Translations under genes and position numbers: made by a program
Shown here: piece by piece, positions 1 to 64,000 of the stretch
Position numbering within the stretch: position 1 is the first letter of the stretch
Layout: each line of letters opens with the position of its first letter
The notes under the pieces: generated by a model
Seen by the model: only the letters and a program-made list of their open reading frames with translations
Told to the model about the DNA's origin: nothing
Database searches by the model: none
Origin: Candidatus Fervidifonticultor sextus
GTDB taxonomy: Bacteria; Sysuimicrobiota; Sysuimicrobiia; Sysuimicrobiales; Humicultoraceae
Assembly (NCBI GenBank): GCA_031459875.1
Contig: JAVKHQ010000010.1
Span: 22,281-86,280 of the forward strand
DNA: 64,000 nucleotides
Direction: 5' to 3'

Positions 1-159
1 CCCGGGGACCCTGCTGGCCACGCTGACCTCGGTGGCCTCTATCGTGCCAAAGGCCCGCAGCGTGCCGGGTGAGGGCGGCGGCCAGAGGGACGTCCGCGCC
101 CACAGGGCCGTCGCGGCGAGACCTGCGATCACGATGAGCACGCCCAGGCGCCGCCTCAT
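1..159 (-). CDS. HlyD/efflux RND periplasmic adaptor subunit, N-terminal part (runs off window edge)
   Basis: Manual translation MRRRLGVLIVIAGLAATALWARTSLWPPPSPGTLRAFGTIEATEVSVASRVPG: membrane anchor followed by the GxIEAxEVxVAS-x-VxG motif; ATGA overlap with the TetR stop. Confidence 0.75.
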   Translation of the reverse strand, partial: MRRRLGVLIVIAGLAATALWARTSLWPPPSPGTLRAFGTIEATEVSVASRVPG

Positions 160-866
160 GGATCTCCCTCCAGGGGCCCGCCGAGGGCGCGTGCCAGGTG
201 CGCCCCGGCCGGGCTGAGAGAACCGTGGGTCCCCCTCAGCACGCCGGTGAGGAAGAGCCGTACGTTCTCACGGACGACGGTGGCGTAGGCGGCGTCCGTC
301 ATCTTCGCGCCTCCGAGCACCTCCAGGACCATCACGGAGGCGATCATCAGCATCGGCAGCGCCCGCGCGGCCACGGCCGGATCCAGGTCCGCCCGGTAGA
401 GGCCGGTCCGCATGCCCTCCCGCAGGTGGGCTTCCAGGACGCGGGCGGCTGCCAGGGGCAGGAGCCGCATGTATTGCTGACGCGCCGAAGCGCTCAGGTG
501 CGGGGTCGCGGAGAGCATGACCTTCACGAACCGGATGTGGGTTCTGATCCGCCGGATCGCTTCGCCGCCGAACGCCTGCAGGACGCGCTCCACCTCGTCG
601 GCCGTTCGGACCCGAGCCAGCCGGGCCGCCAGGTCTTCGAGCACCCCTTCCATGATGGCCTGTCGGGGGATGTGCGCCAGCAGGTCGTCCTTGCTGCGGA
701 AATAGTTGTAGATCGTACCCTCGGCGACCCGGGCGGCGCGGGCAATGTCCTGGATGGTGGCGGTGGGGTAGCCTTTCGCCGCGAAGACGCGCAGCGCCGC
801 CTTCAGGATCTGACGCCGTCGCGCTTCCGTCAGGGCCTGCTTGGCCTGGAGGGTGAGGTGAGGCAC
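156..866 (-). CDS. TetR/AcrR family transcriptional regulator
   Basis: HTH signature RRRQILKAALRVFAAKGYPTATIQDIARAARVAEGTIYNYFRSKDDLL; GTG at 866 preceded by a GGAGG RBS (ORF track extends to 902). Confidence 0.93.
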   Translation of the reverse strand: MPHLTLQAKQALTEARRRQILKAALRVFAAKGYPTATIQDIARAARVAEGTIYNYFRSKDDLLAHIPRQAIMEGVLEDLAARLARVRTADEVERVLQAFGGEAIRRIRTHIRFVKVMLSATPHLSASARQQYMRLLPLAAARVLEAHLREGMRTGLYRADLDPAVAARALPMLMIASVMVLEVLGGAKMTDAAYATVVRENVRLFLTGVLRGTHGSLSPAGAHLARALGGPLEGDP

Positions 867-879
867 CGCGGCCTCCAAA

Positions 880-902
880 TTGATGAGTGAGTGCACATTC
901 AA
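880..902. promoter_or_regulatory. Probable TetR operator (imperfect palindrome)
   Basis: AT-rich TTGATGAGTGAGTGCACATTCAA directly upstream of the TetR RBS. Confidence 0.5.
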
Positions 903-953
903 TAAGTTAACACGCTGAAAGGCGGGGCGTGTCAGGAAACATGCGGGCGGGGC

Positions 954-3455
954 TCAGCCTTCCGGGTGGCCGCCCGCCGGCGGGTCGGGGTCCGAGGCCG
1001 GAGCGGGTTCCCGTTCCGCCGCCTCCTCGCGGGCCTGCCCGTCCCGCTCGGGGCGCGGCGGGCCGAACCGCCGCAGGTGCTCGGCAAGTTCGGCCAGCCG
1101 ACGGCTGACCAGGTGGTTGACCGTCCCCTCGGGGTAGTTCCCATCGGCGTCGGCGACGCCCGCGGGCATGCCGGTCAGGACCTCGAGTCCTTCGTCGATG
1201 GTCCGCACGGCCCAGATGTGGAACCTTCCCTCCCGGACCGCCTGCGCGACCTCGTCGTTCAGCATGAGGTTGCGCAGGTTCTGGTGGGGGATCAGCACCC
1301 CCTGCCGGCCCGTCAGCCCCATCGTCTTGCACGCATAGTAGAACCCTTCGATCTTCTCGTTGACGCCGCCGATGGGCTGGATCTCGCCCTTCTGGTTGAC
1401 CGAGCCGGTCACGGCGATCCCCTGGTCGATGGGGACGCCCGACAGTTCCGAGAGCAGCGCGTACAGTTCGGTGGAGGCGGCCGAGTCGCCCTCGACCTCC
1501 TCGTAGGTCTGTTCGAAGGTGAGGGACGCGTTCAACGACAGCGGCCGCTGCTGGGCGAACTTGCCGCCCAGGTAGGCCGCCAGGGTGAGCACGCCCTTGG
1601 TGTGGATGCGCCCGGACAGCTGGGTTTCCCGCTCGATGTTCACGACGCCGCGGCTGCCGACGAAGGTCCGGGCCGTGACGCGGGAAGGCTTGCCGAAGGC
1701 GTAGTCGCCCAGCATCAGGACCGACAGCCCGTTCACCTGGCCGACAGCGGTCCCGTCGGTGCTCACCAGCAACTGGCCGTCGCGGAGCAGCGTCCGGATG
1801 CGCTCCTCGACCCGATTGCTGCGGCGGATCTTCTCATCGATGGCGCGGCGCACATGCTCGGAGGAGACCCGATCTGCGCCCTCGCTCCGAGCCCACGCCG
1901 AGGCTTCGTAGATGACATCCGCCATCTCGTTGAAGCGCATGGAGAGCCGGTGCTGGTCTTCGGCCAGACGGGCGCTGTGCTCCAGGACGCGCGCCACGGC
2001 GGCGCGGTCGAAGGGCAGCAGGCCTTCGCGCCGGCAGATGGCGCCGATCGCCCGGGCGTAGTCCAGCATGGCGTCGGCGGTGCGCTCCACGTCGATGTCG
2101 AAGTCGGCCTTGATCTTGAACAACTTGGGGAAGTCCTCATCGAACAGGTAGAGCAGGTGATAGATCAGCCAGGGGCCGATCAGGACCACCTTGACGTTGA
2201 GCGGGATCGGCTCGGGCCGCAGCGTCGCCGTGGCGAAGAGGCCGTACTGCTCCGCGATGTTCTCGATGCGGACCTCGCGGCTCTTGAGGGCGCGCTTGAG
2301 CCCCTCCCACGCGAACGGCGAGACCAGCAGGTCGCGGGCCTGGAGGACCAGGTAGCCCCCGTTGGCGCGATGCAGCGCGCCGGGCTTGATCATCGTGAAG
2401 TCGGTGACCATGGTGCCGAACTCGCCACGGAACTCCGTCTTGCCGAACAGGTTGTAGTACGTCGGGTTCAGTTCCAGCACGACGGGCGCGCCCCTCGCCT
2501 GGCTGTTGTCGATGAACAGGTTGACCTGGTACCGGGTGAACTCGGGCCGCCGGGGCAGGAACGGGAGGGGCGGCGGCTGGGCTTCCTCTTTGAAGTCGTC
2601 GTGGCGCTCCACCACGTCGGCCAGGAGGCGGTCGAGCCACTCCACGAGGCGCGGGTGATCGGCGTAGCGCTGCTTGAGCGCATTCACGGCGTGGCCGGCC
2701 ACCGACCGCACCGCCGAGCGCTCCAGTTCGGTCAGCGCCTCTTTGGCTTCGCGCTCGATGTTGCGGACCTTCCGGGTGGCCTCGCCGACGCTTTCCTGCA
2801 GCGCCCGCGCCCGGCGCTCGAGTTCCTCCCGGTGGGCCGGGGAGAGCTGCGCGAGCTGCTCGTCCCCGATCGGCTCCCCCGACGGCGAGATCGGGACGGT
2901 CGCGATCCCCACGGGCGTGCGCTGGAGGGCGAACCCGAGCCGCCGGGCTTCCTGTTCCAGTTCGCGCCAGATCCCGCTGGCCTGCTGCTCGAACTGCTGC
3001 ATTACCGCGCTGCGCTTGGACTCGAACGTCTCGCTGGCGAACAGCTTGCGGATGGCGTCCTTCAGCTCGTCGACGAGCCGCTCCATGTCCCGCCGGAACT
3101 GAGCCCCCATCCCCGGCGGCAGCGAGATCGCCATGGGCTGGTCCGGCTGCCGGAAGTTGTGAACGTAGATCCAGTCGGGCGGCGCCGGCTGCCTGGACGC
3201 GATCTCGTCCACCTTGCTGCGGGTGTAGGTGGTCCGGCCGGTGCCCGGCGGCCCGGCCACGAAGATGTTGTAGCCGGTCTGCGGGACGATCAGGCCGAAG
3301 TCGAGGGCGCGGACGGCCCGGTCCTGGCCTACGATACTGTCCCCGGGCGGCAGGTCGGCGGTCGTCTCGAAGGGCAGGTCCTCCGGCCGGCACGTCCACC
3401 GCACCTGCTCGGGAAGGACCCGACGGGCCTGGCGAAGTTCATCACCGGCGCTCAT
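954..3455 (-). CDS. Lon-like protease, LonC-type (AAA-like domain + S16 peptidase)
   Basis: Degenerate Walker A GPPGTGRT, GALHRANGGYLVL without Walker B acids, coiled-coil insertion, catalytic EGDSA Ser and GGVNEK Lys. Confidence 0.9.
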   Translation of the reverse strand: MSAGDELRQARRVLPEQVRWTCRPEDLPFETTADLPPGDSIVGQDRAVRALDFGLIVPQTGYNIFVAGPPGTGRTTYTRSKVDEIASRQPAPPDWIYVHNFRQPDQPMAISLPPGMGAQFRRDMERLVDELKDAIRKLFASETFESKRSAVMQQFEQQASGIWRELEQEARRLGFALQRTPVGIATVPISPSGEPIGDEQLAQLSPAHREELERRARALQESVGEATRKVRNIEREAKEALTELERSAVRSVAGHAVNALKQRYADHPRLVEWLDRLLADVVERHDDFKEEAQPPPLPFLPRRPEFTRYQVNLFIDNSQARGAPVVLELNPTYYNLFGKTEFRGEFGTMVTDFTMIKPGALHRANGGYLVLQARDLLVSPFAWEGLKRALKSREVRIENIAEQYGLFATATLRPEPIPLNVKVVLIGPWLIYHLLYLFDEDFPKLFKIKADFDIDVERTADAMLDYARAIGAICRREGLLPFDRAAVARVLEHSARLAEDQHRLSMRFNEMADVIYEASAWARSEGADRVSSEHVRRAIDEKIRRSNRVEERIRTLLRDGQLLVSTDGTAVGQVNGLSVLMLGDYAFGKPSRVTARTFVGSRGVVNIERETQLSGRIHTKGVLTLAAYLGGKFAQQRPLSLNASLTFEQTYEEVEGDSAASTELYALLSELSGVPIDQGIAVTGSVNQKGEIQPIGGVNEKIEGFYYACKTMGLTGRQGVLIPHQNLRNLMLNDEVAQAVREGRFHIWAVRTIDEGLEVLTGMPAGVADADGNYPEGTVNHLVSRRLAELAEHLRRFGPPRPERDGQAREEAAEREPAPASDPDPPAGGHPEG

Positions 3456-3621
3456 TGTGGTGTTTCATTCGGGGGGTAGGGGAACCTCTCCTATCGAAGT
3501 TTGGAAGGCGAAGCCCCGGCGGGCCGGCCGCCGGGTACCGGCAGGGCGGAGGCGATCGGCATGGGGACCCACCGGCTGTATGCCCGCATCGCGGGGATGA
3601 AACCGTAGGGGCGCTGCCGGC

Positions 3622-4491
3622 GTGGTCGACGTCGCCTTCCTCGGGCATTTCGCCAGGGACCGGCTGGTCTGGCGCGGCGTCGCCGAGACCGCGTCGGGGG
3701 GCGGCGTCTACTACGGCTCCCTGGCGCTGCGCCGGCTGGGGTTTTCCGTGGCGGTCATCACGAAGCTGCACCCGGACGACTTCGGCCATCTGGACGAACT
3801 GCGCCGCGAGGGGATCACCGTGTACGCCTCGCCGGCCGGCCAGACCACCGGCATCGAGAACATCTACCCCACGGAAGACATGGACCGCCGGATCTGCCGC
3901 CTGCTGGGGTGTGCCGGACCGTTTACACCCGGAGAGGTCCCGGTCGTCGAGGCCCGCGTCATCATCGTGACGCCGCTGGTGGCCGGGGAAGTCGGCGCCG
4001 AGATCGTCCGCCTGCTGGTCGCGCGCGGCCCGCTCGGCCTGGACGTCCAGGGGTTCGTGCGGGTGCCGATAGACGACTCGCTGGTGACCAGGGACTGGCC
4101 GGGGAAAACCAGGGATCTCGCCGGGGTGAGGTACGTGAAGGCCGACGACGCCGAAGCCGAGGTGCTGACCGGGAAGACGGACATGCGGGAGGCGGCGCGC
4201 GCCCTGGCCGCGCTCGGTCCCCGGGAAGTGGTGCTCACCCACAGGCGCGGCGTGCTGGTCTACGCCGACGGGACGTTCCACGAAGCCCCATTTGCGCCCC
4301 GGACCATCAGGGGCCGCACCGGCCGCGGGGACACCTGCTTTTCGACCTACGTGGCGTCGCGGTTGGACCTGGCGCCAGGCGAGGCGTGCCGGTTGGCCGC
4401 GGCAGTGACCTCCCTCAAGATGGAGCACCCGGGTCCCTACCGCGGCACCCGCGAAGACGCCGAACGGTTCCTGGCGAGCCCCCCGGGTTGA
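3622..4491 (+). CDS. PfkB/ribokinase family carbohydrate kinase
   Basis: N-terminal GGGVYYG and C-terminal RTGRGDTCF motifs. Confidence 0.85.
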   Translation: MVDVAFLGHFARDRLVWRGVAETASGGGVYYGSLALRRLGFSVAVITKLHPDDFGHLDELRREGITVYASPAGQTTGIENIYPTEDMDRRICRLLGCAGPFTPGEVPVVEARVIIVTPLVAGEVGAEIVRLLVARGPLGLDVQGFVRVPIDDSLVTRDWPGKTRDLAGVRYVKADDAEAEVLTGKTDMREAARALAALGPREVVLTHRRGVLVYADGTFHEAPFAPRTIRGRTGRGDTCFSTYVASRLDLAPGEACRLAAAVTSLKMEHPGPYRGTREDAERFLASPPG

Positions 4492-4502
4492 CCCCGACTC
4501 CC

Positions 4503-5711
4503 ATGAAGATCGGGGTGTTCGTCGACAGCTACAAGCCGATCGTCACCGGGGTCGTCCACAGCGTGGACCTCCTGCGCAGTGGCCTGGAAGCCCTGGGCCA
4601 TGAGGTCCATATTTTCGCCCCCGCCGCGCGGGGGTACCGGGATGTCGAGGATCGGGTGTACCGGTTCCCCGCGATCAACCTGTCCCGCAGGATTCCCTCT
4701 CCCCTGGCCCTGCCGGTCTCGCCCCGGGTGCTGGCGCTCATCCCCCGGCTGGGGCTGGATGTCATTCACACGCAGCATCCGTTCCCTATCGGTCGGCTCG
4801 GGGTGACCCTGGCGCGCCGCCTGGGGGTGCCGGCCGTCTACACCTTCCACACCCAGTACGAGCACTACGTGCACTACGTCCCGCTGCCCCGAGGGTTCGT
4901 CCGCGCTGCAGCCCGGTGGGCGGTCGTCGGCCAGGCGGAGCGATGTCAGCTGGTCATCTGCCCGGCTCCGTCGGTCCGCGACCTGCTCCTCTCCTACGGC
5001 ATCCGACGTCCCATCGAGATCCTGCCGAACCCCATCGACCTCGGGCGGTTCGCAGGCGCAGACGGCGGGGCAGCCCGCCGGCGCCTCGGGATCGCATCCG
5101 AAGAACGGGTCCTCCTCTACTGCGGACGCCTGGCCAGGGAGAAGAACCTCGCCTTCATGCTTCAGGCCCTGGCAGACGTGCTCGTCCGTCCGCCCGGCGC
5201 GCGGCTCCTCATCGTCGGCCACGGGACGGAGCGGGCAGCGCTGGCCCGCCTGGCGGCGTCCCTCGCCCTGGGCGACCGGGTGGTGTTCGCCGGCGAGGTG
5301 GCGTATGCCGACGTCGCCCAATACTACGCGGCCGCGGACCTGTTCGTGATGACGTCCGTGACCGAAGTGAAACCGCTGGCGGTGCTGGAAGCGATGGCCT
5401 CCGGACTGCCGGTGGTCGCCGTCGCCGCCCACGGGCTCAACGACACCGTGACCCACGGCGCGGATGGGCTGCTGACCGACCACGATCCCGCAGCGTTTGC
5501 CGATGCCGTCCGGCGCCTGCTGGCCGACGATGCCGGGCGCCGGATGATGGGCCGGCGCGCCCGGCAGACCGCCGAACAATACGACGTGCGCACCATCGCC
5601 CGGCGGCTGGCAGACCTCTACGCCGCGGCGCGGGACCTCCACCGGCAGGGGATCGGCGACGGCCGCCGGCAGGGCAGGAGTCGCGCGGCACCGTCCGAAG
5701 AAGTGCAGTGA
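4503..5711 (+). CDS. Glycosyltransferase family 4 (diacylglycerol glucosyltransferase-like)
   Basis: MKIGVFVDSYKPIVTGVV, HTQHPF, GRLAREKNL, EAMASGLPVV; ATG at 4503 inside ORF 3909..5711. Confidence 0.9.
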   Translation: MKIGVFVDSYKPIVTGVVHSVDLLRSGLEALGHEVHIFAPAARGYRDVEDRVYRFPAINLSRRIPSPLALPVSPRVLALIPRLGLDVIHTQHPFPIGRLGVTLARRLGVPAVYTFHTQYEHYVHYVPLPRGFVRAAARWAVVGQAERCQLVICPAPSVRDLLLSYGIRRPIEILPNPIDLGRFAGADGGAARRRLGIASEERVLLYCGRLAREKNLAFMLQALADVLVRPPGARLLIVGHGTERAALARLAASLALGDRVVFAGEVAYADVAQYYAAADLFVMTSVTEVKPLAVLEAMASGLPVVAVAAHGLNDTVTHGADGLLTDHDPAAFADAVRRLLADDAGRRMMGRRARQTAEQYDVRTIARRLADLYAAARDLHRQGIGDGRRQGRSRAAPSEEVQ

Positions 5712-5746
5712 CCCACACCGGCCTCGTGCCGACAAGGAGGTGGCGC

Positions 5747-6733
5747 ATGACAGGTCGCCGCACTGCCCTGCTGGTGGTGGTGGTGCTGGCCGCCGGGATG
5801 CTCGCCCGGCCCGCCGCGCTGTCCGCCCAGGCCCCGCTGAAGATCGGGTACCCCGTCTGGGTCGGCTACGGGCCCCTGTTCCTCGCCGAGAAGAAGGGCT
5901 TCCTCAAGGAACTGGGGACTGGGGTGGAGTTCGTCCTGATGGAGGACACCAAGCCCCGGTACGTGGCCCTGGCCGCCAAGCGCATCGACGGGCTGATGAC
6001 CACCATCGACACGGTCGTGCAGCGCGTGAAGCCCGACCTCCAGATGGCCGCCATCCTGGCCATGGACGACTCGAAGGGCGGGGACGGCATCGTCGCCCGC
6101 AAGGAGATCCAGTCCGTCCGGGACCTCAGGGGGAAGAAGGTGGCGTTCAGCGAGGGCTCCGTGAGCCACTTCTTCCTGGCCTTCCTGCTGCAGCAGCACG
6201 GGATGTCGCTGCGCGACATCACCCCGGTCAACATGACCGCCGGCGACGCGGGCGCCGCGTTCGTGGCCGGCAAGGTCGACGCGGCCGTCACCTGGGAACC
6301 CTGGCTGACCAGGGGCAAGCAGGCACCGCACGGCAAGGTGCTGGTGGACTCCTCGGCCACGCCCAACCTGATCGTGGACGTCCTGGTCTTCCGCAAGGAC
6401 GTCATCAAGGCCCGGCCCAAGGACATGGAGAACCTCGTGCGGGCCTGGGTCCGGGCCGTAGACTTCTGGAAGGCCAACCCCGACGAGGCCAACAAGATCA
6501 TGGCCGAAGCCGTGGGCGGCTGGCTGAAGGACCCTAAGGTGTTCGCCGAGACCCTCACCGGCATCCGCTACTATGACGCGGCGGCGTTGAAGGAGTTCTT
6601 CGGCACGAAGGCCGCGCCGGGTGCGGGCTACAAGACCGCGCAGTTCGCCATCGACCTGTGGACGCGGCTCGGCAAGGCCGGCATGAAGGGCATCAAGGCG
6701 GCGGACATCCTGGACGGGTCATTCGTGAAGTGA
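5747..6733 (+). CDS. NitT/TauT family ABC transporter substrate-binding protein
   Basis: AAGGAGGT RBS then ATG 5747; signal peptide; WVGYGPLFLA, SKGGDGIVA, DAAVTWEPW. Confidence 0.88.
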   Translation: MTGRRTALLVVVVLAAGMLARPAALSAQAPLKIGYPVWVGYGPLFLAEKKGFLKELGTGVEFVLMEDTKPRYVALAAKRIDGLMTTIDTVVQRVKPDLQMAAILAMDDSKGGDGIVARKEIQSVRDLRGKKVAFSEGSVSHFFLAFLLQQHGMSLRDITPVNMTAGDAGAAFVAGKVDAAVTWEPWLTRGKQAPHGKVLVDSSATPNLIVDVLVFRKDVIKARPKDMENLVRAWVRAVDFWKANPDEANKIMAEAVGGWLKDPKVFAETLTGIRYYDAAALKEFFGTKAAPGAGYKTAQFAIDLWTRLGKAGMKGIKAADILDGSFVK

Positions 6734-7551
6734 GGCCGGGCCGCAAGGGCCTGATCCAGCGTCTCAGCGAGATCCTGCGGCCGCACGAGCCGATCTCCCG
6801 CGCTGCGTACCTGGCGGGGGTCGCCGCGTCGGCCGCAGGTCTGTTGGCGGTCTGGGCGGGGCTCACCTACGGAGGCTTCGTCGCCCCCCTGTTCCTCCCG
6901 TCGCCATCGGACATCATCGGGGCGGCGGCCGAACTGCTCGCCGACGGCAGCCTGCTGGTGCACACGCAAGCCAGCGTGACGGTCATCGTCACGGGCTGGG
7001 CCCTGGCTGTGGCGCTGGCGGTGCCGCTGGGCATCCTGATGGGGACCCTCAAGTTCGTCGAGGCCCTGCTGGAGCCGGTGGTGGACTTCGTACGCTACCT
7101 GCCGGTCTCCGCCATGATCCCGCTGCTGATCCTCTATATCGGGATCGGCACCGCCGAGAAGGTGGCGGTGATTTTCATCGGCACGTTCTTCCAGTTGATC
7201 CTGCTGGTCGCGGATGTCTCGGCCAACGTCCCCAAGGACCTGCTGGATTCCGCCTACACGCTGGGCGCCAGGCGCGGCGACGTGTTCCGACGCGTCCTGC
7301 TGCCTGCGACCCTGCCCGGCGTGATGGACAACCTCCGCATCACCATGGGCTGGGCGTGGACCTACCTGATCGTCGCGGAACTCGTGGCCGCCGACCGCGG
7401 GCTGGGCTACATGATCCTGGACGCCGGCCGGGGTCTGTTCACCGACCGCATCTTCGTCGGGCTGTTCACCATCGGGCTGCTGGGGTTTGCATTTGACTTC
7501 ACGTTCAAATGGCTCCACCGGCTCCTGCTGCCGTGGTCGCCGAGGATCTGA
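6730..7551 (+). CDS. NitT/TauT family ABC transporter permease
   Basis: FLPSP, RYLPVSAMIPL, EAA-like DSAYTLGA, GWAWTYLIVAE; GTGA overlap. Confidence 0.9.
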   Translation: MRPGRKGLIQRLSEILRPHEPISRAAYLAGVAASAAGLLAVWAGLTYGGFVAPLFLPSPSDIIGAAAELLADGSLLVHTQASVTVIVTGWALAVALAVPLGILMGTLKFVEALLEPVVDFVRYLPVSAMIPLLILYIGIGTAEKVAVIFIGTFFQLILLVADVSANVPKDLLDSAYTLGARRGDVFRRVLLPATLPGVMDNLRITMGWAWTYLIVAELVAADRGLGYMILDAGRGLFTDRIFVGLFTIGLLGFAFDFTFKWLHRLLLPWSPRI

Positions 7552-8355
7552 GTGGTGACCCTCGTCATTCGCGACCTGAGCGTGGTCTTCACCCGGCGGC
7601 GGGGCGGGACGGTGACCGCCGTGGAGCACCTGACCCTGGAGGTGCGGGAGCAGGAGTTCGTCTCCATCGTCGGGCCGTCGGGCTGCGGGAAGTCCACGCT
7701 GTTGCGCATCGTCGCCGGCCTCATCCGACCCACCTCCGGCGAGGTCACCCTAAACGGCCACCCCGTCGAAGGACCCGGCGCCGACCGCGGCATGGTCTTC
7801 CAGTCCTACACCCTCTTCCCGTGGCTGACGGTGCAGGGCAACGTGGAGTTCGGGCTGCGGCTGCGCGGCCGGCCGGCCCAGGAGCGCCGGGAGGTCGTCC
7901 GCCGCTACCTGGACCTGGTCGGGCTGCAGGGCACCGAGCCTGCCTATCCCAAGGAACTATCAGGTGGCATGCAGCAGCGCGTGGCCATTGCCCGGGCGCT
8001 GGCCAACGATCCTGCGATCCTGCTCATGGACGAGCCGTTCGGCGCCCTCGATGCGCAGACCCGCGCGGTCATGCAGGAACTGCTCCTGCGGGTCTGGGAG
8101 CAGACCCACAAGACGGTGCTGTTCGTCACCCACGACATCGACGAGGCGATCCTGCTCTCCGACCGCGTCTACGTCATGACCGCGCGGCCCGGGCGGATCA
8201 AGGCCGAAGTGGCCGTGATCCTCCCGCGGCCCCGGGAGGTCGGTGTGATGGACACGCCAGCGTTCATTGCCCTGCGCCGGCAGATCCACGGGCTGATCCG
8301 GGATGAGATCCTGCGGGTGGTGGGCCAGGAGCGCCCGCGGTCGGGACGGGGTTGA
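7552..8355 (+). CDS. NitT/TauT family ABC transporter ATP-binding protein
   Basis: GPSGCGKST, LSGGMQQR, LLMDEPFGALD. Confidence 0.95.
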   Translation: MVTLVIRDLSVVFTRRRGGTVTAVEHLTLEVREQEFVSIVGPSGCGKSTLLRIVAGLIRPTSGEVTLNGHPVEGPGADRGMVFQSYTLFPWLTVQGNVEFGLRLRGRPAQERREVVRRYLDLVGLQGTEPAYPKELSGGMQQRVAIARALANDPAILLMDEPFGALDAQTRAVMQELLLRVWEQTHKTVLFVTHDIDEAILLSDRVYVMTARPGRIKAEVAVILPRPREVGVMDTPAFIALRRQIHGLIRDEILRVVGQERPRSGRG

Positions 8356-8405
8356 CACGTCCACATAGAGACTTAATCTTAATAGAGAATGAGTCTTCAT
8401 AAGAT
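8352..8405 (+). promoter_or_regulatory. Sigma70 promoter and AT-rich Fur/Per-type operator region
   Basis: TTGACA (8352-8357), 16 nt spacer, TAATCT (8374-8379); markedly AT-rich tract overlapping the start of a Fur-family gene. Confidence 0.6.
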
Positions 8406-8889
8406 AGATCTGGAATTCCTGCGGCGGGCCCTTCGAGCCACCCGGCACCGGATGACCGCGCAGCGGGTGGCCGTCTTCGAGGCCCTCCAGATGTCCCGCG
8501 ACCACCCCTCGGCCGAGGCGCTCCTCCGGCGGGTCCGGCGGCGGTACCCCACCCTCAGCCGCGCCTCCGTCTACAACGCGTTGAACCTGTTCACATCCCT
8601 CGGCCTGGTGGCCGCGCTCGACGGACCCGACGGCTTGGCCCGCTACGACCCGGGCACGTTGCCGCACGCCAACGTGGTCTGCGTGCGGTGCGGGGCGATT
8701 GACGACGTCACCGATCCAGGCATCCCGGCGCTGCTCCGGCGTGCGGCCGGGCGATCCGGATTCGTGCTGGAGCCGTATCTGACCGTGCGGGGCCTCTGCC
8801 CCGCATGCGCACGAACACCTCACGGGAAGGACAGGAGGAGGATCCATGGGACAGCAAGGACGCGCTATCGTCGAACTGAACGTCGATGA
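8389..8889 (+). CDS. Fur family transcriptional regulator (PerR-like)
   Basis: TAQR, HPSAE, SRASVYNAL, RYD, H-x-N-x-x-CxxC and terminal CxxC. Confidence 0.88.
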   Translation: MSLHKIDLEFLRRALRATRHRMTAQRVAVFEALQMSRDHPSAEALLRRVRRRYPTLSRASVYNALNLFTSLGLVAALDGPDGLARYDPGTLPHANVVCVRCGAIDDVTDPGIPALLRRAAGRSGFVLEPYLTVRGLCPACARTPHGKDRRRIHGTARTRYRRTERR

Positions 8890-9334
8890 ACTCATCGGCG
8901 AACTCAAGAAGGCCTACCTGGACGAGTTGCTGGCGTTCTACTCGTACTGGATCACCGCGCAGGTCGCCGAGGGGTTCCACGGCGAGGAGTTGACCGAGCA
9001 CTTCACCGAGGAGGCGACGGCGGAACTGGGGCATGCCAGGGCCCTGGCCCGACGCATCATCGAGTTGGGCGGTGACCCCGTCGTGCACCCCAGAGACTGG
9101 GAGGCGGGGGCCAACGCGCCGTGGACGGCTCCGCGGTCCGAATGGAGTGACGCCGACGGCATGGTGGAGGATCAGATCAAGGCCGAACGGGGCGCCATCG
9201 CGGCCTACAACCGGCTCTGCAAGATGACGTTTGGGAAGGACCCGGTGACCTACGCGCTGGCCTCGGAGCTGCTGAAAGACGAGGTCGGGCACGAGGAGTT
9301 CCTGGAGAACCTCCTGGCGCGCACACACCGGTAA
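8846..9334 (+). CDS. Ferritin-like protein (Dps-like/DPSL type)
   Basis: AYLDELLAFYSYW, ELGHA..ARRIIELGG, AERGAI, KDPVTY, DEVGHE diiron pattern; GGAGGAGG RBS. Confidence 0.85.
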   Translation: MGQQGRAIVELNVDELIGELKKAYLDELLAFYSYWITAQVAEGFHGEELTEHFTEEATAELGHARALARRIIELGGDPVVHPRDWEAGANAPWTAPRSEWSDADGMVEDQIKAERGAIAAYNRLCKMTFGKDPVTYALASELLKDEVGHEEFLENLLARTHR

Positions 9335-9345
9335 GTGAGGGCACG

Positions 9346-9654
9346 GTGCCGCGTGTCGTCGGAGTGGGGCTGCTGGTCCTGGCGATCGCCGGCGGCCCCA
9401 CCTCCCCCGCGCCGGCCGCAGCCATCCCCCCGGCCATGATGCAGACCAACAACTTCCCGGACTACCTGCGGGAATGGCAGCCGGCGGAGATCCCGGGAGG
9501 GCTGCCGTCTGCCGGCGGGTGGCACCGGATGAAGCCGGCGAGTAAGGTCGCAGGGCTCCCCGCGCAGCCTCCGAACCGCCCGGTGGTCAGGTCCCCAGCC
9601 CCATCACCACCTCCGAGAAGATGCCCAGGCCCTCCTCCAGCTCCTCACGGCTGA
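9346..9654 (+). CDS. Possible small exported protein or gene remnant
   Basis: Signal-peptide-like N-terminus; 3' end overlaps the convergent aminotransferase, so doubtful. Confidence 0.3.
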   Translation: MPRVVGVGLLVLAIAGGPTSPAPAAAIPPAMMQTNNFPDYLREWQPAEIPGGLPSAGGWHRMKPASKVAGLPAQPPNRPVVRSPAPSPPPRRCPGPPPAPHG

Positions 9655-10897
9655 CGGTGAGCGGCGGAATGAACCGGATCACGTGCGCCGCCCATCCCGC
9701 CGGATAGAGGATCAGCCCGCGGTCCAAGCAGCCTTCCAGCACCCTGCGCGCGATCACGCCCGCCGGCGCATGGCCCTGCGCCGGGTCGGCGAACTCCACC
9801 CCGATCATCAGCCCCCTGCCCCGGACCTCGCCGATGTAGGGCGACTGCTGCGCCAGGACCTGCAGCCGGGCCATCGCCTCCTGGCTGCGGAGGCGGGCGT
9901 TGTCCAGCACGCGCTCCTCCCGGAAGACCTCCAGGGTCGCCAGAGCCGCCGCGCAGGCCACCGGGTTCCCGCCGAAGGTCGTGCCATGCGACCCCGCCGT
10001 CCACCGCCGCATCAGGTCCGGTCCGGCGGCGACGGCGCTCAACGGGAAACCCGACGCGATGGCTTTGGAAAGGACCAGGACATCAGGGACCACGCCGAAG
10101 GTCTGGGCGGCGAACATCTCACCCGTGCGCCCGAACCCGGTCTGGATCTCGTCGAAGATCAACAGGATGCCATATCGGGTGCAGATCTCCCGCAGGCGCG
10201 GCAGAAAGTCGGGCGGGGGCACCACATAGCCGCCCTCGCCGAGGATCGGCTCGACGATCATGGCCGCGACATCCTCGGGGTAGACCACGTGCCGGAAGAG
10301 GCGCTCCAGGCTCACGAAGGGATCGCCGCAGCAGCCCGGCCCGGTGCGGTGAGGGCAGCGGAAGCAATACGGGAACGGGACGTGGTAGACCGAGGGCAGC
10401 AGCGGTTCGTAGTGCCGCCGGTACTTCGCGTTGGACGTGGTCACCGACGCCGACCCCAGCGACCGGCCGTGGAAACCGCCGATGAAATCCACGATGGCCG
10501 GCCGCCGCGTCACGTACCGGGCGAGCTTGATGGCCCCCTCCACCGCCTCGGTACCGCCGTTGCCCCAGAAGAACATGGTGAGGTCGCCCGGCGTGATCCG
10601 GCCCAGTTCCTCGCAGAGCCGCAGCAGGGGGTCGTAGGCGATCATGCCGATCGGCCCGTGGATGAGCCGGTCGATCTGGGCCCGCGCGGCCTCCACGACC
10701 CGGGGGTGCCGGTGGCCGAGGTTGCAGGCCGCCATGCCCGAGACGAAGTCGAGATACCGCCGGCCGTCCAGGCCGTAGAGCCAGGTGCCCTCGCCCCGCA
10801 CGACCGGCAGGTTGGGCCAGTCCTCCGCCAGGCTGGGCGCGAGCAGATAGCCCAGCCGGCCGACGCGTTGCGCGAAGCCTGCGAAATCCGTATGCAT
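9587..10897 (-). CDS. Class III PLP aminotransferase (4-aminobutyrate aminotransferase-like)
   Basis: YLDFVSG, GTEAVEGAIK, FHGRS, EPILGEGGY, DEIQTGFGRTG, SKAIASG, HGTTFGGNP. Confidence 0.92.
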   Translation of the reverse strand: MHTDFAGFAQRVGRLGYLLAPSLAEDWPNLPVVRGEGTWLYGLDGRRYLDFVSGMAACNLGHRHPRVVEAARAQIDRLIHGPIGMIAYDPLLRLCEELGRITPGDLTMFFWGNGGTEAVEGAIKLARYVTRRPAIVDFIGGFHGRSLGSASVTTSNAKYRRHYEPLLPSVYHVPFPYCFRCPHRTGPGCCGDPFVSLERLFRHVVYPEDVAAMIVEPILGEGGYVVPPPDFLPRLREICTRYGILLIFDEIQTGFGRTGEMFAAQTFGVVPDVLVLSKAIASGFPLSAVAAGPDLMRRWTAGSHGTTFGGNPVACAAALATLEVFREERVLDNARLRSQEAMARLQVLAQQSPYIGEVRGRGLMIGVEFADPAQGHAPAGVIARRVLEGCLDRGLILYPAGWAAHVIRFIPPLTVSREELEEGLGIFSEVVMGLGT

Positions 10898-10976
10898 GCC
10901 CCGTCCTCATCAGCGGTTTCGACCGGAAAGGGACTTCGACGTGAGGGGTGAGAGGTCCACCTCGGAGCAGGTGCCA

Positions 10977-11804
10977 TCAGAGGCCGACGCGGACCCCGAG
11001 CGCCGTCAGGATCACCATGAGCAGCCCAAAGGCCACCTGGGTCCAGCCCACCACCCGGGCCGGCACCGGTGGCAGGGCGAACGTGTACGCTGAGAAGACC
11101 ACAAGGAGCCCCATCCCCGCCACACTCATCCAGGGGCTCAGTCCCGCAAGAGCCGCCACTGCGAGCACCCCCGTCGCCGCCACCTCGGCTGCGTACGCCG
11201 GGGCCGGATTCACCGGCACTCCCCGGGCCCGCATCACCTGGGCGCGCGCGTAAGAGAGGGCTCCCAGGGCCCTCATGGCGAGCACCAGCCAGAGCCCGGC
11301 GGCCGTCGTCCACGGCAGCCCGCCGGCCAGGGCGATCGCGGCGACGACGCTGCTCATCGCCGTCGCCCCGGAGAACTCCGGCACCAGGTTGCGGCCCCTG
11401 CCGCGGGCGTCGTAGGAGAACTGCAGCAGGGCCAGGGGAACGGCCAGCACCAGAGGCCACACGAAGGGCCCTTGGGCCTGCGCGGCCGCCAGGACAAAGC
11501 CCAGCACGCCCACGCATCCGTATCCCAGTGCGACGAGCAGGGCCAGCGCTGTCCGGCGGTAACGCTTGCCCTTCCGCACGTCGGAGTGCCACAGCCTGAG
11601 AGGATGACGGACGAGGAAGGCCGCCAGAGCCGACACGCCCAGGCCCAGCCCGGCCCACCCAGGCGCCGCCAGGAGTCCCAGGGCGACAGGTTCCAGCGTC
11701 AAGCCCCATCCTCCGTGCTCGCTGGGGAGGGCGACGGCCTTCAGCGAACCCCTGACGGCGGGTTCACCGGATGCCGCGTGCGGGAAGGCTGTGGGGCGCT
11801 TCAG
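10977..11804 (-). CDS. YwiC-like membrane protein (start uncertain, possibly CTG)
   Basis: LPSEHGGW motif, multiple TM segments, ARVVGWTQ near the C-terminus. Confidence 0.75.
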   Translation of the reverse strand: MKRPTAFPHAASGEPAVRGSLKAVALPSEHGGWGLTLEPVALGLLAAPGWAGLGLGVSALAAFLVRHPLRLWHSDVRKGKRYRRTALALLVALGYGCVGVLGFVLAAAQAQGPFVWPLVLAVPLALLQFSYDARGRGRNLVPEFSGATAMSSVVAAIALAGGLPWTTAAGLWLVLAMRALGALSYARAQVMRARGVPVNPAPAYAAEVAATGVLAVAALAGLSPWMSVAGMGLLVVFSAYTFALPPVPARVVGWTQVAFGLLMVILTALGVRVGL

Positions 11805-12169
11805 GATTGATTGCCGTGTCCGCGTCCCGGCTTCCCGGCTGACGGAAAGGCGATCATGCCGGTCTGGCGCTTCTGGGCCGGCTGCTTGGACTGCGGGACC
11901 CGCGGGTGGTGCTGGATGTTCACATCGAGTTTCTTGCCGCAGGTGCACAACAGGGCCAGGGTCTGCGAGGCGTCCACCCACACATGCCCCTGCGCCTCCG
12001 CGCGAGCCCGTGCGGCGTCGATAGCGCCGCTGGCCCGATCGGCTTCGTCTTCGGCGGCGCCCATCTCCCGGGTGCCGCTGCCGGAGAGTTCGTACATGAG
12101 CGCCTTGGGGTAGTAGACGGTGTAGCGCTTCCTGCAGCCGCCGCAGGGGAAGGTGAAGACCAGGGCCAT
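11801..12169 (-). CDS. Hypothetical protein with CxxC and CxC (possible Zn ribbon)
   Basis: FPCGGCRK ... LCTCGKKL; upstream promoter TTGACT-18-TACAAT. Confidence 0.7.
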   Translation of the reverse strand: MALVFTFPCGGCRKRYTVYYPKALMYELSGSGTREMGAAEDEADRASGAIDAARARAEAQGHVWVDASQTLALLCTCGKKLDVNIQHHPRVPQSKQPAQKRQTGMIAFPSAGKPGRGHGNQS

Positions 12170-12179
12170 GGTGGCCACC

Positions 12180-12209
12180 ATTGTAGTCGGCGGAACGCAG
12201 GCGAGTCAA
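12180..12209 (-). promoter_or_regulatory. Sigma70-type promoter
   Basis: TTGACT (12209-12204), 18 nt spacer, TACAAT (12185-12180). Confidence 0.55.
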
Positions 12210-12314
12210 ACGCGCGGCTGGGGGGTACAACAGTCTTGCGGGCGCCCTGGTGAACCGATCTCGCATTTGTGCTACCCTTAGATCAACCGGCGCGGCAAAC
12301 AGGGGGCGAATCAG

Positions 12315-12854
12315 ATGTCTGGACGGGCAGCGGTGCTCCTGACGGCATTCGTGGCGATCGCAGTCGGCGGCGTGGCCTACTCCGTGGGATTTGCGGCGGG
12401 CCGCGCGGCGCCGGCGACGACCGCCGAAGGATCCCGGCCCCCGCTCGTGCAGCCGGCCCAGGTCCAGGATCCCTTCCAGCCGCCGTTCCAGCGGCCGGAG
12501 CCCTTCCCGGGACCACAGCCCTTCCCGGGACCGCAGCCGTTCCCTGGCCCCCAACCCTTCCAGGGACCCGGCTCACCGCCTCCCCTGCGTGAGTTCATCC
12601 CGTTGCCGGGGCCCGGCGATCAGCAGCCCGGCATGCGCCCCGGGCAGCAGGAGGAATGCGAACCGATCATTCTCTTCTACCACAACGGGCAGTTCTACCA
12701 GTTGCGGCCCGGCCCCCAGAACGGCCCGGGCCAGCCCGGGACGCCGCCGGAGTTCTACTACTTGAATCCGTACCAGGGCCCGCCGATCCCTGGCCTGCCG
12801 TTCCCGCGGCAGGACCGCGGTCCGGGGTTCTCGCCGGTCAACCCGCGTTCGTAG
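12315..12854 (+). CDS. Membrane-anchored/secreted Pro-Gln-rich hypothetical protein
   Basis: N-terminal hydrophobic helix; PQPFPG repeats; AGGGGG RBS. Confidence 0.7.
   Translation: MSGRAAVLLTAFVAIAVGGVAYSVGFAAGRAAPATTAEGSRPPLVQPAQVQDPFQPPFQRPEPFPGPQPFPGPQPFPGPQPFQGPGSPPPLREFIPLPGPGDQQPGMRPGQQEECEPIILFYHNGQFYQLRPGPQNGPGQPGTPPEFYYLNPYQGPPIPGLPFPRQDRGPGFSPVNPRS
12495..12569 (+). repeat. 18-bp coding tandem repeat (about 4 copies, P[EQ]PF[PQ]G)
   Basis: ccggagcccttcccggga / ccacagcccttcccggga / ccgcagccgttccctggc / ccccaacccttccaggga. Confidence 0.8.
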
Positions 12855-12880
12855 CCGCCCGGAAGGACCGCCGGCGGACG

Positions 12881-14053
12881 GTGCCACCACACGCTACCGT
12901 CCTGCCGCTCCTGGCCATCCTCGTCGGCTTCGAGATGGGCGTGTCGCTCTTCGGGCCGCTGCTCCCACAAGTCCAGCGGGAGTTTGGGGTCTCGGCAGGG
13001 ACCGTGGCCCTGGCACTGTCGGTCTACCATGGGAGTCGGCTGGTGGTGAACCTCCCGATGGCTCGGTTCGTGGCGCGCTCGGTCCTGCCGGTCACGCTGG
13101 GCGGCGGCGGTGTGCTGTTCGCGGCGGGAGCCGTCCTCGTGGCGGCGGCGTGGGTCTTCCCGGCGGTTCTGGTGGGCCGGGCCCTCATGGGGATCGGCGC
13201 GGCGGCGTTCTTTGTCACGACCCAGTTGTGGATCTCAAAGGTCGCCACGCCCCAGAACAAAGCCCAGCTGTTCAGCTATAACCAAGTGGCCGCCCTCACG
13301 GGCGGGGCCCTGGGGCCGGCCATCGGCGGCGCGGTGGCCGGATGGTTGTCCTGGCGCTGGTCGCTCGTGCTCGCCGCGGTGTTCGGGATGGTGGCGCTGG
13401 TCGCCGGGCGCCGGCTGTCCGATCCGAATTCGGGCCGGGCGGATGGCGCAGCCGTGGCACTGCCGGATCCGGACGCGAACCGCCGGCTGGGCCTCATCCT
13501 CGGCCCGGGACTGGTGATGATGGCGCTGATGTTCTTCTACGGCGGCGTGACGATGACGCTGGTCCCCCTCTTCGCCGCCCGCCAGCTCCACCTGGGTCCC
13601 GCCGCCATCGGCGGCGTGCTGATGCTGGGGACCCTGTGGCGGTTCGGTGCTGCGCTGGTCGGCGGGCGCCTGGCTGCGTGGTTCGGGATCCAGCGCGTCG
13701 TCGTCCCGGGCCTGGCCGTCCTCGCCGCCTCGGTGTTGAGCTTCCTGCTGGTGGGGTCACCGCTCGGGCTGGTCGTGGCGGTCTCGCTGGTCTCGTGGGC
13801 CAACCTGGGCGGCAGCCTCGTCGTCGCGCTGGTCACCGATCTGGTGCCCGAACCCCATTGGGGGACCGCGTTGGGGGTCAACCGCACCATGGCCGACCTG
13901 GGAGCGATGACCGCGCCGATCCTCGTGGGGATCGTGATCGATCGCTACGGGTTCGACGCCGCCATCGTCACGGTGGCGGCGCTGCTGTTCGCCGCCGCCG
14001 CAGCCGCGGCCGCGCTCATCCGGTCGAGCCGTCACGATGCCCTGGCCGCCTGA
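12881..14053 (+). CDS. MFS transporter
   Basis: About 12 TM segments, GRALMGIG, LGPAIGGAVAG; GTG at 12881. Confidence 0.88.
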   Translation: MPPHATVLPLLAILVGFEMGVSLFGPLLPQVQREFGVSAGTVALALSVYHGSRLVVNLPMARFVARSVLPVTLGGGGVLFAAGAVLVAAAWVFPAVLVGRALMGIGAAAFFVTTQLWISKVATPQNKAQLFSYNQVAALTGGALGPAIGGAVAGWLSWRWSLVLAAVFGMVALVAGRRLSDPNSGRADGAAVALPDPDANRRLGLILGPGLVMMALMFFYGGVTMTLVPLFAARQLHLGPAAIGGVLMLGTLWRFGAALVGGRLAAWFGIQRVVVPGLAVLAASVLSFLLVGSPLGLVVAVSLVSWANLGGSLVVALVTDLVPEPHWGTALGVNRTMADLGAMTAPILVGIVIDRYGFDAAIVTVAALLFAAAAAAAALIRSSRHDALAA

Positions 14054-14242
14054 CGCGGGGTCTTTGCCGGGAGGCATCTCTACCTGGCAGGTGGAACCCA
14101 CCGACCTGACCGAGTTGAGCATCGTCAACTTCCGCATCGTCCACACGGTCATCGTCGCCCTGGACCGCCAGGACGTGCGCTGGCGCTGGAACATGACGGC
14201 CTCGGCGGCGATCGAGCCGCAGCAGCCGCAGGTGTTGCCTGA

Positions 14243-15523
14243 CTACCAGAGACGGGCAAAGGTGCCGCCCGCCATGGGCACGCCGAGGCGCTCCAGCCCG
14301 GGGTCGGGCAGGCCGGGCAGGCGGCTGCGGAACACCACCCCGCCCTTCATCACCACCCGGACCTCCCGGAGGTCACGGATCTGCCGGTCCGGCTGCCCGG
14401 CGACTGCGATGAGATCCGCCTGCTTGCCGGCCTCCAGGGTCCCCGTCTCGGCGTCCACCCCGCACAGGCGCGCGGAGTTGAAGGTGGCGGCCCGGATGGC
14501 CTCCAGCGGCGTCAGGCCGCACTCGGTCAGCAGCTCCACCTCCCGGATCGTGGCCACCGTGCCGTCCACCGGGTCGCTGGGGAGCAGGTCGGTCCCGCAG
14601 CACAGCGTCACCCCGCGGGCCGCCGCGCGCCGGATCGAGGCCAGGTGTTCGCCGGCCGCCGCCCGGGCCTTGGCCAGCATCCACTCCTGCACCCCGTGGC
14701 GGCGCAGGTAGTCGAGTTCCTGGGTCACGCACAGGGTCGGCACGAGGAAGGTCCCCGCCCCGGCCATGGCCGCGGCCGTGTCGTCCTCGAACGAGTACCC
14801 GTGCTCGATGCAGTCCACGCCCAGCCGCACGGCATCTCGGATGGCCGCGTCGCCGCCGGTGTGGGCGGCCACGCGCCGGCCGGCCGCGTGGGCGACCTCG
14901 ACGACCGCCCGGACCTCGTCGTCGGTCATCTGCTTGTCCTGCGGCTGCTCGCGGGGCGTCCCGATGCCCCCGGTCAGGCAGATCTTGATCAGGTCGGCCC
15001 CGGCGCGGAGTTGTTCGCGCGCGGCGCGGCGGAAGCCATCGGGCCCGTCCGCTTCCACGGTCCCCACGGAGTTGTGCCCGTGGCCGCCGGTGGCGATCAA
15101 CGCGTGCCCGGCCGCCTTGATGCGCGGCCCCGGGAGGAGGCCCCGGGCGATGGCCTCCCGGACGTCCAGGTCGGTGAAATAGGGCTCGCCCACGACGCGC
15201 AGGCTCGTGGTGCCGTTGAGAACGGCCTCCAGGGCGCGCCGGTAGTTGAGCATGACGCGGTAGCCCGGCGGAAAGGGATCGGCGCGCCGCTCGGGGAACG
15301 GCAGGCGGAGCCCCAGGTGCACGTGCACGTTGAACAGCCCCGGCAGGACCGTCATCGCCTCCAGATCAACCGTCAGGTCGCCCGGCCGCGCCACCGGGGC
15401 CCCCGGATCGGTCCGGGCCCCGCACCAGACGATCCGCTCGCCCTCGATGGCCAGCGCGGCGTCGTCTACCGCCGCGCGGCCCGTCCCGTCCACCAGGCGG
15501 CAGTTGACGAGGACTGTCCGCAT
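14243..15523 (-). CDS. Amidohydrolase family protein (Xaa-Pro dipeptidase-like)
   Basis: LPGLFNVHVH, TGGHG, GADLIK, AAH, IEHG, CGTD, GKQADL; ATG 15523 with GAGGAGG RBS. Confidence 0.9.
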   Translation of the reverse strand: MRTVLVNCRLVDGTGRAAVDDAALAIEGERIVWCGARTDPGAPVARPGDLTVDLEAMTVLPGLFNVHVHLGLRLPFPERRADPFPPGYRVMLNYRRALEAVLNGTTSLRVVGEPYFTDLDVREAIARGLLPGPRIKAAGHALIATGGHGHNSVGTVEADGPDGFRRAAREQLRAGADLIKICLTGGIGTPREQPQDKQMTDDEVRAVVEVAHAAGRRVAAHTGGDAAIRDAVRLGVDCIEHGYSFEDDTAAAMAGAGTFLVPTLCVTQELDYLRRHGVQEWMLAKARAAAGEHLASIRRAAARGVTLCCGTDLLPSDPVDGTVATIREVELLTECGLTPLEAIRAATFNSARLCGVDAETGTLEAGKQADLIAVAGQPDRQIRDLREVRVVMKGGVVFRSRLPGLPDPGLERLGVPMAGGTFARLW

Positions 15524-15554
15524 GACCGCATCCCTCCTCTGTGGACCCGCTCCA

Positions 15555-16400
15555 TCAGCGCGCCCGCTGCAGCCCGTCGCCGAGCAGGTTGGCACCGACG
15601 ACGAGCACGGCGATCGCCATGCCGGGGAAGACCGTGTTCCACCAGGCCAGACTCTGCACGGTTCGCCCGTCGCTCACCATGCTGCCCCACGCGGGCACAG
15701 GCGGCTGGACCCCCAGCCCGAGGAAGCTCAGCGCGGCCTCGGCCAGGATCACGTTGGACATGTTCACCGCGCCCACCACCAGCAGCGGCGGGAGGATGGA
15801 GGGCAGGACGTGGCGGGACAGAATGCGCCCCTCGGCCGCCCCCAGGGCCCGGGCGGCCGCGACGAACTCCCGCTCGCGGACCGACAGCGTATTGGCCCGC
15901 GCCACCCTCGCGTACTGCACCCAGGTGACCAGCGCCAGCACCACGATGAGCTTGACTAGACTCTGCCCGAGGGCGGCCATGATGGCAATGGCGACGAAGA
16001 CCGGCGGAAAGGAGAGCTGGACGTCGATGAGGCGGGAGATGGTCCGGTCCACGCGCCCGCCGAAGTAGCCGGCAGCCAGACCCAGCATCGTCCCCAGTCC
16101 GCCGCCCAGGAGCACCGATAGCAGCGCGACGGCGATGGAGACCCGCGCGCCGACCATCAGGCGCGAGCAGAGGTCGCGGCCCAGCCGGTCGGTGCCCAGC
16201 GGGTACGCCCAGTCGCCGCCCGGTAGCCACGCCGGCGGCTGGAGCGACCGGAGGAGGTCCTGATCGGCATACCCGTGGGGGGCCAGCCACGGGGCCAGCA
16301 GGGCGACGGCGGTCATCAGGGCGAGGATGGCGGCGCCGGCATAGAACTGGGGCGGGCGCCGCCGGCCTGGCCGGGACGCCGGTGCCCACCTAACCGCCAT
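15555..16400 (-). CDS. Peptide/nickel ABC transporter permease (DppC-like)
   Basis: LGTDRLGRD, REFVAAARALG, EAALSFLGLG. Confidence 0.92.
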   Translation of the reverse strand: MAVRWAPASRPGRRRPPQFYAGAAILALMTAVALLAPWLAPHGYADQDLLRSLQPPAWLPGGDWAYPLGTDRLGRDLCSRLMVGARVSIAVALLSVLLGGGLGTMLGLAAGYFGGRVDRTISRLIDVQLSFPPVFVAIAIMAALGQSLVKLIVVLALVTWVQYARVARANTLSVREREFVAAARALGAAEGRILSRHVLPSILPPLLVVGAVNMSNVILAEAALSFLGLGVQPPVPAWGSMVSDGRTVQSLAWWNTVFPGMAIAVLVVGANLLGDGLQRAR

Positions 16401-17316
16401 GGTCGTACCGGATGCGCGGGTCGAGGTAGAGGTAGAGCAGGTCCACCGCCAGGTTGATCAGTACGAAGGCCGTGCCCACCACCAGCACCACGGCCCGGAC
16501 CAGCGGCAGGTCCCGCGTCTGGATGCCCTGCAGCATGAGCCAGCCGACCCCGGGCCACGCGAACACCGCCTCGACGACGACCGACCCGCCCAGCAGATTC
16601 CCCAGCTGCAACCCCAGCACCGTGACCGCCGAGATCATCGCGTTGCGCAGCGCGTGGCGCGACAGAACGGCGCGCTCGGCCAGCCCCTTCGCGCGGGCGG
16701 TGCGGATATAGTCCTGGCTGAGGACCTCCAGGACGTCGACGCGCACCAGGCGCGTGAGCAGCCCCGTGGTGTAGACGGCCAGGGTTGCGCAGGGCAGGAC
16801 CAGGTGCGCCGGCGACTCGAACCCGGATGCCGGCAGCCACCGCAGGCGGTCGGCGAAGAGGAGGATCAACAGCACGCCCAGCCAGAACGACGGCAGGCTG
16901 ATGAACAAAAACGTGGCCACCGACACAAGCCAGTCGGCGGCGCTGCCCACGCGCGACCCGATCCACACCCCCACCGGGATGCCCACGGCGACGGTCAGCC
17001 CGACCGTGGCCAGGGCCAGCAGCGCCGTGGTCGGCAGGCGCTGGAGGACCAGCTCGAGGGCGGGCCGCTGGTAGCGGAACGACTCGCCGAGGTCCCCGCG
17101 CAGCGCCCGGCGGAGGAAGTCCCAGTACTGGGCGGGGATCGGCTTGTCCAGGCCGTAGAGCCGCCGGACGCGTTCGACGTCCTCGGGCCTGGCGTCCAGC
17201 GGCGTCAGCAGCCGGATCGGGTCGCCGCTCAGGTGGATCAGCAGGAAGACGAGGATGCTGACCGCCAGCAGCACCCAGACCAGATGCACCAGGCGCTGGA
17301 CGAGAAACCGGCCCAC
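16390..17316 (-). CDS. Peptide/nickel ABC transporter permease (DppB-like)
   Basis: GDLGES, PSFWLG, DYIRTARAKG, VEAVFAWPGVG, RDLP. Confidence 0.92.
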   Translation of the reverse strand: MGRFLVQRLVHLVWVLLAVSILVFLLIHLSGDPIRLLTPLDARPEDVERVRRLYGLDKPIPAQYWDFLRRALRGDLGESFRYQRPALELVLQRLPTTALLALATVGLTVAVGIPVGVWIGSRVGSAADWLVSVATFLFISLPSFWLGVLLILLFADRLRWLPASGFESPAHLVLPCATLAVYTTGLLTRLVRVDVLEVLSQDYIRTARAKGLAERAVLSRHALRNAMISAVTVLGLQLGNLLGGSVVVEAVFAWPGVGWLMLQGIQTRDLPLVRAVVLVVGTAFVLINLAVDLLYLYLDPRIRYDHGG

Positions 17317-17322
17317 CGGAGG

Positions 17323-18906
17323 CTAGCCCAGGTGGATGCCTCCCAGCCGGATGATGCCGTCGCTGTGCGCCACCCAGCCCTTCACGCGCTTCTGCATGGC
17401 GTAGACGCCCTGCTGGTTCCACAGGAACACCCACGGACACTCCCGGTGGATGATCTGGTTGAGCCGCCTGTACATGTCGTTCCGGCGGTTGGCGTCGAGG
17501 GTCTTCGGCGCCTCCTGGATCAACCGGTTGGCCTCCTCGTTGCTGTAGCCCTGCCAGGCCGCGCCCTTGCGGTCCGAGTCGAAGTTGATGCTGACCGTGG
17601 CATCCAGCAACACGCCGACCTGCTGGAAGAAGAAGGCGTCGTGGGTCTTGCCGAGCACGCCCTGGACGAAGGGGCTCCAGTCCATGACCTGCACACGGGT
17701 GCGGACGCCCACGCGGGTCCACATGGCGGCGATGGCCTCGCTGGCCAGCCGGTCGTTGAGGTAGCGGCCTTCGGGCGAGACCAGCGTGACGTCGAACCCG
17801 TCGCGGTAGCCGGCCTCGGAGAGCAACTGCCGGGCCCGATCGGGATCGTACGGGTAGGGGCGCAGGCTCTCGTCGTACCCGGGGATGCCCGGACCGAACG
17901 CGCTGTTGAGCCGGTAGGCGGCCCCGCGCATGACGGTCCGGATGAGGGTGTCCACGTCCGTGGCGTAGTTCATCGCCTGCCGGACGCGGACGTCCTGGAA
18001 GGCCCGGACCTTGAGGGCGTTCAGCACCACGATCTGCGACGACAGCTGCCGGAACGCGACCACCTCCACGTTCCTGGTCGCCTCCAGTTCGGGGATCTGG
18101 ATGGGATCCACCGGGGTGATGAGGTGCGCCGCCCCGGTCTTCAGTTCCACCAGGCGGGTGGCCGCCTCCGGCACCGGGCGCCACACCAGCCGCCTCAGTT
18201 TGGGCTGGCCGCTGAAGTGCGGGCGCTCGGCGAAGTCCATCACCATCCGGCCGTTGGGAATCCACTCCACGAACCGGTACGGGCCTGTCCCGATGGCGCG
18301 CCTGGTCGGGTCCACCTCGCCGCCGGTAATGGCCCTGGGCAGGATCTCGCAGTACAGCGACAGCACCTCCGCCAGAAGGGCGAACGGTCCGTCGGTGTGG
18401 ATGCGGACGGTCAGCGGGTTCACCACCTCGACGTCTTTGACCGGGCGGAGCTGGCCGGCGTAGACGTTGCGGATCGCGGGGCTCTTGAAGCGGGCGATGG
18501 TGTCGCGGACGTGCTCGGCGCCGAACTTCTCGCCGTTGTGGAAGTAGACGTGGTCCCGCAGCCGGAACTCCCAGGTCGTGTCGTTGAGTACGCGCCAGGA
18601 GGTGGCCAGCCAGGGGACCAGTTTCATGTCGGGCGTACGCTCCAGCAGTTTGTCGTACATGGCCCACATCATGCCCTTGGAAGCCCCCGACGTGGTCACG
18701 TGCGGGTCCAGGGACTCGGCGTCGACGCCCTGGACGATCAGCAGGTTCCCCACCGGCTGCGGCGGGCCGGCGGGCGCGGCCCACCCGGGATGGCCGAGCC
18801 GGTCCACCGCCAGGCCGGTCCCGGCCAGGGCGGCCGTGTATGCCAGGAACTCCCGCCGGGTGACGCGGCGGTCGTCATGGTCGTCATCGTGCGTCATGAC
18901 CTTCAT
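17323..18906 (-). CDS. Peptide/nickel ABC transporter substrate-binding protein (family 5) with Tat signal
   Basis: TRREFL twin-arginine signal, SLDP, FHNG, GTGPY, VRQAMNYA; start ATG 18906 or 18897. Confidence 0.9.
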   Translation of the reverse strand: MKVMTHDDDHDDRRVTRREFLAYTAALAGTGLAVDRLGHPGWAAPAGPPQPVGNLLIVQGVDAESLDPHVTTSGASKGMMWAMYDKLLERTPDMKLVPWLATSWRVLNDTTWEFRLRDHVYFHNGEKFGAEHVRDTIARFKSPAIRNVYAGQLRPVKDVEVVNPLTVRIHTDGPFALLAEVLSLYCEILPRAITGGEVDPTRRAIGTGPYRFVEWIPNGRMVMDFAERPHFSGQPKLRRLVWRPVPEAATRLVELKTGAAHLITPVDPIQIPELEATRNVEVVAFRQLSSQIVVLNALKVRAFQDVRVRQAMNYATDVDTLIRTVMRGAAYRLNSAFGPGIPGYDESLRPYPYDPDRARQLLSEAGYRDGFDVTLVSPEGRYLNDRLASEAIAAMWTRVGVRTRVQVMDWSPFVQGVLGKTHDAFFFQQVGVLLDATVSINFDSDRKGAAWQGYSNEEANRLIQEAPKTLDANRRNDMYRRLNQIIHRECPWVFLWNQQGVYAMQKRVKGWVAHSDGIIRLGGIHLG

Positions 18907-19631
18907 CCCTCCCGATGCGTGGTGTCCCCCGTCGCTCTCGGAACGAACTGGAAGTCGCAGTGGGCGTCCCCCAGGCCGATGGCGGTCGGCCGCAGCAGCC
19001 GGTGCGTGGGGTGGCCGTCCATGAACCGCTCGTCGGTCTCGCAGAAGAACGGGATCAGTTCGGGCACCCCGGCCCGTTCCATCGCCAGGCACCAGTTGCA
19101 GCCCGTAACCTGGAACCGGACGTAGTCAGGCGTGTACGCCAGCAGCCTGCCCTCGCACGAGAAAAACCGCATCGCGGCTTCGAACTGCCGCTGGACCTCG
19201 TCGGGGTCGGCGGCGAACCCCGGAGGCGGCGGGCTGGTCAGGCTCAACCCCTGCACCGCCCGGGGCGCGCCGCCGGAGGCCACCCGTCGAGCGGCCGCGT
19301 CGTGGGCGTGGCCCACGAGGCCGGAGTGCACGATCGCCCGCCGGGCGACGGCCAGGGCCACCTCGCGGCCCGCCCGCGCCAGGACCGCCCGGTAGAGGTC
19401 GGCGAAGGGGCGGAGTTCCGCGAAGAGGGCGTCGAGGTCCCGCGGGCCGGCCGGCAGCAGGTCCGGCAGGTCGCCGATGCCGGTCTCCCGGAGGATGACC
19501 TCGGCTTCGGCCTCACCCAGGGCCTCAGTCACGGCCAGACGGCACACCTGCTTCTGCACGCGGTTCGGCCGCAAGGTCCCCCCCATGTGGCAGTCGGAAT
19601 TCGCTGCCGGGCGCGGCGACCCCTGGCGCAA
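18903..19631 (-). CDS. L-2-amino-thiazoline-4-carboxylic acid hydrolase-like (V4R-type Cys) protein; start uncertain
   Basis: C-terminal VTGCNWC...G.PEL...FCETD...RPTAIGLGDAHCDFQF pattern. Confidence 0.7.
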   Translation of the reverse strand: MRQGSPRPAANSDCHMGGTLRPNRVQKQVCRLAVTEALGEAEAEVILRETGIGDLPDLLPAGPRDLDALFAELRPFADLYRAVLARAGREVALAVARRAIVHSGLVGHAHDAAARRVASGGAPRAVQGLSLTSPPPPGFAADPDEVQRQFEAAMRFFSCEGRLLAYTPDYVRFQVTGCNWCLAMERAGVPELIPFFCETDERFMDGHPTHRLLRPTAIGLGDAHCDFQFVPRATGDTTHREG

Positions 19632-19695
19632 TGGACGCCCGCAGGCGCAAACCCGCCGTTAGACCCGCCGACCGCTCTGTGGTAGAACTGAACCG

Positions 19696-20709
19696 ATGAA
19701 CGCTGGGCCGCTGCGCTTCGGACTGCGGTTCAACAGCGGGTCCGGGACCATCCGCGAGGTCGTCCGATGGGCCCAGCTCGCGGAAGAGGCGGGCTTCGAC
19801 GACCTCTGGTACTGCCAGGACCTCATGCAGCGGGATGCCTGGGTGGTCCTCACCGCCGTTGCCTCTGCCACCCGCCGCATTCGGATCGGCACGTGCATCG
19901 TCAACCCGTTCTCGGCCAGCCCCGCCGAGATCGCCATGCGCGCGGCCAGCCTCCAGGAGTACAGCGAAGGCCGGTTCGTGTTGGGGATCGGTCCCGGGGA
20001 TCCCCCTTACCTGGCCTGGGCCGGCCTGGCACAGCGCCGGCCGCTGACCGGGCTGCGGGAGGCGGTGCGGCTGCTGCGGGCGCTGCTGCGGGGCGAGGAT
20101 GCCCCGTTCAACGGGGACGTCTTCAAGGGGTGGACTCCCGGCGCGCGGTTGAGATTCCCCCTGCCCTCGCGTCCGATCCCCATCTACATCGGCGGCCAGG
20201 GGCCGAAGGTGAGCGAGTTCATGGGGGAGGCTGGAGACGGCGCGCTGCCCATCGCGTTCCCTCCTGAGACGATCGACGCGGCGGTCGGGCGGATCCGCGC
20301 CGGCGCCGCGCGCGCGGGCCGGTCGCTGGACGGGTTCGACCTGGCGGCCTGTGTCTGGTGGTCGGTGGACGAGACCCACGAGGCCGCCGAGGAGGCGCTG
20401 CGCCCGCTGATCGCCTACTACGGCCCGTCGCTGCGCGCAGAAACGCTGGCCCCCATCGGCCTGACCCCGCAGGATTTCGACGAGGTGCGCGCGGCCTGGG
20501 AGGCGGGCGACCTCCCCCGGGCCGCAGACCTGGTCCGGCCTCCCATGTTCCGGCTGGCCGTCACCGGCACGCCGGAGGAGGTCGCCGGCCGTGTGCGCTG
20601 GCTGCAGGCGCGGGGGGCCACGCAGGTCAGCATCGGCCCGCCGCTCGGCCCCGACAGGGAACGGGCGCTGCGCCTGACGGCCGAGCGCGTCATCGCCCGG
20701 TTCCGGTAA
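19696..20709 (+). CDS. LLM class oxidoreductase (Mer-like), probably leaderless transcript
   Basis: AEEAGFDDLW, TRRIRIGTCIVNP, SEGRFVLGIGPG, IPIYIGGQGP; TGG-TAGAAC 7 nt before ATG and no RBS. Confidence 0.88.
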   Translation: MNAGPLRFGLRFNSGSGTIREVVRWAQLAEEAGFDDLWYCQDLMQRDAWVVLTAVASATRRIRIGTCIVNPFSASPAEIAMRAASLQEYSEGRFVLGIGPGDPPYLAWAGLAQRRPLTGLREAVRLLRALLRGEDAPFNGDVFKGWTPGARLRFPLPSRPIPIYIGGQGPKVSEFMGEAGDGALPIAFPPETIDAAVGRIRAGAARAGRSLDGFDLAACVWWSVDETHEAAEEALRPLIAYYGPSLRAETLAPIGLTPQDFDEVRAAWEAGDLPRAADLVRPPMFRLAVTGTPEEVAGRVRWLQARGATQVSIGPPLGPDRERALRLTAERVIARFR

Positions 20710-20929
20710 CCGCCCGGCGGCCTACGCGAGTTCCATGCCTTCGTGGGCGACTTCCAGGGTCTCGTCGTCGAACAGCACGTCGAGGATCACCTCGGGGCCG
20801 GCGGCCCTGCCGCCGCTCTTCCGGCCATGAACTGGCGGATCGAGTGGAGCATCGCCCAGAGGCTTTCGGTGGAGGCGGGGGCTTCCCTCTCGACGGTCGT
20901 CGGGTGTTCCGGAACCATCCGGCACCGGA

Positions 20930-20938
20930 TGCTATACT
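20930..20938 (+). promoter_or_regulatory. Extended -10 promoter element
   Basis: TG-C-TATACT upstream of the gene at 20974. Confidence 0.5.
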
Positions 20939-20973
20939 GATGAACGTCAGGTCGGTCTCCGGAGGCTGGTCCC

Positions 20974-21867
20974 ATGCGGCTCGGCGTCGTCTTCCCTCAG
21001 ACCGAGATCGGGATCGACCCGCATGTCATCCGTGACTTCGCCCAGGCCGTCGAGGGCCTCGGCTACGACCACCTGCTGATCTACGATCACGTCCTGGGGG
21101 CCGAGGTGACGAACCGCCCCGGTTGGATAGGGTACGACCTCAAGGACCCCTTCCACGAACCGCTCGTCCTCTACGGCTACCTCGCCGCCTGCACGCGCCG
21201 GATCGAACTGGCCACCGGCATCCTCATCCTTCCGCAGCGCCAGACCGCGCTGGTCGCCAAGCAGGCCGCCGAGGTGGACCTCCTCTCCGGCGGCCGACTG
21301 CGGCTGGGCGTCGGCCTGGGGTGGAATACCGTGGAGTACGAGGCCCTGGGGATGGACTTCCACACGCGCGGCGCGCGGATGGCCGAGCAGGTGAAGGTGC
21401 TGCGGGCGCTGTGGACTCGGGAGTCGGTGACATTCCGCGGACGGTGGCACACCATCGTCGAGGCGGGCATCAACCCAAGACCGGTCCAACGGCCGATCCC
21501 CCTCTGGATGGGCGGGCAGTCCGAGGCCGCCCTGCGGCGCGCAGGGCGCCTGGCCGACGGGTGGATGCCGGGAGGGACGCTGGTCAGCCCCACCTCCCGC
21601 ATGCCTGCCGCGTCCCCGCAGGACCTCGTCGCGCGGCTGCGCCGCTATGCCCGAGATGCCGGACGGGATCCGGCCGGCGTGGGCATCGAGGCGCGCATCT
21701 CCATGGATCAGGGCGGGCCGGACGACTGGCGACGCCTGGCCGACGAGTGGCGGGCCCTGGGAGCCACGCACCTGAGCGTGGCCACCATGCGGGGGGGCTT
21801 CAAGACGCCGGACGCCCACATTGAAGCGGTCAGGCGGTTCCGCGAGGCGGTGCGACAGGCGGGTTGA
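20974..21867 (+). CDS. LLM class, probably F420-dependent oxidoreductase (Rv2161c-like)
   Basis: GVVFPQTEIG, YDHVLG, PFHEP, ILILPQRQTALVAKQAAEVD, GLGWNTVEY. Confidence 0.88.
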   Translation: MRLGVVFPQTEIGIDPHVIRDFAQAVEGLGYDHLLIYDHVLGAEVTNRPGWIGYDLKDPFHEPLVLYGYLAACTRRIELATGILILPQRQTALVAKQAAEVDLLSGGRLRLGVGLGWNTVEYEALGMDFHTRGARMAEQVKVLRALWTRESVTFRGRWHTIVEAGINPRPVQRPIPLWMGGQSEAALRRAGRLADGWMPGGTLVSPTSRMPAASPQDLVARLRRYARDAGRDPAGVGIEARISMDQGGPDDWRRLADEWRALGATHLSVATMRGGFKTPDAHIEAVRRFREAVRQAG

Positions 21868-21871
21868 CGCC

Positions 21872-24800
21872 GTGGCGTCACAAGACAGGACCATTGCCAG
21901 CAGGACGCCGGGCGGCCTGCCGACGGGCACGGTCAGCTTTCTCTTTACGGACATCGAGGGCTCGACCGACCTCCTCCAGCGCGTGGGCGACGAGGCCTAT
22001 CGCGACATCCTGGAGCAGCACCACCGGTTGATGCGCGGCGCCTTCGAGCCGGTCGGTGGTGTCGAGGTGGACACTCAGGGCGACGCCTTCTTCGTCGCGT
22101 TCGCAAGCGCGCCCGCCTCGATTGCAGCCGCGGTCGCCGCGCAGTCGGCCTTCGCGGCGCACGGGTGGCCCGACGGGGTCACCGTCCGCGTCCGCATGGG
22201 CCTCCACACCGGCGAGCCCACGCTGGGGCCCGGCGGCTATGTCGGCATCGACGTCCACCGCGCCGCGCGGATCTGCGCGGCGGGCTACGGAGGCCAGATC
22301 CTGATCTCCGAGCGCACGCACTCCGCGGTGCAGGAGGCCCTCCCCGAGGGCATCACGCTGCGCGACCTGGGCGAGCACCGGCTCAAGGACCTGGCCCGGC
22401 CCGAGCATATCTTCCAGGCCGTCATCCCCGGGCTGCCCGCCGACTTCCCGCCGCTCAAGTCGCTGGACGTCAGGACGACCAACCTGCCGTCGCGGCACCT
22501 CACCAGCTTCATCGGACGCGAACGGGAGACCGCCGAGATCAAGCGGCTGCTGGGGGAGGCGCATCTGGTCACGCTGATGGGGCCCGGCGGATCGGGGAAG
22601 ACCCGGCTGGCCCTCCAGGTGGCGGCCGACCTGCTCGAGGCGTTCCCCAGGGGCGCCTGGCTGGTGGAACTTGCGCCGATTGCGGACCCCGGGCTCGTGC
22701 CCCAGACCGTGGCGTCCGTCTTCGGCGTGCGGGAGGGCCCCGGCCGGCCGCTGCTGGACGCGCTGGTGGACTACCTGCGCCCGCGGGACCTCCTGCTCGT
22801 GCTGGACAACTGCGAGCACCTCGTCGAGGCCGCGGCATCCCTGGCGGGGACGCTGCTGCGCGGCTGCCAGATGCTGCGGATCCTGGCGACCAGCCGGGAG
22901 GCCCTGGCGGTGCCCGGTGAGGTCACATACCGCGTCCCCCCGCTGGGGGTTCCCGACCCGCGCCGGGGTGCCACGGTCGAGCAGGTGATGCAGTCGGCCG
23001 CGGCTCGGCTCTTCATCGAGCGGGCGGTGCTGAGCAACCCGGCGTTCGCCGTCGACGAGACCAACGCGGGGGCCATCGCCCAGGTGGTCCAACGGCTGGA
23101 CGGGATCCCGCTGGCCATCGAACTGGCGGCGGCGCGCGTGAGGGTGCTCCCGGTGGGTCAGATCGCCCGGCGGCTCGACGACCGGTTCCGCCTGCTGACC
23201 GGCGGCGGCCGCGGCGGGCTGGCCCACCACCAAACGCTGCGGGCGGCGGTGGACTGGAGCTACGACCTGCTCTCGCCGGAGGAGCGGGCGCTCTTCAGGC
23301 GGCTGTCGGTGTTCGCCGGCGGCTTCACCCTTGAGGCTGCGGAAGCGGTGTGCACGGGTGAGGGGGGTGATAGCTCCGACGTCCTCGACTTCCTGACGCG
23401 CCTGGTGGACAAGTCGCTGGTCGGCACCGAGAGCATCGCCGGCGATCTCCGCTACCGGATGCTGGAGACGATCCGCCAGTACAGCCGCGAGCGGTTGGCC
23501 GAGGCGGACGAGGCGGACGCGATCCGGCAGCGACACCTGACCTGGTACCTCGCCGCAGCCGAACAGGCGGGACCCGCGCTCCGGGGGCCCGACCAGCTCC
23601 TCTGGCTGGAGCGGCTGGAACTGGAACACGACAACTTCCGGGCGGCGCTCGAATGGGCGAAGAAAAACGACGCCGGAGGCGTCGAGGCCGGGCTGCAGCT
23701 GGCGGGGGCGCTGCACCGATTCTGGGTGCTCCGGGGCTATCTGCGCGAAGGCCGGGAGTGGCTGGAAGCGTTCCTGTCCGAGGCCGCCGAGGGCCCGACG
23801 CCCGCGCGCGCCAGAGCGGCCTATGGGGCGGCGGTGCTGGCGTTCCACCAGGGAGACTACGCGCGGGCCGAGGCACGGAGCACGGAGAGCCTGGCGGCCT
23901 ACCGGAAACTCGGGCACGCCGAGGGCACCGCGCTGTCGCTCAACACCCTGGGGATCGCGGCCAGGAACCGCGGCGACTACGTGCAGGCGCGGTCGCTGCT
24001 GGAACAGAGCGCGGCCATCAGCCGGACCGCCGGGCACCGCTGGGCGCTGGCCGAAGCCCTCAACATCCTGGGGGTGACGGCGAGGCGGCAGGGCGATCTT
24101 GCCGCGGCGACAGCGCTGGTCGAGGAGAGCCTCGCGCTCTGGCGGCAACTGGGGGACCGGTGGGGGCTCGCGGCGTCCCTCGGCCACCTGGGAGTTGTGG
24201 CGCGTCAGCGGGGTGACTACGAACGGTCCAGGGCACTCCACGAAGAGAGCCTGGCGCTGCGGCGGGAACTGGGCGACAGACGGAATATCGCGGCAGCGCT
24301 GATGAGCCTCGGCATTGTGGCACGACACCTCGGGGACTACCAGCAAGCCGGGGCGATACTGGAAGAGAGCCTGACCCTCTCAAGAGAACTCGGCGACAAG
24401 ATGAGTGTCGCCGCCAGCCTGTGCAGCCTGGGGTTGGTCGCCCATCGACGGGGTGAGGACGAGCGCGCGGCGGCGTTGCTGGAGGAGAGCCTGGCGCTGT
24501 CGAGGGCGCTGGGAGACAGGGTGAACCACGCGGCGGCGTTGTGCAACCTCGGATTCGTGGCGGCGCACCAGGGCGACTACGCGCGGGCCGGGGCGCTCCA
24601 CCGGGAGAGCCTGAACCTCTACCGGTCCCTCGGAGACTGGTCAGCGATCGCCGACTGCCTGACCGGCCTCGCCGACGTGAGCGCGGCCGAAGGGCAGGCC
24701 GACCGGGCGGCACGCTTTCTGGGAGCCACGGACGCGCTGCGTCGCGCGCGTGGCGTCCCGCTGCCGCCGGCGGACCGGGTGCTCTATGAACGGGCCGTGG

Positions 24801-24907
24801 CATCGGCTCGGACGCTGCTCGGCGAGGAGGCCTTTGCGGCGGCATGGGCCTCCGGACAGACGATGTCGACCGACGAGGCCATCCGCGAAGCCCTCACCTC
24901 CCGCTGA
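21872..24907 (+). CDS. Adenylate/guanylate cyclase + STAND P-loop ATPase + TPR protein
   Basis: FLFTDIEGST, GDAFF, RMGLHTG, VHRAARI; GPGGSGKTRL, LDNCEHL, LDGIPLAIELAAAR; 40-aa TPR-like repeats at the C-terminus. Confidence 0.92.
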   Translation: MASQDRTIASRTPGGLPTGTVSFLFTDIEGSTDLLQRVGDEAYRDILEQHHRLMRGAFEPVGGVEVDTQGDAFFVAFASAPASIAAAVAAQSAFAAHGWPDGVTVRVRMGLHTGEPTLGPGGYVGIDVHRAARICAAGYGGQILISERTHSAVQEALPEGITLRDLGEHRLKDLARPEHIFQAVIPGLPADFPPLKSLDVRTTNLPSRHLTSFIGRERETAEIKRLLGEAHLVTLMGPGGSGKTRLALQVAADLLEAFPRGAWLVELAPIADPGLVPQTVASVFGVREGPGRPLLDALVDYLRPRDLLLVLDNCEHLVEAAASLAGTLLRGCQMLRILATSREALAVPGEVTYRVPPLGVPDPRRGATVEQVMQSAAARLFIERAVLSNPAFAVDETNAGAIAQVVQRLDGIPLAIELAAARVRVLPVGQIARRLDDRFRLLTGGGRGGLAHHQTLRAAVDWSYDLLSPEERALFRRLSVFAGGFTLEAAEAVCTGEGGDSSDVLDFLTRLVDKSLVGTESIAGDLRYRMLETIRQYSRERLAEADEADAIRQRHLTWYLAAAEQAGPALRGPDQLLWLERLELEHDNFRAALEWAKKNDAGGVEAGLQLAGALHRFWVLRGYLREGREWLEAFLSEAAEGPTPARARAAYGAAVLAFHQGDYARAEARSTESLAAYRKLGHAEGTALSLNTLGIAARNRGDYVQARSLLEQSAAISRTAGHRWALAEALNILGVTARRQGDLAAATALVEESLALWRQLGDRWGLAASLGHLGVVARQRGDYERSRALHEESLALRRELGDRRNIAAALMSLGIVARHLGDYQQAGAILEESLTLSRELGDKMSVAASLCSLGLVAHRRGEDERAAALLEESLALSRALGDRVNHAAALCNLGFVAAHQGDYARAGALHRESLNLYRSLGDWSAIADCLTGLADVSAAEGQADRAARFLGATDALRRARGVPLPPADRVLYERAVASARTLLGEEAFAAAWASGQTMSTDEAIREALTSR

Positions 24908-25004
24908 AGGAATCCCCCACCGGACGGGGAATTGGCGGTCACATCCCTGGGGATGCGGCCGGACCATGCCGGCTCCGGCAACGAGGGAAGGGGGTTGCCC
25001 TCCG

Positions 25005-26372
25005 ATGGTGCTCATTCGCAAGGCGCCCCGGCGTGCGGCGCCTGTGGTTCTTTTTGTGCTCCTTCTGGCTTCACCGGTGGTCGGCCCGTCTGTGCGGCCC
25101 GCCTCAGGGCACATTGGCGAGGCGCCGTTCTCGTCGGTGGCCGCGCCGGTCGGCGTCGCGGCCACTCCCGGCAGGCTGCTCGTCACCACCCCCTTCTGCG
25201 GGAACCCGCGCCAGGTGCTCTCAATCGACAGTACCGGCGCGGCCCGCGTGTTCGCCACCCTGTCCCCGCGGGACGGCGGCTGTTTCGAGGAGTACATTGC
25301 GGTGGCTGCGCCGGCGGACCCCACCAGGCCCGGATTCCCCTCCCCGACGAGGGGCGGGTTCCCGTCGAACTACGCCTACGTCACACAGGGCCAGAATGTT
25401 GTCCAGATCGCGCTCGACGGAACCGTCTCGCCGTTTGCCGTGATTCCGGCCTGCGAGCCATCGCGCAACGGCATCACCTTCGACGACGCAGGCCTGTTCG
25501 GCTACAACATGATCGTGGCCTGCGCCAACGGCAAGATCTACAGGGTCACCGCCGCGGGCGTCACGAGTCTGATCACCGATGTCGCCGACAGGCTGGGCCT
25601 CAAGAGCGTCAGGATCGAGAACCCCGACGTCGCCCCGATGGCGTTCGCCCCGTACGGCGGCCATCTCTTCGTGGCCGCGGAGCTCCTGGGCAAGGTGCTG
25701 GCCATCTCCCCCGCGGGGGACGTGGCCGTCGTGGCCAGCTGGGCCGGGGCGGAAGGCGTCCACTTCGTCCCCGCCCAGAAGTGTGACTTCGGCACTTCCG
25801 GTGGGACGTTCTTCACAGCGTTGAAGGGCGTGGGGGGCCCGGGGGGCCTGATCAAGTTCCCCATGGCGGCGTTTGCCGGCAAGAGCGGGCGGGCGCTGGT
25901 GACCAGCGAGACCGGCGCGGGCATCGGCCTGCTGACCCCCACCGGCGCGCCTGTCATCGTCCCCACGCTCTTCCACGAGAACATCGGCCGCCACGAGGGA
26001 TCCGCCTTCGTGGACTGCACCACCCCCCTGCTGCTGCGGATCATCGTGAAGCCCGGGAGCATCCCCCACACCATCAACCCGAAAAGTTCCGGGACCGTAC
26101 CGGTGGCGATCCTCTCCAGCCCGATCTTCAACGCGCTGACCCAGGTCGTCACCTCGTCGATCACCTTCGGGATGACGGGCATCGAGCGCAGCCTGGCCTC
26201 CTGCAACCGGTCCGGCCAGGACGTCAATGGCGACGGCCTCCTGGACATGACCTGCCACTTCTTTGCCACCAGGTTGGGGATCACAACGAACGGCGTCTAC
26301 CGCGGCCCACTGATCCTCAAACTGAAGTACACCGCTCCGGGTGGCGATCCAGATGGAGAAGGGGCCGACTAG
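25005..26372 (+). CDS. Secreted hypothetical protein (propeller-like N-terminus; C-terminal module with DVNGDG Ca-binding-like motif)
   Basis: Signal peptide; repeated xGVAxxP/GITFD/EGVHF blades; VKPGS.P..INP.S.G.VPVAILS...DVNGDGLLD..CHF. Confidence 0.7.
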   Translation: MVLIRKAPRRAAPVVLFVLLLASPVVGPSVRPASGHIGEAPFSSVAAPVGVAATPGRLLVTTPFCGNPRQVLSIDSTGAARVFATLSPRDGGCFEEYIAVAAPADPTRPGFPSPTRGGFPSNYAYVTQGQNVVQIALDGTVSPFAVIPACEPSRNGITFDDAGLFGYNMIVACANGKIYRVTAAGVTSLITDVADRLGLKSVRIENPDVAPMAFAPYGGHLFVAAELLGKVLAISPAGDVAVVASWAGAEGVHFVPAQKCDFGTSGGTFFTALKGVGGPGGLIKFPMAAFAGKSGRALVTSETGAGIGLLTPTGAPVIVPTLFHENIGRHEGSAFVDCTTPLLLRIIVKPGSIPHTINPKSSGTVPVAILSSPIFNALTQVVTSSITFGMTGIERSLASCNRSGQDVNGDGLLDMTCHFFATRLGITTNGVYRGPLILKLKYTAPGGDPDGEGAD

Positions 26373-26376
26373 CGTC

Positions 26377-27798
26377 CTACGGCAACTCCTCCCACGCCGC
26401 CACCCAGGCCACGACCGGAGCGTCGTCCGGCACCTCGAGGCCCGGCGTGCCCAGCACGGCGGGGTCGTAGCGGATGACCGCGTCGCCTCCGAAATTGCGG
26501 AAACTGAACTCGGGGTCGGCCCCGAGCACCGCCCCGACCACATCCAGGCGCGCGTCCCTGCCGATATCGATTGACCGGTCGGCGTAGACCAGGCCGTGGG
26601 CGCGCAGCCGGGCGCCCAGCGTGGCCACCAGGGCGCCGTCGTCCAACACCAGCAACGCCGGGAGCGTCCGGGTGGAGGCCGAATGGGTGATCTCTAGGGA
26701 GGCCTCGCGGCCGAGGTAGACGGTGCTTTCGGCGATCAGCGCGCCGTCTGCGATCTGCAACCGCTGACCGTCGACCAGGTAGAGTCCGGCCTGCAGGTAG
26801 ACGACGCCGCGGAAGATCCCCGGCAGGCGCACGGCCCGCAGGTAGGCCAGGAGCAGTTCGAACTCGTTGCGCGAGTAGAGGCTGTCACGCTTCGCGGCCA
26901 GGTCGAGGTCGCCCGCATGTCGGCCCGCCGCAAAATTCAGGCGGGCGTTGGCGGTGTTGGCCGCGGCCAGCGTCCGGTAGTAGGCGCGGTTTACCTCCGG
27001 CAGGACGGGCAACTCCGCTTCGCGGATGACCACGCCTTCAACATAGACTCCCATGACGCGCAGCTGCTGCAGATCCACCCGCCGACCGTCGGGCCCCAGC
27101 GTCAGGCCGGCGCCGCGGGCGAGCAGCAGCCGGACCGGCCCGGGCCTCAGCGGGACCGCCGTGCCGCCGGCGCCTTCCGGGGCATCCAGGGGCCCCGGGC
27201 CTGCCTGGACGGCCCTGAAGGGATCGTTGATGGACACGCCGGTGGTGGCGAATCCGATGCCCGCGCCGGCGGCGATGTGGATCCACGGTCGGTCCCCGAT
27301 GCCGGCCCCGTACGGCAGGAGGACCATCGCGGCCGGGGGCCGCTCGAGGAAGACGAAACTCGCCCCGTACAGCGCCGCCAGCAGCGAGGGCGGCGCGAGG
27401 TAGACCCGCGCCCGCACCCTGCGGATCATCCCCCCGGCTTCGCCGGCGCTGGTGACCCACACCCCGCCGCCGGGGGCGTCGATGATCGCGATCGTGAACC
27501 GGCCGTCAAACCCGCCGGCGCGCCACCCCTCGCCGTAGGCTGTGGGCCTCCAGGTGCGGCCCGACCTCACCCCGCCGGCGGCGGGCGTCTCCAGGATGCC
27601 GAGCGCCCGGTGCACCCCGGCCTCTGCGGCCGCCAGGGCCGCGGCCGACCGAAGGCGAGCCCCGGCCCGCGCCTGCTGCTGGCTGGTGAACCACACGAAG
27701 CTGAACGATGAACCAGAGACGGCGAGGAGCATGAGAAGCACGATGAGCAGCGCGATGCCCCCCTCGCGCGCCGTCCGGAAGACGGCAAAGATTCTCAT
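26377..27798 (-). CDS. PilX-like (prepilin-type N-terminus) protein
   Basis: REGGIALLIVLLML...ALAAAEAGVHRAL and C-terminal VAWVAAWEE; ATG 27798. Confidence 0.7.
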   Translation of the reverse strand: MRIFAVFRTAREGGIALLIVLLMLLAVSGSSFSFVWFTSQQQARAGARLRSAAALAAAEAGVHRALGILETPAAGGVRSGRTWRPTAYGEGWRAGGFDGRFTIAIIDAPGGGVWVTSAGEAGGMIRRVRARVYLAPPSLLAALYGASFVFLERPPAAMVLLPYGAGIGDRPWIHIAAGAGIGFATTGVSINDPFRAVQAGPGPLDAPEGAGGTAVPLRPGPVRLLLARGAGLTLGPDGRRVDLQQLRVMGVYVEGVVIREAELPVLPEVNRAYYRTLAAANTANARLNFAAGRHAGDLDLAAKRDSLYSRNEFELLLAYLRAVRLPGIFRGVVYLQAGLYLVDGQRLQIADGALIAESTVYLGREASLEITHSASTRTLPALLVLDDGALVATLGARLRAHGLVYADRSIDIGRDARLDVVGAVLGADPEFSFRNFGGDAVIRYDPAVLGTPGLEVPDDAPVVAWVAAWEELP

Positions 27799-28329
27799 GT
27801 CCTGCCCATCACGCAGTGAGACAACGAGCCTGGGGATCGCCGCGGGAGTACTGAATAGGCGGCGTGTAGCCCAAAGCCGAGTGAGGCCGCGGGGCTCTGT
27901 CGAGTCACCCACAACCTGGACTACGATCTGGACCGTACTTCGTCTTCCCAATTCCGTCGAACACCAACAACGCTCCGGACCGCGCAATCATGCGAAGACA
28001 GCCGTACTGCAGGCGGCGATCTACACAACCAATGGCAACGCGGCCTATGTCAACCCCTAACTCCGCAAGTACTTCACCTTGAAACAGAGTGGCCGTGCCG
28101 GCCGTGGCGTGTGTACTGATGGACGCGCCAGTCTCTCTGTGGCCGTGCAGCCGCCCGGAAAACTTTCATCTCGGTCGCCGAGCATGATAGCTTTACTCAA
28201 AGCTCAACCACCTCTACGCAGGGATCTATCCAAGGCTTGCGGACACGTACCGGACTCGATTCGCCGATTGTCTCAAGTGGAACCGCTAACTCCAACACCG
28301 ACAGCAGACGGTCGAGCATGAGTTCTTGA

Positions 28330-28830
28330 TGCCGAAGGAAACCGCGCGTGACCCGAGGGAGCAGGACCCTCGCCGCCTGAGGGTGTGGCGTGCGGCCTGG
28401 ACCGCGCCCGCCCTGGCCGGGCGGACCGGCATGCGGGTCAGCGCCCAGTGGATACGCCACTATCTGCATATGTGCGCGGGAACGCACCCTGGCGGCCGAC
28501 GTGGACGGTGCGAAATCTGGCCCGTCGGGATCCTCAGTGCGCAGCAAAAAGGCCCGCGCCGAGGCGCTCACACGGAGCCCGCCGCCTCGGGTAGATCTGT
28601 ACGTCGAGGATGAAACGGAGCTGGCCTTGCCGCCCACCCTCACCCGCTGCTGGACGCGGCGGGGGGCAGCAGGGGAAGATCCCGGCTCCGGGGACCAATC
28701 GGGCCCGCGGGCGGCAGGCCCTCGTCCTCCCGACAATGCCGCGTTCCATCGGCCTGACAAATCGCCGCAGGTCGCGGCGCGCCTGCGCCGGCATGGCCCC
28801 TGAAGAAGCGCCCGAACGTCTCTTGGGCAA
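28330..28830 (+). mobile_element. IS630-family transposase pseudogene (multiply frameshifted)
   Basis: Pieces in different frames: WTAPAL..RVSAQWIRHYLH, WRPTWTV..RDP, DLYVEDETELAL.PTLTRCWTRRG, KIPAPGTN, DNAAFH. Confidence 0.7.
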
Positions 28831-29553
28831 TCAGCTCTCCGGAGGGCTCCCTGGTGGGTAGGCCCGTCCGTCGATCACCAGCCAGACCCCTGCGGTGGCG
28901 GCTTCCCGGCTGGCATCGGCCGTAGCGCGCTCCCCGGCCACCGCCGCCAGCGCCGGCATGGCGGCGATTCGCTGGAGCAGCCGTGCCCGGCGAGCCGCCC
29001 GTTTCACGTCGTGTGCGTCCACCACCGCGGAGACCTCGGCGACGAGGTAGCACTCTTCGTCGCCATCGCGGCGCCGCCCGCGGATGACCAGGTCGGCCTG
29101 CAAGAGATCCGCGTGCTCGTCCAGCGCAAGAAGGGCGCGCCCCTCGGCGTCCTCGGCCATCGCGGCCAGCTCCGCCCGGGGCACCAGGTGGATCGCCCGC
29201 AGGATCCTCAGGAAATAGGCGTGCGCCTTCTCCCGATAGTCGAGCTCGAGCACCCTGCCGCGCACGTCTCCCACGATGCCTGCAAGACGGGACACCTGGA
29301 CCACCAGTTCGCTCAATTGCGCGGCCAGGGTGTCCACCCGCGCGGCCAACGCGTCCACCCGCGCGGTCAGTGCCTCCAGCCGCTGCTCCGTCCGCCGCTG
29401 GGCCTCGGCCAGCGCGCGCAGCTCTGCTTGCGTCTCGGCCTGGGCCTCAGCCAGCCGCTGGAGAGCTACCTCGAGCCTGTCCACGCGCGCTTCCAGCACA
29501 TCCGCTCCCTCTAATCTATCGTCGATGCTAGCACAGTTACTCGGGGGGCTCAA
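28831..29553 (-). CDS. Coiled-coil repeat protein with C-terminal PD-(D/E)xK-like domain; N-terminus probably truncated
   Basis: LAEAQ..TE.RL heptads; ADLVIRG...YLVAEVS.VVD..DV.RAARRA.LL. Confidence 0.7.
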   Translation of the reverse strand: MSPPSNCASIDDRLEGADVLEARVDRLEVALQRLAEAQAETQAELRALAEAQRRTEQRLEALTARVDALAARVDTLAAQLSELVVQVSRLAGIVGDVRGRVLELDYREKAHAYFLRILRAIHLVPRAELAAMAEDAEGRALLALDEHADLLQADLVIRGRRRDGDEECYLVAEVSAVVDAHDVKRAARRARLLQRIAAMPALAAVAGERATADASREAATAGVWLVIDGRAYPPGSPPES

Positions 29554-29558
29554 ACTCC

Positions 29559-29918
29559 TTGATCGAAGCGAGTTCCAGAAGACTCGCAGGGGCCTCTCGG
29601 GCAGGAAGCACCTTTGCCCGCAAGGGCGGCGCCTGGCAGCTCGTGGCCATCGAGTGGGTGTTCCCGAGTCGCCCCGCGACCCCGCCGCTGCAGGGCGCGG
29701 AGTACGCCTCGTTTGGTGCAGCGTGCCACTACGCCGACGGCTCGTTCATCGAAACCGCTGCGGAGGCCAGGTGCGGGAGGACCAACCCGCAGACCGGGGC
29801 TGCGTTCGGCTTCTGGCACGGCCCGCTGGTGACCCTGCACCTGTGGATCTGGTACCCGAACCCCAACGGCATCTTCGGAGAGTTCAACCCGTTGCTGACG
29901 CCGTTCAACAACGAGTAG
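29559..29918 (+). pseudogene. 5'-truncated conserved hypothetical gene
   Basis: Coding-like only from LVAIEWV to TLHLWIWYPNPNGIFGEFNPL; no RBS or credible N-terminus. Confidence 0.55.
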
Positions 29919-30032
29919 ATGCGCTGGATGATGCTCGTGCTCGCCTCGGCGTTGGCCGCCTGGTCCCCTCAGCCGGCCGATGCCGGGGCGGCTCGCGCTG
30001 TCCTGAGGGCACCGACCTGCACAGACGCCTGA
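29919..30032 (+). pseudogene. Signal-peptide-only gene remnant
   Basis: MRWMMLVLASALAAWSPQPADAG followed by an early stop. Confidence 0.35.
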
Positions 30033-30269
30033 TGAAGGCGTCAGGTGGTGAGGGACGCGACGACGCGGTCGCCGAAGGCCGCGGTGGAGAGGGCCGGCAG
30101 GCCCGCCCGCGAGGTCAGGCGTCCGTCCCCCGGCCGCGGTGACGCGCTCCCCGGCTGTCAGCGCCAGTGGTAAACTCCTCATAACGCCGAAGTAAGAGTC
30201 CTCACCTCAACAGAATCAGGGTCACCAAATCCGTGGCTTGGAGGAGGTGCCCCGACTGCTGCGAGGGGT

Positions 30270-30500
30270 CCGAGGGCCAGTCAAAATTCCATGAGCAGCC
30301 CCAGTCATCACTGCGCCACCAGTCTGTCGTTCCCCTTCATCATGCTGCGCTGCAACGCCGTGCGCAGTTGCGGCAGCGCACAGTAGCCGCGCAGCCGCGT
30401 ACGTCGGCTGCCGATAGGCGTCGTGTAGCTTGGCCCGCCAGGTGGCCCGAAGATGGTTAACGAGGTAGGCGACCACATTCTCCTGTCCGCCAGGCTCCGT
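30270..30500 (-). mobile_element. IS256-family transposase remnant
   Basis: ENVVAYL...RATWRAKLHDAYRQPTYAAA joined to C-terminal LPQLRTALQR in another frame; GAATTTTGACT resembles an IS end. Confidence 0.5.
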
Positions 30501-30535
30501 CCACAGATCTCTCGCGCCGCCATCCACAAAGCGCA

Positions 30536-30559
30536 GGAGGCGGGGTCACCCCCGCCTCC
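30536..30559 (-). terminator. Hairpin downstream of glnA
   Basis: GGAGGCGGGG-4 nt loop-CCCCGCCTCC, weak U tract. Confidence 0.65.
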
Positions 30560-30584
30560 CCTCGAGCCTCCCACGGGAAAGAGC

Positions 30585-32039
30585 CTACGCGTCGTAGTAC
30601 AGGTAGAACTCGGACGGATGCGGCCGCAGCCGGATGAAGTCCACGTCCTTCTTGCGCTTCGTCTCGATGTAGGTCTCGATGAGATCCTCGGTGAAGACAC
30701 CGCCTTCCAGCAGGAAGCCGTGGTCCTTCTCCAGCGCGGCGAGCGCCGCGTCCAGCGATCCCGGGACCTGCTTCACCTTCGCCGCCTTGGACGGCGGCAG
30801 CTCGTAGAGGTCCACGTCCATCGGCTCGCCGGGGTCGATCCGGTTCTTGATTCCGTCCAGCCCCGCCATGGTCATGGCCGCAAACGCGAGATACGGGTTG
30901 CAGGTCGGGTCCGGCGGTCGGTACTCGATCCGCACCGCCTTCGGGTTGGACGAGTAGACGGGGATGCGCACCGCCGCGCTGCGGTTCCGCTTGGAGTAGA
31001 CCAGGTTGACCGGCGCCTCGAACCCCGGCACCAGCCGGCGGTAGGAGTTGGTCGTCGGCGCGCACAGCGCCAGCAGCGCCGGGGAATGCCGGAGCAGCCC
31101 GCCGATGTACCAGCGCGCGATCTCGCTGGTGTTCGCGTAGCCGTTCGGATCGTAGAAGATGTTCCGGCCGTCCTTCCACAGGCTCTGGTGCGTGTGCATC
31201 CCCGACCCGTTGTCGCCAAAGAGCGGCTTGGGCATGAACGTCGCCGTCTTGAAGTGCGAGCGGGCCAGCATCTTGACCAGGTACTTGTAGAGCTGCATCT
31301 GGTCGGCCATGCGGGTCAGGCCCTTGTAGCGCATGTCGATCTCGCACTGCCCGGCCGTGGCGACCTCGTGGTGGTGCACCTCGACCTCGATGCCGGCCTC
31401 CTGCATCTTGAGCACGAGTTCGCTGCGGAAGTCCTGCAGGCTGTCCGAGGGCGGGACCGGGAAGTACCCTTCCTTGTAGCGCGGCTTGTAGGCCAGGTTG
31501 GGCTTCTCTTCGCGGCCGGAGTTCCAGGCCCCCTCGTTGCTGTCCACGAAGTAGAAGGCCGCGTTGGTGGTCTGGTCGAAGCGGACGTCGTCGAAGACGA
31601 AGAACTCGGCCTCAGGCCCGAAGTACGCATCGGTGGCGATCCCGGACGCCTTGATGTACTCCTCCGCCTTCTGGGCCACGTAGCGCGGGTCGCGGGTGTA
31701 GCGACCGCGCGTGACGGGGTCGTACACGTCGCACGTCAGGAGCATGGTGGTCACGCGGCTGAGGGGGTCGATGACCGCGCTGCCCGGATCCGCCAGCAGG
31801 ATCATGTCGCTCTCGTGGATGTGCTGGAAGCCGCGGATGCTGCTGCCGTCGAAGCCGATCCCCTCCTCGAAGAGGTCGGGGGTGAGCTCCCTGACCGGAA
31901 TCGAGAAGTGCTGCCACATCCCGAAGAGATCGGTGAAGCGCAGATCGACGATCTGCACCCCCAGCTCCCGCGCCATCTCCATCACCTTCGTCGGGCTGGC
32001 GGCGACACCGGCGGAAGGACGATCACCGACTATGGCCAT
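30585..32039 (-). CDS. glnA: Glutamine synthetase type I
   Basis: FDGSSIRGF, GPEAEFF, HHEVATAGQCEI, TFMPKPLFGDNGSGMH, NSYRRLVPGFEAP, NRSAAVRIP, NPYLAF, adenylylation-type DLY; ATG 32039 with GGAGG RBS. Confidence 0.97.
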   Translation of the reverse strand: MAIVGDRPSAGVAASPTKVMEMARELGVQIVDLRFTDLFGMWQHFSIPVRELTPDLFEEGIGFDGSSIRGFQHIHESDMILLADPGSAVIDPLSRVTTMLLTCDVYDPVTRGRYTRDPRYVAQKAEEYIKASGIATDAYFGPEAEFFVFDDVRFDQTTNAAFYFVDSNEGAWNSGREEKPNLAYKPRYKEGYFPVPPSDSLQDFRSELVLKMQEAGIEVEVHHHEVATAGQCEIDMRYKGLTRMADQMQLYKYLVKMLARSHFKTATFMPKPLFGDNGSGMHTHQSLWKDGRNIFYDPNGYANTSEIARWYIGGLLRHSPALLALCAPTTNSYRRLVPGFEAPVNLVYSKRNRSAAVRIPVYSSNPKAVRIEYRPPDPTCNPYLAFAAMTMAGLDGIKNRIDPGEPMDVDLYELPPSKAAKVKQVPGSLDAALAALEKDHGFLLEGGVFTEDLIETYIETKRKKDVDFIRLRPHPSEFYLYYDA

Positions 32040-32074
32040 GCCTCTTCCCTCCCTACTCCCCGCCACAGGGGCGG

Positions 32075-32140
32075 GGTGAAAATAGACACGGCGCCCCTCG
32101 CAGGGGCGCCGTGGCCCAACCGCGGTTCTATGCGCTTGGC
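32075..32140 (-). promoter_or_regulatory. Structured glnA leader containing an intrinsic terminator (attenuator)
   Basis: 12-bp stem CACGGCGCCCCT/AGGGGCGCCGTG followed by TCTATTTT, between the promoter and the RBS. Confidence 0.7.
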
Positions 32141-32143
32141 CGT

Positions 32144-32172
32144 ACTATAGCAGGCTGACCTGTAGCCGTCAA
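32144..32172 (-). promoter_or_regulatory. glnA sigma70 promoter
   Basis: TTGACG-17 nt-TATAGT. Confidence 0.75.
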
Positions 32173-32179
32173 CGGGCCT

Positions 32180-32211
32180 GGGGTCTTGGGGTCTTGGGGG
32201 TCTTGGGTCTT
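32180..32211 (+). repeat. (G3-5)TCTT tandem repeat, 4 copies
   Basis: ggggtcttggggtcttgggggtcttgggtctt. Confidence 0.8.
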
Positions 32212-32256
32212 CGGGTCGGCGGGGGTCCGGCGGGAGACTTCGCCCCGGGTCGCCCC

Positions 32257-32754
32257 TCAAACGTCGCCGGGAGCGGCCCGCCGGATCCACGGGACCCGGT
32301 CGAACGCGCTGTCAGCAGAGGCCAGCAGCGTGATGTCCCCTGCTTGCATGTAGAGGGGGATGAGCGAATCGTTGACGAGGAGCCCGTAGACCTGTCGGTA
32401 CTCCTGGCTCTTTGCAAGGAAATCACCAGGGAGCACCAGCGTCCCGACCCCCATCTGGGGGATCTTCATGGTGGAGAAGTGGTATTTGAACAGCCGCTTG
32501 ACGAGAGCGGGGCGCCGGGCCAGATGGGCGGCAGGGTTGCGCGCGGGCTGCAACCCGCGCTCCAAGGCTTCGAGCAGCATGAGGCGATGCGCGACTTCCT
32601 GGAGAATCGTTTGCCCGGTCGAAGCCTGGAGGTCGCCGCTCTCCACCCGACTGAGGAACGCGGTGCACTCCTCGGATTGCCCGGCGAAGTGATAGATGAA
32701 GATGTTGGCATCGACAAACACGGGGCCCGGCCGGGGGATCTCAGTCAGTCTCAT
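32257..32754 (-). CDS. vapC: PIN-domain (VapC-like) toxin
   Basis: VFVDANIFIY, EVAHRLM, YGLLVNDSLI, LASADSAFDRV. Confidence 0.88.
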   Translation of the reverse strand: MRLTEIPRPGPVFVDANIFIYHFAGQSEECTAFLSRVESGDLQASTGQTILQEVAHRLMLLEALERGLQPARNPAAHLARRPALVKRLFKYHFSTMKIPQMGVGTLVLPGDFLAKSQEYRQVYGLLVNDSLIPLYMQAGDITLLASADSAFDRVPWIRRAAPGDV

Positions 32755-32971
32755 AGAGATCCTCTTCCAGGACTGTGCGCAGCGTCTTGGCGGATGCGCG
32801 GAACGTCCCCCGGGTTTCCTTCACCACGGAAGCACCTGACAGCCGGCCAGCCAGGAACCGTTCCAGCGCTTCAGCGATGACCTCATTCAGGCTGCGGCCT
32901 TCCAGACGTGCCAGGGCCTTGGCCTTCAAGTAGAGGCCTTCGTCGAGGGTCGTGCCCACTTTCCGCTTCAC
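32741..32971 (-). CDS. Ribbon-helix-helix antitoxin (VapB-like)
   Basis: KVGTTLDEGLY..AKALA..EGRSLNEVIAEALERFL; overlaps the toxin start; AGGAGG RBS. Confidence 0.8.
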   Translation of the reverse strand: MKRKVGTTLDEGLYLKAKALARLEGRSLNEVIAEALERFLAGRLSGASVVKETRGTFRASAKTLRTVLEEDLYETD

Positions 32972-32991
32972 CGAGAGGTCCCTCCTGTCCG

Positions 32992-33044
32992 ATCCTAGGC
33001 GCCCGGAGCCTAGCCGTCAAGATGACTGTCTAGATTTCTAGACA
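32992..33044 (-). promoter_or_regulatory. TA promoter and palindromic operator
   Basis: TTGACG-17-TAGGAT (33020-32992); inverted repeat TGTCTAGA-TT-TCTAGACA (33027-33044). Confidence 0.7.
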
Positions 33045-33046
33045 CT

Positions 33047-35593
33047 CTACCTGAGAGCCGCAAGTTCGCGGGGCTCGACCTTGCGGTACACTTCCTGGGG
33101 CGAACGCCGCCGCCCACCCACCGTCAGCAGCGCCTGCACCGGAATCCCGAACAGCCGCTCGTTCTCCTCGAGGTAGGGGAGGATCGTCGCCCAGTCTTCG
33201 TCCGTCAGGTCGGCGTAGCGCCCGCCGTTGAGTTGGGAGTCCTCCAGGCGGCGGTGGGGATCCCGTGCAAAGATCGCCCCGCCCGAGGCCAGCGAGAACA
33301 GGTTGCCGCCAGGGTAGGGCGTCTCCAGGTCGACCATCCGGCCCTCGGCGTCAAAGGTGATGCCGTTGAGGATCACGAAGCCCCCGCCCTGGGTGGGGAC
33401 GCCCGCCATGAAGGACTCCGCCAGGTAGTCCAGCGCCGTACCGTTGATCACCACCCGCGGCCGGCCCACCGCGTTGATGAGCGGCCGCCCCGCGGCGTTG
33501 CCCAGCACGAAGACGTCGCCCCCCTTGGCGCCGTAGAGGAAGGTCTGCCCGACGTCCCCGTGGATCACCAGGCGGCCGCTCTTGAGGATCTGCCCGTACT
33601 GGTCCTGGCCGCTGCCGTGCACGACCACGGTCATCCCGTCGAGGCCCGACCCGAGATAGTCGCCCGGACTGCCGTAGACATCCAGCCGCACCCCCTCGGT
33701 CCGCGGACCGAAGCCGCACCCGATGAACCGCTGCCCCCGCACGTCGAAGACGGTCATGCGGCGCCAGCCGCGCCGGAAGGCTTCGACCAAGTGCAGCGCC
33801 AGGCTCTGGGCGCCCTCGGACGGGAAGCCCACCCCGTCGACCAACAACAGGGCGCCGGGATCCCCTGCCGGGAGCCTGCCACGTGAGGTCCAGTCAATTC
33901 GCCGGACACCGGTCCACTTCGACGGCACCGACCGGAAGATGGCGAAGAGGCGCTCCTGGAGGAGGGCTGTGACCGAGGCGCGCCGCTTGCGGCCCGTCGG
34001 GTAGCGGGCGTCCAGCAACGCGGTGAGGGTCTCTGCGGCCCGGCAGAACAGTTCCGGCCCGGACGCGGCGGCGCGCTCCACCGCGTCGAGCCAGCCGGTC
34101 AGATCCTCATAAGTCCAGGCAGCGAGCTGCCGGCGGGCGGCATCGGCATCGAGCACTTCCCCGGCTCCCTCGGCCGGCCGCACCGGGACGGCTGCGGGGA
34201 CCGGGCGCAGGGTGACCGGAATCGAGCGCAGGTAGTGGACCTGATCCGGCGGGACCCGCACCTGCTGGCCGAACTTGTTCGTGCAGACCAGACGCGCCGC
34301 CGCGCCGGTCGCCTCGACCGTGTAGATGAAGGCGCCGCCGTCCGTGTACGACCCGCCCCGCGCATTCCAGTAGCGGTCGGCCACCGGGCAGATGCGCGGG
34401 TCGTCGCGCGCCAGACTGCGCAGGGCGGCATCGATGGCCTGTTTTTCCGACGCGATGATCCCGATCTGGACCTCCCCCTCCTGGAGGCTGAAGACCTGAG
34501 GGCGCAGCATCGAGGTATCGGTGATCCCGATCAGCTGCCAGGCCTCCCCGCCCCGCAGGGTTCGGGCGACGATGAAGAACCACGGGCCGTCGGGCGACCC
34601 GTGGATGTGGGCGGCCTGGATCGCGCGGTAGAGGCGCTGCTTCTCCGGCGGCAGCATCCGGAAGTCGCGCTCGGTGGTCGGCGCCATCGCCTCCAGCAGG
34701 ACCTCCAGCGGATACCGGTACGTCCGGGCCCACAGGTCGAACAGCAGCACCGCCACCTCGGTGTCGGTCAGGAAGAGGGGAAAGAGCCCGCGCTGGGCCA
34801 GGTACTCGCAGACGGCGTGGTAGTTGGCGAAGTCGCCGTTGTGGACCAGGGCGACGTCGAGGGCCGCAAAAGGATGCGCGCCGCCGGGGTGCCAGACCCG
34901 CCCCTTGGTGGGATACCGCTGGTGCCCGATCCAGACGCGGGCCGCCATCTCCTCCATCCGGTAGTACCGGAACGCCTGCTCGGCGTAGCCCACGATCTTG
35001 AGGACCAGCATATCCCGACCGTAGGACATGACGAAGGCGCGCATGCGGCCGTCTGCGTACAATGCCCGGTTGAGGCGGAAGGCCCACTGGCTGAGGAACT
35101 CGTCCTCGGCGTCTTGCGCTTCGAGGTCGCCCAGCCCGCGCTCGCGGACGAACCGCTCGAGGACATCGGGCCGCACCCGGGCGAAGAAGCGCCAGACCTC
35201 GGGCGGGCGGACCTCCAGGCCCAGGTCGCGGTGATCGTCGACCGTGGGGATCCGGTAGCCCTGGACGACCTCCAGGTCGCCGAGGAACTGCGTCTCGACG
35301 TCGGCGCGCGCCGAGGTGTCGAGGAGCGCCACCTGGATCAGGTAGGCGCCCGCGAGGGTGGCCCGGTCCACGCCCAGCTGCTCGGGGAGGAGGCCGCAGG
35401 CCGCCAGGCCGCCCCCCTTGCCGTTGCCCCGGTTGTGCATCTGCATGCAGGGCAGCAGGATGTGCGCACCGGCGACCGGCACCGAGGCGGCCAGACCGAC
35501 GACGCCGCAGCCGCCCTCGGCTTCCGCAGGGCGCACGGGGAGCGCCGACGCCCCCAGCGCCCGCCGCGCGCGGACCAGCGCCCCGATCCTCAC
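33047..35593 (-). CDS. Glutamate synthase subunit: class II glutamine amidotransferase fused to GXGXG domain
   Basis: AEGGCGVVG (nucleophile Cys), HQRYPT, HPF, HNGDFAN, DTSMLRP; C-terminal GQRFIGCG, GDYLGSG, GAKGG; GTGA overlap at 35593. Confidence 0.88.
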   Translation of the reverse strand: MRIGALVRARRALGASALPVRPAEAEGGCGVVGLAASVPVAGAHILLPCMQMHNRGNGKGGGLAACGLLPEQLGVDRATLAGAYLIQVALLDTSARADVETQFLGDLEVVQGYRIPTVDDHRDLGLEVRPPEVWRFFARVRPDVLERFVRERGLGDLEAQDAEDEFLSQWAFRLNRALYADGRMRAFVMSYGRDMLVLKIVGYAEQAFRYYRMEEMAARVWIGHQRYPTKGRVWHPGGAHPFAALDVALVHNGDFANYHAVCEYLAQRGLFPLFLTDTEVAVLLFDLWARTYRYPLEVLLEAMAPTTERDFRMLPPEKQRLYRAIQAAHIHGSPDGPWFFIVARTLRGGEAWQLIGITDTSMLRPQVFSLQEGEVQIGIIASEKQAIDAALRSLARDDPRICPVADRYWNARGGSYTDGGAFIYTVEATGAAARLVCTNKFGQQVRVPPDQVHYLRSIPVTLRPVPAAVPVRPAEGAGEVLDADAARRQLAAWTYEDLTGWLDAVERAAASGPELFCRAAETLTALLDARYPTGRKRRASVTALLQERLFAIFRSVPSKWTGVRRIDWTSRGRLPAGDPGALLLVDGVGFPSEGAQSLALHLVEAFRRGWRRMTVFDVRGQRFIGCGFGPRTEGVRLDVYGSPGDYLGSGLDGMTVVVHGSGQDQYGQILKSGRLVIHGDVGQTFLYGAKGGDVFVLGNAAGRPLINAVGRPRVVINGTALDYLAESFMAGVPTQGGGFVILNGITFDAEGRMVDLETPYPGGNLFSLASGGAIFARDPHRRLEDSQLNGGRYADLTDEDWATILPYLEENERLFGIPVQALLTVGGRRRSPQEVYRKVEPRELAALR

Positions 35594-38085
35594 CCGAGCG
35601 CCCTCCCCCCGCCGGCCACGTAGCGCAGCAGGTCGGTCCGGCCCCGCAGGTCGGCGATCGAGCGCAGCCCGAGGCGGCTCGTGATCTCCCGCAGGACGAC
35701 CATCCAGGCCCGGTAGAGGTTGGCGATGCGCCTGGTGCCCCAATCGGGGTCAATCAACCTGCTGAGGTCGGGGTCGGTGGTGGTGATCCCAAACGGACAG
35801 CCCCTGCCCTTCTCGCAGTCGGCCAGCCGCGTGCAGCCCAGGGCCACCAGGTCGGCCATCCCGACGACCACGCCGTCGGCGCCCAACGCGATCGCCTTGG
35901 CCGCATCATAGGGTGTCCGGATCCCCCCGCTGGCGATCAGCACGATCTCGTCGCGGATGCCCTCCTGCACCAGGAACCGGTGCACCTTGGGGATGGCGTA
36001 CTCGATGGGCATGGCGATGTTCTTCTTGGCGATCTCCGGTGCCGCCCCGGTGCCGCCGTAGCCGCCGTCCAGATGGACGATGTGCGCGCCGGCATGGTAG
36101 ATGCCGACGGCGACCATGTCCACATCCGTCGGGGTCGAGACCTTGACCGACACCAAAGCACGCGGGTTGACCGTCCGGATCCAGTCCACGTGCTTCTTGT
36201 GGTCCTCGACCGAGTAGACGCTGTGGAACGGGAACGGCGAGTAGAGGCTGATCCAGGCCACCGATTCCCGCATCGAGGCCACGGCCTCGGTCACCTTGCC
36301 GCCGAGCAGGTGGCCGCCCAGACCGGGTTTGGCGCCCTGGGCGTACTTGAACTCCACGAAGCGGGCGCGCTGGATGGTCTCCTCGCGGACGCCGAACAGC
36401 CCGGTCGCGACCTGCGTGATGATGTGGTCCGCCCACGGGATCAGCTCGTCGGGGTAGCCGCCCTCACCGGTCGAGGTGAAGGTGCCGATCTCGGCGGCGG
36501 CGCGCGCGCGGGCCAGCATGGTCTGCAGGCTCACCGAACCGAACGACATCCCGCCCCCGTAGACAGGCAGGGGAATCGCAATCTCCGGGCCGAATCCGCG
36601 GCGGTTGAGGTGGAGCGAGATGTCCACCTGGTCGGCTCCGACCCTCTCCGGAGGCTCCCAGGCGGGGTCGACCTCGAAGACGAACCGCAGCACGTCGAAG
36701 CCGCCGCCGGAGCGGCCGATGGCGTAGTCGCCATGCGCGGGGGGCCGGCCGGTCTCCGCCATCGTCCAGGTCGCCTGCAGCACCTCGGGCGTCCAGCGCA
36801 GGTCGCCCAGGACCGGCGCCTCGCCGACCACGGGCCCGTCGGACGCGCCGTTTGGATGGACTGCCGGGAACAACGCCCGGAACTGCGCCTCCTCGGCCGC
36901 ATGGAAGATGACCCGTCCCACCTCGCCGCGCAGCCGCCGGACCTCGCGCATCCCCATGGCGCCCAGACACTCCAGCAGCTGGTCCCGCCAGGCGGCCATC
37001 AGGTTGACGAGGCGCCGGGCGCCCCACGCCGGGTCGAACTCGCCGGCCTCGGCGCCGCAGTGACTGCGGTCGGCCCACAGCGCGCACCCCAGGGCGACCG
37101 GCAGCGTGAAGTCCACCGCCACCAGGTCGGCGCCGCAGGCAATCGCCTTGGGGACGTGCTCGGCGGAAGCAATGCCGCCGCTGACGATGAGGGTGACGCG
37201 GTCGCGGATCGCGTCTTCGACAAGGCGCCCGTGGACGGCGCGGAGCACGTCGGCGACGAAGCCGGCGGGGGTCTGCCCGTACTCGTCGGCGTAGAGGTGC
37301 AGGACCGCGGCCCCCCGGCCCACCAGGTGGGCCGCCAGCGCCGGCGTCTGCGGGCCCAGGGGCAGGTGGAAACCGACCACAGCGCTGGGGCGCTCCTCGG
37401 CGACGCGGGCGGCCGCCTGCAGGAGTCCGTCGGCAGCCTGCGACTCTTCGCCCTCCAGTTCCAGGTAGGGGACGCGCATCCACAGACTGCGCAGCGCCTC
37501 CAGCCGGCCCACCGGGATGCGCAGGGCCAGGGCCTTTGCATGGGGGTCCAGGTCTGGCTGCCACTGGTCCGGCTCGACGAGGGCCAGGGTGCCCAGATCC
37601 CGCGCGGCCATCGCCACGGCGAGCACGGGGTTCCGGTTGGGCGAAGGCAGCGGGTAGGGGTTGAAGATCACAGGGATGGGCAGTTCGAGCAGACCGAGAG
37701 GCCCGGACGGCTGGTCCGCCACCACCTCGGGCGGCCGCCCCAGATCCACAGAGGTCGAGATGTACTCGCGGCCGTGGATGCCGTCACGGGTGGGGCGCAC
37801 GATCTCCGACATGTCCAGCCACAGGCCGTCGAACCCGGGGCCGGCAAACGGCCCGCCGTACCCGGCGCCCGAGATGGGAATCTTCCCGCGCTCCGCCATG
37901 TACCAGGTCTGGGTGATGATCTCCGGTGTCCAGTAGGGATCGACCGTGCCGCCGGTCTCGAAAGGCGCGTGGCCGTACTTGACGTACTCGTCCTGCTCCG
38001 CGAGGCGGAAGCGCGCCGGGGGCGCGAAGGGGGTCGGGGCGGCGCGGGTCTCGATGTGGTATCGAGTGCCGGCCAGGGTCTTCAC
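35590..38085 (-). CDS. Glutamate synthase subunit with tandem FMN-barrel-type modules
   Basis: GMSFGS, TGEGG, QVATGLFGV, EFKYAQGAKPGLGGHL, DGGYGGTGAAP, SGGIR, KAIALGAD, Cx5Cx5CP. Confidence 0.88.
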   Translation of the reverse strand: MKTLAGTRYHIETRAAPTPFAPPARFRLAEQDEYVKYGHAPFETGGTVDPYWTPEIITQTWYMAERGKIPISGAGYGGPFAGPGFDGLWLDMSEIVRPTRDGIHGREYISTSVDLGRPPEVVADQPSGPLGLLELPIPVIFNPYPLPSPNRNPVLAVAMAARDLGTLALVEPDQWQPDLDPHAKALALRIPVGRLEALRSLWMRVPYLELEGEESQAADGLLQAAARVAEERPSAVVGFHLPLGPQTPALAAHLVGRGAAVLHLYADEYGQTPAGFVADVLRAVHGRLVEDAIRDRVTLIVSGGIASAEHVPKAIACGADLVAVDFTLPVALGCALWADRSHCGAEAGEFDPAWGARRLVNLMAAWRDQLLECLGAMGMREVRRLRGEVGRVIFHAAEEAQFRALFPAVHPNGASDGPVVGEAPVLGDLRWTPEVLQATWTMAETGRPPAHGDYAIGRSGGGFDVLRFVFEVDPAWEPPERVGADQVDISLHLNRRGFGPEIAIPLPVYGGGMSFGSVSLQTMLARARAAAEIGTFTSTGEGGYPDELIPWADHIITQVATGLFGVREETIQRARFVEFKYAQGAKPGLGGHLLGGKVTEAVASMRESVAWISLYSPFPFHSVYSVEDHKKHVDWIRTVNPRALVSVKVSTPTDVDMVAVGIYHAGAHIVHLDGGYGGTGAAPEIAKKNIAMPIEYAIPKVHRFLVQEGIRDEIVLIASGGIRTPYDAAKAIALGADGVVVGMADLVALGCTRLADCEKGRGCPFGITTTDPDLSRLIDPDWGTRRIANLYRAWMVVLREITSRLGLRSIADLRGRTDLLRYVAGGGRALG

Positions 38086-38193
38086 AGCAGCGGCTGGTGC
38101 ACCCCTTGGGTCGGAATGCAGCCGGCATCACCCCTCGTGGGGGGACGCCCAATACGGATTACAGCATAGTCCTGCCGCTACTGGCCCGCAACG

Positions 38194-38964
38194 CTAGAAG
38201 TAGTTGGAGGTAATGCCCCCGTCGGCCACCAGCACCGCGCCGTTGGTCCAGCTGGACTCGTCGGAAGCGAGGTACATCGCCAGGTAGACGATGTCCTCAG
38301 GCCGGCCGAAGCGTCCCATCGGGATGCGCGCCAGCCGGATCCGTTTCGCCTCGGGATTGGTCAGCAGCCATTCCGTCAGCAGCGGCGTCTCGATGGGCCC
38401 GGGGCAGATGGCGTTGGTGCGGATGCCCTTCGGGCCGAACTGCACGGCCAGAGACTTGGTCAGGGCGATCACGCCGCCCTTGCTGGCAGTGTAGGCGTCC
38501 TGGGGGACGGTGCAGCCGACCAGCGCCACGAAGGACGCGACGTTGATGATGGACCCGCCGCCGGCCCGCAGCAGGGCCGGGATGCCGTGCTTGCAGACCA
38601 GGTAGATGCCCTTGAGGTTGACGTTGATGACCCGATCCCACACGGCTTCGTCCAGGTCCACGACCGAGCCGTCCTCGGCGGGGAAGATGCCCGCGTTGTT
38701 GTAGAGCACGTCGATGCGCCCGAAGGCGGCCTCGCCGGCGCGGACGGCCTCGGCCACGTCGGCCTCCCGGGCGACGTCGGTGCGAGCGAACACCGCCTGC
38801 CCGCCGGCGGCGCGCACCTGCGCGACCGTCTCCCGACCTGCCGCCTCGGCGATCTCGCTCACGACGATCCGCGCGCCTTCGCGCGCGAACATCACCGACG
38901 CCATACGCCCCATGCCGCTACCGGCCCCGGTGATCAGCACGACCTTGCCGTCCAGACGTCCCAT
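38194..38964 (-). CDS. SDR family oxidoreductase
   Basis: TGAGSGMG, NNAG, YTASKGG, CPGPIET. Confidence 0.93.
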   Translation of the reverse strand: MGRLDGKVVLITGAGSGMGRMASVMFAREGARIVVSEIAEAAGRETVAQVRAAGGQAVFARTDVAREADVAEAVRAGEAAFGRIDVLYNNAGIFPAEDGSVVDLDEAVWDRVINVNLKGIYLVCKHGIPALLRAGGGSIINVASFVALVGCTVPQDAYTASKGGVIALTKSLAVQFGPKGIRTNAICPGPIETPLLTEWLLTNPEAKRIRLARIPMGRFGRPEDIVYLAMYLASDESSWTNGAVLVADGGITSNYF

Positions 38965-39018
38965 CGCCGTCCCTCCGTCTTGCAGAGTAGCCCGCGTCCC
39001 GCTCCGTCGGGTGGGCGG

Positions 39019-39336
39019 TCAGCGCCCCGAGCCCGGGCTGCCGCGCTCTGCCAGCCGTCGCCGGTACTTTGCCATGGCGCCTTCCAGCGAGGCCTGGAGG
39101 TCCACGCCGGAGGCATTCGCCAGACAGATCAGCGCGAAGAGCGCGTCACCCACCTCGCTGGCCCACGCCGCCGACGGGTGAAACGGGTCACGGCCATAGC
39201 GCGTCCCGGTCAGGCCCTCCCGGGCCAGTTCGCCCACCTCCGAAGCGATGTCGAGCAGCCTGACCTGCAGGGAACGTTCGAGCCTGTGGGCTTCCACGAA
39301 CCGCGCCACCACCCTCTGGGCCTCCCGCAGTTCCAT
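39019..39336 (-). CDS. MazG-like nucleotide pyrophosphohydrolase
   Basis: SEVGELARE ... EVGDALFALICLAN..GVDL. Confidence 0.8.
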   Translation of the reverse strand: MELREAQRVVARFVEAHRLERSLQVRLLDIASEVGELAREGLTGTRYGRDPFHPSAAWASEVGDALFALICLANASGVDLQASLEGAMAKYRRRLAERGSPGSGR

Positions 39337-39361
39337 TCCCCGACCCTCCTTTGGGAAAGGA

Positions 39362-40693
39362 TCAGAACCTCAGGCCCTCGATCAGGGCGCGCAGCCCGCC
39401 GGAGCGGAACAACCGGACGGCGCGGTCCGCCGGCAGCAGGCGGGCCTCCAGACGGCGTCGGATCGGGCGCAGGAACTCTTCCTCGCCGCGCCCGCGCCGC
39501 CGAAGGGCGTCCTCACAGAGGTCCACCAGGCCCGCGAGCAATCCCAGGACCGGCTCGCGCGCCCGGAGGCCGCGGCGCACCGCGTCCTCGCGGTAGGCCT
39601 CCATCGCCGGCCAGACATCGGGCCCCAGCCGGTCGCACACAAACGCCCAGGCCCGCGGCCAGGCCTCCACCAGCCCCAAGGACAGCGCGGCGGCGGCGAG
39701 CCCCTCGTCCGGCGGCTGCTGACAGGCCGGCCGGATTTCAATGGTGGCGTGGTGCGCCCGGGGGCGCGCGCTGTTCCAGGTGTAGTGCTCGTGCCAGAGG
39801 TACGCGTCGAGGTCGGGCCCGTGGGTGGCCAGGTAGGACGTGAACGGTCGCCCGTACGGCGCGAAGCCGGTGCTGTCGCGGAGCACGTAGCAGGTCTGCC
39901 CGCAGATGAAGGTCAGGAACTCCTCCAGGGTGGCATACGGTCGGGGGGTCATGCCGTGCCGGTGGGCGCCGAGGGCCGCCAGCAGTCCTTCCCGCCCGGA
40001 GGCATAGCGGCCGACGCGCCCGGCATATACCGACGAATTCGCGGTGAGGGCAATGATGGGCCCCGAGAGGAGATTCAGGGTGTTGATGACGTCGACCAGT
40101 TCAAATCGGGCGATGTCCACCTGGAGCTGGTCGCTGGCGGTCGTGGTGAAGTGCAGCCATGGCCGTCCGATGGCGCGATGCAGGGCGACGTAGCGCGCCT
40201 TGGGCGTCATCAGGGTGACGCTGCCCGGCGTCCGCGGCTGAATGCCGTAGCCCAGCACGACCATGCCCCGCGCGGCCGCCGCCCGCACCAGACGTCCGAC
40301 CGCCGTCGCCGACAGCGCGTCAAGCTGATGGAGATCCTCCACCGGCGGCAGCACGACCTCCACGGTGGCCCGTCCCATCTCGATCTCGTAGCCAACCTGT
40401 CCGAGGTCCACGCGCACCGTCAGGCGCCGGCCGGTCGGATCGTCGTAGGCGATCCGCCCCCCACCCTCGCCCAGCAGGGGTTCCCACAGCAGGGCGGCGT
40501 CCCCGGCCCGGCCGTCGGGCCAGACGAGGGGGAACTCGGCCTCCCGCCCAATCCGCCGCAGAGCACCCAGCGTCGGCGGAAAGCGGCGGCCGAACGACTC
40601 GGCCAGGGCCTCGATGGCCGCCCGGAGCCGGCGGCGCGAGGAGCGCAGGCGCGTGGCGGGCGCGGCCTCAGAACGAGGGATACTTCGACGCAT
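39362..40693 (-). CDS. Glutamate--cysteine ligase (GCS2) family protein
   Basis: IGREAEF, EMGRATVE, TASDQLQVD, ANSS, ARPR...TIEIRPAC; ATG 40693. Confidence 0.8.
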   Translation of the reverse strand: MRRSIPRSEAAPATRLRSSRRRLRAAIEALAESFGRRFPPTLGALRRIGREAEFPLVWPDGRAGDAALLWEPLLGEGGGRIAYDDPTGRRLTVRVDLGQVGYEIEMGRATVEVVLPPVEDLHQLDALSATAVGRLVRAAAARGMVVLGYGIQPRTPGSVTLMTPKARYVALHRAIGRPWLHFTTTASDQLQVDIARFELVDVINTLNLLSGPIIALTANSSVYAGRVGRYASGREGLLAALGAHRHGMTPRPYATLEEFLTFICGQTCYVLRDSTGFAPYGRPFTSYLATHGPDLDAYLWHEHYTWNSARPRAHHATIEIRPACQQPPDEGLAAAALSLGLVEAWPRAWAFVCDRLGPDVWPAMEAYREDAVRRGLRAREPVLGLLAGLVDLCEDALRRRGRGEEEFLRPIRRRLEARLLPADRAVRLFRSGGLRALIEGLRF

Positions 40694-41327
40694 CCGGACA
40701 GAGGTAGTAGACGCGGTGGTCGAGCAACCGATCGTCGGCATCCAGGTGGAACTGGTTGAGTTCCAGGTTGAGGACGTCGTACCGCAGCGCGGCGTAGGGG
40801 TCCAGGCCCCGCAGTTCGCCGTGGAGTTGCTGCAGGAAGTTCTGGTGGGACGACACCAAAATCCGCTTACCCCGATGGGCGGTCAGCGTCTTCTCCAGGA
40901 ACGCCCGGGCCCGCGCCCGCAGCGCCTCGAACGACTCGCCGCCGGGGGGGTTGAGGGAGTACCGGACGTGCTCGATCGGCAGGTAGACCACCTGGGGGAA
41001 GCGGACGCGGATCTCGTCCTGCGTCAGCCCTTCCATCTCGCCGAACGACCGTTCGATGGCCAAATCGTCAATGATGATGCGCTCGCGCGGCCACCCCGTC
41101 ACGATCTCCGCCGTCTCGATGGCGCGCCGCAGGCTGGACGCGATCACCACATCCAGCCGGGTGCCGTTGAAGCTGGCCCGGGCCTCCTCGGCCTGTGCGC
41201 GGCCTACGTCAATGAGGGGCGCGTCGATTCGCCCCCCGGTCCGCTTCGACCGGTTGAGTTCGGTCAGGCCATGGCGGAGCGTGTAGAGCAGCGTCTGGCC
41301 GGGAGCGAGGTCCGGCTGTTCGACCAT
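40668..41327 (-). CDS. Histidine phosphatase family protein
   Basis: LRHGLT, SSLRRAIETA, ERSFGEMEG, GGESF, LVSSH; ATG 41327 with AGGAG RBS. Confidence 0.9.
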   Translation of the reverse strand: MVEQPDLAPGQTLLYTLRHGLTELNRSKRTGGRIDAPLIDVGRAQAEEARASFNGTRLDVVIASSLRRAIETAEIVTGWPRERIIIDDLAIERSFGEMEGLTQDEIRVRFPQVVYLPIEHVRYSLNPPGGESFEALRARARAFLEKTLTAHRGKRILVSSHQNFLQQLHGELRGLDPYAALRYDVLNLELNQFHLDADDRLLDHRVYYLCPDASKYPSF

Positions 41328-41567
41328 TGCCGCGTCTCCTCCGGGGCTCACGCACACATCGGGCAGCGCTGTTGCTTCCCGTCGTCTGGAACATCTTCCT
41401 GCTACGGTCCCTCCGTGGCGGGGCCGCGCCGGGGGGGTGGCCAAGACCCGCCCCCACACGGCCCGGGGCGGGGCCCCGGGCCGGGGACAAGGGTTTTGCG
41501 GACCGTCAGGGAATACTAGGAGCAATAGTCTGCGCTCGCCATCGACCCAGAGGGGGAGGGGAAGCGT

Positions 41568-42620
41568 ATGAGGCAGGGGACAGTCAAGGGTATGCTCAGG
41601 CGAATGGCGCTCTGGGTGGCTGTGCTCGCTCTCGCTGCGGGCCTGGCCAGCCAGGCGGCCGCCCAGGCCCCGGTGAGGCTGACGGTCTACACCGCGCTCG
41701 AGAACGACCAGCTGGGACCCTATAAAGCCGCGTTTGAGGCCGACAACCCCGGCATCGTGATTGACTGGGTACGGGACTCGACCGGCGTGGTCACGGCCCG
41801 CCTGCTGGCCGAGCGGGCCAACCCACGGGCGGACGTGATCTGGGGGCTGGCGGCGACCAGCATGATCATCTTCGAGGAAAACAATATGCTGGAGCCCTAC
41901 ACGCCCAGGGGCGCCGAAGCGCTCAAGCCCCAGTTCCGCAGCCCCCGCACCCCGATGACCTGGACCGGCATGGACGCCTGGCTGTCCGTGATCTGCTTCA
42001 ACACCCGGGAGGCGGTCAGGCGCAACATCCGGCAGCCCAAGTCCTGGAAGGACCTGCTCAACCCCATCTACAAAGACCAGATCTCCATGCCGAATCCGAA
42101 CTCCTCAGGGACGGGGTTTCTGACCGTCGCCGCCTGGCTCCAGCTCTTCGGGGAGGATGAGGCCTGGAAGTTCATGGACCAGCTGAACAACAACGTGGCC
42201 TTCTACACCCACTCCGGCTCGGCGCCGTGCGTGCGGGCCGCCCGGGGCGAGCATGCGCTGGGCATCGGGTTCGACATGCGGGGCGCCCGGCTGAAGCAGG
42301 AAGGCGCGCCGATCGACGTCATCCTCCCGCGAGAAGGCGCGGGCTGGGACATGGAGGCCACGGCTATCCACCGCGGGACCAGGAACCTGGCGGCCGCGCG
42401 CCGGCTCGCCGACTGGTCGGTCAGCCGCAAGGCGAACGAGATGTACAACGAGTGGTATGCCATCGTGGCCCTGCCGGGCGTGGCCAACATCCCGCCATTC
42501 TACCCGCCCGACGGCGAAGCCAAGATGATCAAGAACGACTTCGGCTGGATGGCGAAGAACCGAGACCGCATCCTCCGGGAGTGGGGACGACGGTTCGAGA
42601 GCGGCAAACGGACCATCTAG
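41568..42620 (+). CDS. phnS: Putative 2-aminoethylphosphonate ABC transporter substrate-binding protein
   Basis: LTVYTALE, WVRDSTGVVTARLLAE, WTGMDAW, YTHSGS.PC, GWDMEA; in an operon with phnW. Confidence 0.88.
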   Translation: MRQGTVKGMLRRMALWVAVLALAAGLASQAAAQAPVRLTVYTALENDQLGPYKAAFEADNPGIVIDWVRDSTGVVTARLLAERANPRADVIWGLAATSMIIFEENNMLEPYTPRGAEALKPQFRSPRTPMTWTGMDAWLSVICFNTREAVRRNIRQPKSWKDLLNPIYKDQISMPNPNSSGTGFLTVAAWLQLFGEDEAWKFMDQLNNNVAFYTHSGSAPCVRAARGEHALGIGFDMRGARLKQEGAPIDVILPREGAGWDMEATAIHRGTRNLAAARRLADWSVSRKANEMYNEWYAIVALPGVANIPPFYPPDGEAKMIKNDFGWMAKNRDRILREWGRRFESGKRTI

Positions 42621-42644
42621 GCGCGTGGAGCACTGAGAGGAGAC

Positions 42645-42685
42645 CGCCAGCCCCCGCCCCGGTTCAGCCTCGGCGGGGGCTGGCG
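42645..42685 (+). other. 14-bp intercistronic stem-loop
   Basis: CGCCAGCCCCCGCC-13 nt-GGCGGGGGCTGGCG, no U tract. Confidence 0.75.
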
Positions 42686-42690
42686 TGGCC

Positions 42691-43815
42691 ATGAGCGTGC
42701 CCCACCTCCACGCCGGCGCGAAGGACCAGGCGGGCCAGACGGCGGGTCCCGACCTCCAGGTCGAGGGCATCTGGAAGCGGTTTGGCGCCTTCACGGCGCT
42801 GATGGACGTGTCGTTCGAGATCTTCCACGGCGAGTTCGTCTGCCTGCTGGGCCCCTCGGGGTGCGGGAAGACCACGCTGCTCCGGATCATCATGGGGCTG
42901 GAGGTCCAGACCCAGGGCCGCATCTGGCACCGGGGCCGGGACATCTCGGTCCTGCCGCCGGCCCATCGCCACTTCGGGATCGTCTTCCAATCGTACGCGC
43001 TCTTCCCGAACCTCACCGTCTTCGACAACATCGCCTACGGACTCCACAGCCGCAGGATGGGGCGCGACCAGATCAGCGCCCGCGTGAACGAACTTTTGGC
43101 GCTCATCGGCATGCCCGACGCGGCCAGGAAATACCCGGCCCAGCTCTCCGGCGGCCAGCAACAGCGGGTGGCCCTGGCCAGGGCGCTGGCGCCCTCGCCG
43201 GGTGTGCTCCTGCTGGACGAACCGCTCTCGGCCCTGGACGCCCGACTCCGCATCCGCCTCCGGCACGAGATCCGCGCGCTCCAGCGGCGGCTGGGCATCA
43301 CCACCATCCTGGTCACCCACGATCAGGAGGAAGCCCTCACGATGGCCGACCGGATTGTCGTCATGAACCACGGGGTCATCGAGCAGATCGGCACGCCCTT
43401 CGAGATCTACCGGAATCCCGCCACCCCCTTCGTCGCGGACTTCGTGGGCGAGATGAACTTCCTCGACGGCGCGCTGGTGGACTCCGACCTGGTCCGCGTG
43501 GGGGACACGGAACTGCGGGCCGGCGCCGCCGACGGGATCTCGATCGGTTCCCATGTCCAGGTCTGCTTCCGGCCCGAAGACGTAGACGTGCGCAACGCCG
43601 GCGCCTCGGCCACAAACGCCATGCCGGTGGAGATCGTCGCCCTGGACTTCCTGGGATCGTTCTACCGCGCGACGCTGCGGCCGACGGCGGCCGGGACCGC
43701 CGAGGTCAGGGCCGACATCCCCATCCACCTCCAGCGCGAGTACGACCTGGCCCCGGGAAAGATCATCACGGTGTCGTTGCCCGCCGACCGCATCCGCGTG
43801 TTTCCCAGAGGCTGA
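42691..43815 (+). CDS. phnT: Putative 2-aminoethylphosphonate ABC transporter ATP-binding protein
   Basis: GPSGCGKTT, FQSYALFPNL, LSGGQQQR, DEPLSALD, TOBE-like C-terminus. Confidence 0.88.
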   Translation: MSVPHLHAGAKDQAGQTAGPDLQVEGIWKRFGAFTALMDVSFEIFHGEFVCLLGPSGCGKTTLLRIIMGLEVQTQGRIWHRGRDISVLPPAHRHFGIVFQSYALFPNLTVFDNIAYGLHSRRMGRDQISARVNELLALIGMPDAARKYPAQLSGGQQQRVALARALAPSPGVLLLDEPLSALDARLRIRLRHEIRALQRRLGITTILVTHDQEEALTMADRIVVMNHGVIEQIGTPFEIYRNPATPFVADFVGEMNFLDGALVDSDLVRVGDTELRAGAADGISIGSHVQVCFRPEDVDVRNAGASATNAMPVEIVALDFLGSFYRATLRPTAAGTAEVRADIPIHLQREYDLAPGKIITVSLPADRIRVFPRG

Positions 43816-43820
43816 GCGAG

Positions 43821-45515
43821 ATGGCGACGGCGGTCGCGGGGGCCCGGGTCCGCCAGCAACTCGCGGGTGACGAGTGGCTGGCGCGCGGAGGCCTGGCGGG
43901 CCTGGCCCTGTGGCTGGCGATCACCGTGGCCCTGCCGTTGTGGGCGCTCCTGTCCCGGAGCGTGCTGAGCCGCCAGGGACAGTTCGTCGGACTGGCCAAC
44001 TACGCCGACTACTTCTCCAATCCCGCGCTCTTCTCGTCGTTCTGGAACAGCCTCACCATCGCGGTCGTGACCACGGCTCTGGTCCTGCCGACCGCGTTCG
44101 TCTACGCCTATGCGCTGACCCGCACCTGCATGAAGGCGAAAGGCCTGTTCGGCGCCGTCGCCCTCATCCCCATCCTGGCCCCGTCGCTGCTCCAGGCACT
44201 GGCGCTGGTCTACCTGTTTGGCAACCAGGGACTGCTCAGGGACTGGCTGCTGGGACACTCCATCTACGGCCCCATCGGGATCATCTTCGCCGAGGCCGTG
44301 TACTGTTTCCCGCATGCGTTGATGATCCTGGTGACCGCGCTCAGGATGTCCGACGCGCGGCTGTACGAGTCCGCCGCTGCCCTGGGGGCCTCACCGTGGC
44401 GGGTCTTCTTCACGGTCACCCTGCCGGGGGTCAAGTACGGTGTCATCAGCGCTGGCTTCGTCGTCTTCACCCTCACCATCACCGACTTCGGGATTCCCAA
44501 GGTGATCGGCGGCCAGTTCAACGTCCTGGCGACCGATGTCTACAAGCAGGTCTTCGGCCGGCAGGACTTCGAGATGGGGGCCGTGGTGAGCGTGGTCCTG
44601 CTGGTGCCGGCCGTGCTGTCGTTTTTGGCCGAGCGATATGTCCGGCAGCGGCAGATGGCCCAGCTCACGGCGCAGGCCGTGCCATTCTCGCCCACCCCCA
44701 GGCCGCTCACCGATCGGTCCCTGTTCGTGATCTGCACCCTCATCGCCATCCCCATCGTGGGACTCCTGGCCACGGCCGCCTGGGGATCGTTCATCCGATT
44801 CTGGCCCTACAACCTGGCGATAAGCCTGCGAAACTACGAGTTCTCGCGCTTTGAGACCGAGGGCTGGCTGCCGTATTTCAACTCCCTGCGGATGGCGGGC
44901 CTGACCGCCCTGTTCGGCACGGCTATCATCTTCACCGGCGCCTACTTCCAGGAAAAGACTCGCGCGGGCCCGGCCATCCGGTCGGTCGTCCAGTTGTTCG
45001 CCATGCTGCCCCTGGCCGTGCCCGGACTGGTGCTGGGAATCAGCTACATCCTCTTCTTCAACCATCCGGCCAACCCGCTGGGCTTCCTCTACGGCACGCT
45101 GGCGATCATGGTGATCAACACCATCGCGCACTTCTACACCGTGAGCCACCTGACGGCCACCACCGCCCTCAAGCAACTGGACAGCGAATTCGAGGCGGTC
45201 TCGGCGTCGCTGCGGGCGCCCTTCTACCGAACCTTCTGGAAAGTGACGGTGCCCGTGTCCCTGCCGGCCATCCTGGACATCGCGGTGTACATGTTCGTCA
45301 ACGCCATGACCACCGTCTCGGCGGTGATCTTCCTGTGGGTCCCCCACACCCGGCTGGCCTCCATCGCGGTGGTGTACATGGACGACACCGGCCAGCAGGG
45401 AGCCGCCGCGGCCATGGCCATGATGATCGTCTACACCTCGGCGGTGATGAAACTGCTCCACGTCCTGCTGTCGCGGTACCTGGACCGGCGGACACAGGCC
45501 TGGCGGAAGCGGTAG
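43821..45515 (+). CDS. phnU: Putative 2-aminoethylphosphonate ABC transporter permease (fused double)
   Basis: GLANY..YF, LAPSLL, DARLYES, TDFGIPKVIGG, EFEAVSASL, FVNAMTTVSAVIFL. Confidence 0.88.
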   Translation: MATAVAGARVRQQLAGDEWLARGGLAGLALWLAITVALPLWALLSRSVLSRQGQFVGLANYADYFSNPALFSSFWNSLTIAVVTTALVLPTAFVYAYALTRTCMKAKGLFGAVALIPILAPSLLQALALVYLFGNQGLLRDWLLGHSIYGPIGIIFAEAVYCFPHALMILVTALRMSDARLYESAAALGASPWRVFFTVTLPGVKYGVISAGFVVFTLTITDFGIPKVIGGQFNVLATDVYKQVFGRQDFEMGAVVSVVLLVPAVLSFLAERYVRQRQMAQLTAQAVPFSPTPRPLTDRSLFVICTLIAIPIVGLLATAAWGSFIRFWPYNLAISLRNYEFSRFETEGWLPYFNSLRMAGLTALFGTAIIFTGAYFQEKTRAGPAIRSVVQLFAMLPLAVPGLVLGISYILFFNHPANPLGFLYGTLAIMVINTIAHFYTVSHLTATTALKQLDSEFEAVSASLRAPFYRTFWKVTVPVSLPAILDIAVYMFVNAMTTVSAVIFLWVPHTRLASIAVVYMDDTGQQGAAAAMAMMIVYTSAVMKLLHVLLSRYLDRRTQAWRKR

Positions 45516-45543
45516 CCGCCGCGTCCGCTACTTCCCGGGAGGC

Positions 45544-46680
45544 ATGCCGATGACCCAGCCCGACAACGCCCCGCTGCTGCTGACGCCCGGGCCGCTGACC
45601 ACGTCGCGGACGGTGAAGGAGGCGATGCTGCGCGACTGGGGGTCGCGCGACGACGCGTTCACCGCCATCAACGCCCGCGTGCGCGCGCGCCTGGTGGAGA
45701 TCGCCGGCGGCGAGGGGACGCATGTGGCGGTCCTGCTGCAGGGATCGGGCACCTTTGCCGTGGAGGCCACCCTCGGCACCTTCGTGCCCCGGACCGGCAA
45801 AGTCCTGATCCTGATCAACGGCGCCTACGGCCACCGCATGGCCCAGATCTGCCGGGTGATCGGTCGGGCGTACTCGACGCTGGAGACCCCCGAGGATGCG
45901 CCGCCTGACCCACAGGCCGTCGCCGCGGCGCTCGCCACCGACCCGGCGATCACCCACGTGGCCGTGGTGTACTGCGAGACGACCTCCGGCATCCAGAACC
46001 CCCTGGCCGAGATCGCCGCCGTCACCGCCGCCGCTGGCCGGAGGCTGCTCGTCGACGCCATGAGCGCCTTCGGCGCGCTGCCGTGCGATGCCCGCAAGAT
46101 CCCCTACGACGCGCTGGCCTCGTCGTTCAACAAATGCCTGGAAGGCGTGCCGGGCGCCGCGTTCGTCATCTGCCGGCGGTCGGCCCTCGAAGATGCGGCC
46201 GGCAACGCCCATTCGGTCTCGCTGGACCTGCACGACCAGTGGGCGTCCATGGAACGGACGGGCCAGTGGCGGTTCACCCCTCCGACCCACGTTCTCGCCG
46301 CCTTCGACCGGGCGCTGGCCGAGCATGCCGCCGAGGGCGGGGTGGAGGGGCGGGGGGCCAGGTACCGCCGGAACTGGCGGGTCCTGGTGGACGGGATGCG
46401 CGCGATGGGCTTCACCACCCTGCTCCCCGACCGCCTGCAGGCGCCGATCATCGTGACGTTCCTCGCGCCGGCCGATCCGCGCTTCGAGTTCAAGGCGTTC
46501 TACCATGGGCTCGCGCGGCGCGGCTACCTGATCTACCCCGGCAGACTCACGAAGGCCGACTCCTTCCGCATCGGCTGCATCGGCCGGATCACTGAGGCCG
46601 ACATGCGGGGGGCCCTGACGGCGATCCGTGAGGTCCTGGACGAGATGGGCGTGCGGGTGCCGGTGGCGGCGGAACGGTGA
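45544..46680 (+). CDS. phnW: 2-aminoethylphosphonate--pyruvate transaminase
   Basis: LLTPGPLTTS, DWGSRD, NGAYG.R, CETTSG, DAMSAFG, NKCLEGVPG, QWRFTPPTH, IYPG.LT..SFRIGCIG. Confidence 0.95.
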   Translation: MPMTQPDNAPLLLTPGPLTTSRTVKEAMLRDWGSRDDAFTAINARVRARLVEIAGGEGTHVAVLLQGSGTFAVEATLGTFVPRTGKVLILINGAYGHRMAQICRVIGRAYSTLETPEDAPPDPQAVAAALATDPAITHVAVVYCETTSGIQNPLAEIAAVTAAAGRRLLVDAMSAFGALPCDARKIPYDALASSFNKCLEGVPGAAFVICRRSALEDAAGNAHSVSLDLHDQWASMERTGQWRFTPPTHVLAAFDRALAEHAAEGGVEGRGARYRRNWRVLVDGMRAMGFTTLLPDRLQAPIIVTFLAPADPRFEFKAFYHGLARRGYLIYPGRLTKADSFRIGCIGRITEADMRGALTAIREVLDEMGVRVPVAAER

Positions 46681-46708
46681 GCAGGAGTTCGAGGCGGGGC
46701 GGCGCGCG

Positions 46709-48427
46709 TCAGAGCGCGTCTGTCCCGGCCGCAATGACCTCGAGGTCGGCCCGCGTGTAGGAACCCAGGCTGCGGAAGTCCAACTCGACGTAGTTCCGAA
46801 TCCACCGCATGGCGATCTTGACCGCTCTGCGGTACCGCTCTTCGGCTTCCTGGTACGCCGCCCGATCCCTGGGAGACCCGGCCGACGCCGCCCGAAGCCG
46901 CGCCAGGATGTCGTCGGTCTCCTCCAGGAGCAGGCGCTTCACCAGGGCCGCATCGTGCACCACAGAGGGATCGGCGGCATCCCTGGCGCGGTGTCGGATC
47001 CGCTGGGCGATCTGCGCCACCGAGATGCGACCCGTGGCCAGATCTTCCATCAGGGCGGGATGCCGGCCCGGCCTGCCGGCCAGGCTGTCGATCCCCTTGG
47101 CCCCGCGGCCGTTCAGCCATCCCTCGAGGTACTCCACGAGCATGCGCGCGTTGCGCCGGGTGCCGTCCACGGTGATCGGACCGTCGGGCACCTGGATGTC
47201 CACCGGGTAGCGATCGAAATCGGTCATCTCGGGTGAAGGCCGCCAGCCTGACGCCCGCAAGCGTTTGAAGGGCTCCGCCGCGGTCTTCATGTGGAAGATG
47301 TGCGCCACCCACGCCCGGACGAATCCCTGGCGGGCCTCCCACTCCTTGTCCGCCCGGATGGCCTCCGCCGCCTGCCGGTTGACCTCGGGGTCGGGATGGG
47401 GCAGCGCCGTGGCCATGCCGCCGATGGGGACGGCGCCGCGCCTGAGGCAGATCGCCACCAACCGCCTGAAGATGTCGGCAAGGAACGGGGTGGTCTTGAT
47501 GTCCACACCGAACCGGTCCGGCCACACCTGGGAAGGATCGGTCATGACGTACTCCAGGATGCTGGCCTTGAGATCCCACCGGGCGGCGTTGAGCCCGGCG
47601 GCGTACGGGCCCAGGGCGTGGAGCATCTCCTCCATCTGGTAGACGGCCGGCAGGGCCTCGATGAGGGGGATGGCGCGAATCACGGCGTCTTTGAGGTGGG
47701 GCAGGTGGGCGCGGCTGGCATCGAAGAGGTCCCGGTAGAAGCGAGCCTCCTCGGCCGATTCCAGCTTGGGGAGGTAGAAGTAGATCCCCTGGCCGCGCTC
47801 GACCTGCGCCCGGCCGGCGTAGAAGAGGGTCAGGGCCGTCCCCAGGATCGCGGCGCAGACGGGGGTCCCGTCCACCGTCACCTCGGGCTCGTCCAGGTGG
47901 AGGCCGCGCTCCCGGTGCATGAAGAAGGGCAGGTCGCCCTCTGCGATCCGGTATGCCTTGCATTTCTCCGGATCGAAGTAGGTCAGTTCGCGCCTGACCG
48001 CCGCCAGGCGGTTGTGTGCGGCGCGCACGGTGTCGATCAGCCGGTGCCCGGCGGAGTCCTCGTCGTCGTCGAGGTCGGCCTCGGCCCGCTCCCCCTCCAG
48101 CCCCGGGTTCAGCGCGTTGATGAACATGCCGGTCACCGAAGCCGGGCCCGAGATCTCGATCCCCGGCCTCTGGAGTTCCTCGGGGACCGGGGGGACCTGC
48201 CAGTCGCCGCGGCTGGCTTGGCTGTCGAAGACCGGGGCGGGCACCACGCGCTCGTGGAGCGCGCGCCCCAACATCGCCGCGCGGCAGGCGCGCAGCGCGC
48301 GGACGCGGGGCGCAAACCGGTCGTGGAGGAGGACCAGATAGTCGAGGAATTCGGGCGTGAAGAGCTCCGCCGCCCCTTCCACCGGGGCGAACCAGACCCG
48401 GGATGCGGCGGGGGTGCGCTCACCCAT
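46709..48427 (-). CDS. aceB: Malate synthase (A-type-like)
   Basis: IEISGP, INALN, DDEDS, RERGLHLDE, YFYLPKLES, LIE, GLNAARWD, GGMA, AWVAH, LMEDLAT; ATG 48427. Confidence 0.85.
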   Translation of the reverse strand: MGERTPAASRVWFAPVEGAAELFTPEFLDYLVLLHDRFAPRVRALRACRAAMLGRALHERVVPAPVFDSQASRGDWQVPPVPEELQRPGIEISGPASVTGMFINALNPGLEGERAEADLDDDEDSAGHRLIDTVRAAHNRLAAVRRELTYFDPEKCKAYRIAEGDLPFFMHRERGLHLDEPEVTVDGTPVCAAILGTALTLFYAGRAQVERGQGIYFYLPKLESAEEARFYRDLFDASRAHLPHLKDAVIRAIPLIEALPAVYQMEEMLHALGPYAAGLNAARWDLKASILEYVMTDPSQVWPDRFGVDIKTTPFLADIFRRLVAICLRRGAVPIGGMATALPHPDPEVNRQAAEAIRADKEWEARQGFVRAWVAHIFHMKTAAEPFKRLRASGWRPSPEMTDFDRYPVDIQVPDGPITVDGTRRNARMLVEYLEGWLNGRGAKGIDSLAGRPGRHPALMEDLATGRISVAQIAQRIRHRARDAADPSVVHDAALVKRLLLEETDDILARLRAASAGSPRDRAAYQEAEERYRRAVKIAMRWIRNYVELDFRSLGSYTRADLEVIAAGTDAL

Positions 48428-48468
48428 GGGGTGTCCCCCAGGCTCTCCTCCAGCGCCCGTCCCGACCG

Positions 48469-50961
48469 TCACGCCTTGATCCGGCTGCCGGACGGGTCGA
48501 AGCGCGGATCGCGCTGTACGGTGGCCTGAATCCGCACCCCGTCCACCTCCACAGCCACCTCGGTCCCCAGGACGGCCAGCCGCACCGGCAGGTACGCGTA
48601 GGCGATGCTCTCCTCCACGAAGTACCCGTACCCTCCGCTGGTCACCCGGCTCACGACCCGGTCGCCCTCGAACACCGGCTCGTTCCCCAGCACGACCCGC
48701 TGCGGGTCCGCCAGCACCAGGCAGCAGAGCCTCCGCTTCAGCCCCTCCGCCTTCTGCCGCAGCAGCGCGTCGCGGCCCTGGAAGTCCCCTTTGTCGAGTT
48801 TGACGCAGAACGCCTGGCCGGACTCGTACGGCGTGTACTCCGGCGTGATGTCCGCGCTCCAGTACCGGTAGCCCTTCTCCAGCCGCAGGGAGTCCACCGC
48901 CCGGTAGCCGACGAGGCGCATGCCCAGCGGCCGGCCCGCCTCCCACAGCGCGTCCCAGAGGCGCAGGGCGTGGTCGGGACGCACGTACAGTTCCCAGCCG
49001 AGCTCGCCGACGTAGGTCACCCGGAGTGCCCGCGCCGGCACGCCGGCTGCCCTGACCTCCTGCCACGTCATGTAGGGGAAGGCCGCATTGGAGAGGTCGT
49101 CCTCGCAGACCTGCTGCAGGATGTCACGCGAGCGGGGTCCCCACACCCCGATGCAGGCCAGTTCCGTGGTGATGTCCCTGGCCACCACCGAGCCGTCGGA
49201 TGGAAGGTGCTTGCGGATCCAGTCCAGGTCGTGGACCCCGAAGGCGCTGCCCGTGACGACCATGAACCGGTCCGGGGCCAGGCGCGTCACCGTCAGGTCG
49301 CACTCGATGCCGCCGCGGGCGTTGAGCATTTGGGTGTAGGTCACGGACCCGGGCGGCCTGTCCATCTCGTTGTCTGTCAGCCACTGCAGGGCGGCCAGCG
49401 CCCCGCGGCCCTCGACCTCGAACTTGGAAAACGAGGTGAAATCGAACAGACCCGCCGTCTCGCGGGTAGCCAGGTGCTCGAGTGCGATCGCCGGGGACCA
49501 GTTGTGCCGCGCCCAGCCCAGCGGCCTCCAGGCTGTGGCGCGCGCCGCCAGGGTGCCGGCCTCGACGCCGCCGGCGGTTGTCGGTCCGTCGCTCCCGGAG
49601 CAGGCCGCCGGGTCGTTGCTGGCGAACCAGTTGGGCCGCTCCCAGCCGCCCTTCTCGCCCAGGACCGCGCCCGCCTCGACGAGCCGGGGATAGACCGGGC
49701 TCAGCCGGAAGCGGCGCGCGGTGTCCCACTCCTCGAACGGCAGGCTCACGGCCCCGTACCGGCGCGCGTAGGCTTCCACCGACCGCTCAATGGTGTGCGC
49801 GGCGTGCGCGTACTGCGGGCCGAACCGGCGGATGTCCATCCGCCAGACGTCCAGGCTCGGCTGGCCGTCCACGATCCACTCGGCCAGCACCCGGCCGATC
49901 CCGCCGCCGGCGGCGATCCCGTAGGCGTTGAACCCGGCGGCGACAAAGAACCCCCGGACGCCGGGCGCTTCGCCCATCATGAACTCGCCGTCGGGCGAAA
50001 ACGCTTCGGGACCGTTGATGATCCTGGAAATCTCCGCGTGCTCGAAGGCCGGGATGCGCCTGGCCGCGTTGCGCACCACCGGTTCGAAAATCGGCCAGTT
50101 GGTCGGCAGCAGCCGGTGGACGAAGTCGTTGGGGACGCCGTCGGTCGACCAGGGCTGGGGCTGCGCCTCGAACCCTCCCACCAGCAGTCCCCGGACCTCC
50201 TCGCGGGCGTAGACGCGCAGGTCCGGGTCACGCACCACGGGAAATTCGGGCCGCACGCCGTCGACGGGCTCGGTCAGCAGGTACTGGTGCTGCATGGGCA
50301 CGATCGGGACGCGTACGCCGACCATGCGGCCGATCCGGTCGGCCCAGATCCCGGCGGCGTTGACCACGACCGGCGTGCGGATCGTCCCGCGGTCGGTCAC
50401 CACCGCGTCGACGCGCCCGTGCTTCACCGTGATGCCAAGCACGGTGGTATTGGTGCAGATCTCCACCCCCCGGCTGCGGGCGCCGCGGGCCATGGCGAAG
50501 GTCACCCCGCTGCCGTCCACGCGGCCATCGGTGGGCATGTAGACGGCGCCCACTAGGTCGCGCTCGCTCAGCAGGGGGAAGAGGGCCACCGCCTCGCGGG
50601 GGCTGAGCACCTCCACGGGCAGTCCGAAGGTTCGGGCCAGGGCGGCCTGGCGCAGGTTCTCCTCCATGCGCAGTGCGCTGGAGGCCAGGCGCAGGCTGCC
50701 GCACGGCCGCCAGTCCGTCTCCTGCCCGGTCTCCCGGGCCAACCGCGCGTACAGGTCGGCGCTGAACATCATGATGCGGGTGAGGCTGAGCGATCCGCGC
50801 AGTTGGCCGACCAGCCCGGCCGCGTGCCAGGTGGAACCGCTGGTGAGTTCGGCCTTCTCCACCAGCACGACGTCCCGCCACCCCAGCAGCGAGAGGTGGT
50901 AGGCGACGCTGCACCCGACGATCCCGCCGCCGATGATGACCGCCTGCGCTTCCGACTTCAT
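48469..50961 (-). CDS. Dimethylglycine/sarcosine dehydrogenase-like FAD oxidoreductase with GcvT (THF-binding) domain, copy 2
   Basis: IIGGGIVG, GSTWHAAG, NGPEAFSPDG, GWERPNWF, TYVGELGWE, SLRLEKGY. Confidence 0.92.
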   Translation of the reverse strand: MKSEAQAVIIGGGIVGCSVAYHLSLLGWRDVVLVEKAELTSGSTWHAAGLVGQLRGSLSLTRIMMFSADLYARLARETGQETDWRPCGSLRLASSALRMEENLRQAALARTFGLPVEVLSPREAVALFPLLSERDLVGAVYMPTDGRVDGSGVTFAMARGARSRGVEICTNTTVLGITVKHGRVDAVVTDRGTIRTPVVVNAAGIWADRIGRMVGVRVPIVPMQHQYLLTEPVDGVRPEFPVVRDPDLRVYAREEVRGLLVGGFEAQPQPWSTDGVPNDFVHRLLPTNWPIFEPVVRNAARRIPAFEHAEISRIINGPEAFSPDGEFMMGEAPGVRGFFVAAGFNAYGIAAGGGIGRVLAEWIVDGQPSLDVWRMDIRRFGPQYAHAAHTIERSVEAYARRYGAVSLPFEEWDTARRFRLSPVYPRLVEAGAVLGEKGGWERPNWFASNDPAACSGSDGPTTAGGVEAGTLAARATAWRPLGWARHNWSPAIALEHLATRETAGLFDFTSFSKFEVEGRGALAALQWLTDNEMDRPPGSVTYTQMLNARGGIECDLTVTRLAPDRFMVVTGSAFGVHDLDWIRKHLPSDGSVVARDITTELACIGVWGPRSRDILQQVCEDDLSNAAFPYMTWQEVRAAGVPARALRVTYVGELGWELYVRPDHALRLWDALWEAGRPLGMRLVGYRAVDSLRLEKGYRYWSADITPEYTPYESGQAFCVKLDKGDFQGRDALLRQKAEGLKRRLCCLVLADPQRVVLGNEPVFEGDRVVSRVTSGGYGYFVEESIAYAYLPVRLAVLGTEVAVEVDGVRIQATVQRDPRFDPSGSRIKA

Positions 50962-50962
50962 C

Positions 50963-52264
50963 TCAACCTCCAGACCGGGCAGACACCCGCCGGACGTCCT
51001 CCCGCAGCGCGTCGCGGGCAGCGTCCAGGAAGCGTCCCAGGTCCGCCTCGGTGTGCGCCAGCGAGAGGTACAGCTTGGTGGACATGGGGTTCAGGAAGAT
51101 CCCCCGTCGGAACAGCCCCAGCAGGAAGGCCCGGGCCCTCACCCGGTCGGCGCGGGCGGCCGTGCGGTAGTCGGTCACCTCTCGATCGGTGAACACCACC
51201 GCGGCCAGCGGACCGTCGCCCTGGACGTGGGCCGCCACCCCCTCTTCGCCCAGCACCGCCCGCAGACCGCTGCGGAGGGCAGCCCCCAGGGCGAAGAGGC
51301 GGTCGTAGGTGCCAGGCTTCCGCAACTCGGCGAGGACGGTCAGTCCGGCAACCGCGGACAGCGGGTTGGCACCCAGCGAGGAGGCGAACCACACGTAGCG
51401 GTCCTCGCCCAGCCGGTCCTCGCGGACCAGGTCGAGGATCTCGGCCCGCCCGACCACGGCGCCGATCGGCAGCCCGCCCCCCAGCGCCTTGCCCAGAGCG
51501 GCCAGGTCGGGGACGACGCCGTAGTAGGCCTGCGCGCCGCCGTAGGCCAGGCGGAAGCCGGTCACGACCTCATCGAACACGAGCAGCGCCCCAATCCCAT
51601 TCGCCAGCTCCCGCAGCCCCTCCAGGAAGCCCGGGCGCGGAGGAGTGCAGCGGTGGAGCGGCTCCACGATGATCGCGGCCACCTCGTGGCCGTGGGTCTG
51701 CAGGATCCGTCCGGTTGTGTCCAGGTCGTTGTAGGGCGCGACGAGGATGTTCTCGATGACGGCGGGGGGCAGGCCGGCCGAGGTGGGCTCGGCCCGGGGA
51801 AAGTCCAGCAGCCGCCTCGGGAACAGGCTGACGGTGCCCACTTCGTTGGCGCCGTGGTAGGCCCCCTCGAACTTGAGGACCTTGGGGCGTCCGGTATGCG
51901 CTCGGGCCAGCCGGACGGCGTAAGCCGTGGCCTCGGTGCCCGAGGCACAGAACCGCACCCGCTCGGCGCAGGCCACCGCCCGCACCAGTTCCTCGGCCAG
52001 TTCAAGCGAAGGTTCCGTGATGTACGCGAAGTTGGACCCCAGCCCCATGCGGGTCCGGACGGCTTCCACGACGGCGGGGTGGGCGTGGCCGAGCAGCACC
52101 GACCCCCAGCCCATGGTGAAGTCGGTGAAGCGGCGTCCCTGCGAGTCCCACACCGCCGCCTCTTCTCCCCGGACCAGGACCGTCACCAGGTCGGGCGGCA
52201 GGTCGTACTCGCCCGGCGAGCCTGCCGGGAAGACAGCCAGGGCGCGTTCGGCGGGGGTCGGCAC
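50963..52264 (-). CDS. Class III aminotransferase, GSA-aminomutase-like subgroup
   Basis: SGTEAT, KFEGAYHG, FDEVVTGFR, GKALGGGLP; lacks the HemL PGGVNSPVR motif. Confidence 0.85.
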   Translation of the reverse strand: MPTPAERALAVFPAGSPGEYDLPPDLVTVLVRGEEAAVWDSQGRRFTDFTMGWGSVLLGHAHPAVVEAVRTRMGLGSNFAYITEPSLELAEELVRAVACAERVRFCASGTEATAYAVRLARAHTGRPKVLKFEGAYHGANEVGTVSLFPRRLLDFPRAEPTSAGLPPAVIENILVAPYNDLDTTGRILQTHGHEVAAIIVEPLHRCTPPRPGFLEGLRELANGIGALLVFDEVVTGFRLAYGGAQAYYGVVPDLAALGKALGGGLPIGAVVGRAEILDLVREDRLGEDRYVWFASSLGANPLSAVAGLTVLAELRKPGTYDRLFALGAALRSGLRAVLGEEGVAAHVQGDGPLAAVVFTDREVTDYRTAARADRVRARAFLLGLFRRGIFLNPMSTKLYLSLAHTEADLGRFLDAARDALREDVRRVSARSGG

Positions 52265-52270
52265 GAGGGA

Positions 52271-54766
52271 TCAGGCCTTGATCCGGCTGTGGGTGGGATC
52301 GTAGCGCGGCTCGCGCTGGACGGTGGCCCCGAGGCGCTCGCCGTCCACCACGACGGCGAGCTCGGTGCCGACGCCCGCGAGCTCGACTGGCAGGTAGGCG
52401 TAGGCGATGCTCTCGCCCACCGTGTACCCGTAGCCTCCGCTGGTCACCCGGCCGACCGCCCGATCGCCGTCGAGCACCGGTTCGTTCCCCAGCGCCACCC
52501 GCTGCGGGTCGGACAGCACGAGGCAGCAGAGCCTCTGGCGGACCCCCTCGGCCTTCTGCCGCAGCAGCGCCTCGCGGCCCTGGAAGTCCCCCTTGTCCAG
52601 CTTGACGCAGAAGGCCTGCCCCGATTCGTAGGGGGTGTACTCCGGCGTGATGTCCACGCCCCAGTAGCGGTAGCCCTTCTCCAGCCGCAGGGAGTCCACC
52701 GCGCGATATCCGACCGGGCGCAGCCCCAGCGGCCGCCCCGCCTCCCACAGCGCGTCCCACACCGTCAGGCCCGACGCCATCGGGACGTAGAACTCCCACC
52801 CCAGTTCCCCCACGTAGGTCACGCGCTGCGCGCGCACGGGGACGCCCGCCACCCGGATCTCCCGGGAGGTCATGTAGGGGAAGGCCGTATTGGACACGTC
52901 GTCGTCGCAGACCTGCTGCAGGATCTGGCGCGCCTTTGGACCCCACAGGCCGATGCAGCACCGCTCGGCCGAAACGTCCCGGATGGCGACGGACCCGTCG
53001 TCCGGGAGGTGCCGCCGGATCCAGTCCAGGTCGTGGACGCCGAAGGCGCTCCCGGTGATGATCATGAACCGGTCCGGGGCCAGCCGCGTCACCGTGAGGT
53101 CGCACTCGATGCCGCCGCGGGCGTTGAGCATCTGCGTGTAGGTCACGGTCCCCGGCGGCCTGTCCATCTGGTTGTCGGTCAGCCACTGCAGGGCGGCCAG
53201 CGCCCCGGGGCCTTCGACCTCGAACTTGGAAAACGAGGTGAAGTCGAACAGGCCGGCCGCCTCCCGCACCGCGCGGTGCTCGACCCCGATGGCCGGCGAC
53301 CAGTTGAGCCGCGCCCAGCCCAGGGGGGTCCAGTCCCGGGGCCCGACAGCGGCCGTCTCGCCGGGTCCCGCGCCCCGCGTGGCCGCCGACCCGGGATTGT
53401 GTGGGTTGCCCGCGGCCGCTGCCGGTGCGTTGCTCGCAAACCAGTTCGGCCGCTCCCAGCCGCCCTTCTCCCCGAAGACCGCGCCCATGGCCGCCAGGCG
53501 GGGGTACGGCGGACTGACCTTCAGGCCCCGCGCTGATTCGCGCTCCTCGAACGGGGGATGGAGCCAGTAGTTCTTCTCGTAGGTCTCCAGCGCCCGGGCC
53601 GCCGCGTAGGCCCGATCGGCGTAGTGGGGCTGGAAGCGGCGGATGTCCATGCGCCACACGTCCATGTCCGGCGCGCCCTCGGTGATCCACTCGGCCATCA
53701 CCTTCCCGACGCCGCCCGCGCAGGCGATGCCGGGAGAACCGCCGGCGACGAAGAACCCCCGCACCCCGGGCGCCTCGCCCAGGACCAGATCGCCGTCGGG
53801 CGTGAAGCCGTCGGGCCCGTTGATGAGTTTGTAGACGCCGGCCCGCTCCACGGCCGGGAGGCGGGCGGTGATGTTCTTCGCCACCTGCTCGAACTTGTCC
53901 CAGTTGGGCGCCAGCAGCCGGTGGTGGAAGTCGGCGGGGATGCCGTCCAGCCCGAAGGGGATCGGACTGGCCTCGTACCAGCCGATGCACAGGCCGCCGA
54001 CTTCCTCGCGGAAGTAGATCAGCAGATCCGGATCGCGGACCACCGGCATGCGGCGGTGTGTCCCCTCGATGGGGCCGGTCAGGAGGTACTGGTGCTCGAT
54101 GCCGACCACCGGCACCGCGACCCCGGCCATGGCGCCGATGTGCGCGGCCCAGATCCCGGCGCAGTTCACCACGACGTCGGTGCGAATCGTGCCGCGGGTG
54201 GTGGTGACCGCGCGCACCCGGCCGTCGCGGACGGTGATGCCCGTGACCTCCGTCTCGGTATAGATCTCCGCCCCCTGGTTCCTGGCCCCCCTGGCCAAGG
54301 CAAAGGTCAGCCCGCTGGGATCCACGCTGCCGTCGGTGGGCAGGTAGGCCGCGCCCAGCAGGCCCCGGTCGCTCATCACCGGGAAGAGTTCAACCGCTTC
54401 CTTCGGCGTCAGCAGCTCCATGGGCAGCCCGAAGGTCCGGGCCGTGGCCGCGTGGCGTTTGAGTTCCAGCATGCGCTCCGGGGTCGAAGCCAGCCGCAGG
54501 CTCCCGGTCTCGCGCCAGTCGGGGTCGTGGCCGGTCTCGGCCCCGAGCCTGCGGTACAGTTCGACGCTGTACATGATCATGCGGGTCAGGGTAACCGAGC
54601 CGCGGAGCTGGCCCACCAGGCCCGCCGCATGGAATGTCGCGCCGCCGGTCAGGCCGCCCTTCTCCACCAGGACGATGTCGCGCCAGCCCATGCTGGCGAG
54701 ATGGTAAGCGATGCTGCACCCGTAGACGCCGCCCCCGATGATGACGGCCTGCGCGCAAGACTTCAC
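52271..54766 (-). CDS. Dimethylglycine/sarcosine dehydrogenase-like FAD oxidoreductase with GcvT domain, copy 1
   Basis: IIGGGVYG, GATFHAAG, NGPDGFTPDG, GWERPNWF, TYVGELGWE, SLRLEKGY; GGAGGAG RBS. Confidence 0.92.
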   Translation of the reverse strand: MKSCAQAVIIGGGVYGCSIAYHLASMGWRDIVLVEKGGLTGGATFHAAGLVGQLRGSVTLTRMIMYSVELYRRLGAETGHDPDWRETGSLRLASTPERMLELKRHAATARTFGLPMELLTPKEAVELFPVMSDRGLLGAAYLPTDGSVDPSGLTFALARGARNQGAEIYTETEVTGITVRDGRVRAVTTTRGTIRTDVVVNCAGIWAAHIGAMAGVAVPVVGIEHQYLLTGPIEGTHRRMPVVRDPDLLIYFREEVGGLCIGWYEASPIPFGLDGIPADFHHRLLAPNWDKFEQVAKNITARLPAVERAGVYKLINGPDGFTPDGDLVLGEAPGVRGFFVAGGSPGIACAGGVGKVMAEWITEGAPDMDVWRMDIRRFQPHYADRAYAAARALETYEKNYWLHPPFEERESARGLKVSPPYPRLAAMGAVFGEKGGWERPNWFASNAPAAAAGNPHNPGSAATRGAGPGETAAVGPRDWTPLGWARLNWSPAIGVEHRAVREAAGLFDFTSFSKFEVEGPGALAALQWLTDNQMDRPPGTVTYTQMLNARGGIECDLTVTRLAPDRFMIITGSAFGVHDLDWIRRHLPDDGSVAIRDVSAERCCIGLWGPKARQILQQVCDDDVSNTAFPYMTSREIRVAGVPVRAQRVTYVGELGWEFYVPMASGLTVWDALWEAGRPLGLRPVGYRAVDSLRLEKGYRYWGVDITPEYTPYESGQAFCVKLDKGDFQGREALLRQKAEGVRQRLCCLVLSDPQRVALGNEPVLDGDRAVGRVTSGGYGYTVGESIAYAYLPVELAGVGTELAVVVDGERLGATVQREPRYDPTHSRIKA

Positions 54767-54956
54767 CGGTGCTCCTCCAGATCAGCCGACGCCCTGAGAA
54801 GATTCGAGCCGCGGGTCAGGGCGTCCCTGCCGGCGGCGGGACGCGCAGCCAGCGATGTTGAAGTCTGCGGAAACGTCCACCCTTCCCATGGGAGGCAGCA
54901 CGCTCCCTTCCCGGTGAGCAACGCCTTTCTGCCTCCGACTGTGATAGAGTGGGACT

Positions 54957-56261
54957 ATGACGTCCAAGCAGCGTCCAAGCAGAATGGGGCAGGTCGTGCG
55001 GGATCCCACCGCGGTGCCGGGGAAGACATGGGCCTACTGGTTCCGGCGCGTGTTCAGGAACTCCTACACGCGCCGGGGGCGGTTGATCCGCGTGCGCCGC
55101 TGGGCCGTCAAGATCCAGCACCGGGGCCGACGCCGCACCTTCTCCCTGGGTGCCGTCCCGCGCCGGGAAGCGGCCAGGCGCGCGCAGGCCGTCTACCGCG
55201 CCATCGTCACCCACGGATGGGACGCCGCCGTGGGATCCGCCGGGCTGCGCGCCACGCCAGCCTCCGACGCCGCCTCGAAGGCCACCGCCGCGTACTGGAG
55301 ACGACGCCTGCTGGCACGGCGGTACACCGAAGGCCTCCGGCCCCACCTGGCCGGCGAACTCTCGGCGTGGATCGAGCACGGCGGCGAGGGCCACTACATC
55401 CCCCTGGGGACCGCCGACCCGACCCAGGCCGCGCGGCGGGCGGCGGAGATCTACCGCAGCGTCGCGACCGCCGGGTGGCCCGCGGCCAAGCAGCTCTTCG
55501 CCAGGGAGATCACCGTGGCCGTGTTCTGGGCGATGGATCCCCTGGCCTGCACCTACACCACGCTCTTCACGCAGCCCCTCGAAGGCGAGACCGGACCGCG
55601 CGGGGGATCGGTCCGGAGGCGCGCCGGGCTGGTCTGCGTGGTGGATGCCGATGCGGGCGTCCGGGGCGCCCTCGCCTCCTGCGTGGCGATGCAGCCGGAG
55701 GGATGGAAGGTGACCACCCTGGCCACCGCCGGGGACGCGCTGCGCCTGGGCCCCCACCTGGGAGCCTCGCTCGTCTTGCTGAACCGGGACCTCCCCGGCA
55801 TGGGCGGCGGCGAGTGCGCCCAGCGCCTCCGGGCCCGCCACCCTGATCTCGCCGTGTTCACCTATGGCGTCTACGACGACAGCGACCAACTCTTCTTGTC
55901 GTTTGGCGGCGTGCCGGCCGGCTACATCCTCAAGCGCCGGCCCCCGGGGCTGCTGCTGGAACCGGTGGCGTCGCTGGGTCCCCTCGCGCCCCTGCGGAGG
56001 CACCAGGTAGCCCGGGCCGTCCGGCGCTACTTCCAGGGCCTCTTCGACGCGCCGTCTCCGCGCGGGGCGCAGCCGTTGGCCCGCCTCACGCCCCGCGAGC
56101 AGGAGATCCTCGAATACCTGAGCAAGGGCCACGGGGACAAGGAAATCGCCCAGCGTCTGGGGATCAGCGCCTGGACCGTCCACGGCCACCTGCGGAGCAT
56201 CTTCGGGAAACTCCAGGTCCACACCCGCACGGAGGCCGCCATCCGGTACCTCCAGAAGTGA
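54957..56261 (+). CDS. LuxR-family regulator with duplicated N-terminal domain and atypical receiver domain
   Basis: LTPREQEIL..L.KG..DKEIA..LGIS..TVHGH..SIF.KL HTH; REC-like VVDAD..LVLLNRDLPGMGG..GYILK; TG-A-TAGAGT 6 nt before ATG suggests leaderless mRNA. Confidence 0.85.
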   Translation: MTSKQRPSRMGQVVRDPTAVPGKTWAYWFRRVFRNSYTRRGRLIRVRRWAVKIQHRGRRRTFSLGAVPRREAARRAQAVYRAIVTHGWDAAVGSAGLRATPASDAASKATAAYWRRRLLARRYTEGLRPHLAGELSAWIEHGGEGHYIPLGTADPTQAARRAAEIYRSVATAGWPAAKQLFAREITVAVFWAMDPLACTYTTLFTQPLEGETGPRGGSVRRRAGLVCVVDADAGVRGALASCVAMQPEGWKVTTLATAGDALRLGPHLGASLVLLNRDLPGMGGGECAQRLRARHPDLAVFTYGVYDDSDQLFLSFGGVPAGYILKRRPPGLLLEPVASLGPLAPLRRHQVARAVRRYFQGLFDAPSPRGAQPLARLTPREQEILEYLSKGHGDKEIAQRLGISAWTVHGHLRSIFGKLQVHTRTEAAIRYLQK

Positions 56262-56336
56262 CCGCCCCGGCCCCCCAGGACTGGCTATTGTCTGCCTCCT
56301 GCTCTCCTCCGTACGGTACGATTCAGGTGACGGAGC

Positions 56337-57191
56337 ATGGGAGGATCGGCCACGCTGATCGTCGGTGAACTCATCAACTCGACCCGCAAGCAGATCCAGC
56401 CGCTGCTGGAATCGCGCGATGCCGGAGCCATCGTCGACCTCGCCCGCCGGCAGGTCGAGGCCGGCGCGCACCTGGTGGACGTCAACTGCGCCACCCTCAT
56501 GGAGGACGAGGTCCCGGCCATGGAGTGGGCGGTGCGGACCATCCAGGGCGCCCTGGACGTCCGCCTGTCCATCGACAGCCCCAACCCCAAGGCGCTGCGG
56601 CGGGGCCTGGAGGTGCACCGGGGCAGGGCCCTCCTGGATTCCATCAACCTCGAGCAGGACCGCTGGAAGGACCTCATCCCGGTGATCAGGGAGTTCCGGC
56701 CCGAGGTCGTGGCTCTGTGCATGGACGACCAGGGGATTCCCTCCACGGCCTCCGGCAAACTGGAGTGTGCCGCGCGGTTGATCGACGGGCTCACCGACGC
56801 CGGCGTGCCGCCCGAGGACATCCTGGTGGACCCGCTGCTGTTCCCCATCGCCACGGACAGCCGGTGCGTCGTGGTGTTCCTGGAGGCGCTGGACCTGATC
56901 AAGGAACGGTATCCCGGCGTGCGGACCATCTGCGGGCTGAGCAACGTCTCCTTCGGGCTGCCCCACCGTGCCCAGATCAACCAGGTCTTCCTCGTCCTCT
57001 GCCTGGCCCACGGGATGGACGCGTTCATCCTCGATCCGCTGGACCGGCGCCTGATGGCCAACCTGACCACGGCCCAGATGCTGCTGGGGCAGGACGAGTA
57101 CTGTCGCCGCTACCTGGCGGCCGTGCGGGCCGGGACGTTCAACTTCGCGACGCCGCGGGCGGGCGGAGGAGACCCGCGGTCGTCCGGCTGA
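56337..57191 (+). CDS. Methyltetrahydrofolate:corrinoid methyltransferase (pterin-binding, AcsE/MetH folate domain)
   Basis: IVGELINSTRK, QVEAGA..VDVN, LSIDSPNP, DSIN, VDPL, CGLSNVSFGLP.R..IN. Confidence 0.9.
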   Translation: MGGSATLIVGELINSTRKQIQPLLESRDAGAIVDLARRQVEAGAHLVDVNCATLMEDEVPAMEWAVRTIQGALDVRLSIDSPNPKALRRGLEVHRGRALLDSINLEQDRWKDLIPVIREFRPEVVALCMDDQGIPSTASGKLECAARLIDGLTDAGVPPEDILVDPLLFPIATDSRCVVVFLEALDLIKERYPGVRTICGLSNVSFGLPHRAQINQVFLVLCLAHGMDAFILDPLDRRLMANLTTAQMLLGQDEYCRRYLAAVRAGTFNFATPRAGGGDPRSSG

Positions 57192-57194
57192 ACC

Positions 57195-57851
57195 ATGATC
57201 GAAGAGTTGACTCTCCCCCGGCCGCGCGTGGACCCCGACCTCATCCTGCGGTTGCAGAAGTACCGGGCGCCCGACAAGGTCTCCCCGGCCGTCAGAGAGA
57301 CGGCCCGCAGGATGGCCTCGCTGGCCGAGGCGCTGGTGGAGCCGCGGGGGTGGATGCGGCGCGAAGCGGTCGCCGCCGTGGAGGCCGACGGCCGCGTGCG
57401 GCTCGCGGGCGGCATCGAGTTCTCCAGCCGCGCCCTGGCCCGCACACTGCGGGACGCTGCGGAAGCGGTCCTCGTCATCCTTACCATTGGACCCGCCCTC
57501 GAACGGCATGCGCAGGACCTCGTCGAGGCCGAGCAGCCGGCAGAGGGACTGCTGCTGGACACCGCCGGGTGGGCGGCGCTGGACGCGCTCGTCAAAGACC
57601 TGCGGGCTCGGCTGCGGGCCGAGGTCTCCCCGCTGCGTCTGACAGGACGCCTGGCGCCGGGATTCGCCGACTGGCCGCTGGAGCAGCAGCGCGTCCTGTT
57701 CTCCGCGTTCTCGGGGGGCCGCCTGGGGGTGGAGTTGACCGGATCATGCGTGATGCTGCCGCGCAAGTCCATCTCGGGGATCTACGGCCTCGTCCCCGCC
57801 ACGTGCCGCCGGGACGCCGTGCTCCCTGATCGCGGGGCGGCGAGCCCGTGA
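57195..57851 (+). CDS. Stand-alone B12-dependent methionine synthase activation domain-like protein
   Basis: LTIGPALE, LLDTAG, RLAPGFADWPLEQQ, GVELT.SC.MLPRKSISGI. Confidence 0.85.
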   Translation: MIEELTLPRPRVDPDLILRLQKYRAPDKVSPAVRETARRMASLAEALVEPRGWMRREAVAAVEADGRVRLAGGIEFSSRALARTLRDAAEAVLVILTIGPALERHAQDLVEAEQPAEGLLLDTAGWAALDALVKDLRARLRAEVSPLRLTGRLAPGFADWPLEQQRVLFSAFSGGRLGVELTGSCVMLPRKSISGIYGLVPATCRRDAVLPDRGAASP

Positions 57852-59701
57852 CCGGCGGGACCGTCACCGTGACGTTCGCCGCGAAGGGGCGCGCGGTCTC
57901 GGTCCCGGCGGGCACGACCGTGCTCCAGGCCGCGCAGCAGGCGGGGTGCAGCATCACGGCCACGTGCGGCGCGCGCGGGCGCTGCCGGAGCTGCCGCGTG
58001 CAGATCGTCGGCGGGAGCGTGCCCCCAGCGGGGCTCGCCGACCGCATCCAGCTCGGCGACGACGAGGTAGGGGAGCGCTACCGTCTGGCCTGCCAGGCCG
58101 AGGTCTGGGACGACCTGACGGTCCTGGTGGCGCCGGTCTTCGAGGAGGCGGCCTTTCAGATCCTGGCAGAGACGCGGGCGCTGCGCTCGGCGGCGGGCTT
58201 CATCCTGGACTCGGGCGTGGTCAAGACCCATCTCGTCCCCTCGCCCCCGGCCAGCGAGGAACATCCGGCATCGGACCTTGAGGCCCTGCTGCGTCACCTT
58301 GACCGCGAAGTCGGCGATGTGCCCCTCGACGTGCTCCGGCGCATCCCGGGTACGCTGCGGACCGGATCGTCCGGCCTGACCGCCGTCCTCTTCGACCGCA
58401 CGCTGCTGGCCGTCGAGCCCGGCGACACGCGCACCGAAGCCTACGGGATGGCGTTCGACATCGGGACCACCACGGTCGTCGGCTACCTGGTGGACCTCTG
58501 GAGCGGCACGGTGGCGGCGACGGCCGCCGGCCTCAACCCCCAGTCGGCCTTCGGCGGCGACCTGATGTCGCGCATCGCCTTCGCGCAGGAAGATCCGGCC
58601 AACGTGCGCCGGCTCCACACCCGGATCCTCCAGCTGCTGAATGGACAGATCGAAGAGGTCTGCAACCGGGCGGGAGTGGACCGGGAGCGCATCTACAAGG
58701 TCGTGGTGGTGGGCAACACCGCCATGCACCACCTGTTCTTGGGCATCGATCCCACCTACGTGGGCCAGGCGCCGTATGCGCCCGGCGTCCGGCGCGGCCT
58801 CCGGGTGGCCGCGTCCGACGTGGGACTGCGGCTGCGCCCACCGACCCCCGTGTGCCTGCTCCCAATCGTGGCGGGCTTCGTGGGCGCCGACGCCGTAGGC
58901 ATGGTGCTGTCCACCCGCCTCGACGAGAGCCGCGCGCCCCGCATCGCCGCCGACATCGGTACGAACGGCGAGATGGTCATGGCATCCCCCGATGGGCTGC
59001 TCGCCTGCTCGGCCCCTGCCGGCCCGGCGCTGGAAGGCGCGCAACTCCGCTGCGGCATGCGCGCCGCCCGCGGCGCCATCGACCAGGTCCGCATCGACGG
59101 GGACGTCTGCTACCACGTGATCGGCTCGGGGGCCCCGCTGGGCGTGTGCGGGTCCGGCATTCTGGACGCGATCGCCGGGCTGCTCGACGCCGGCCTCCTG
59201 GACGCCGGCGGCCGGCTCCATCCCGAGCCGCCGGCCTCGGCGCCGGACGCCCTGCGACGCCGGGTGGTCACACTCGCCGACGGGCGGCCGGCGTTCGTCC
59301 TGGCGGACGCGTCCGAGAGCGCGACGGGGCAGGCCATCGTCCTGACCCAGGCGGACATCCGGCAGGTCCAGCTGGCCAAGGGCGCAATCCGCAGCGGGAT
59401 CGCCATGCTCCTGCACCTGACGCAGACCCCCGCCGACCGGCTCGCCGAGGTGATGCTGGCGGGCGGGTTCGGCAACTACCTGAACATCCGCAGCGCCGTC
59501 CGGGTCGGCCTGATCCCTCCCCTGCCGGTCGACCGGGTCACCTATGTGGGGAACGCCGCAGGGCTGGGCGCGCAGATGGCGTTGGTCTCGGAAACGGAGC
59601 GGGGTCGGGCGGAGGCGCTGGCCCGCCGCATCCGGCACGTCTCGCTGGCCACGCACCCGGCGTTCCAGGAGGTCTTCCTGGACGCCCTGCGATTTGGATG
59701 A
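57848..59701 (+). CDS. ASKHA-type reductive activator of corrinoid proteins (RACo/RamA-like) with N-terminal 2Fe-2S domain
   Basis: CGARGRCRSC...RLACQ; DIGTTTV, NPQ..FGGDLMSRI, GFVGAD, DIGTNGE, AGPALEG, GVCGSG, QLAKGAI, LAGGFG. Confidence 0.92.
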   Translation: MTGGTVTVTFAAKGRAVSVPAGTTVLQAAQQAGCSITATCGARGRCRSCRVQIVGGSVPPAGLADRIQLGDDEVGERYRLACQAEVWDDLTVLVAPVFEEAAFQILAETRALRSAAGFILDSGVVKTHLVPSPPASEEHPASDLEALLRHLDREVGDVPLDVLRRIPGTLRTGSSGLTAVLFDRTLLAVEPGDTRTEAYGMAFDIGTTTVVGYLVDLWSGTVAATAAGLNPQSAFGGDLMSRIAFAQEDPANVRRLHTRILQLLNGQIEEVCNRAGVDRERIYKVVVVGNTAMHHLFLGIDPTYVGQAPYAPGVRRGLRVAASDVGLRLRPPTPVCLLPIVAGFVGADAVGMVLSTRLDESRAPRIAADIGTNGEMVMASPDGLLACSAPAGPALEGAQLRCGMRAARGAIDQVRIDGDVCYHVIGSGAPLGVCGSGILDAIAGLLDAGLLDAGGRLHPEPPASAPDALRRRVVTLADGRPAFVLADASESATGQAIVLTQADIRQVQLAKGAIRSGIAMLLHLTQTPADRLAEVMLAGGFGNYLNIRSAVRVGLIPPLPVDRVTYVGNAAGLGAQMALVSETERGRAEALARRIRHVSLATHPAFQEVFLDALRFG

Positions 59702-59715
59702 GGAGGAGCGCACGC

Positions 59716-60633
59716 ATGGAGGCGCGGGGCAGGGAACTGCTGGAACGCCTGAGGACCGAGGTGCTGATCCTCGACGGCGCCATGGGCACGATGTTGTTCG
59801 AGGCCGGGCTCCAGGACGGCGCCTGCCCCGAACTGTGGAACGAGACCCGCCCCGAGGTGGTCGCCGGCATCCACCGGGCCTACCTGGAGGCCGGGGCGGA
59901 CATTGTCGAGACCAACACCTTCGGCGGCACCCGGCTCAAGCTGGCGCCCTACGAACTGCAGGCCCGGGCGCGGGATCTCAATGTCCTCGGCGCGCGCCTG
60001 GCCCGGTCGGTCTGCCCGCCGGGCAGGTACGTGGCGGGCTCCATCGGGCCGACCGGGCACCTGCCGGACACGCTGGCCGCGATGGGCGACGTGTCCCTGG
60101 ACGAGATGCGCGCCGCCTTCGCCGAGCAGGCCCTCGCACTCGCCGAGGGCGGCGTGGATTTCTTCGCGGTGGAGACGATGATGGTCCCCGACGAGGCCGT
60201 CGCCGCCATCCGCGCGGCCAAGGAGGCGACCGGACTGCCGGTGATGGCCACCATGTTCTTCCAGTACAACCGGCAGAAGCAGCGGGACCGCACGCTGTGG
60301 GGCTCTTCGCCGGCCGACGTGGCGCGGCTGTTGCTCGACGCCGGCGCGGACGTCGTCGGCTGCAACTGTGGAGAAGGCGGACCGGCCCGCGCCGCGGTGA
60401 TCATCCGGGAGATGCGGGAGGTGACCGCCGGCTTCCTGGCCGCCTACCCGAACGCCGGGATGCCCAGGGTCATCGACGACCGGACGGTCTACGACCTCGC
60501 GCCCGACGACATGGCAGCGGGCTACCCCGCGATCCTCGACGCCGGGGCCAACATCGTCGGCGCCTGCTGCGGCAGCACCCCCGAGCACATCCGGCGCATC
60601 GCCGAGGTGGTGCGCAGGCGCCGGACCCCGTAG
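59716..60633 (+). CDS. Homocysteine S-methyltransferase (MetH homocysteine-binding domain)
   Basis: LDGAMGTML, AGADIVETNTFG, AGSIGPTG, GCNC, YPNAGMP, GACCGSTPEHI with Zn-ligand Cys residues intact; AGGAGG RBS. Confidence 0.92.
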   Translation: MEARGRELLERLRTEVLILDGAMGTMLFEAGLQDGACPELWNETRPEVVAGIHRAYLEAGADIVETNTFGGTRLKLAPYELQARARDLNVLGARLARSVCPPGRYVAGSIGPTGHLPDTLAAMGDVSLDEMRAAFAEQALALAEGGVDFFAVETMMVPDEAVAAIRAAKEATGLPVMATMFFQYNRQKQRDRTLWGSSPADVARLLLDAGADVVGCNCGEGGPARAAVIIREMREVTAGFLAAYPNAGMPRVIDDRTVYDLAPDDMAAGYPAILDAGANIVGACCGSTPEHIRRIAEVVRRRRTP

Positions 60634-60651
60634 GCGCGAAAGGAGCAGGCC

Positions 60652-62025
60652 ATGGTGAGTTTCCTGGAGATCTGCCGGCGGGCGACGACCGGGCCCATCG
60701 TCGCCCCCGACGACTTCGACATGCAGCGCTTCGTCCCGAGCCTGCAGAAGGCCATCAAGCAACACGGCCTGAGCGCCCCGCCCAAAGACGCCGTCGTCCC
60801 CTGGGACGATGATCTGGCGGACCGCATCTTCCTGGCCGCCAAGGACTTCCTGGTGGACACCGGGTGCTACTGCCCGGACACCAACCGCGTGATCACCTTC
60901 ACGCGGGAAGAACTCGACGAGGCCATCCACCTGGCCCCCCGGCAGTGCCCGCTGGGCGAGGGGAAGGAGGCCAGATGCATGCGCCCGCGCCGGCCCGAAG
61001 ATCCCCAGCTCCCCTGGTGCCACGTCGGGGGCGGCATCCCGGTCTCCTCCGACGAGATCGCTTCGGCGGTGGTGGAGGGCTACGCGCGGATCCCCCACGC
61101 CGACTCCATGAGCATCCCGGCGCTGACCCGGATCCGCGGGATGCCGGTGCAGGCCGGCGCGCCCACGGAGATCTTCGCGGCCATCCAGTCGGTGCGGCTG
61201 GGCCGCGAGTCCATGCGGCGCGCGGGCCGGCCGGGCCTGCCCATCATCAACCTGCTCTCCACCTCGGCCTCGCCCATGGGCGTGCTGGCGGTCACCAATG
61301 CGGAATACGGCTTACGCCCCTCCGACGGGTGGTTGATCGTGTCGCTGTCGGAGATGAAACTGGACTACAACGTGATGAACAAGACGGCCGCCGTCCTGTC
61401 GTACGGCGGCAACGTGGGATTCGCCGCTGGCGCCATCTACGGCGGCTTCGCCGGCGGGGTCATCGGCTCGGCCGTGCTCAACGCCGCCTACATCATGGCC
61501 GGACCGCTGCTGGTGGGCGCCACCTACCACCTGCTGTACTCGCTGCACATCCAGCAGTCCAACTCCACATCGCGCGAGATGCTGACCAGCGTGGCCCTGG
61601 GCTGCCAGGCAGTCAGCCGGAACATGCCGTTCCCCTACTTCGACCTGGGCTACGCCGCAGCGGGTACGGCCACGCCGCAACTCTACGACGAGACCGCCGC
61701 GCGGATCATCACCGATGTGGCCAGCGGCGCCAACATCGAGACCGTGCATCCGGCCAAGGGCGTCCTCGTGGACAACTACAGCCCCATGGAGATGCGCTTC
61801 GCCTGCGAGGTGGCCCATGCGGCCGCCGGGATGAAGCGGCAGGACGCCAACGAGATCGTCAAGGCGCTGCTGGCCCGGTACGAACCACACCTCAGCGACC
61901 CGCCGCAGGGGTCCCGGTTCCAGGACTGCTACAACCTGGATACCCTGGAACCCACCCCGCAGCACTACGAGGTGTACGCACGGGCCAAGGAAGACCTGCG
62001 CCGACTCGGGCTGCCGCTGCGGTAG
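60652..62025 (+). CDS. mtmB: Monomethylamine:corrinoid methyltransferase (MtmB) family protein, non-pyrrolysine
   Basis: RATTGP, DDDLADRIF.AA, YCPDTNRVI.FT.EE, AGRPG, EMKLD, GGFAGG, PME, AGMKR.DANEIV, G.RFQDCY....EPT; 457 aa with no internal stop. Confidence 0.85.
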   Translation: MVSFLEICRRATTGPIVAPDDFDMQRFVPSLQKAIKQHGLSAPPKDAVVPWDDDLADRIFLAAKDFLVDTGCYCPDTNRVITFTREELDEAIHLAPRQCPLGEGKEARCMRPRRPEDPQLPWCHVGGGIPVSSDEIASAVVEGYARIPHADSMSIPALTRIRGMPVQAGAPTEIFAAIQSVRLGRESMRRAGRPGLPIINLLSTSASPMGVLAVTNAEYGLRPSDGWLIVSLSEMKLDYNVMNKTAAVLSYGGNVGFAAGAIYGGFAGGVIGSAVLNAAYIMAGPLLVGATYHLLYSLHIQQSNSTSREMLTSVALGCQAVSRNMPFPYFDLGYAAAGTATPQLYDETAARIITDVASGANIETVHPAKGVLVDNYSPMEMRFACEVAHAAAGMKRQDANEIVKALLARYEPHLSDPPQGSRFQDCYNLDTLEPTPQHYEVYARAKEDLRRLGLPLR

Positions 62026-62064
62026 GGCGCCCGACCGCAGGAACGTTTCGGGGGAGGCGTAGCG

Positions 62065-62736
62065 ATGGATGAGACCGCGATCCTCGAGGGCCTGAGGCAG
62101 GCTGTCCTGGACTACGACGCCGAGGCCGGCGCGCGCCTGGTCCGCGAGGGCCTGGAGGCCGGCATCCCTCCCCTCAGGTTGATCGACGACGGCCTCTCGC
62201 GCGGCATCGCCGTCATCGGCGAGAAGTTCCAGGCGATGGAGATCTTCCTGCCCGAGCTCATGATGGCCGCCAAGGTCTTCCTGGAGGCGATGAAGCTCCT
62301 GGAGCCGGCCATCCTGGCGATGGGCGAGGGGCGGCAGAAGCGGGGGGTCGCCGTCATCGGCACGGTCAAAGGCGACGTCCACTCCATCGGCAAGGACCTG
62401 TTCGGCACGCTGCTCAAGGTGGCGGGCTTCGAGGTCCACAACCTGGGCGTCAACGTGCACCCCGGGAAGTTCGTGGAGAAGGCGGAGGAGACCGGCGCCC
62501 AGATCGTGGGGCTGTCGGCCCTGATGACCACCACGATGCCGTCCATGCGGGAGGTGATCGAGTTCTTCGAGGCCCGGGGCATCCGGGAGCAGCACACCAT
62601 CATGGTCGGCGGCGGCCCGGTCACCGAGGGCTTCGCCCGGAAGATCCAGGCGGACGGCTACGGCCAGACGGCGCAGGACGGGGTGAACCTGGCGATCCAG
62701 TTCGTGGAGCAGATGCGCGCGGCCGGACGCGCCTGA
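62065..62736 (+). CDS. Cobalamin-binding corrinoid protein (MtmC/MttC-like; MetH cap + B12 domain)
   Basis: EIFLPELMMAA, GTVKGDVHSIGK (DxHxxG), GLSALMTTT, MVGGGP. Confidence 0.93.
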   Translation: MDETAILEGLRQAVLDYDAEAGARLVREGLEAGIPPLRLIDDGLSRGIAVIGEKFQAMEIFLPELMMAAKVFLEAMKLLEPAILAMGEGRQKRGVAVIGTVKGDVHSIGKDLFGTLLKVAGFEVHNLGVNVHPGKFVEKAEETGAQIVGLSALMTTTMPSMREVIEFFEARGIREQHTIMVGGGPVTEGFARKIQADGYGQTAQDGVNLAIQFVEQMRAAGRA

Positions 62737-62750
62737 TTAGCCAGGCCGCC

Positions 62751-63083
62751 ATGGCCGAGTACCGGATCACCTACTGGCGGCAGATCCCCTCGCAGGTTGA
62801 GGCGTTCGACGGGGCCGAGCGGGTCCGCCGTCCGCTCGACCGCCGGTTCCAGGAGTTGATTGATGCCGTAGCGATGCGGGACGGCGCGACCGGCATGGAG
62901 GCGTATCTGGAGGGGTGGAGGGTCGGTCCCCGCCTCGCGAGGGACGGCACGGCCCAGGGGGTGGCCGACGCGGTGGCGGGAGAACTGGAAGAGCAATTCG
63001 ATGTCGTCCGGAGGGCCGTGCTCAGCACACCGGACTCGCCGAGGAGTCCGGAGGGGTCAGGGCGAGGCTCAACGGCGCCGTGA
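62751..63083 (+). CDS. 'Virulence factor'-family small protein (often found with split MetH)
   Basis: ITYWRQIPSQV...L..RFQELIDAVAMR.G....AYL.GW. Confidence 0.7.
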   Translation: MAEYRITYWRQIPSQVEAFDGAERVRRPLDRRFQELIDAVAMRDGATGMEAYLEGWRVGPRLARDGTAQGVADAVAGELEEQFDVVRRAVLSTPDSPRSPEGSGRGSTAP

Positions 63084-63126
63084 TCACCCGGTGGTCTCAC
63101 GCCGGTGAATCCCGGGAGACCGCGGT

Positions 63127-64000
63127 TCAGCCCTGCAGGGTCAGGGCGCGCGGGCTGTCGGGAGGAAACCGGCAGACGACGCGGGCACCGACGGGGAACG
63201 CGCCGGCGCGGATACTCTGGACGTCGGCGGCCACCTCCCCGGCGCCGGTCGTAATCCTGACCCGCGTGATGGCCCCCAGAAAGGAGTGGGACACCACCCG
63301 ACCTGCCAGCGCACCCGCCGGCGGCTCGGCGTCCGGTGCGGCCTGCAGTTCGATGGCCTCGGGCCGCAGGAGCACCATCACCCGCTCGCCCCGGGGACGC
63401 CCCCGCACGGCGTGGACCTCCAGGCGCTCCCCGCGGCAGTCCACGAAGCCCCGACCGCCGTCGGTCACCTCGCCCACGAGCCGGTTCATGGTGCCGACGA
63501 ACTCGGCCACAAAGGGCGTGGCCGGCGCGCCGTAGATCTCCGGCGCCGTGCCCAGTTGTTCGATGCGGCCGGCCGACATGACCGCGATCCGGTCGGAGAT
63601 GGAGAGGGCCTCCTCCTGGTCGTGGGTGACGTAGAGGGTGGTGATCCCCAGGCTGGTCTGGATGCGCCGGATCTCCTCGCGCAACTGCACGCGCACGCGG
63701 GCATCCAGCGCCGAGAGGGGTTCATCGAGCAGCAGCACCCGCGGCTCGATGGCCAGCGCCCGGGCGAGCGCCACGCGCTGCTGCTGACCGCCCGAGAGCT
63801 GGTGCGGGTAGCGGGTGCGGGCGTGGGAGAGTCCGATCAACTCGAAGAGCCGATCCAGCCGCCGCGCCCGCTCGTCGGGCGCCACCCTGCGCAACCGCAG
63901 GCCGAACGCCACGTTTTCCTCGGCGGTCATGTTGGGGAACAGGCTGTAGGCCTGGAAGACCATCCCCATGTGGCGCCGGCTGGCCGGCAGGGTGGTGATG
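63127..64000 (-). CDS. ABC transporter ATP-binding protein (PotA/FbpC-like); 5' end outside window
   Basis: GMVFQAYSLFPNM, LSGGQQQR, DEPLSALD, TOBE; frame stays open to the window edge. Confidence 0.92.
   Translation of the reverse strand, partial: ITTLPASRRHMGMVFQAYSLFPNMTAEENVAFGLRLRRVAPDERARRLDRLFELIGLSHARTRYPHQLSGGQQQRVALARALAIEPRVLLLDEPLSALDARVRVQLREEIRRIQTSLGITTLYVTHDQEEALSISDRIAVMSAGRIEQLGTAPEIYGAPATPFVAEFVGTMNRLVGEVTDGGRGFVDCRGERLEVHAVRGRPRGERVMVLLRPEAIELQAAPDAEPPAGALAGRVVSHSFLGAITRVRITTGAGEVAADVQSIRAGAFPVGARVVCRFPPDSPRALTLQG

Follow-up and report, generated by a model that had tools for sequence, protein, structure and literature searches.

Introduction

Corrinoid-dependent demethylation systems such as MtgB/MtgC and the other pyrrolysine-free MttB-family systems share a common logic, in which a substrate methyltransferase acts together with a corrinoid protein, a methyl-THF methyltransferase, and a reductive activase. 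The characterized betaine:corrinoid methyltransferases that two reports name all belong to the MttB family (PMC13044021, PMC13080624). The first of these also describes MtqB/MtqC of Methanococcoides methylutens, in which a corrinoid protein lies next to a pyrrolysine-free MtmB homolog whose substrates are tetramethylammonium and choline and whose methyl acceptor is coenzyme M (PMC13044021); the original prediction for this locus placed characterized corrinoid betaine demethylases in the MttB family, but taken for quaternary-amine demethylases in general this is out of date.

For methylated 2-aminoethylphosphonate (AEP), the known routes are either oxygen-requiring (TmpAB) or monomethyl-only (PbfB/C/D) (PMC10574752, PMC10590968). 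The O2-dependent TmpA/TmpB route takes trimethyl-AEP to glycine betaine and phosphate (PMC10574752). In the hydrolytic PhnW–PhnX pathway with PbfB/C/D, an AEP transporter and PhnW are accompanied by accessory enzymes that widen the range to N-methylated AEP, with the PbfB/C/D FAD oxidases attacking the ethyl side of N-methyl-AEP to give phosphonoacetaldehyde (PMC10590968, PMC10574752). Zangelmi et al. (PMC10590968) report that PhnW itself is unable to use N-methyl-AEP, a common natural product, which counts in favor of the reading developed below.

Here, we describe a conserved island in an uncultured hot-spring bacterium, contained in a 64,000-nucleotide stretch of DNA (the window), that joins a B12 demethylation system and two flavin demethylases to genes for AEP uptake and breakdown. 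This combination makes methylated aminophosphonates likelier than glycine betaine as the substrate, and we propose that the island demethylates N-methylated AEP (trimethyl-, dimethyl-, and monomethyl-) stepwise, supplying AEP to the adjacent PhnW, a proposal that we judge equally apt to prove right or wrong.

Like MtqB/MtqC, the window system pairs a pyrrolysine-free MtmB family protein with an adjacent corrinoid protein and presumably acts on a methylated ammonium compound, but its methyl acceptor would be THF or homocysteine rather than coenzyme M (PMC13044021). It differs further from MtqB in its bacterial host, its own long branch, and its clade-specific substitutions, and the likeness drawn here is one of published description. 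It shares the logic of MtgB/MtgC, although its methyltransferase belongs to another family and the genome has 0 matches to the MttB/MtgB family PF06253, in a search that did match a control genome. Unlike PbfB/C/D, the accessory enzymes of the window would strip the methyl and keep AEP, and the flavoenzymes among them bear a GcvT folate domain; unlike the PhnW–PhnX pathway, the genome has no detected PhnX. The proposed route would start from trimethyl-AEP as TmpAB does, but would remove methyls and leave the C–P bond to later enzymes. Finally, the flavoenzymes have the four-domain architecture of dimethylglycine oxidase/dehydrogenase and sarcosine dehydrogenase (1PJ5, 5L46, 4PAA; full-length matches of 513–545 bits), yet their genomic partner is PhnW and not betaine genes, and their substrate is putative.

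Results and discussion

Layout of the island

Profile searches found every gene named in the original prediction at its place (Table 1), including the two DMGDH-like enzymes, class III aminotransferase, and malate-synthase-like gene of the left arm. The packing described there as two tight operons also held, with intergenic distances inside each arm ranging from an overlap (−4) to a gap of 75 bp. The arms do diverge, but from a spacer and not from a lone regulator, the regulator gene being the one that opens the right arm; likewise, all listed right-arm genes are present, but the label "activation domain" corresponds only to a weak match below cut-off. A consensus promoter scan of 46000–64000 returned 0 promoters, with none in the spacer, and a consensus terminator scan of the same region gave 5 terminator-like sites, not above shuffled sequence. 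The region originally considered stopped just short of PhnS2T2U2–PhnW (41529–46680), four genes that all exceed NCBIfam equivalog cut-offs and whose end lies 29 bp from the left arm.

Table 1. Features of the island and its flanks, with positions in the window.
Position	Strand	Feature	Evidence
41529..42620	+	PhnS2, binding protein of AEP ABC transporter	TIGR03261, 461 bits (cut-off 392.75)
42637..43815	+	PhnT2, ATPase of AEP transporter	TIGR03265, 506.5 bits (cut-off 457.7)
43878..45515	+	PhnU2, fused permease, start approximate	TIGR03262, 795.8 bits (cut-off 593.25), match beginning at residue 340 of ORF 42861-45515
45544..46680	+	PhnW, AEP:pyruvate transaminase, convergent with left arm	NF010006, 543 bits (cut-off 296); TIGR02326, 495.5 bits (cut-off 400.8)
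46709..48427	-	Malate-synthase-like protein, last gene of left arm	PF01274, 171.7 bits
48469..50961	-	DMGDH/DMGO-type flavoenzyme b	DAO + FAO_M + GCV_T + GCV_T_C
50963..52264	-	HemL-like class III aminotransferase	TIGR00713, 341.7 bits (cut-off 527.3)
52271..54766	-	DMGDH/DMGO-type flavoenzyme a, first gene of left arm	Pfam domains
54767..54956	.	Divergent spacer between arms, 190 bp	Read directly
54957..56261	+	LuxR/GerE-type regulator, receiver-like domain and 225-aa N-terminal part	GerE, 60.9 bits
56337..57191	+	Methyl-THF:corrinoid methyltransferase, pterin-binding	NF005719, 314 bits (cut-off 259)
57195..57851	+	Protein weakly like MetH activation domain	Met_synt_B12 PF02965, 21.9 bits (below cut-off 25)
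57848..59701	+	RACo-type reductive activase of corrinoid proteins (2Fe-2S + ASKHA)	PF14574, PF17651, PF17650, PF00111
59698..60633	+	Homocysteine S-methyltransferase (Hcy) module	PF02574, 248 bits
60652..62025	+	Pyrrolysine-free MtmB homolog, predicted substrate:corrinoid methyltransferase	PF05369
62065..62736	+	Corrinoid protein, DxHxxG motif DVHSIG	PF02310, PF02607
62751..63083	+	Small PF13769 protein	PF13769, 52.7 bits
63127..64000	-	ATPase of second ABC transporter (type A), cut by contig end	Profile matches

The stretch is contained in three DNA runs and an RNA library, all from a single hot-spring study. From the latter, short contigs (150–270 bases, 95–99% alike) map to PhnW, the malate-synthase-like gene, DMGDH-a, RACo/Hcy, MtmB, and MtmB/CoP; DNA carry-over is possible and they give no transcript level, so they are not counted as evidence of expression or co-induction.

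The B12 arm

With a DVHSIG corrinoid protein, RACo, and pterin-binding and homocysteine acceptor modules, the right arm is a predicted corrinoid-dependent methyltransferase system. Its regulator, whose REC domain scores slightly below cut-off (29.5 vs 30.2 bits), is kept at the same position in five loci (L016, L017, L018, L021, L028), and the activation-like protein is retained at 58–93% identity in all clade loci extending that far. Among the loci compared, the small PF13769 protein is restricted to Sysuimicrobiota.

The MtmB homolog, the sole MtmB or MttB family gene of the genome, passes PF05369 with 300.9 bits over 5–454 (cut-off 25), and its ORF is open over 457 aa with zero in-frame stops. 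Identity as the pyrrolysine-dependent monomethylamine methyltransferase MtmB was rejected on the basis that there is no in-frame UAG and that Pyl202 of M. barkeri MtmB (1L2Q) aligns with Ile199 of the window protein.

The flavoenzyme arm

Both flavoenzymes carry the full DMGDH/DMGO/SarDH architecture, and DMGDH-a aligns over its full length with Arthrobacter dimethylglycine oxidase 1PJ5 (545 bits, residues 2–830), while curated equivalog models gave zero matches above cut-off for either. That their best solved relatives act on dimethylglycine counts against the AEP reading; active-site comparison would hardly tell carboxylate from phosphonate in these flavoenzymes. DMGDH-b orthologs (74–95% identity) adjoin PhnW in relatives. 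The aminotransferase scores too low against TIGR00713 to be the housekeeping HemL, an identity that was rejected in favor of a paralog; a second copy (37% identical) lies on contig C9, and orthologs (55–61% identity) are found beside MtmB homologs in L029, L045, L046, and L051.

The malate-synthase-like gene, for which we place the start at ATG 48427 because the listed 785-aa ORF runs over into the upstream gene, falls well short of malate synthase A TIGR01344 (290.1 bits vs cut-off 594.5), though its Pfam TIM-barrel and C-terminal domains pass and, among solved structures, it is closest to the malate synthase A entries 3CUX and 3CUZ. A close ortholog is present in just two of the nine MtmB-bearing genomes, the window genome (G000) and G002, and the gene is absent at the locus in G004, of the same genus, and in G012. 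We regard it as an accessory, late addition in one species pair, outside the core. A search for isocitrate lyase returned only two methylisocitrate-lyase-like proteins, both under cut-offs, leaving a glyoxylate shunt without support.

Linkage to AEP genes in relatives

The most strictly co-occurring partner of the module is PhnS2T2U2–PhnW. Among 41 genomes of the order, 9 carry the MtmB homolog and 11 carry PhnW above cut-off, the latter being present in 9/9 MtmB-bearing genomes vs 2/32 others. In eight genomes (G000, G002, G004, G009, G011, G012, G017, G020), less than 5 kb separates PhnW from DMGDH-b, with varying intervening genes, and in G041 PhnW is found on the same side at about 21 kb from MtmB. 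At least five genera of the family keep the pairing of MtmB with DMGDH, and Methylomirabilota has it in reduced form, with MtmB immediately preceded by a DMGDH-like gene on its own strand. The linkage of MtmB to GcvT-family dehydrogenases anticipated in the original prediction is therefore conserved, while the linkage to malate synthase anticipated alongside it is not. In Methylomirabilota, AEP transaminase exceeds its cut-off in 4/5 genomes with an MtmB ortholog vs 9/56 without, and was not found in the fifth, G050; the MtmB orthologs of this phylum do not adjoin PhnW, which counts against the AEP reading. The gene identities, conserved linkage, and co-occurrence reported here are established.

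The remainder of the type A transporter probably lies on contig C14, where its binding protein was found (45847–47073). It resembles the transporter of two Chloroflexota loci (binding protein 50–52%, permeases 39–54%, ATPase ~50% identical), and a type A-like system is the sole transporter inside either of these, L034 being PhnW–PhnX–MtmB–MtmB–CoP and L069 MtmB–PhnW–PhnX.

Elsewhere in the genome, PbfA is encoded, which counts for the AEP reading, as does the lack of any MttB homolog. PhnX was not found in this 96% complete genome (best TIGR01422 match 28.4 bits vs cut-off 220), which counts against it and leaves the genome without a recognizable full PhnW–PhnX phosphonatase pathway. Also counting against are the neighbors with no role in the AEP model, namely a choline/ethanolamine-kinase-like gene (PF01633, PF01636), an MFS transporter, a CehA/McbA-like hydrolase, a BADH-like ALDH, and an OpuAC-type transporter, as does the occurrence in G021, G035, and G037 of DMGDH-like genes with the type A transporter and the kinase-like gene but without MtmB or PhnW. 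PbfA was not found in G021 or G035. The acylating dehydrogenase of contig C7 had no match in G015, G017, G021, G035, or G037, a result not taken as absence.

Distant MtmB homologs

Distant MtmB homologs (39–50% identity) also point toward AEP, with PhnW, PbfA, or PhnX detected by tblastn at 18/55 loci and at 16/39 loci of at least 10 kb. When candidates at these loci were tested, 7/7 for PhnW exceeded equivalog cut-offs, while 2/5 HAD proteins passed as PhnX and 5/10 class III proteins as PbfA. On the MtmB tree, the phosphonate label requires 7 changes vs a shuffled mean of 16.1, with 0/500 shuffles as low, and an archaeal/Dehalococcoidia clade of 20 rows has no phosphonate neighbors. Counting against the AEP reading, the window clade sits on a long branch (0.78) and joins the phosphonate-linked groups with a support of just 34; its tree neighbors are two MtmB copies, one of them at the Spirochaetota locus L083. 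At 25 columns that every other group conserves, the clade also shows invariant substitutions, including W312T, C304N, P297S, and Y438H, meaning that function is not simply transferable from the distant homologs. A literature search found no reported connection between MtmB and phosphonates.

Alternative substrates

The original prediction read the gene set as a path from glycine betaine to dimethylglycine (MtmB homolog), sarcosine and glycine (flavoenzymes), glyoxylate (aminotransferase), and malate (malate synthase). Its general logic, a corrinoid demethylase for a quaternary amine followed by two DMGDH-type demethylases feeding C1 to THF, is borne out by the pairing in at least five genera, but the betaine-to-malate assignment is only partly supported, its glycine-to-malate end not being conserved, with a close malate synthase ortholog in only 2/9 MtmB genomes and the aminotransferase, HemL-like and not of a known glycine:glyoxylate type, missing from the genus of G012 and from G012-type loci. 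The full-length match of the flavoenzymes to dimethylglycine oxidase/dehydrogenase, a second-best match of the Hcy module to betaine-homocysteine methyltransferase (215 bits, below cut-off 338), a DMGDH-like module adjoining gcvT and gcvP in G021, and, in the window genome, a nearby OpuAC-type transporter and the malate-synthase-like gene 41 bp past DMGDH-b all fit betaine; the MttB-family membership of the characterized betaine:corrinoid methyltransferases named in PMC13044021 and PMC13080624 does not, and the strict PhnW linkage is unaccounted for, making this path quite improbable. The caveat added at the time, that the same logic could act on another N-methylated amino acid (N-methyl-AEP being in the proposed assay list), has proven the better lead.

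Alternatively, the module may demethylate choline, dimethyl- and monomethylethanolamine, or phosphate esters such as phosphocholine, with the kinase phosphorylating free bases and the AEP genes lying nearby since the enzymes handle look-alike head groups, phospho-bases being isosteres of methylated AEPs. This would suit MtqB, the only characterized pyrrolysine-free MtmB, which demethylates choline and tetramethylammonium (PMC13044021), and the conservation of the kinase-like gene, MFS transporter, and BADH-like ALDH beside the B12 arm in G000 (C14), G004, and G012, along with the OpuAC-type transporter in G000. Modules of kinase, type A transporter, and DMGDH-like genes also occur without PhnW, and weak kinase homologs (32–36% identity) are present at both Spirochaetota loci, L080 and L083. 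However, the top family of the kinase is a guanitoxin N-oxide kinase, below cut-off, such that a choline-kinase role is putative; Methanococcoides and Methanosarcina records are absent from the 69 MtmB loci returned; and neither the 9/9 vs 2/32 PhnW pattern nor type A as sole transporter of two PhnW–PhnX clusters is explained, so that we consider choline-type substrates unlikely. Very improbable, in our view, is that the right arm serves chiefly as a cobalamin-dependent methionine synthase split over several genes, with the MtmB homolog providing a secondary point of entry and with both the left arm and the AEP genes simply adjacent, in a nitrogen-scavenging region. All four MetH modules are indeed present, each as its own gene, in a genome where no full-length MetH was found and the window corrinoid protein is the only MetH-like B12 module, and glutamine synthetase and glutamate-synthase-like genes lie upstream. 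Yet the arm occurs in just 9/41 related genomes, which argues against a housekeeping role, and it always accompanies the MtmB homolog, in Sysuimicrobiota together with DMGDH genes and PhnW; in the Methylomirabilota loci, MtmB directly follows a DMGDH-like gene of the same orientation.

Proposed function and significance

For the demethylation of N-methylated AEP, we infer the substrate, the order of steps, and the methyl group assigned to each enzyme as follows. The methylated phosphonate would be imported by the type A transporter, and the MtmB homolog would transfer one methyl, presumably that of the quaternary form because flavin enzymes cannot oxidize a quaternary amine, to the Co(I) corrinoid protein, which RACo would maintain in reduced form. 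This methyl would pass to THF via the pterin-binding methyltransferase or to homocysteine via the Hcy module, while the two DMGDH-type flavoenzymes would oxidize the leftover N-methyls, delivering them to THF via their GcvT domains. AEP would then be converted to phosphonoacetaldehyde by PhnW, and perhaps also by the HemL-like aminotransferase.

A broader version, which we offer tentatively and regard as doubtful, is that the island encodes a complete, C1-conserving route from trimethyl-AEP to AEP, in which a neofunctionalized pyrrolysine-free MtmB would remove the quaternary methyl in an oxygen-independent step and a pair of folate-coupled flavoenzymes the next two, and which, with the kinase, would also take the isosteric phospho-base phosphocholine to phosphoethanolamine, in effect reversing phospho-base methylation. 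A large share of bacterial pyrrolysine-free MtmB proteins of unassigned role would then act as N-demethylases of aminophosphonates and so fill a gap in the phosphonate cycle of anoxic habitats.

Methylated AEP substrates have already been synthesized (PMC10590968). Sysuimicrobiota is a poorly known phylum, and in this facultative anaerobe belonging to it the hybrid of a corrinoid system with folate-coupled flavoenzymes offers a compact, testable gene set. Methylated aminophosphonates occur commonly as natural products but are not usable by PhnW, and if the proposal is true, a corrinoid route would let facultative and strict anaerobes draw phosphorus, nitrogen, and C1 units from them. Many pyrrolysine-free MtmB homologs would also gain a function, which among them has so far been demonstrated for MtqB only.

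Gene content and surroundings of the island

The two arms diverge from a 190-bp spacer, with the regulator as first gene of the right arm, and every gene listed in the original prediction, which read them as a betaine-to-malate pathway, was found in the window. The corrinoid protein carries the motif DVHSIG, and the MtmB homolog is pyrrolysine-free, with an open frame and Ile199 as the residue aligned to the pyrrolysine of M. barkeri MtmB. The malate-synthase-like gene starts at ATG 48427, which is not the longest-ORF start. The MetH-activation-like protein and RACo are encoded adjacently, and both are kept in Methylomirabilota loci; one corrinoid system with these two reactivation devices is unusual.

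Coordinates and gene content of the island and associated features (window coordinates unless a contig or locus is named; G000, the window's own genome; other G numbers, related genomes)
Feature	Location	Strand	Content
Right (B12) arm	54957-63083	+	LuxR-type regulator, methyl-THF:corrinoid methyltransferase, MetH-activation-like protein (sub-threshold), RACo, homocysteine methyltransferase module, MtmB homolog, corrinoid protein, PF13769 protein
MetH-activation-like protein	57195-57851	+	
RACo	57848-59701	+	
Left (flavoenzyme) arm	46709-54766	-	Two four-domain DMGDH/DMGO-type flavoenzymes, HemL-like class III aminotransferase in between, malate-synthase-like gene
DMGDH-a	52271-54766	-	
DMGDH-b	48469-50961	-	
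AEP transporter and transaminase	41529-46680	+	PhnS2, PhnT2, PhnU2, PhnW
Type A transporter ATPase	63127-64000	-	
Contig C14, after transporter genes			Choline/ethanolamine-kinase-like, MFS transporter, CehA/McbA-like hydrolase, BADH-like aldehyde dehydrogenase, OpuAC-type transporter
Second PhnS2T2U2 set	C48 2310-6873 (L088)		
PbfA cluster	C7 27673-32006 (L086 7673-12006)		
Dehydrogenase/lyase-like cluster, G004	L014 16880-19971		
Modules without MtmB or PhnW	G021 C2 3760-19078 (L109); G035 C146 (L110); G037 C69 (L111)		
Amine/glutamate region	30585-40882	-	Type I glutamine synthetase, two large glutamate-synthase-like proteins, SDR, GCS2-type carboxylate-amine ligase
Two ORFs	24681-27987	opposite	563 and 536 aa
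1043-aa protein	21776-24907		Adenylate/guanylate cyclase domain, AAA ATPase, TPR repeats

Directly past the left arm, the genes for the 2-aminoethylphosphonate (AEP) transporter and transaminase converge on it, all four scoring above curated cut-offs. Past the right arm, the window's right end falls within the ATPase gene of a second ABC transporter (type A), and matching partners for this ATPase, a binding protein and two permeases, are encoded at the edge of contig C14 of the same genome. Because G012 and G004 also have the C14-type gene set beside the B12 arm, the two contigs probably abut. Contig C48, 14 kb long and without PhnW, carries PhnS2T2U2 genes once more (75-95% identity to those of the window), which may reflect either duplication or strain variation within the bin.

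Upstream of PhnS2 is a region whose glutamate-synthase-like proteins have GATase and GXGXG domains and an FMN domain. GCS2 or GlnA-like genes also adjoin DMGDH and transporter modules in three related genomes (G037, G035, G017), which hints at gamma-glutamylation or assimilation of a released amine. Elsewhere, the window encodes a large cyclase-domain protein and two ORFs with strong coding signal and no Pfam or NCBIfam match.

The window forms the final 64 kb of an 86-kb contig from a 3.05-Mb MAG (96% complete, G+C ~70%). A Candidatus Fervidifonticultor MAG (Humicultoraceae, phylum Sysuimicrobiota = CSP1-3) carries an MtmB homolog 99% identical to the one in the window. The available text of the phylum paper describes these bacteria as facultative anaerobes, and a term search of its main text returned no mention of methylamine, corrinoid, phosphonate, betaine or dimethylglycine (PMC11604079).

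Conservation in the order and in Methylomirabilota

The MtmB homolog occurs in 9 of the 41 genomes of the order, all nine from one family (identity 87-99%). PhnW above cut-off is found in 11 of the 41, namely all nine MtmB carriers plus G017 and G027; in eight genomes, representing five genera, it lies at most 5 kb from DMGDH-b. In G004, of the same genus, the right arm, an extra MTHFR gene, the regulator, DMGDH-a, the aminotransferase and DMGDH-b are followed immediately by PhnW-PhnU2-PhnT2-PhnS2; in G012, of a different genus, the type A transporter sits between DMGDH-b and PhnW. The predicted malate end step is not conserved across these loci, as a close malate-synthase ortholog is limited to G000 and G002 and is missing from the G004 and G012 loci (a 37% identical homolog lies on a separate contig in G019); the G012 locus lacks the aminotransferase gene as well.

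DMGDH-like genes are commoner, occurring in 16/41 genomes, including the unpublished G013 and G022, on neither of which any other result depends. Since G021, G035 and G037 combine DMGDH-like genes with the choline/ethanolamine-kinase-like gene and the type A transporter while lacking MtmB and PhnW, this core can operate without the B12 arm. No PbfA was seen in G021 or G035, and the G021 module adjoins gcvT, gcvPA and gcvPB.

Methylomirabilota MAGs carry MtmB orthologs of 82-85% identity in loci that run from the Hcy module through a PhnS2-like transporter, one DMGDH-like gene, MtmB, the corrinoid protein and the activation-like protein to RACo. The transporter's binding protein is 57% identical to a second PhnS2-like protein of G004, and PhnW is absent from these loci. 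Among 61 related genomes sampled, a denominator that counts the unpublished G070, AEP transaminase above the TIGR03301 cut-off was found in 4/5 with an MtmB ortholog versus 9/56 without.

Distant MtmB homologs and phosphonate genes

MtmB identity then shows a gap under 50%, followed by hundreds of homologs. We fetched 69 loci, 55 of them with distant homologs; by tblastn, PhnW, PbfA or PhnX was present in 18/55, and in 16/39 of those of at least 10 kb. All seven PhnW candidates scored above equivalog cut-offs, five of ten class III proteins passed as PbfA, and true PhnX was found in loci L034 and L069, whose sole transporter is the window's type A (~50% identity). The typical architecture in Chloroflexota is MttB + MtmB + MtmB + corrinoid protein with PhnW, PbfA or PhnX, and in Planctomycetota PhnW + MtmB + MtmB, so that the number of methyltransferases equals the number of methyl groups on trimethyl- or dimethyl-AEP. 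Phosphonate-labelled rows cluster on the MtmB tree (7 changes versus 16.1 shuffled), with no such label in a 20-row archaeal/Dehalococcoidia clade. The window's 14-member clade forms a long branch, joined weakly to phosphonate-linked groups. At 25 columns conserved across all other groups it carries invariant substitutions (including W312T, C304N, P297S, P261A, Y266F and Y438H), so it may act on a substrate other than that of its distant homologs.

On contig C7 of the window's genome, PbfA is represented by an ortholog scoring 712 bits (cut-off 525), next to which lie genes for a citryl-CoA-lyase-like protein, an HD-domain protein and an acylating aldehyde dehydrogenase whose closest match is the sulfoacetaldehyde enzyme SauS (503 bits, below the 600 cut-off). 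The dehydrogenase and lyase-like cluster is also present in G004, and at nine distant loci (L030, L037, L046, L051, L052, L054, L063, L064, L072) the pair adjoins PhnW or PbfA. At the distant loci PhnX and the pair did not occur together (0/9 pair loci with PhnX; 5/5 PhnX loci without the pair), and the pair may represent an alternative fate of phosphonoacetaldehyde via a CoA ester. In the passages returned by a literature search, phosphonoacetyl-CoA appeared in a biosynthesis context only.

Proposed function

Quaternary nitrogen is not oxidisable by flavin amine dehydrogenases. The best-supported reading, to which we give an even chance, is that the island is a methylated-AEP demethylation module feeding PhnW. 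As no MttB was found in the genome and flavin enzymes cannot act on the quaternary nitrogen, trimethyl-AEP would lose its first methyl to the MtmB homolog and the remaining ones to the two flavoenzymes; the methyl-corrinoid would discharge to THF or to homocysteine, and relatives add an MTHFR gene. The original logic of stepwise demethylation is partly supported; betaine as substrate and the end steps are not. Alternatively, the B12 and flavin enzymes may be anoxic and oxic stand-ins for one another.

Several observations count against methylated AEP: the long branch of the window's MtmB clade with its weak join to phosphonate-linked groups, its 25 clade-specific substitutions, the modules of G021, G035 and G037 that have neither MtmB nor PhnW, and the fact that no PhnX was found in G000. 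A choline or phospho-base series is the rival substrate that fits the kinase and its neighbors better, and choline is usable by the MtmB family, as the available text on MtqB indicates (PMC13044021). The same text presents MtqB as the first function demonstrated for a pyrrolysine-free MtmB and describes other homologs as of unknown function (PMC13044021).

For methylated AEP, a 2023 review of phosphonate degradation lists, in its available text, only PbfB/C/D and TmpAB, and a term search there gave no occurrence of 'demethyl' or 'methyltransferase' (PMC10574752). Our search of articles for phosphonate with MtmB and corrinoid found no report, and the PhnW passage retrieved by a search with corrinoid bears no relation to corrinoids. 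On this reading the island would be a variant of two known kinds, corrinoid methyltransferase systems and AEP catabolism.
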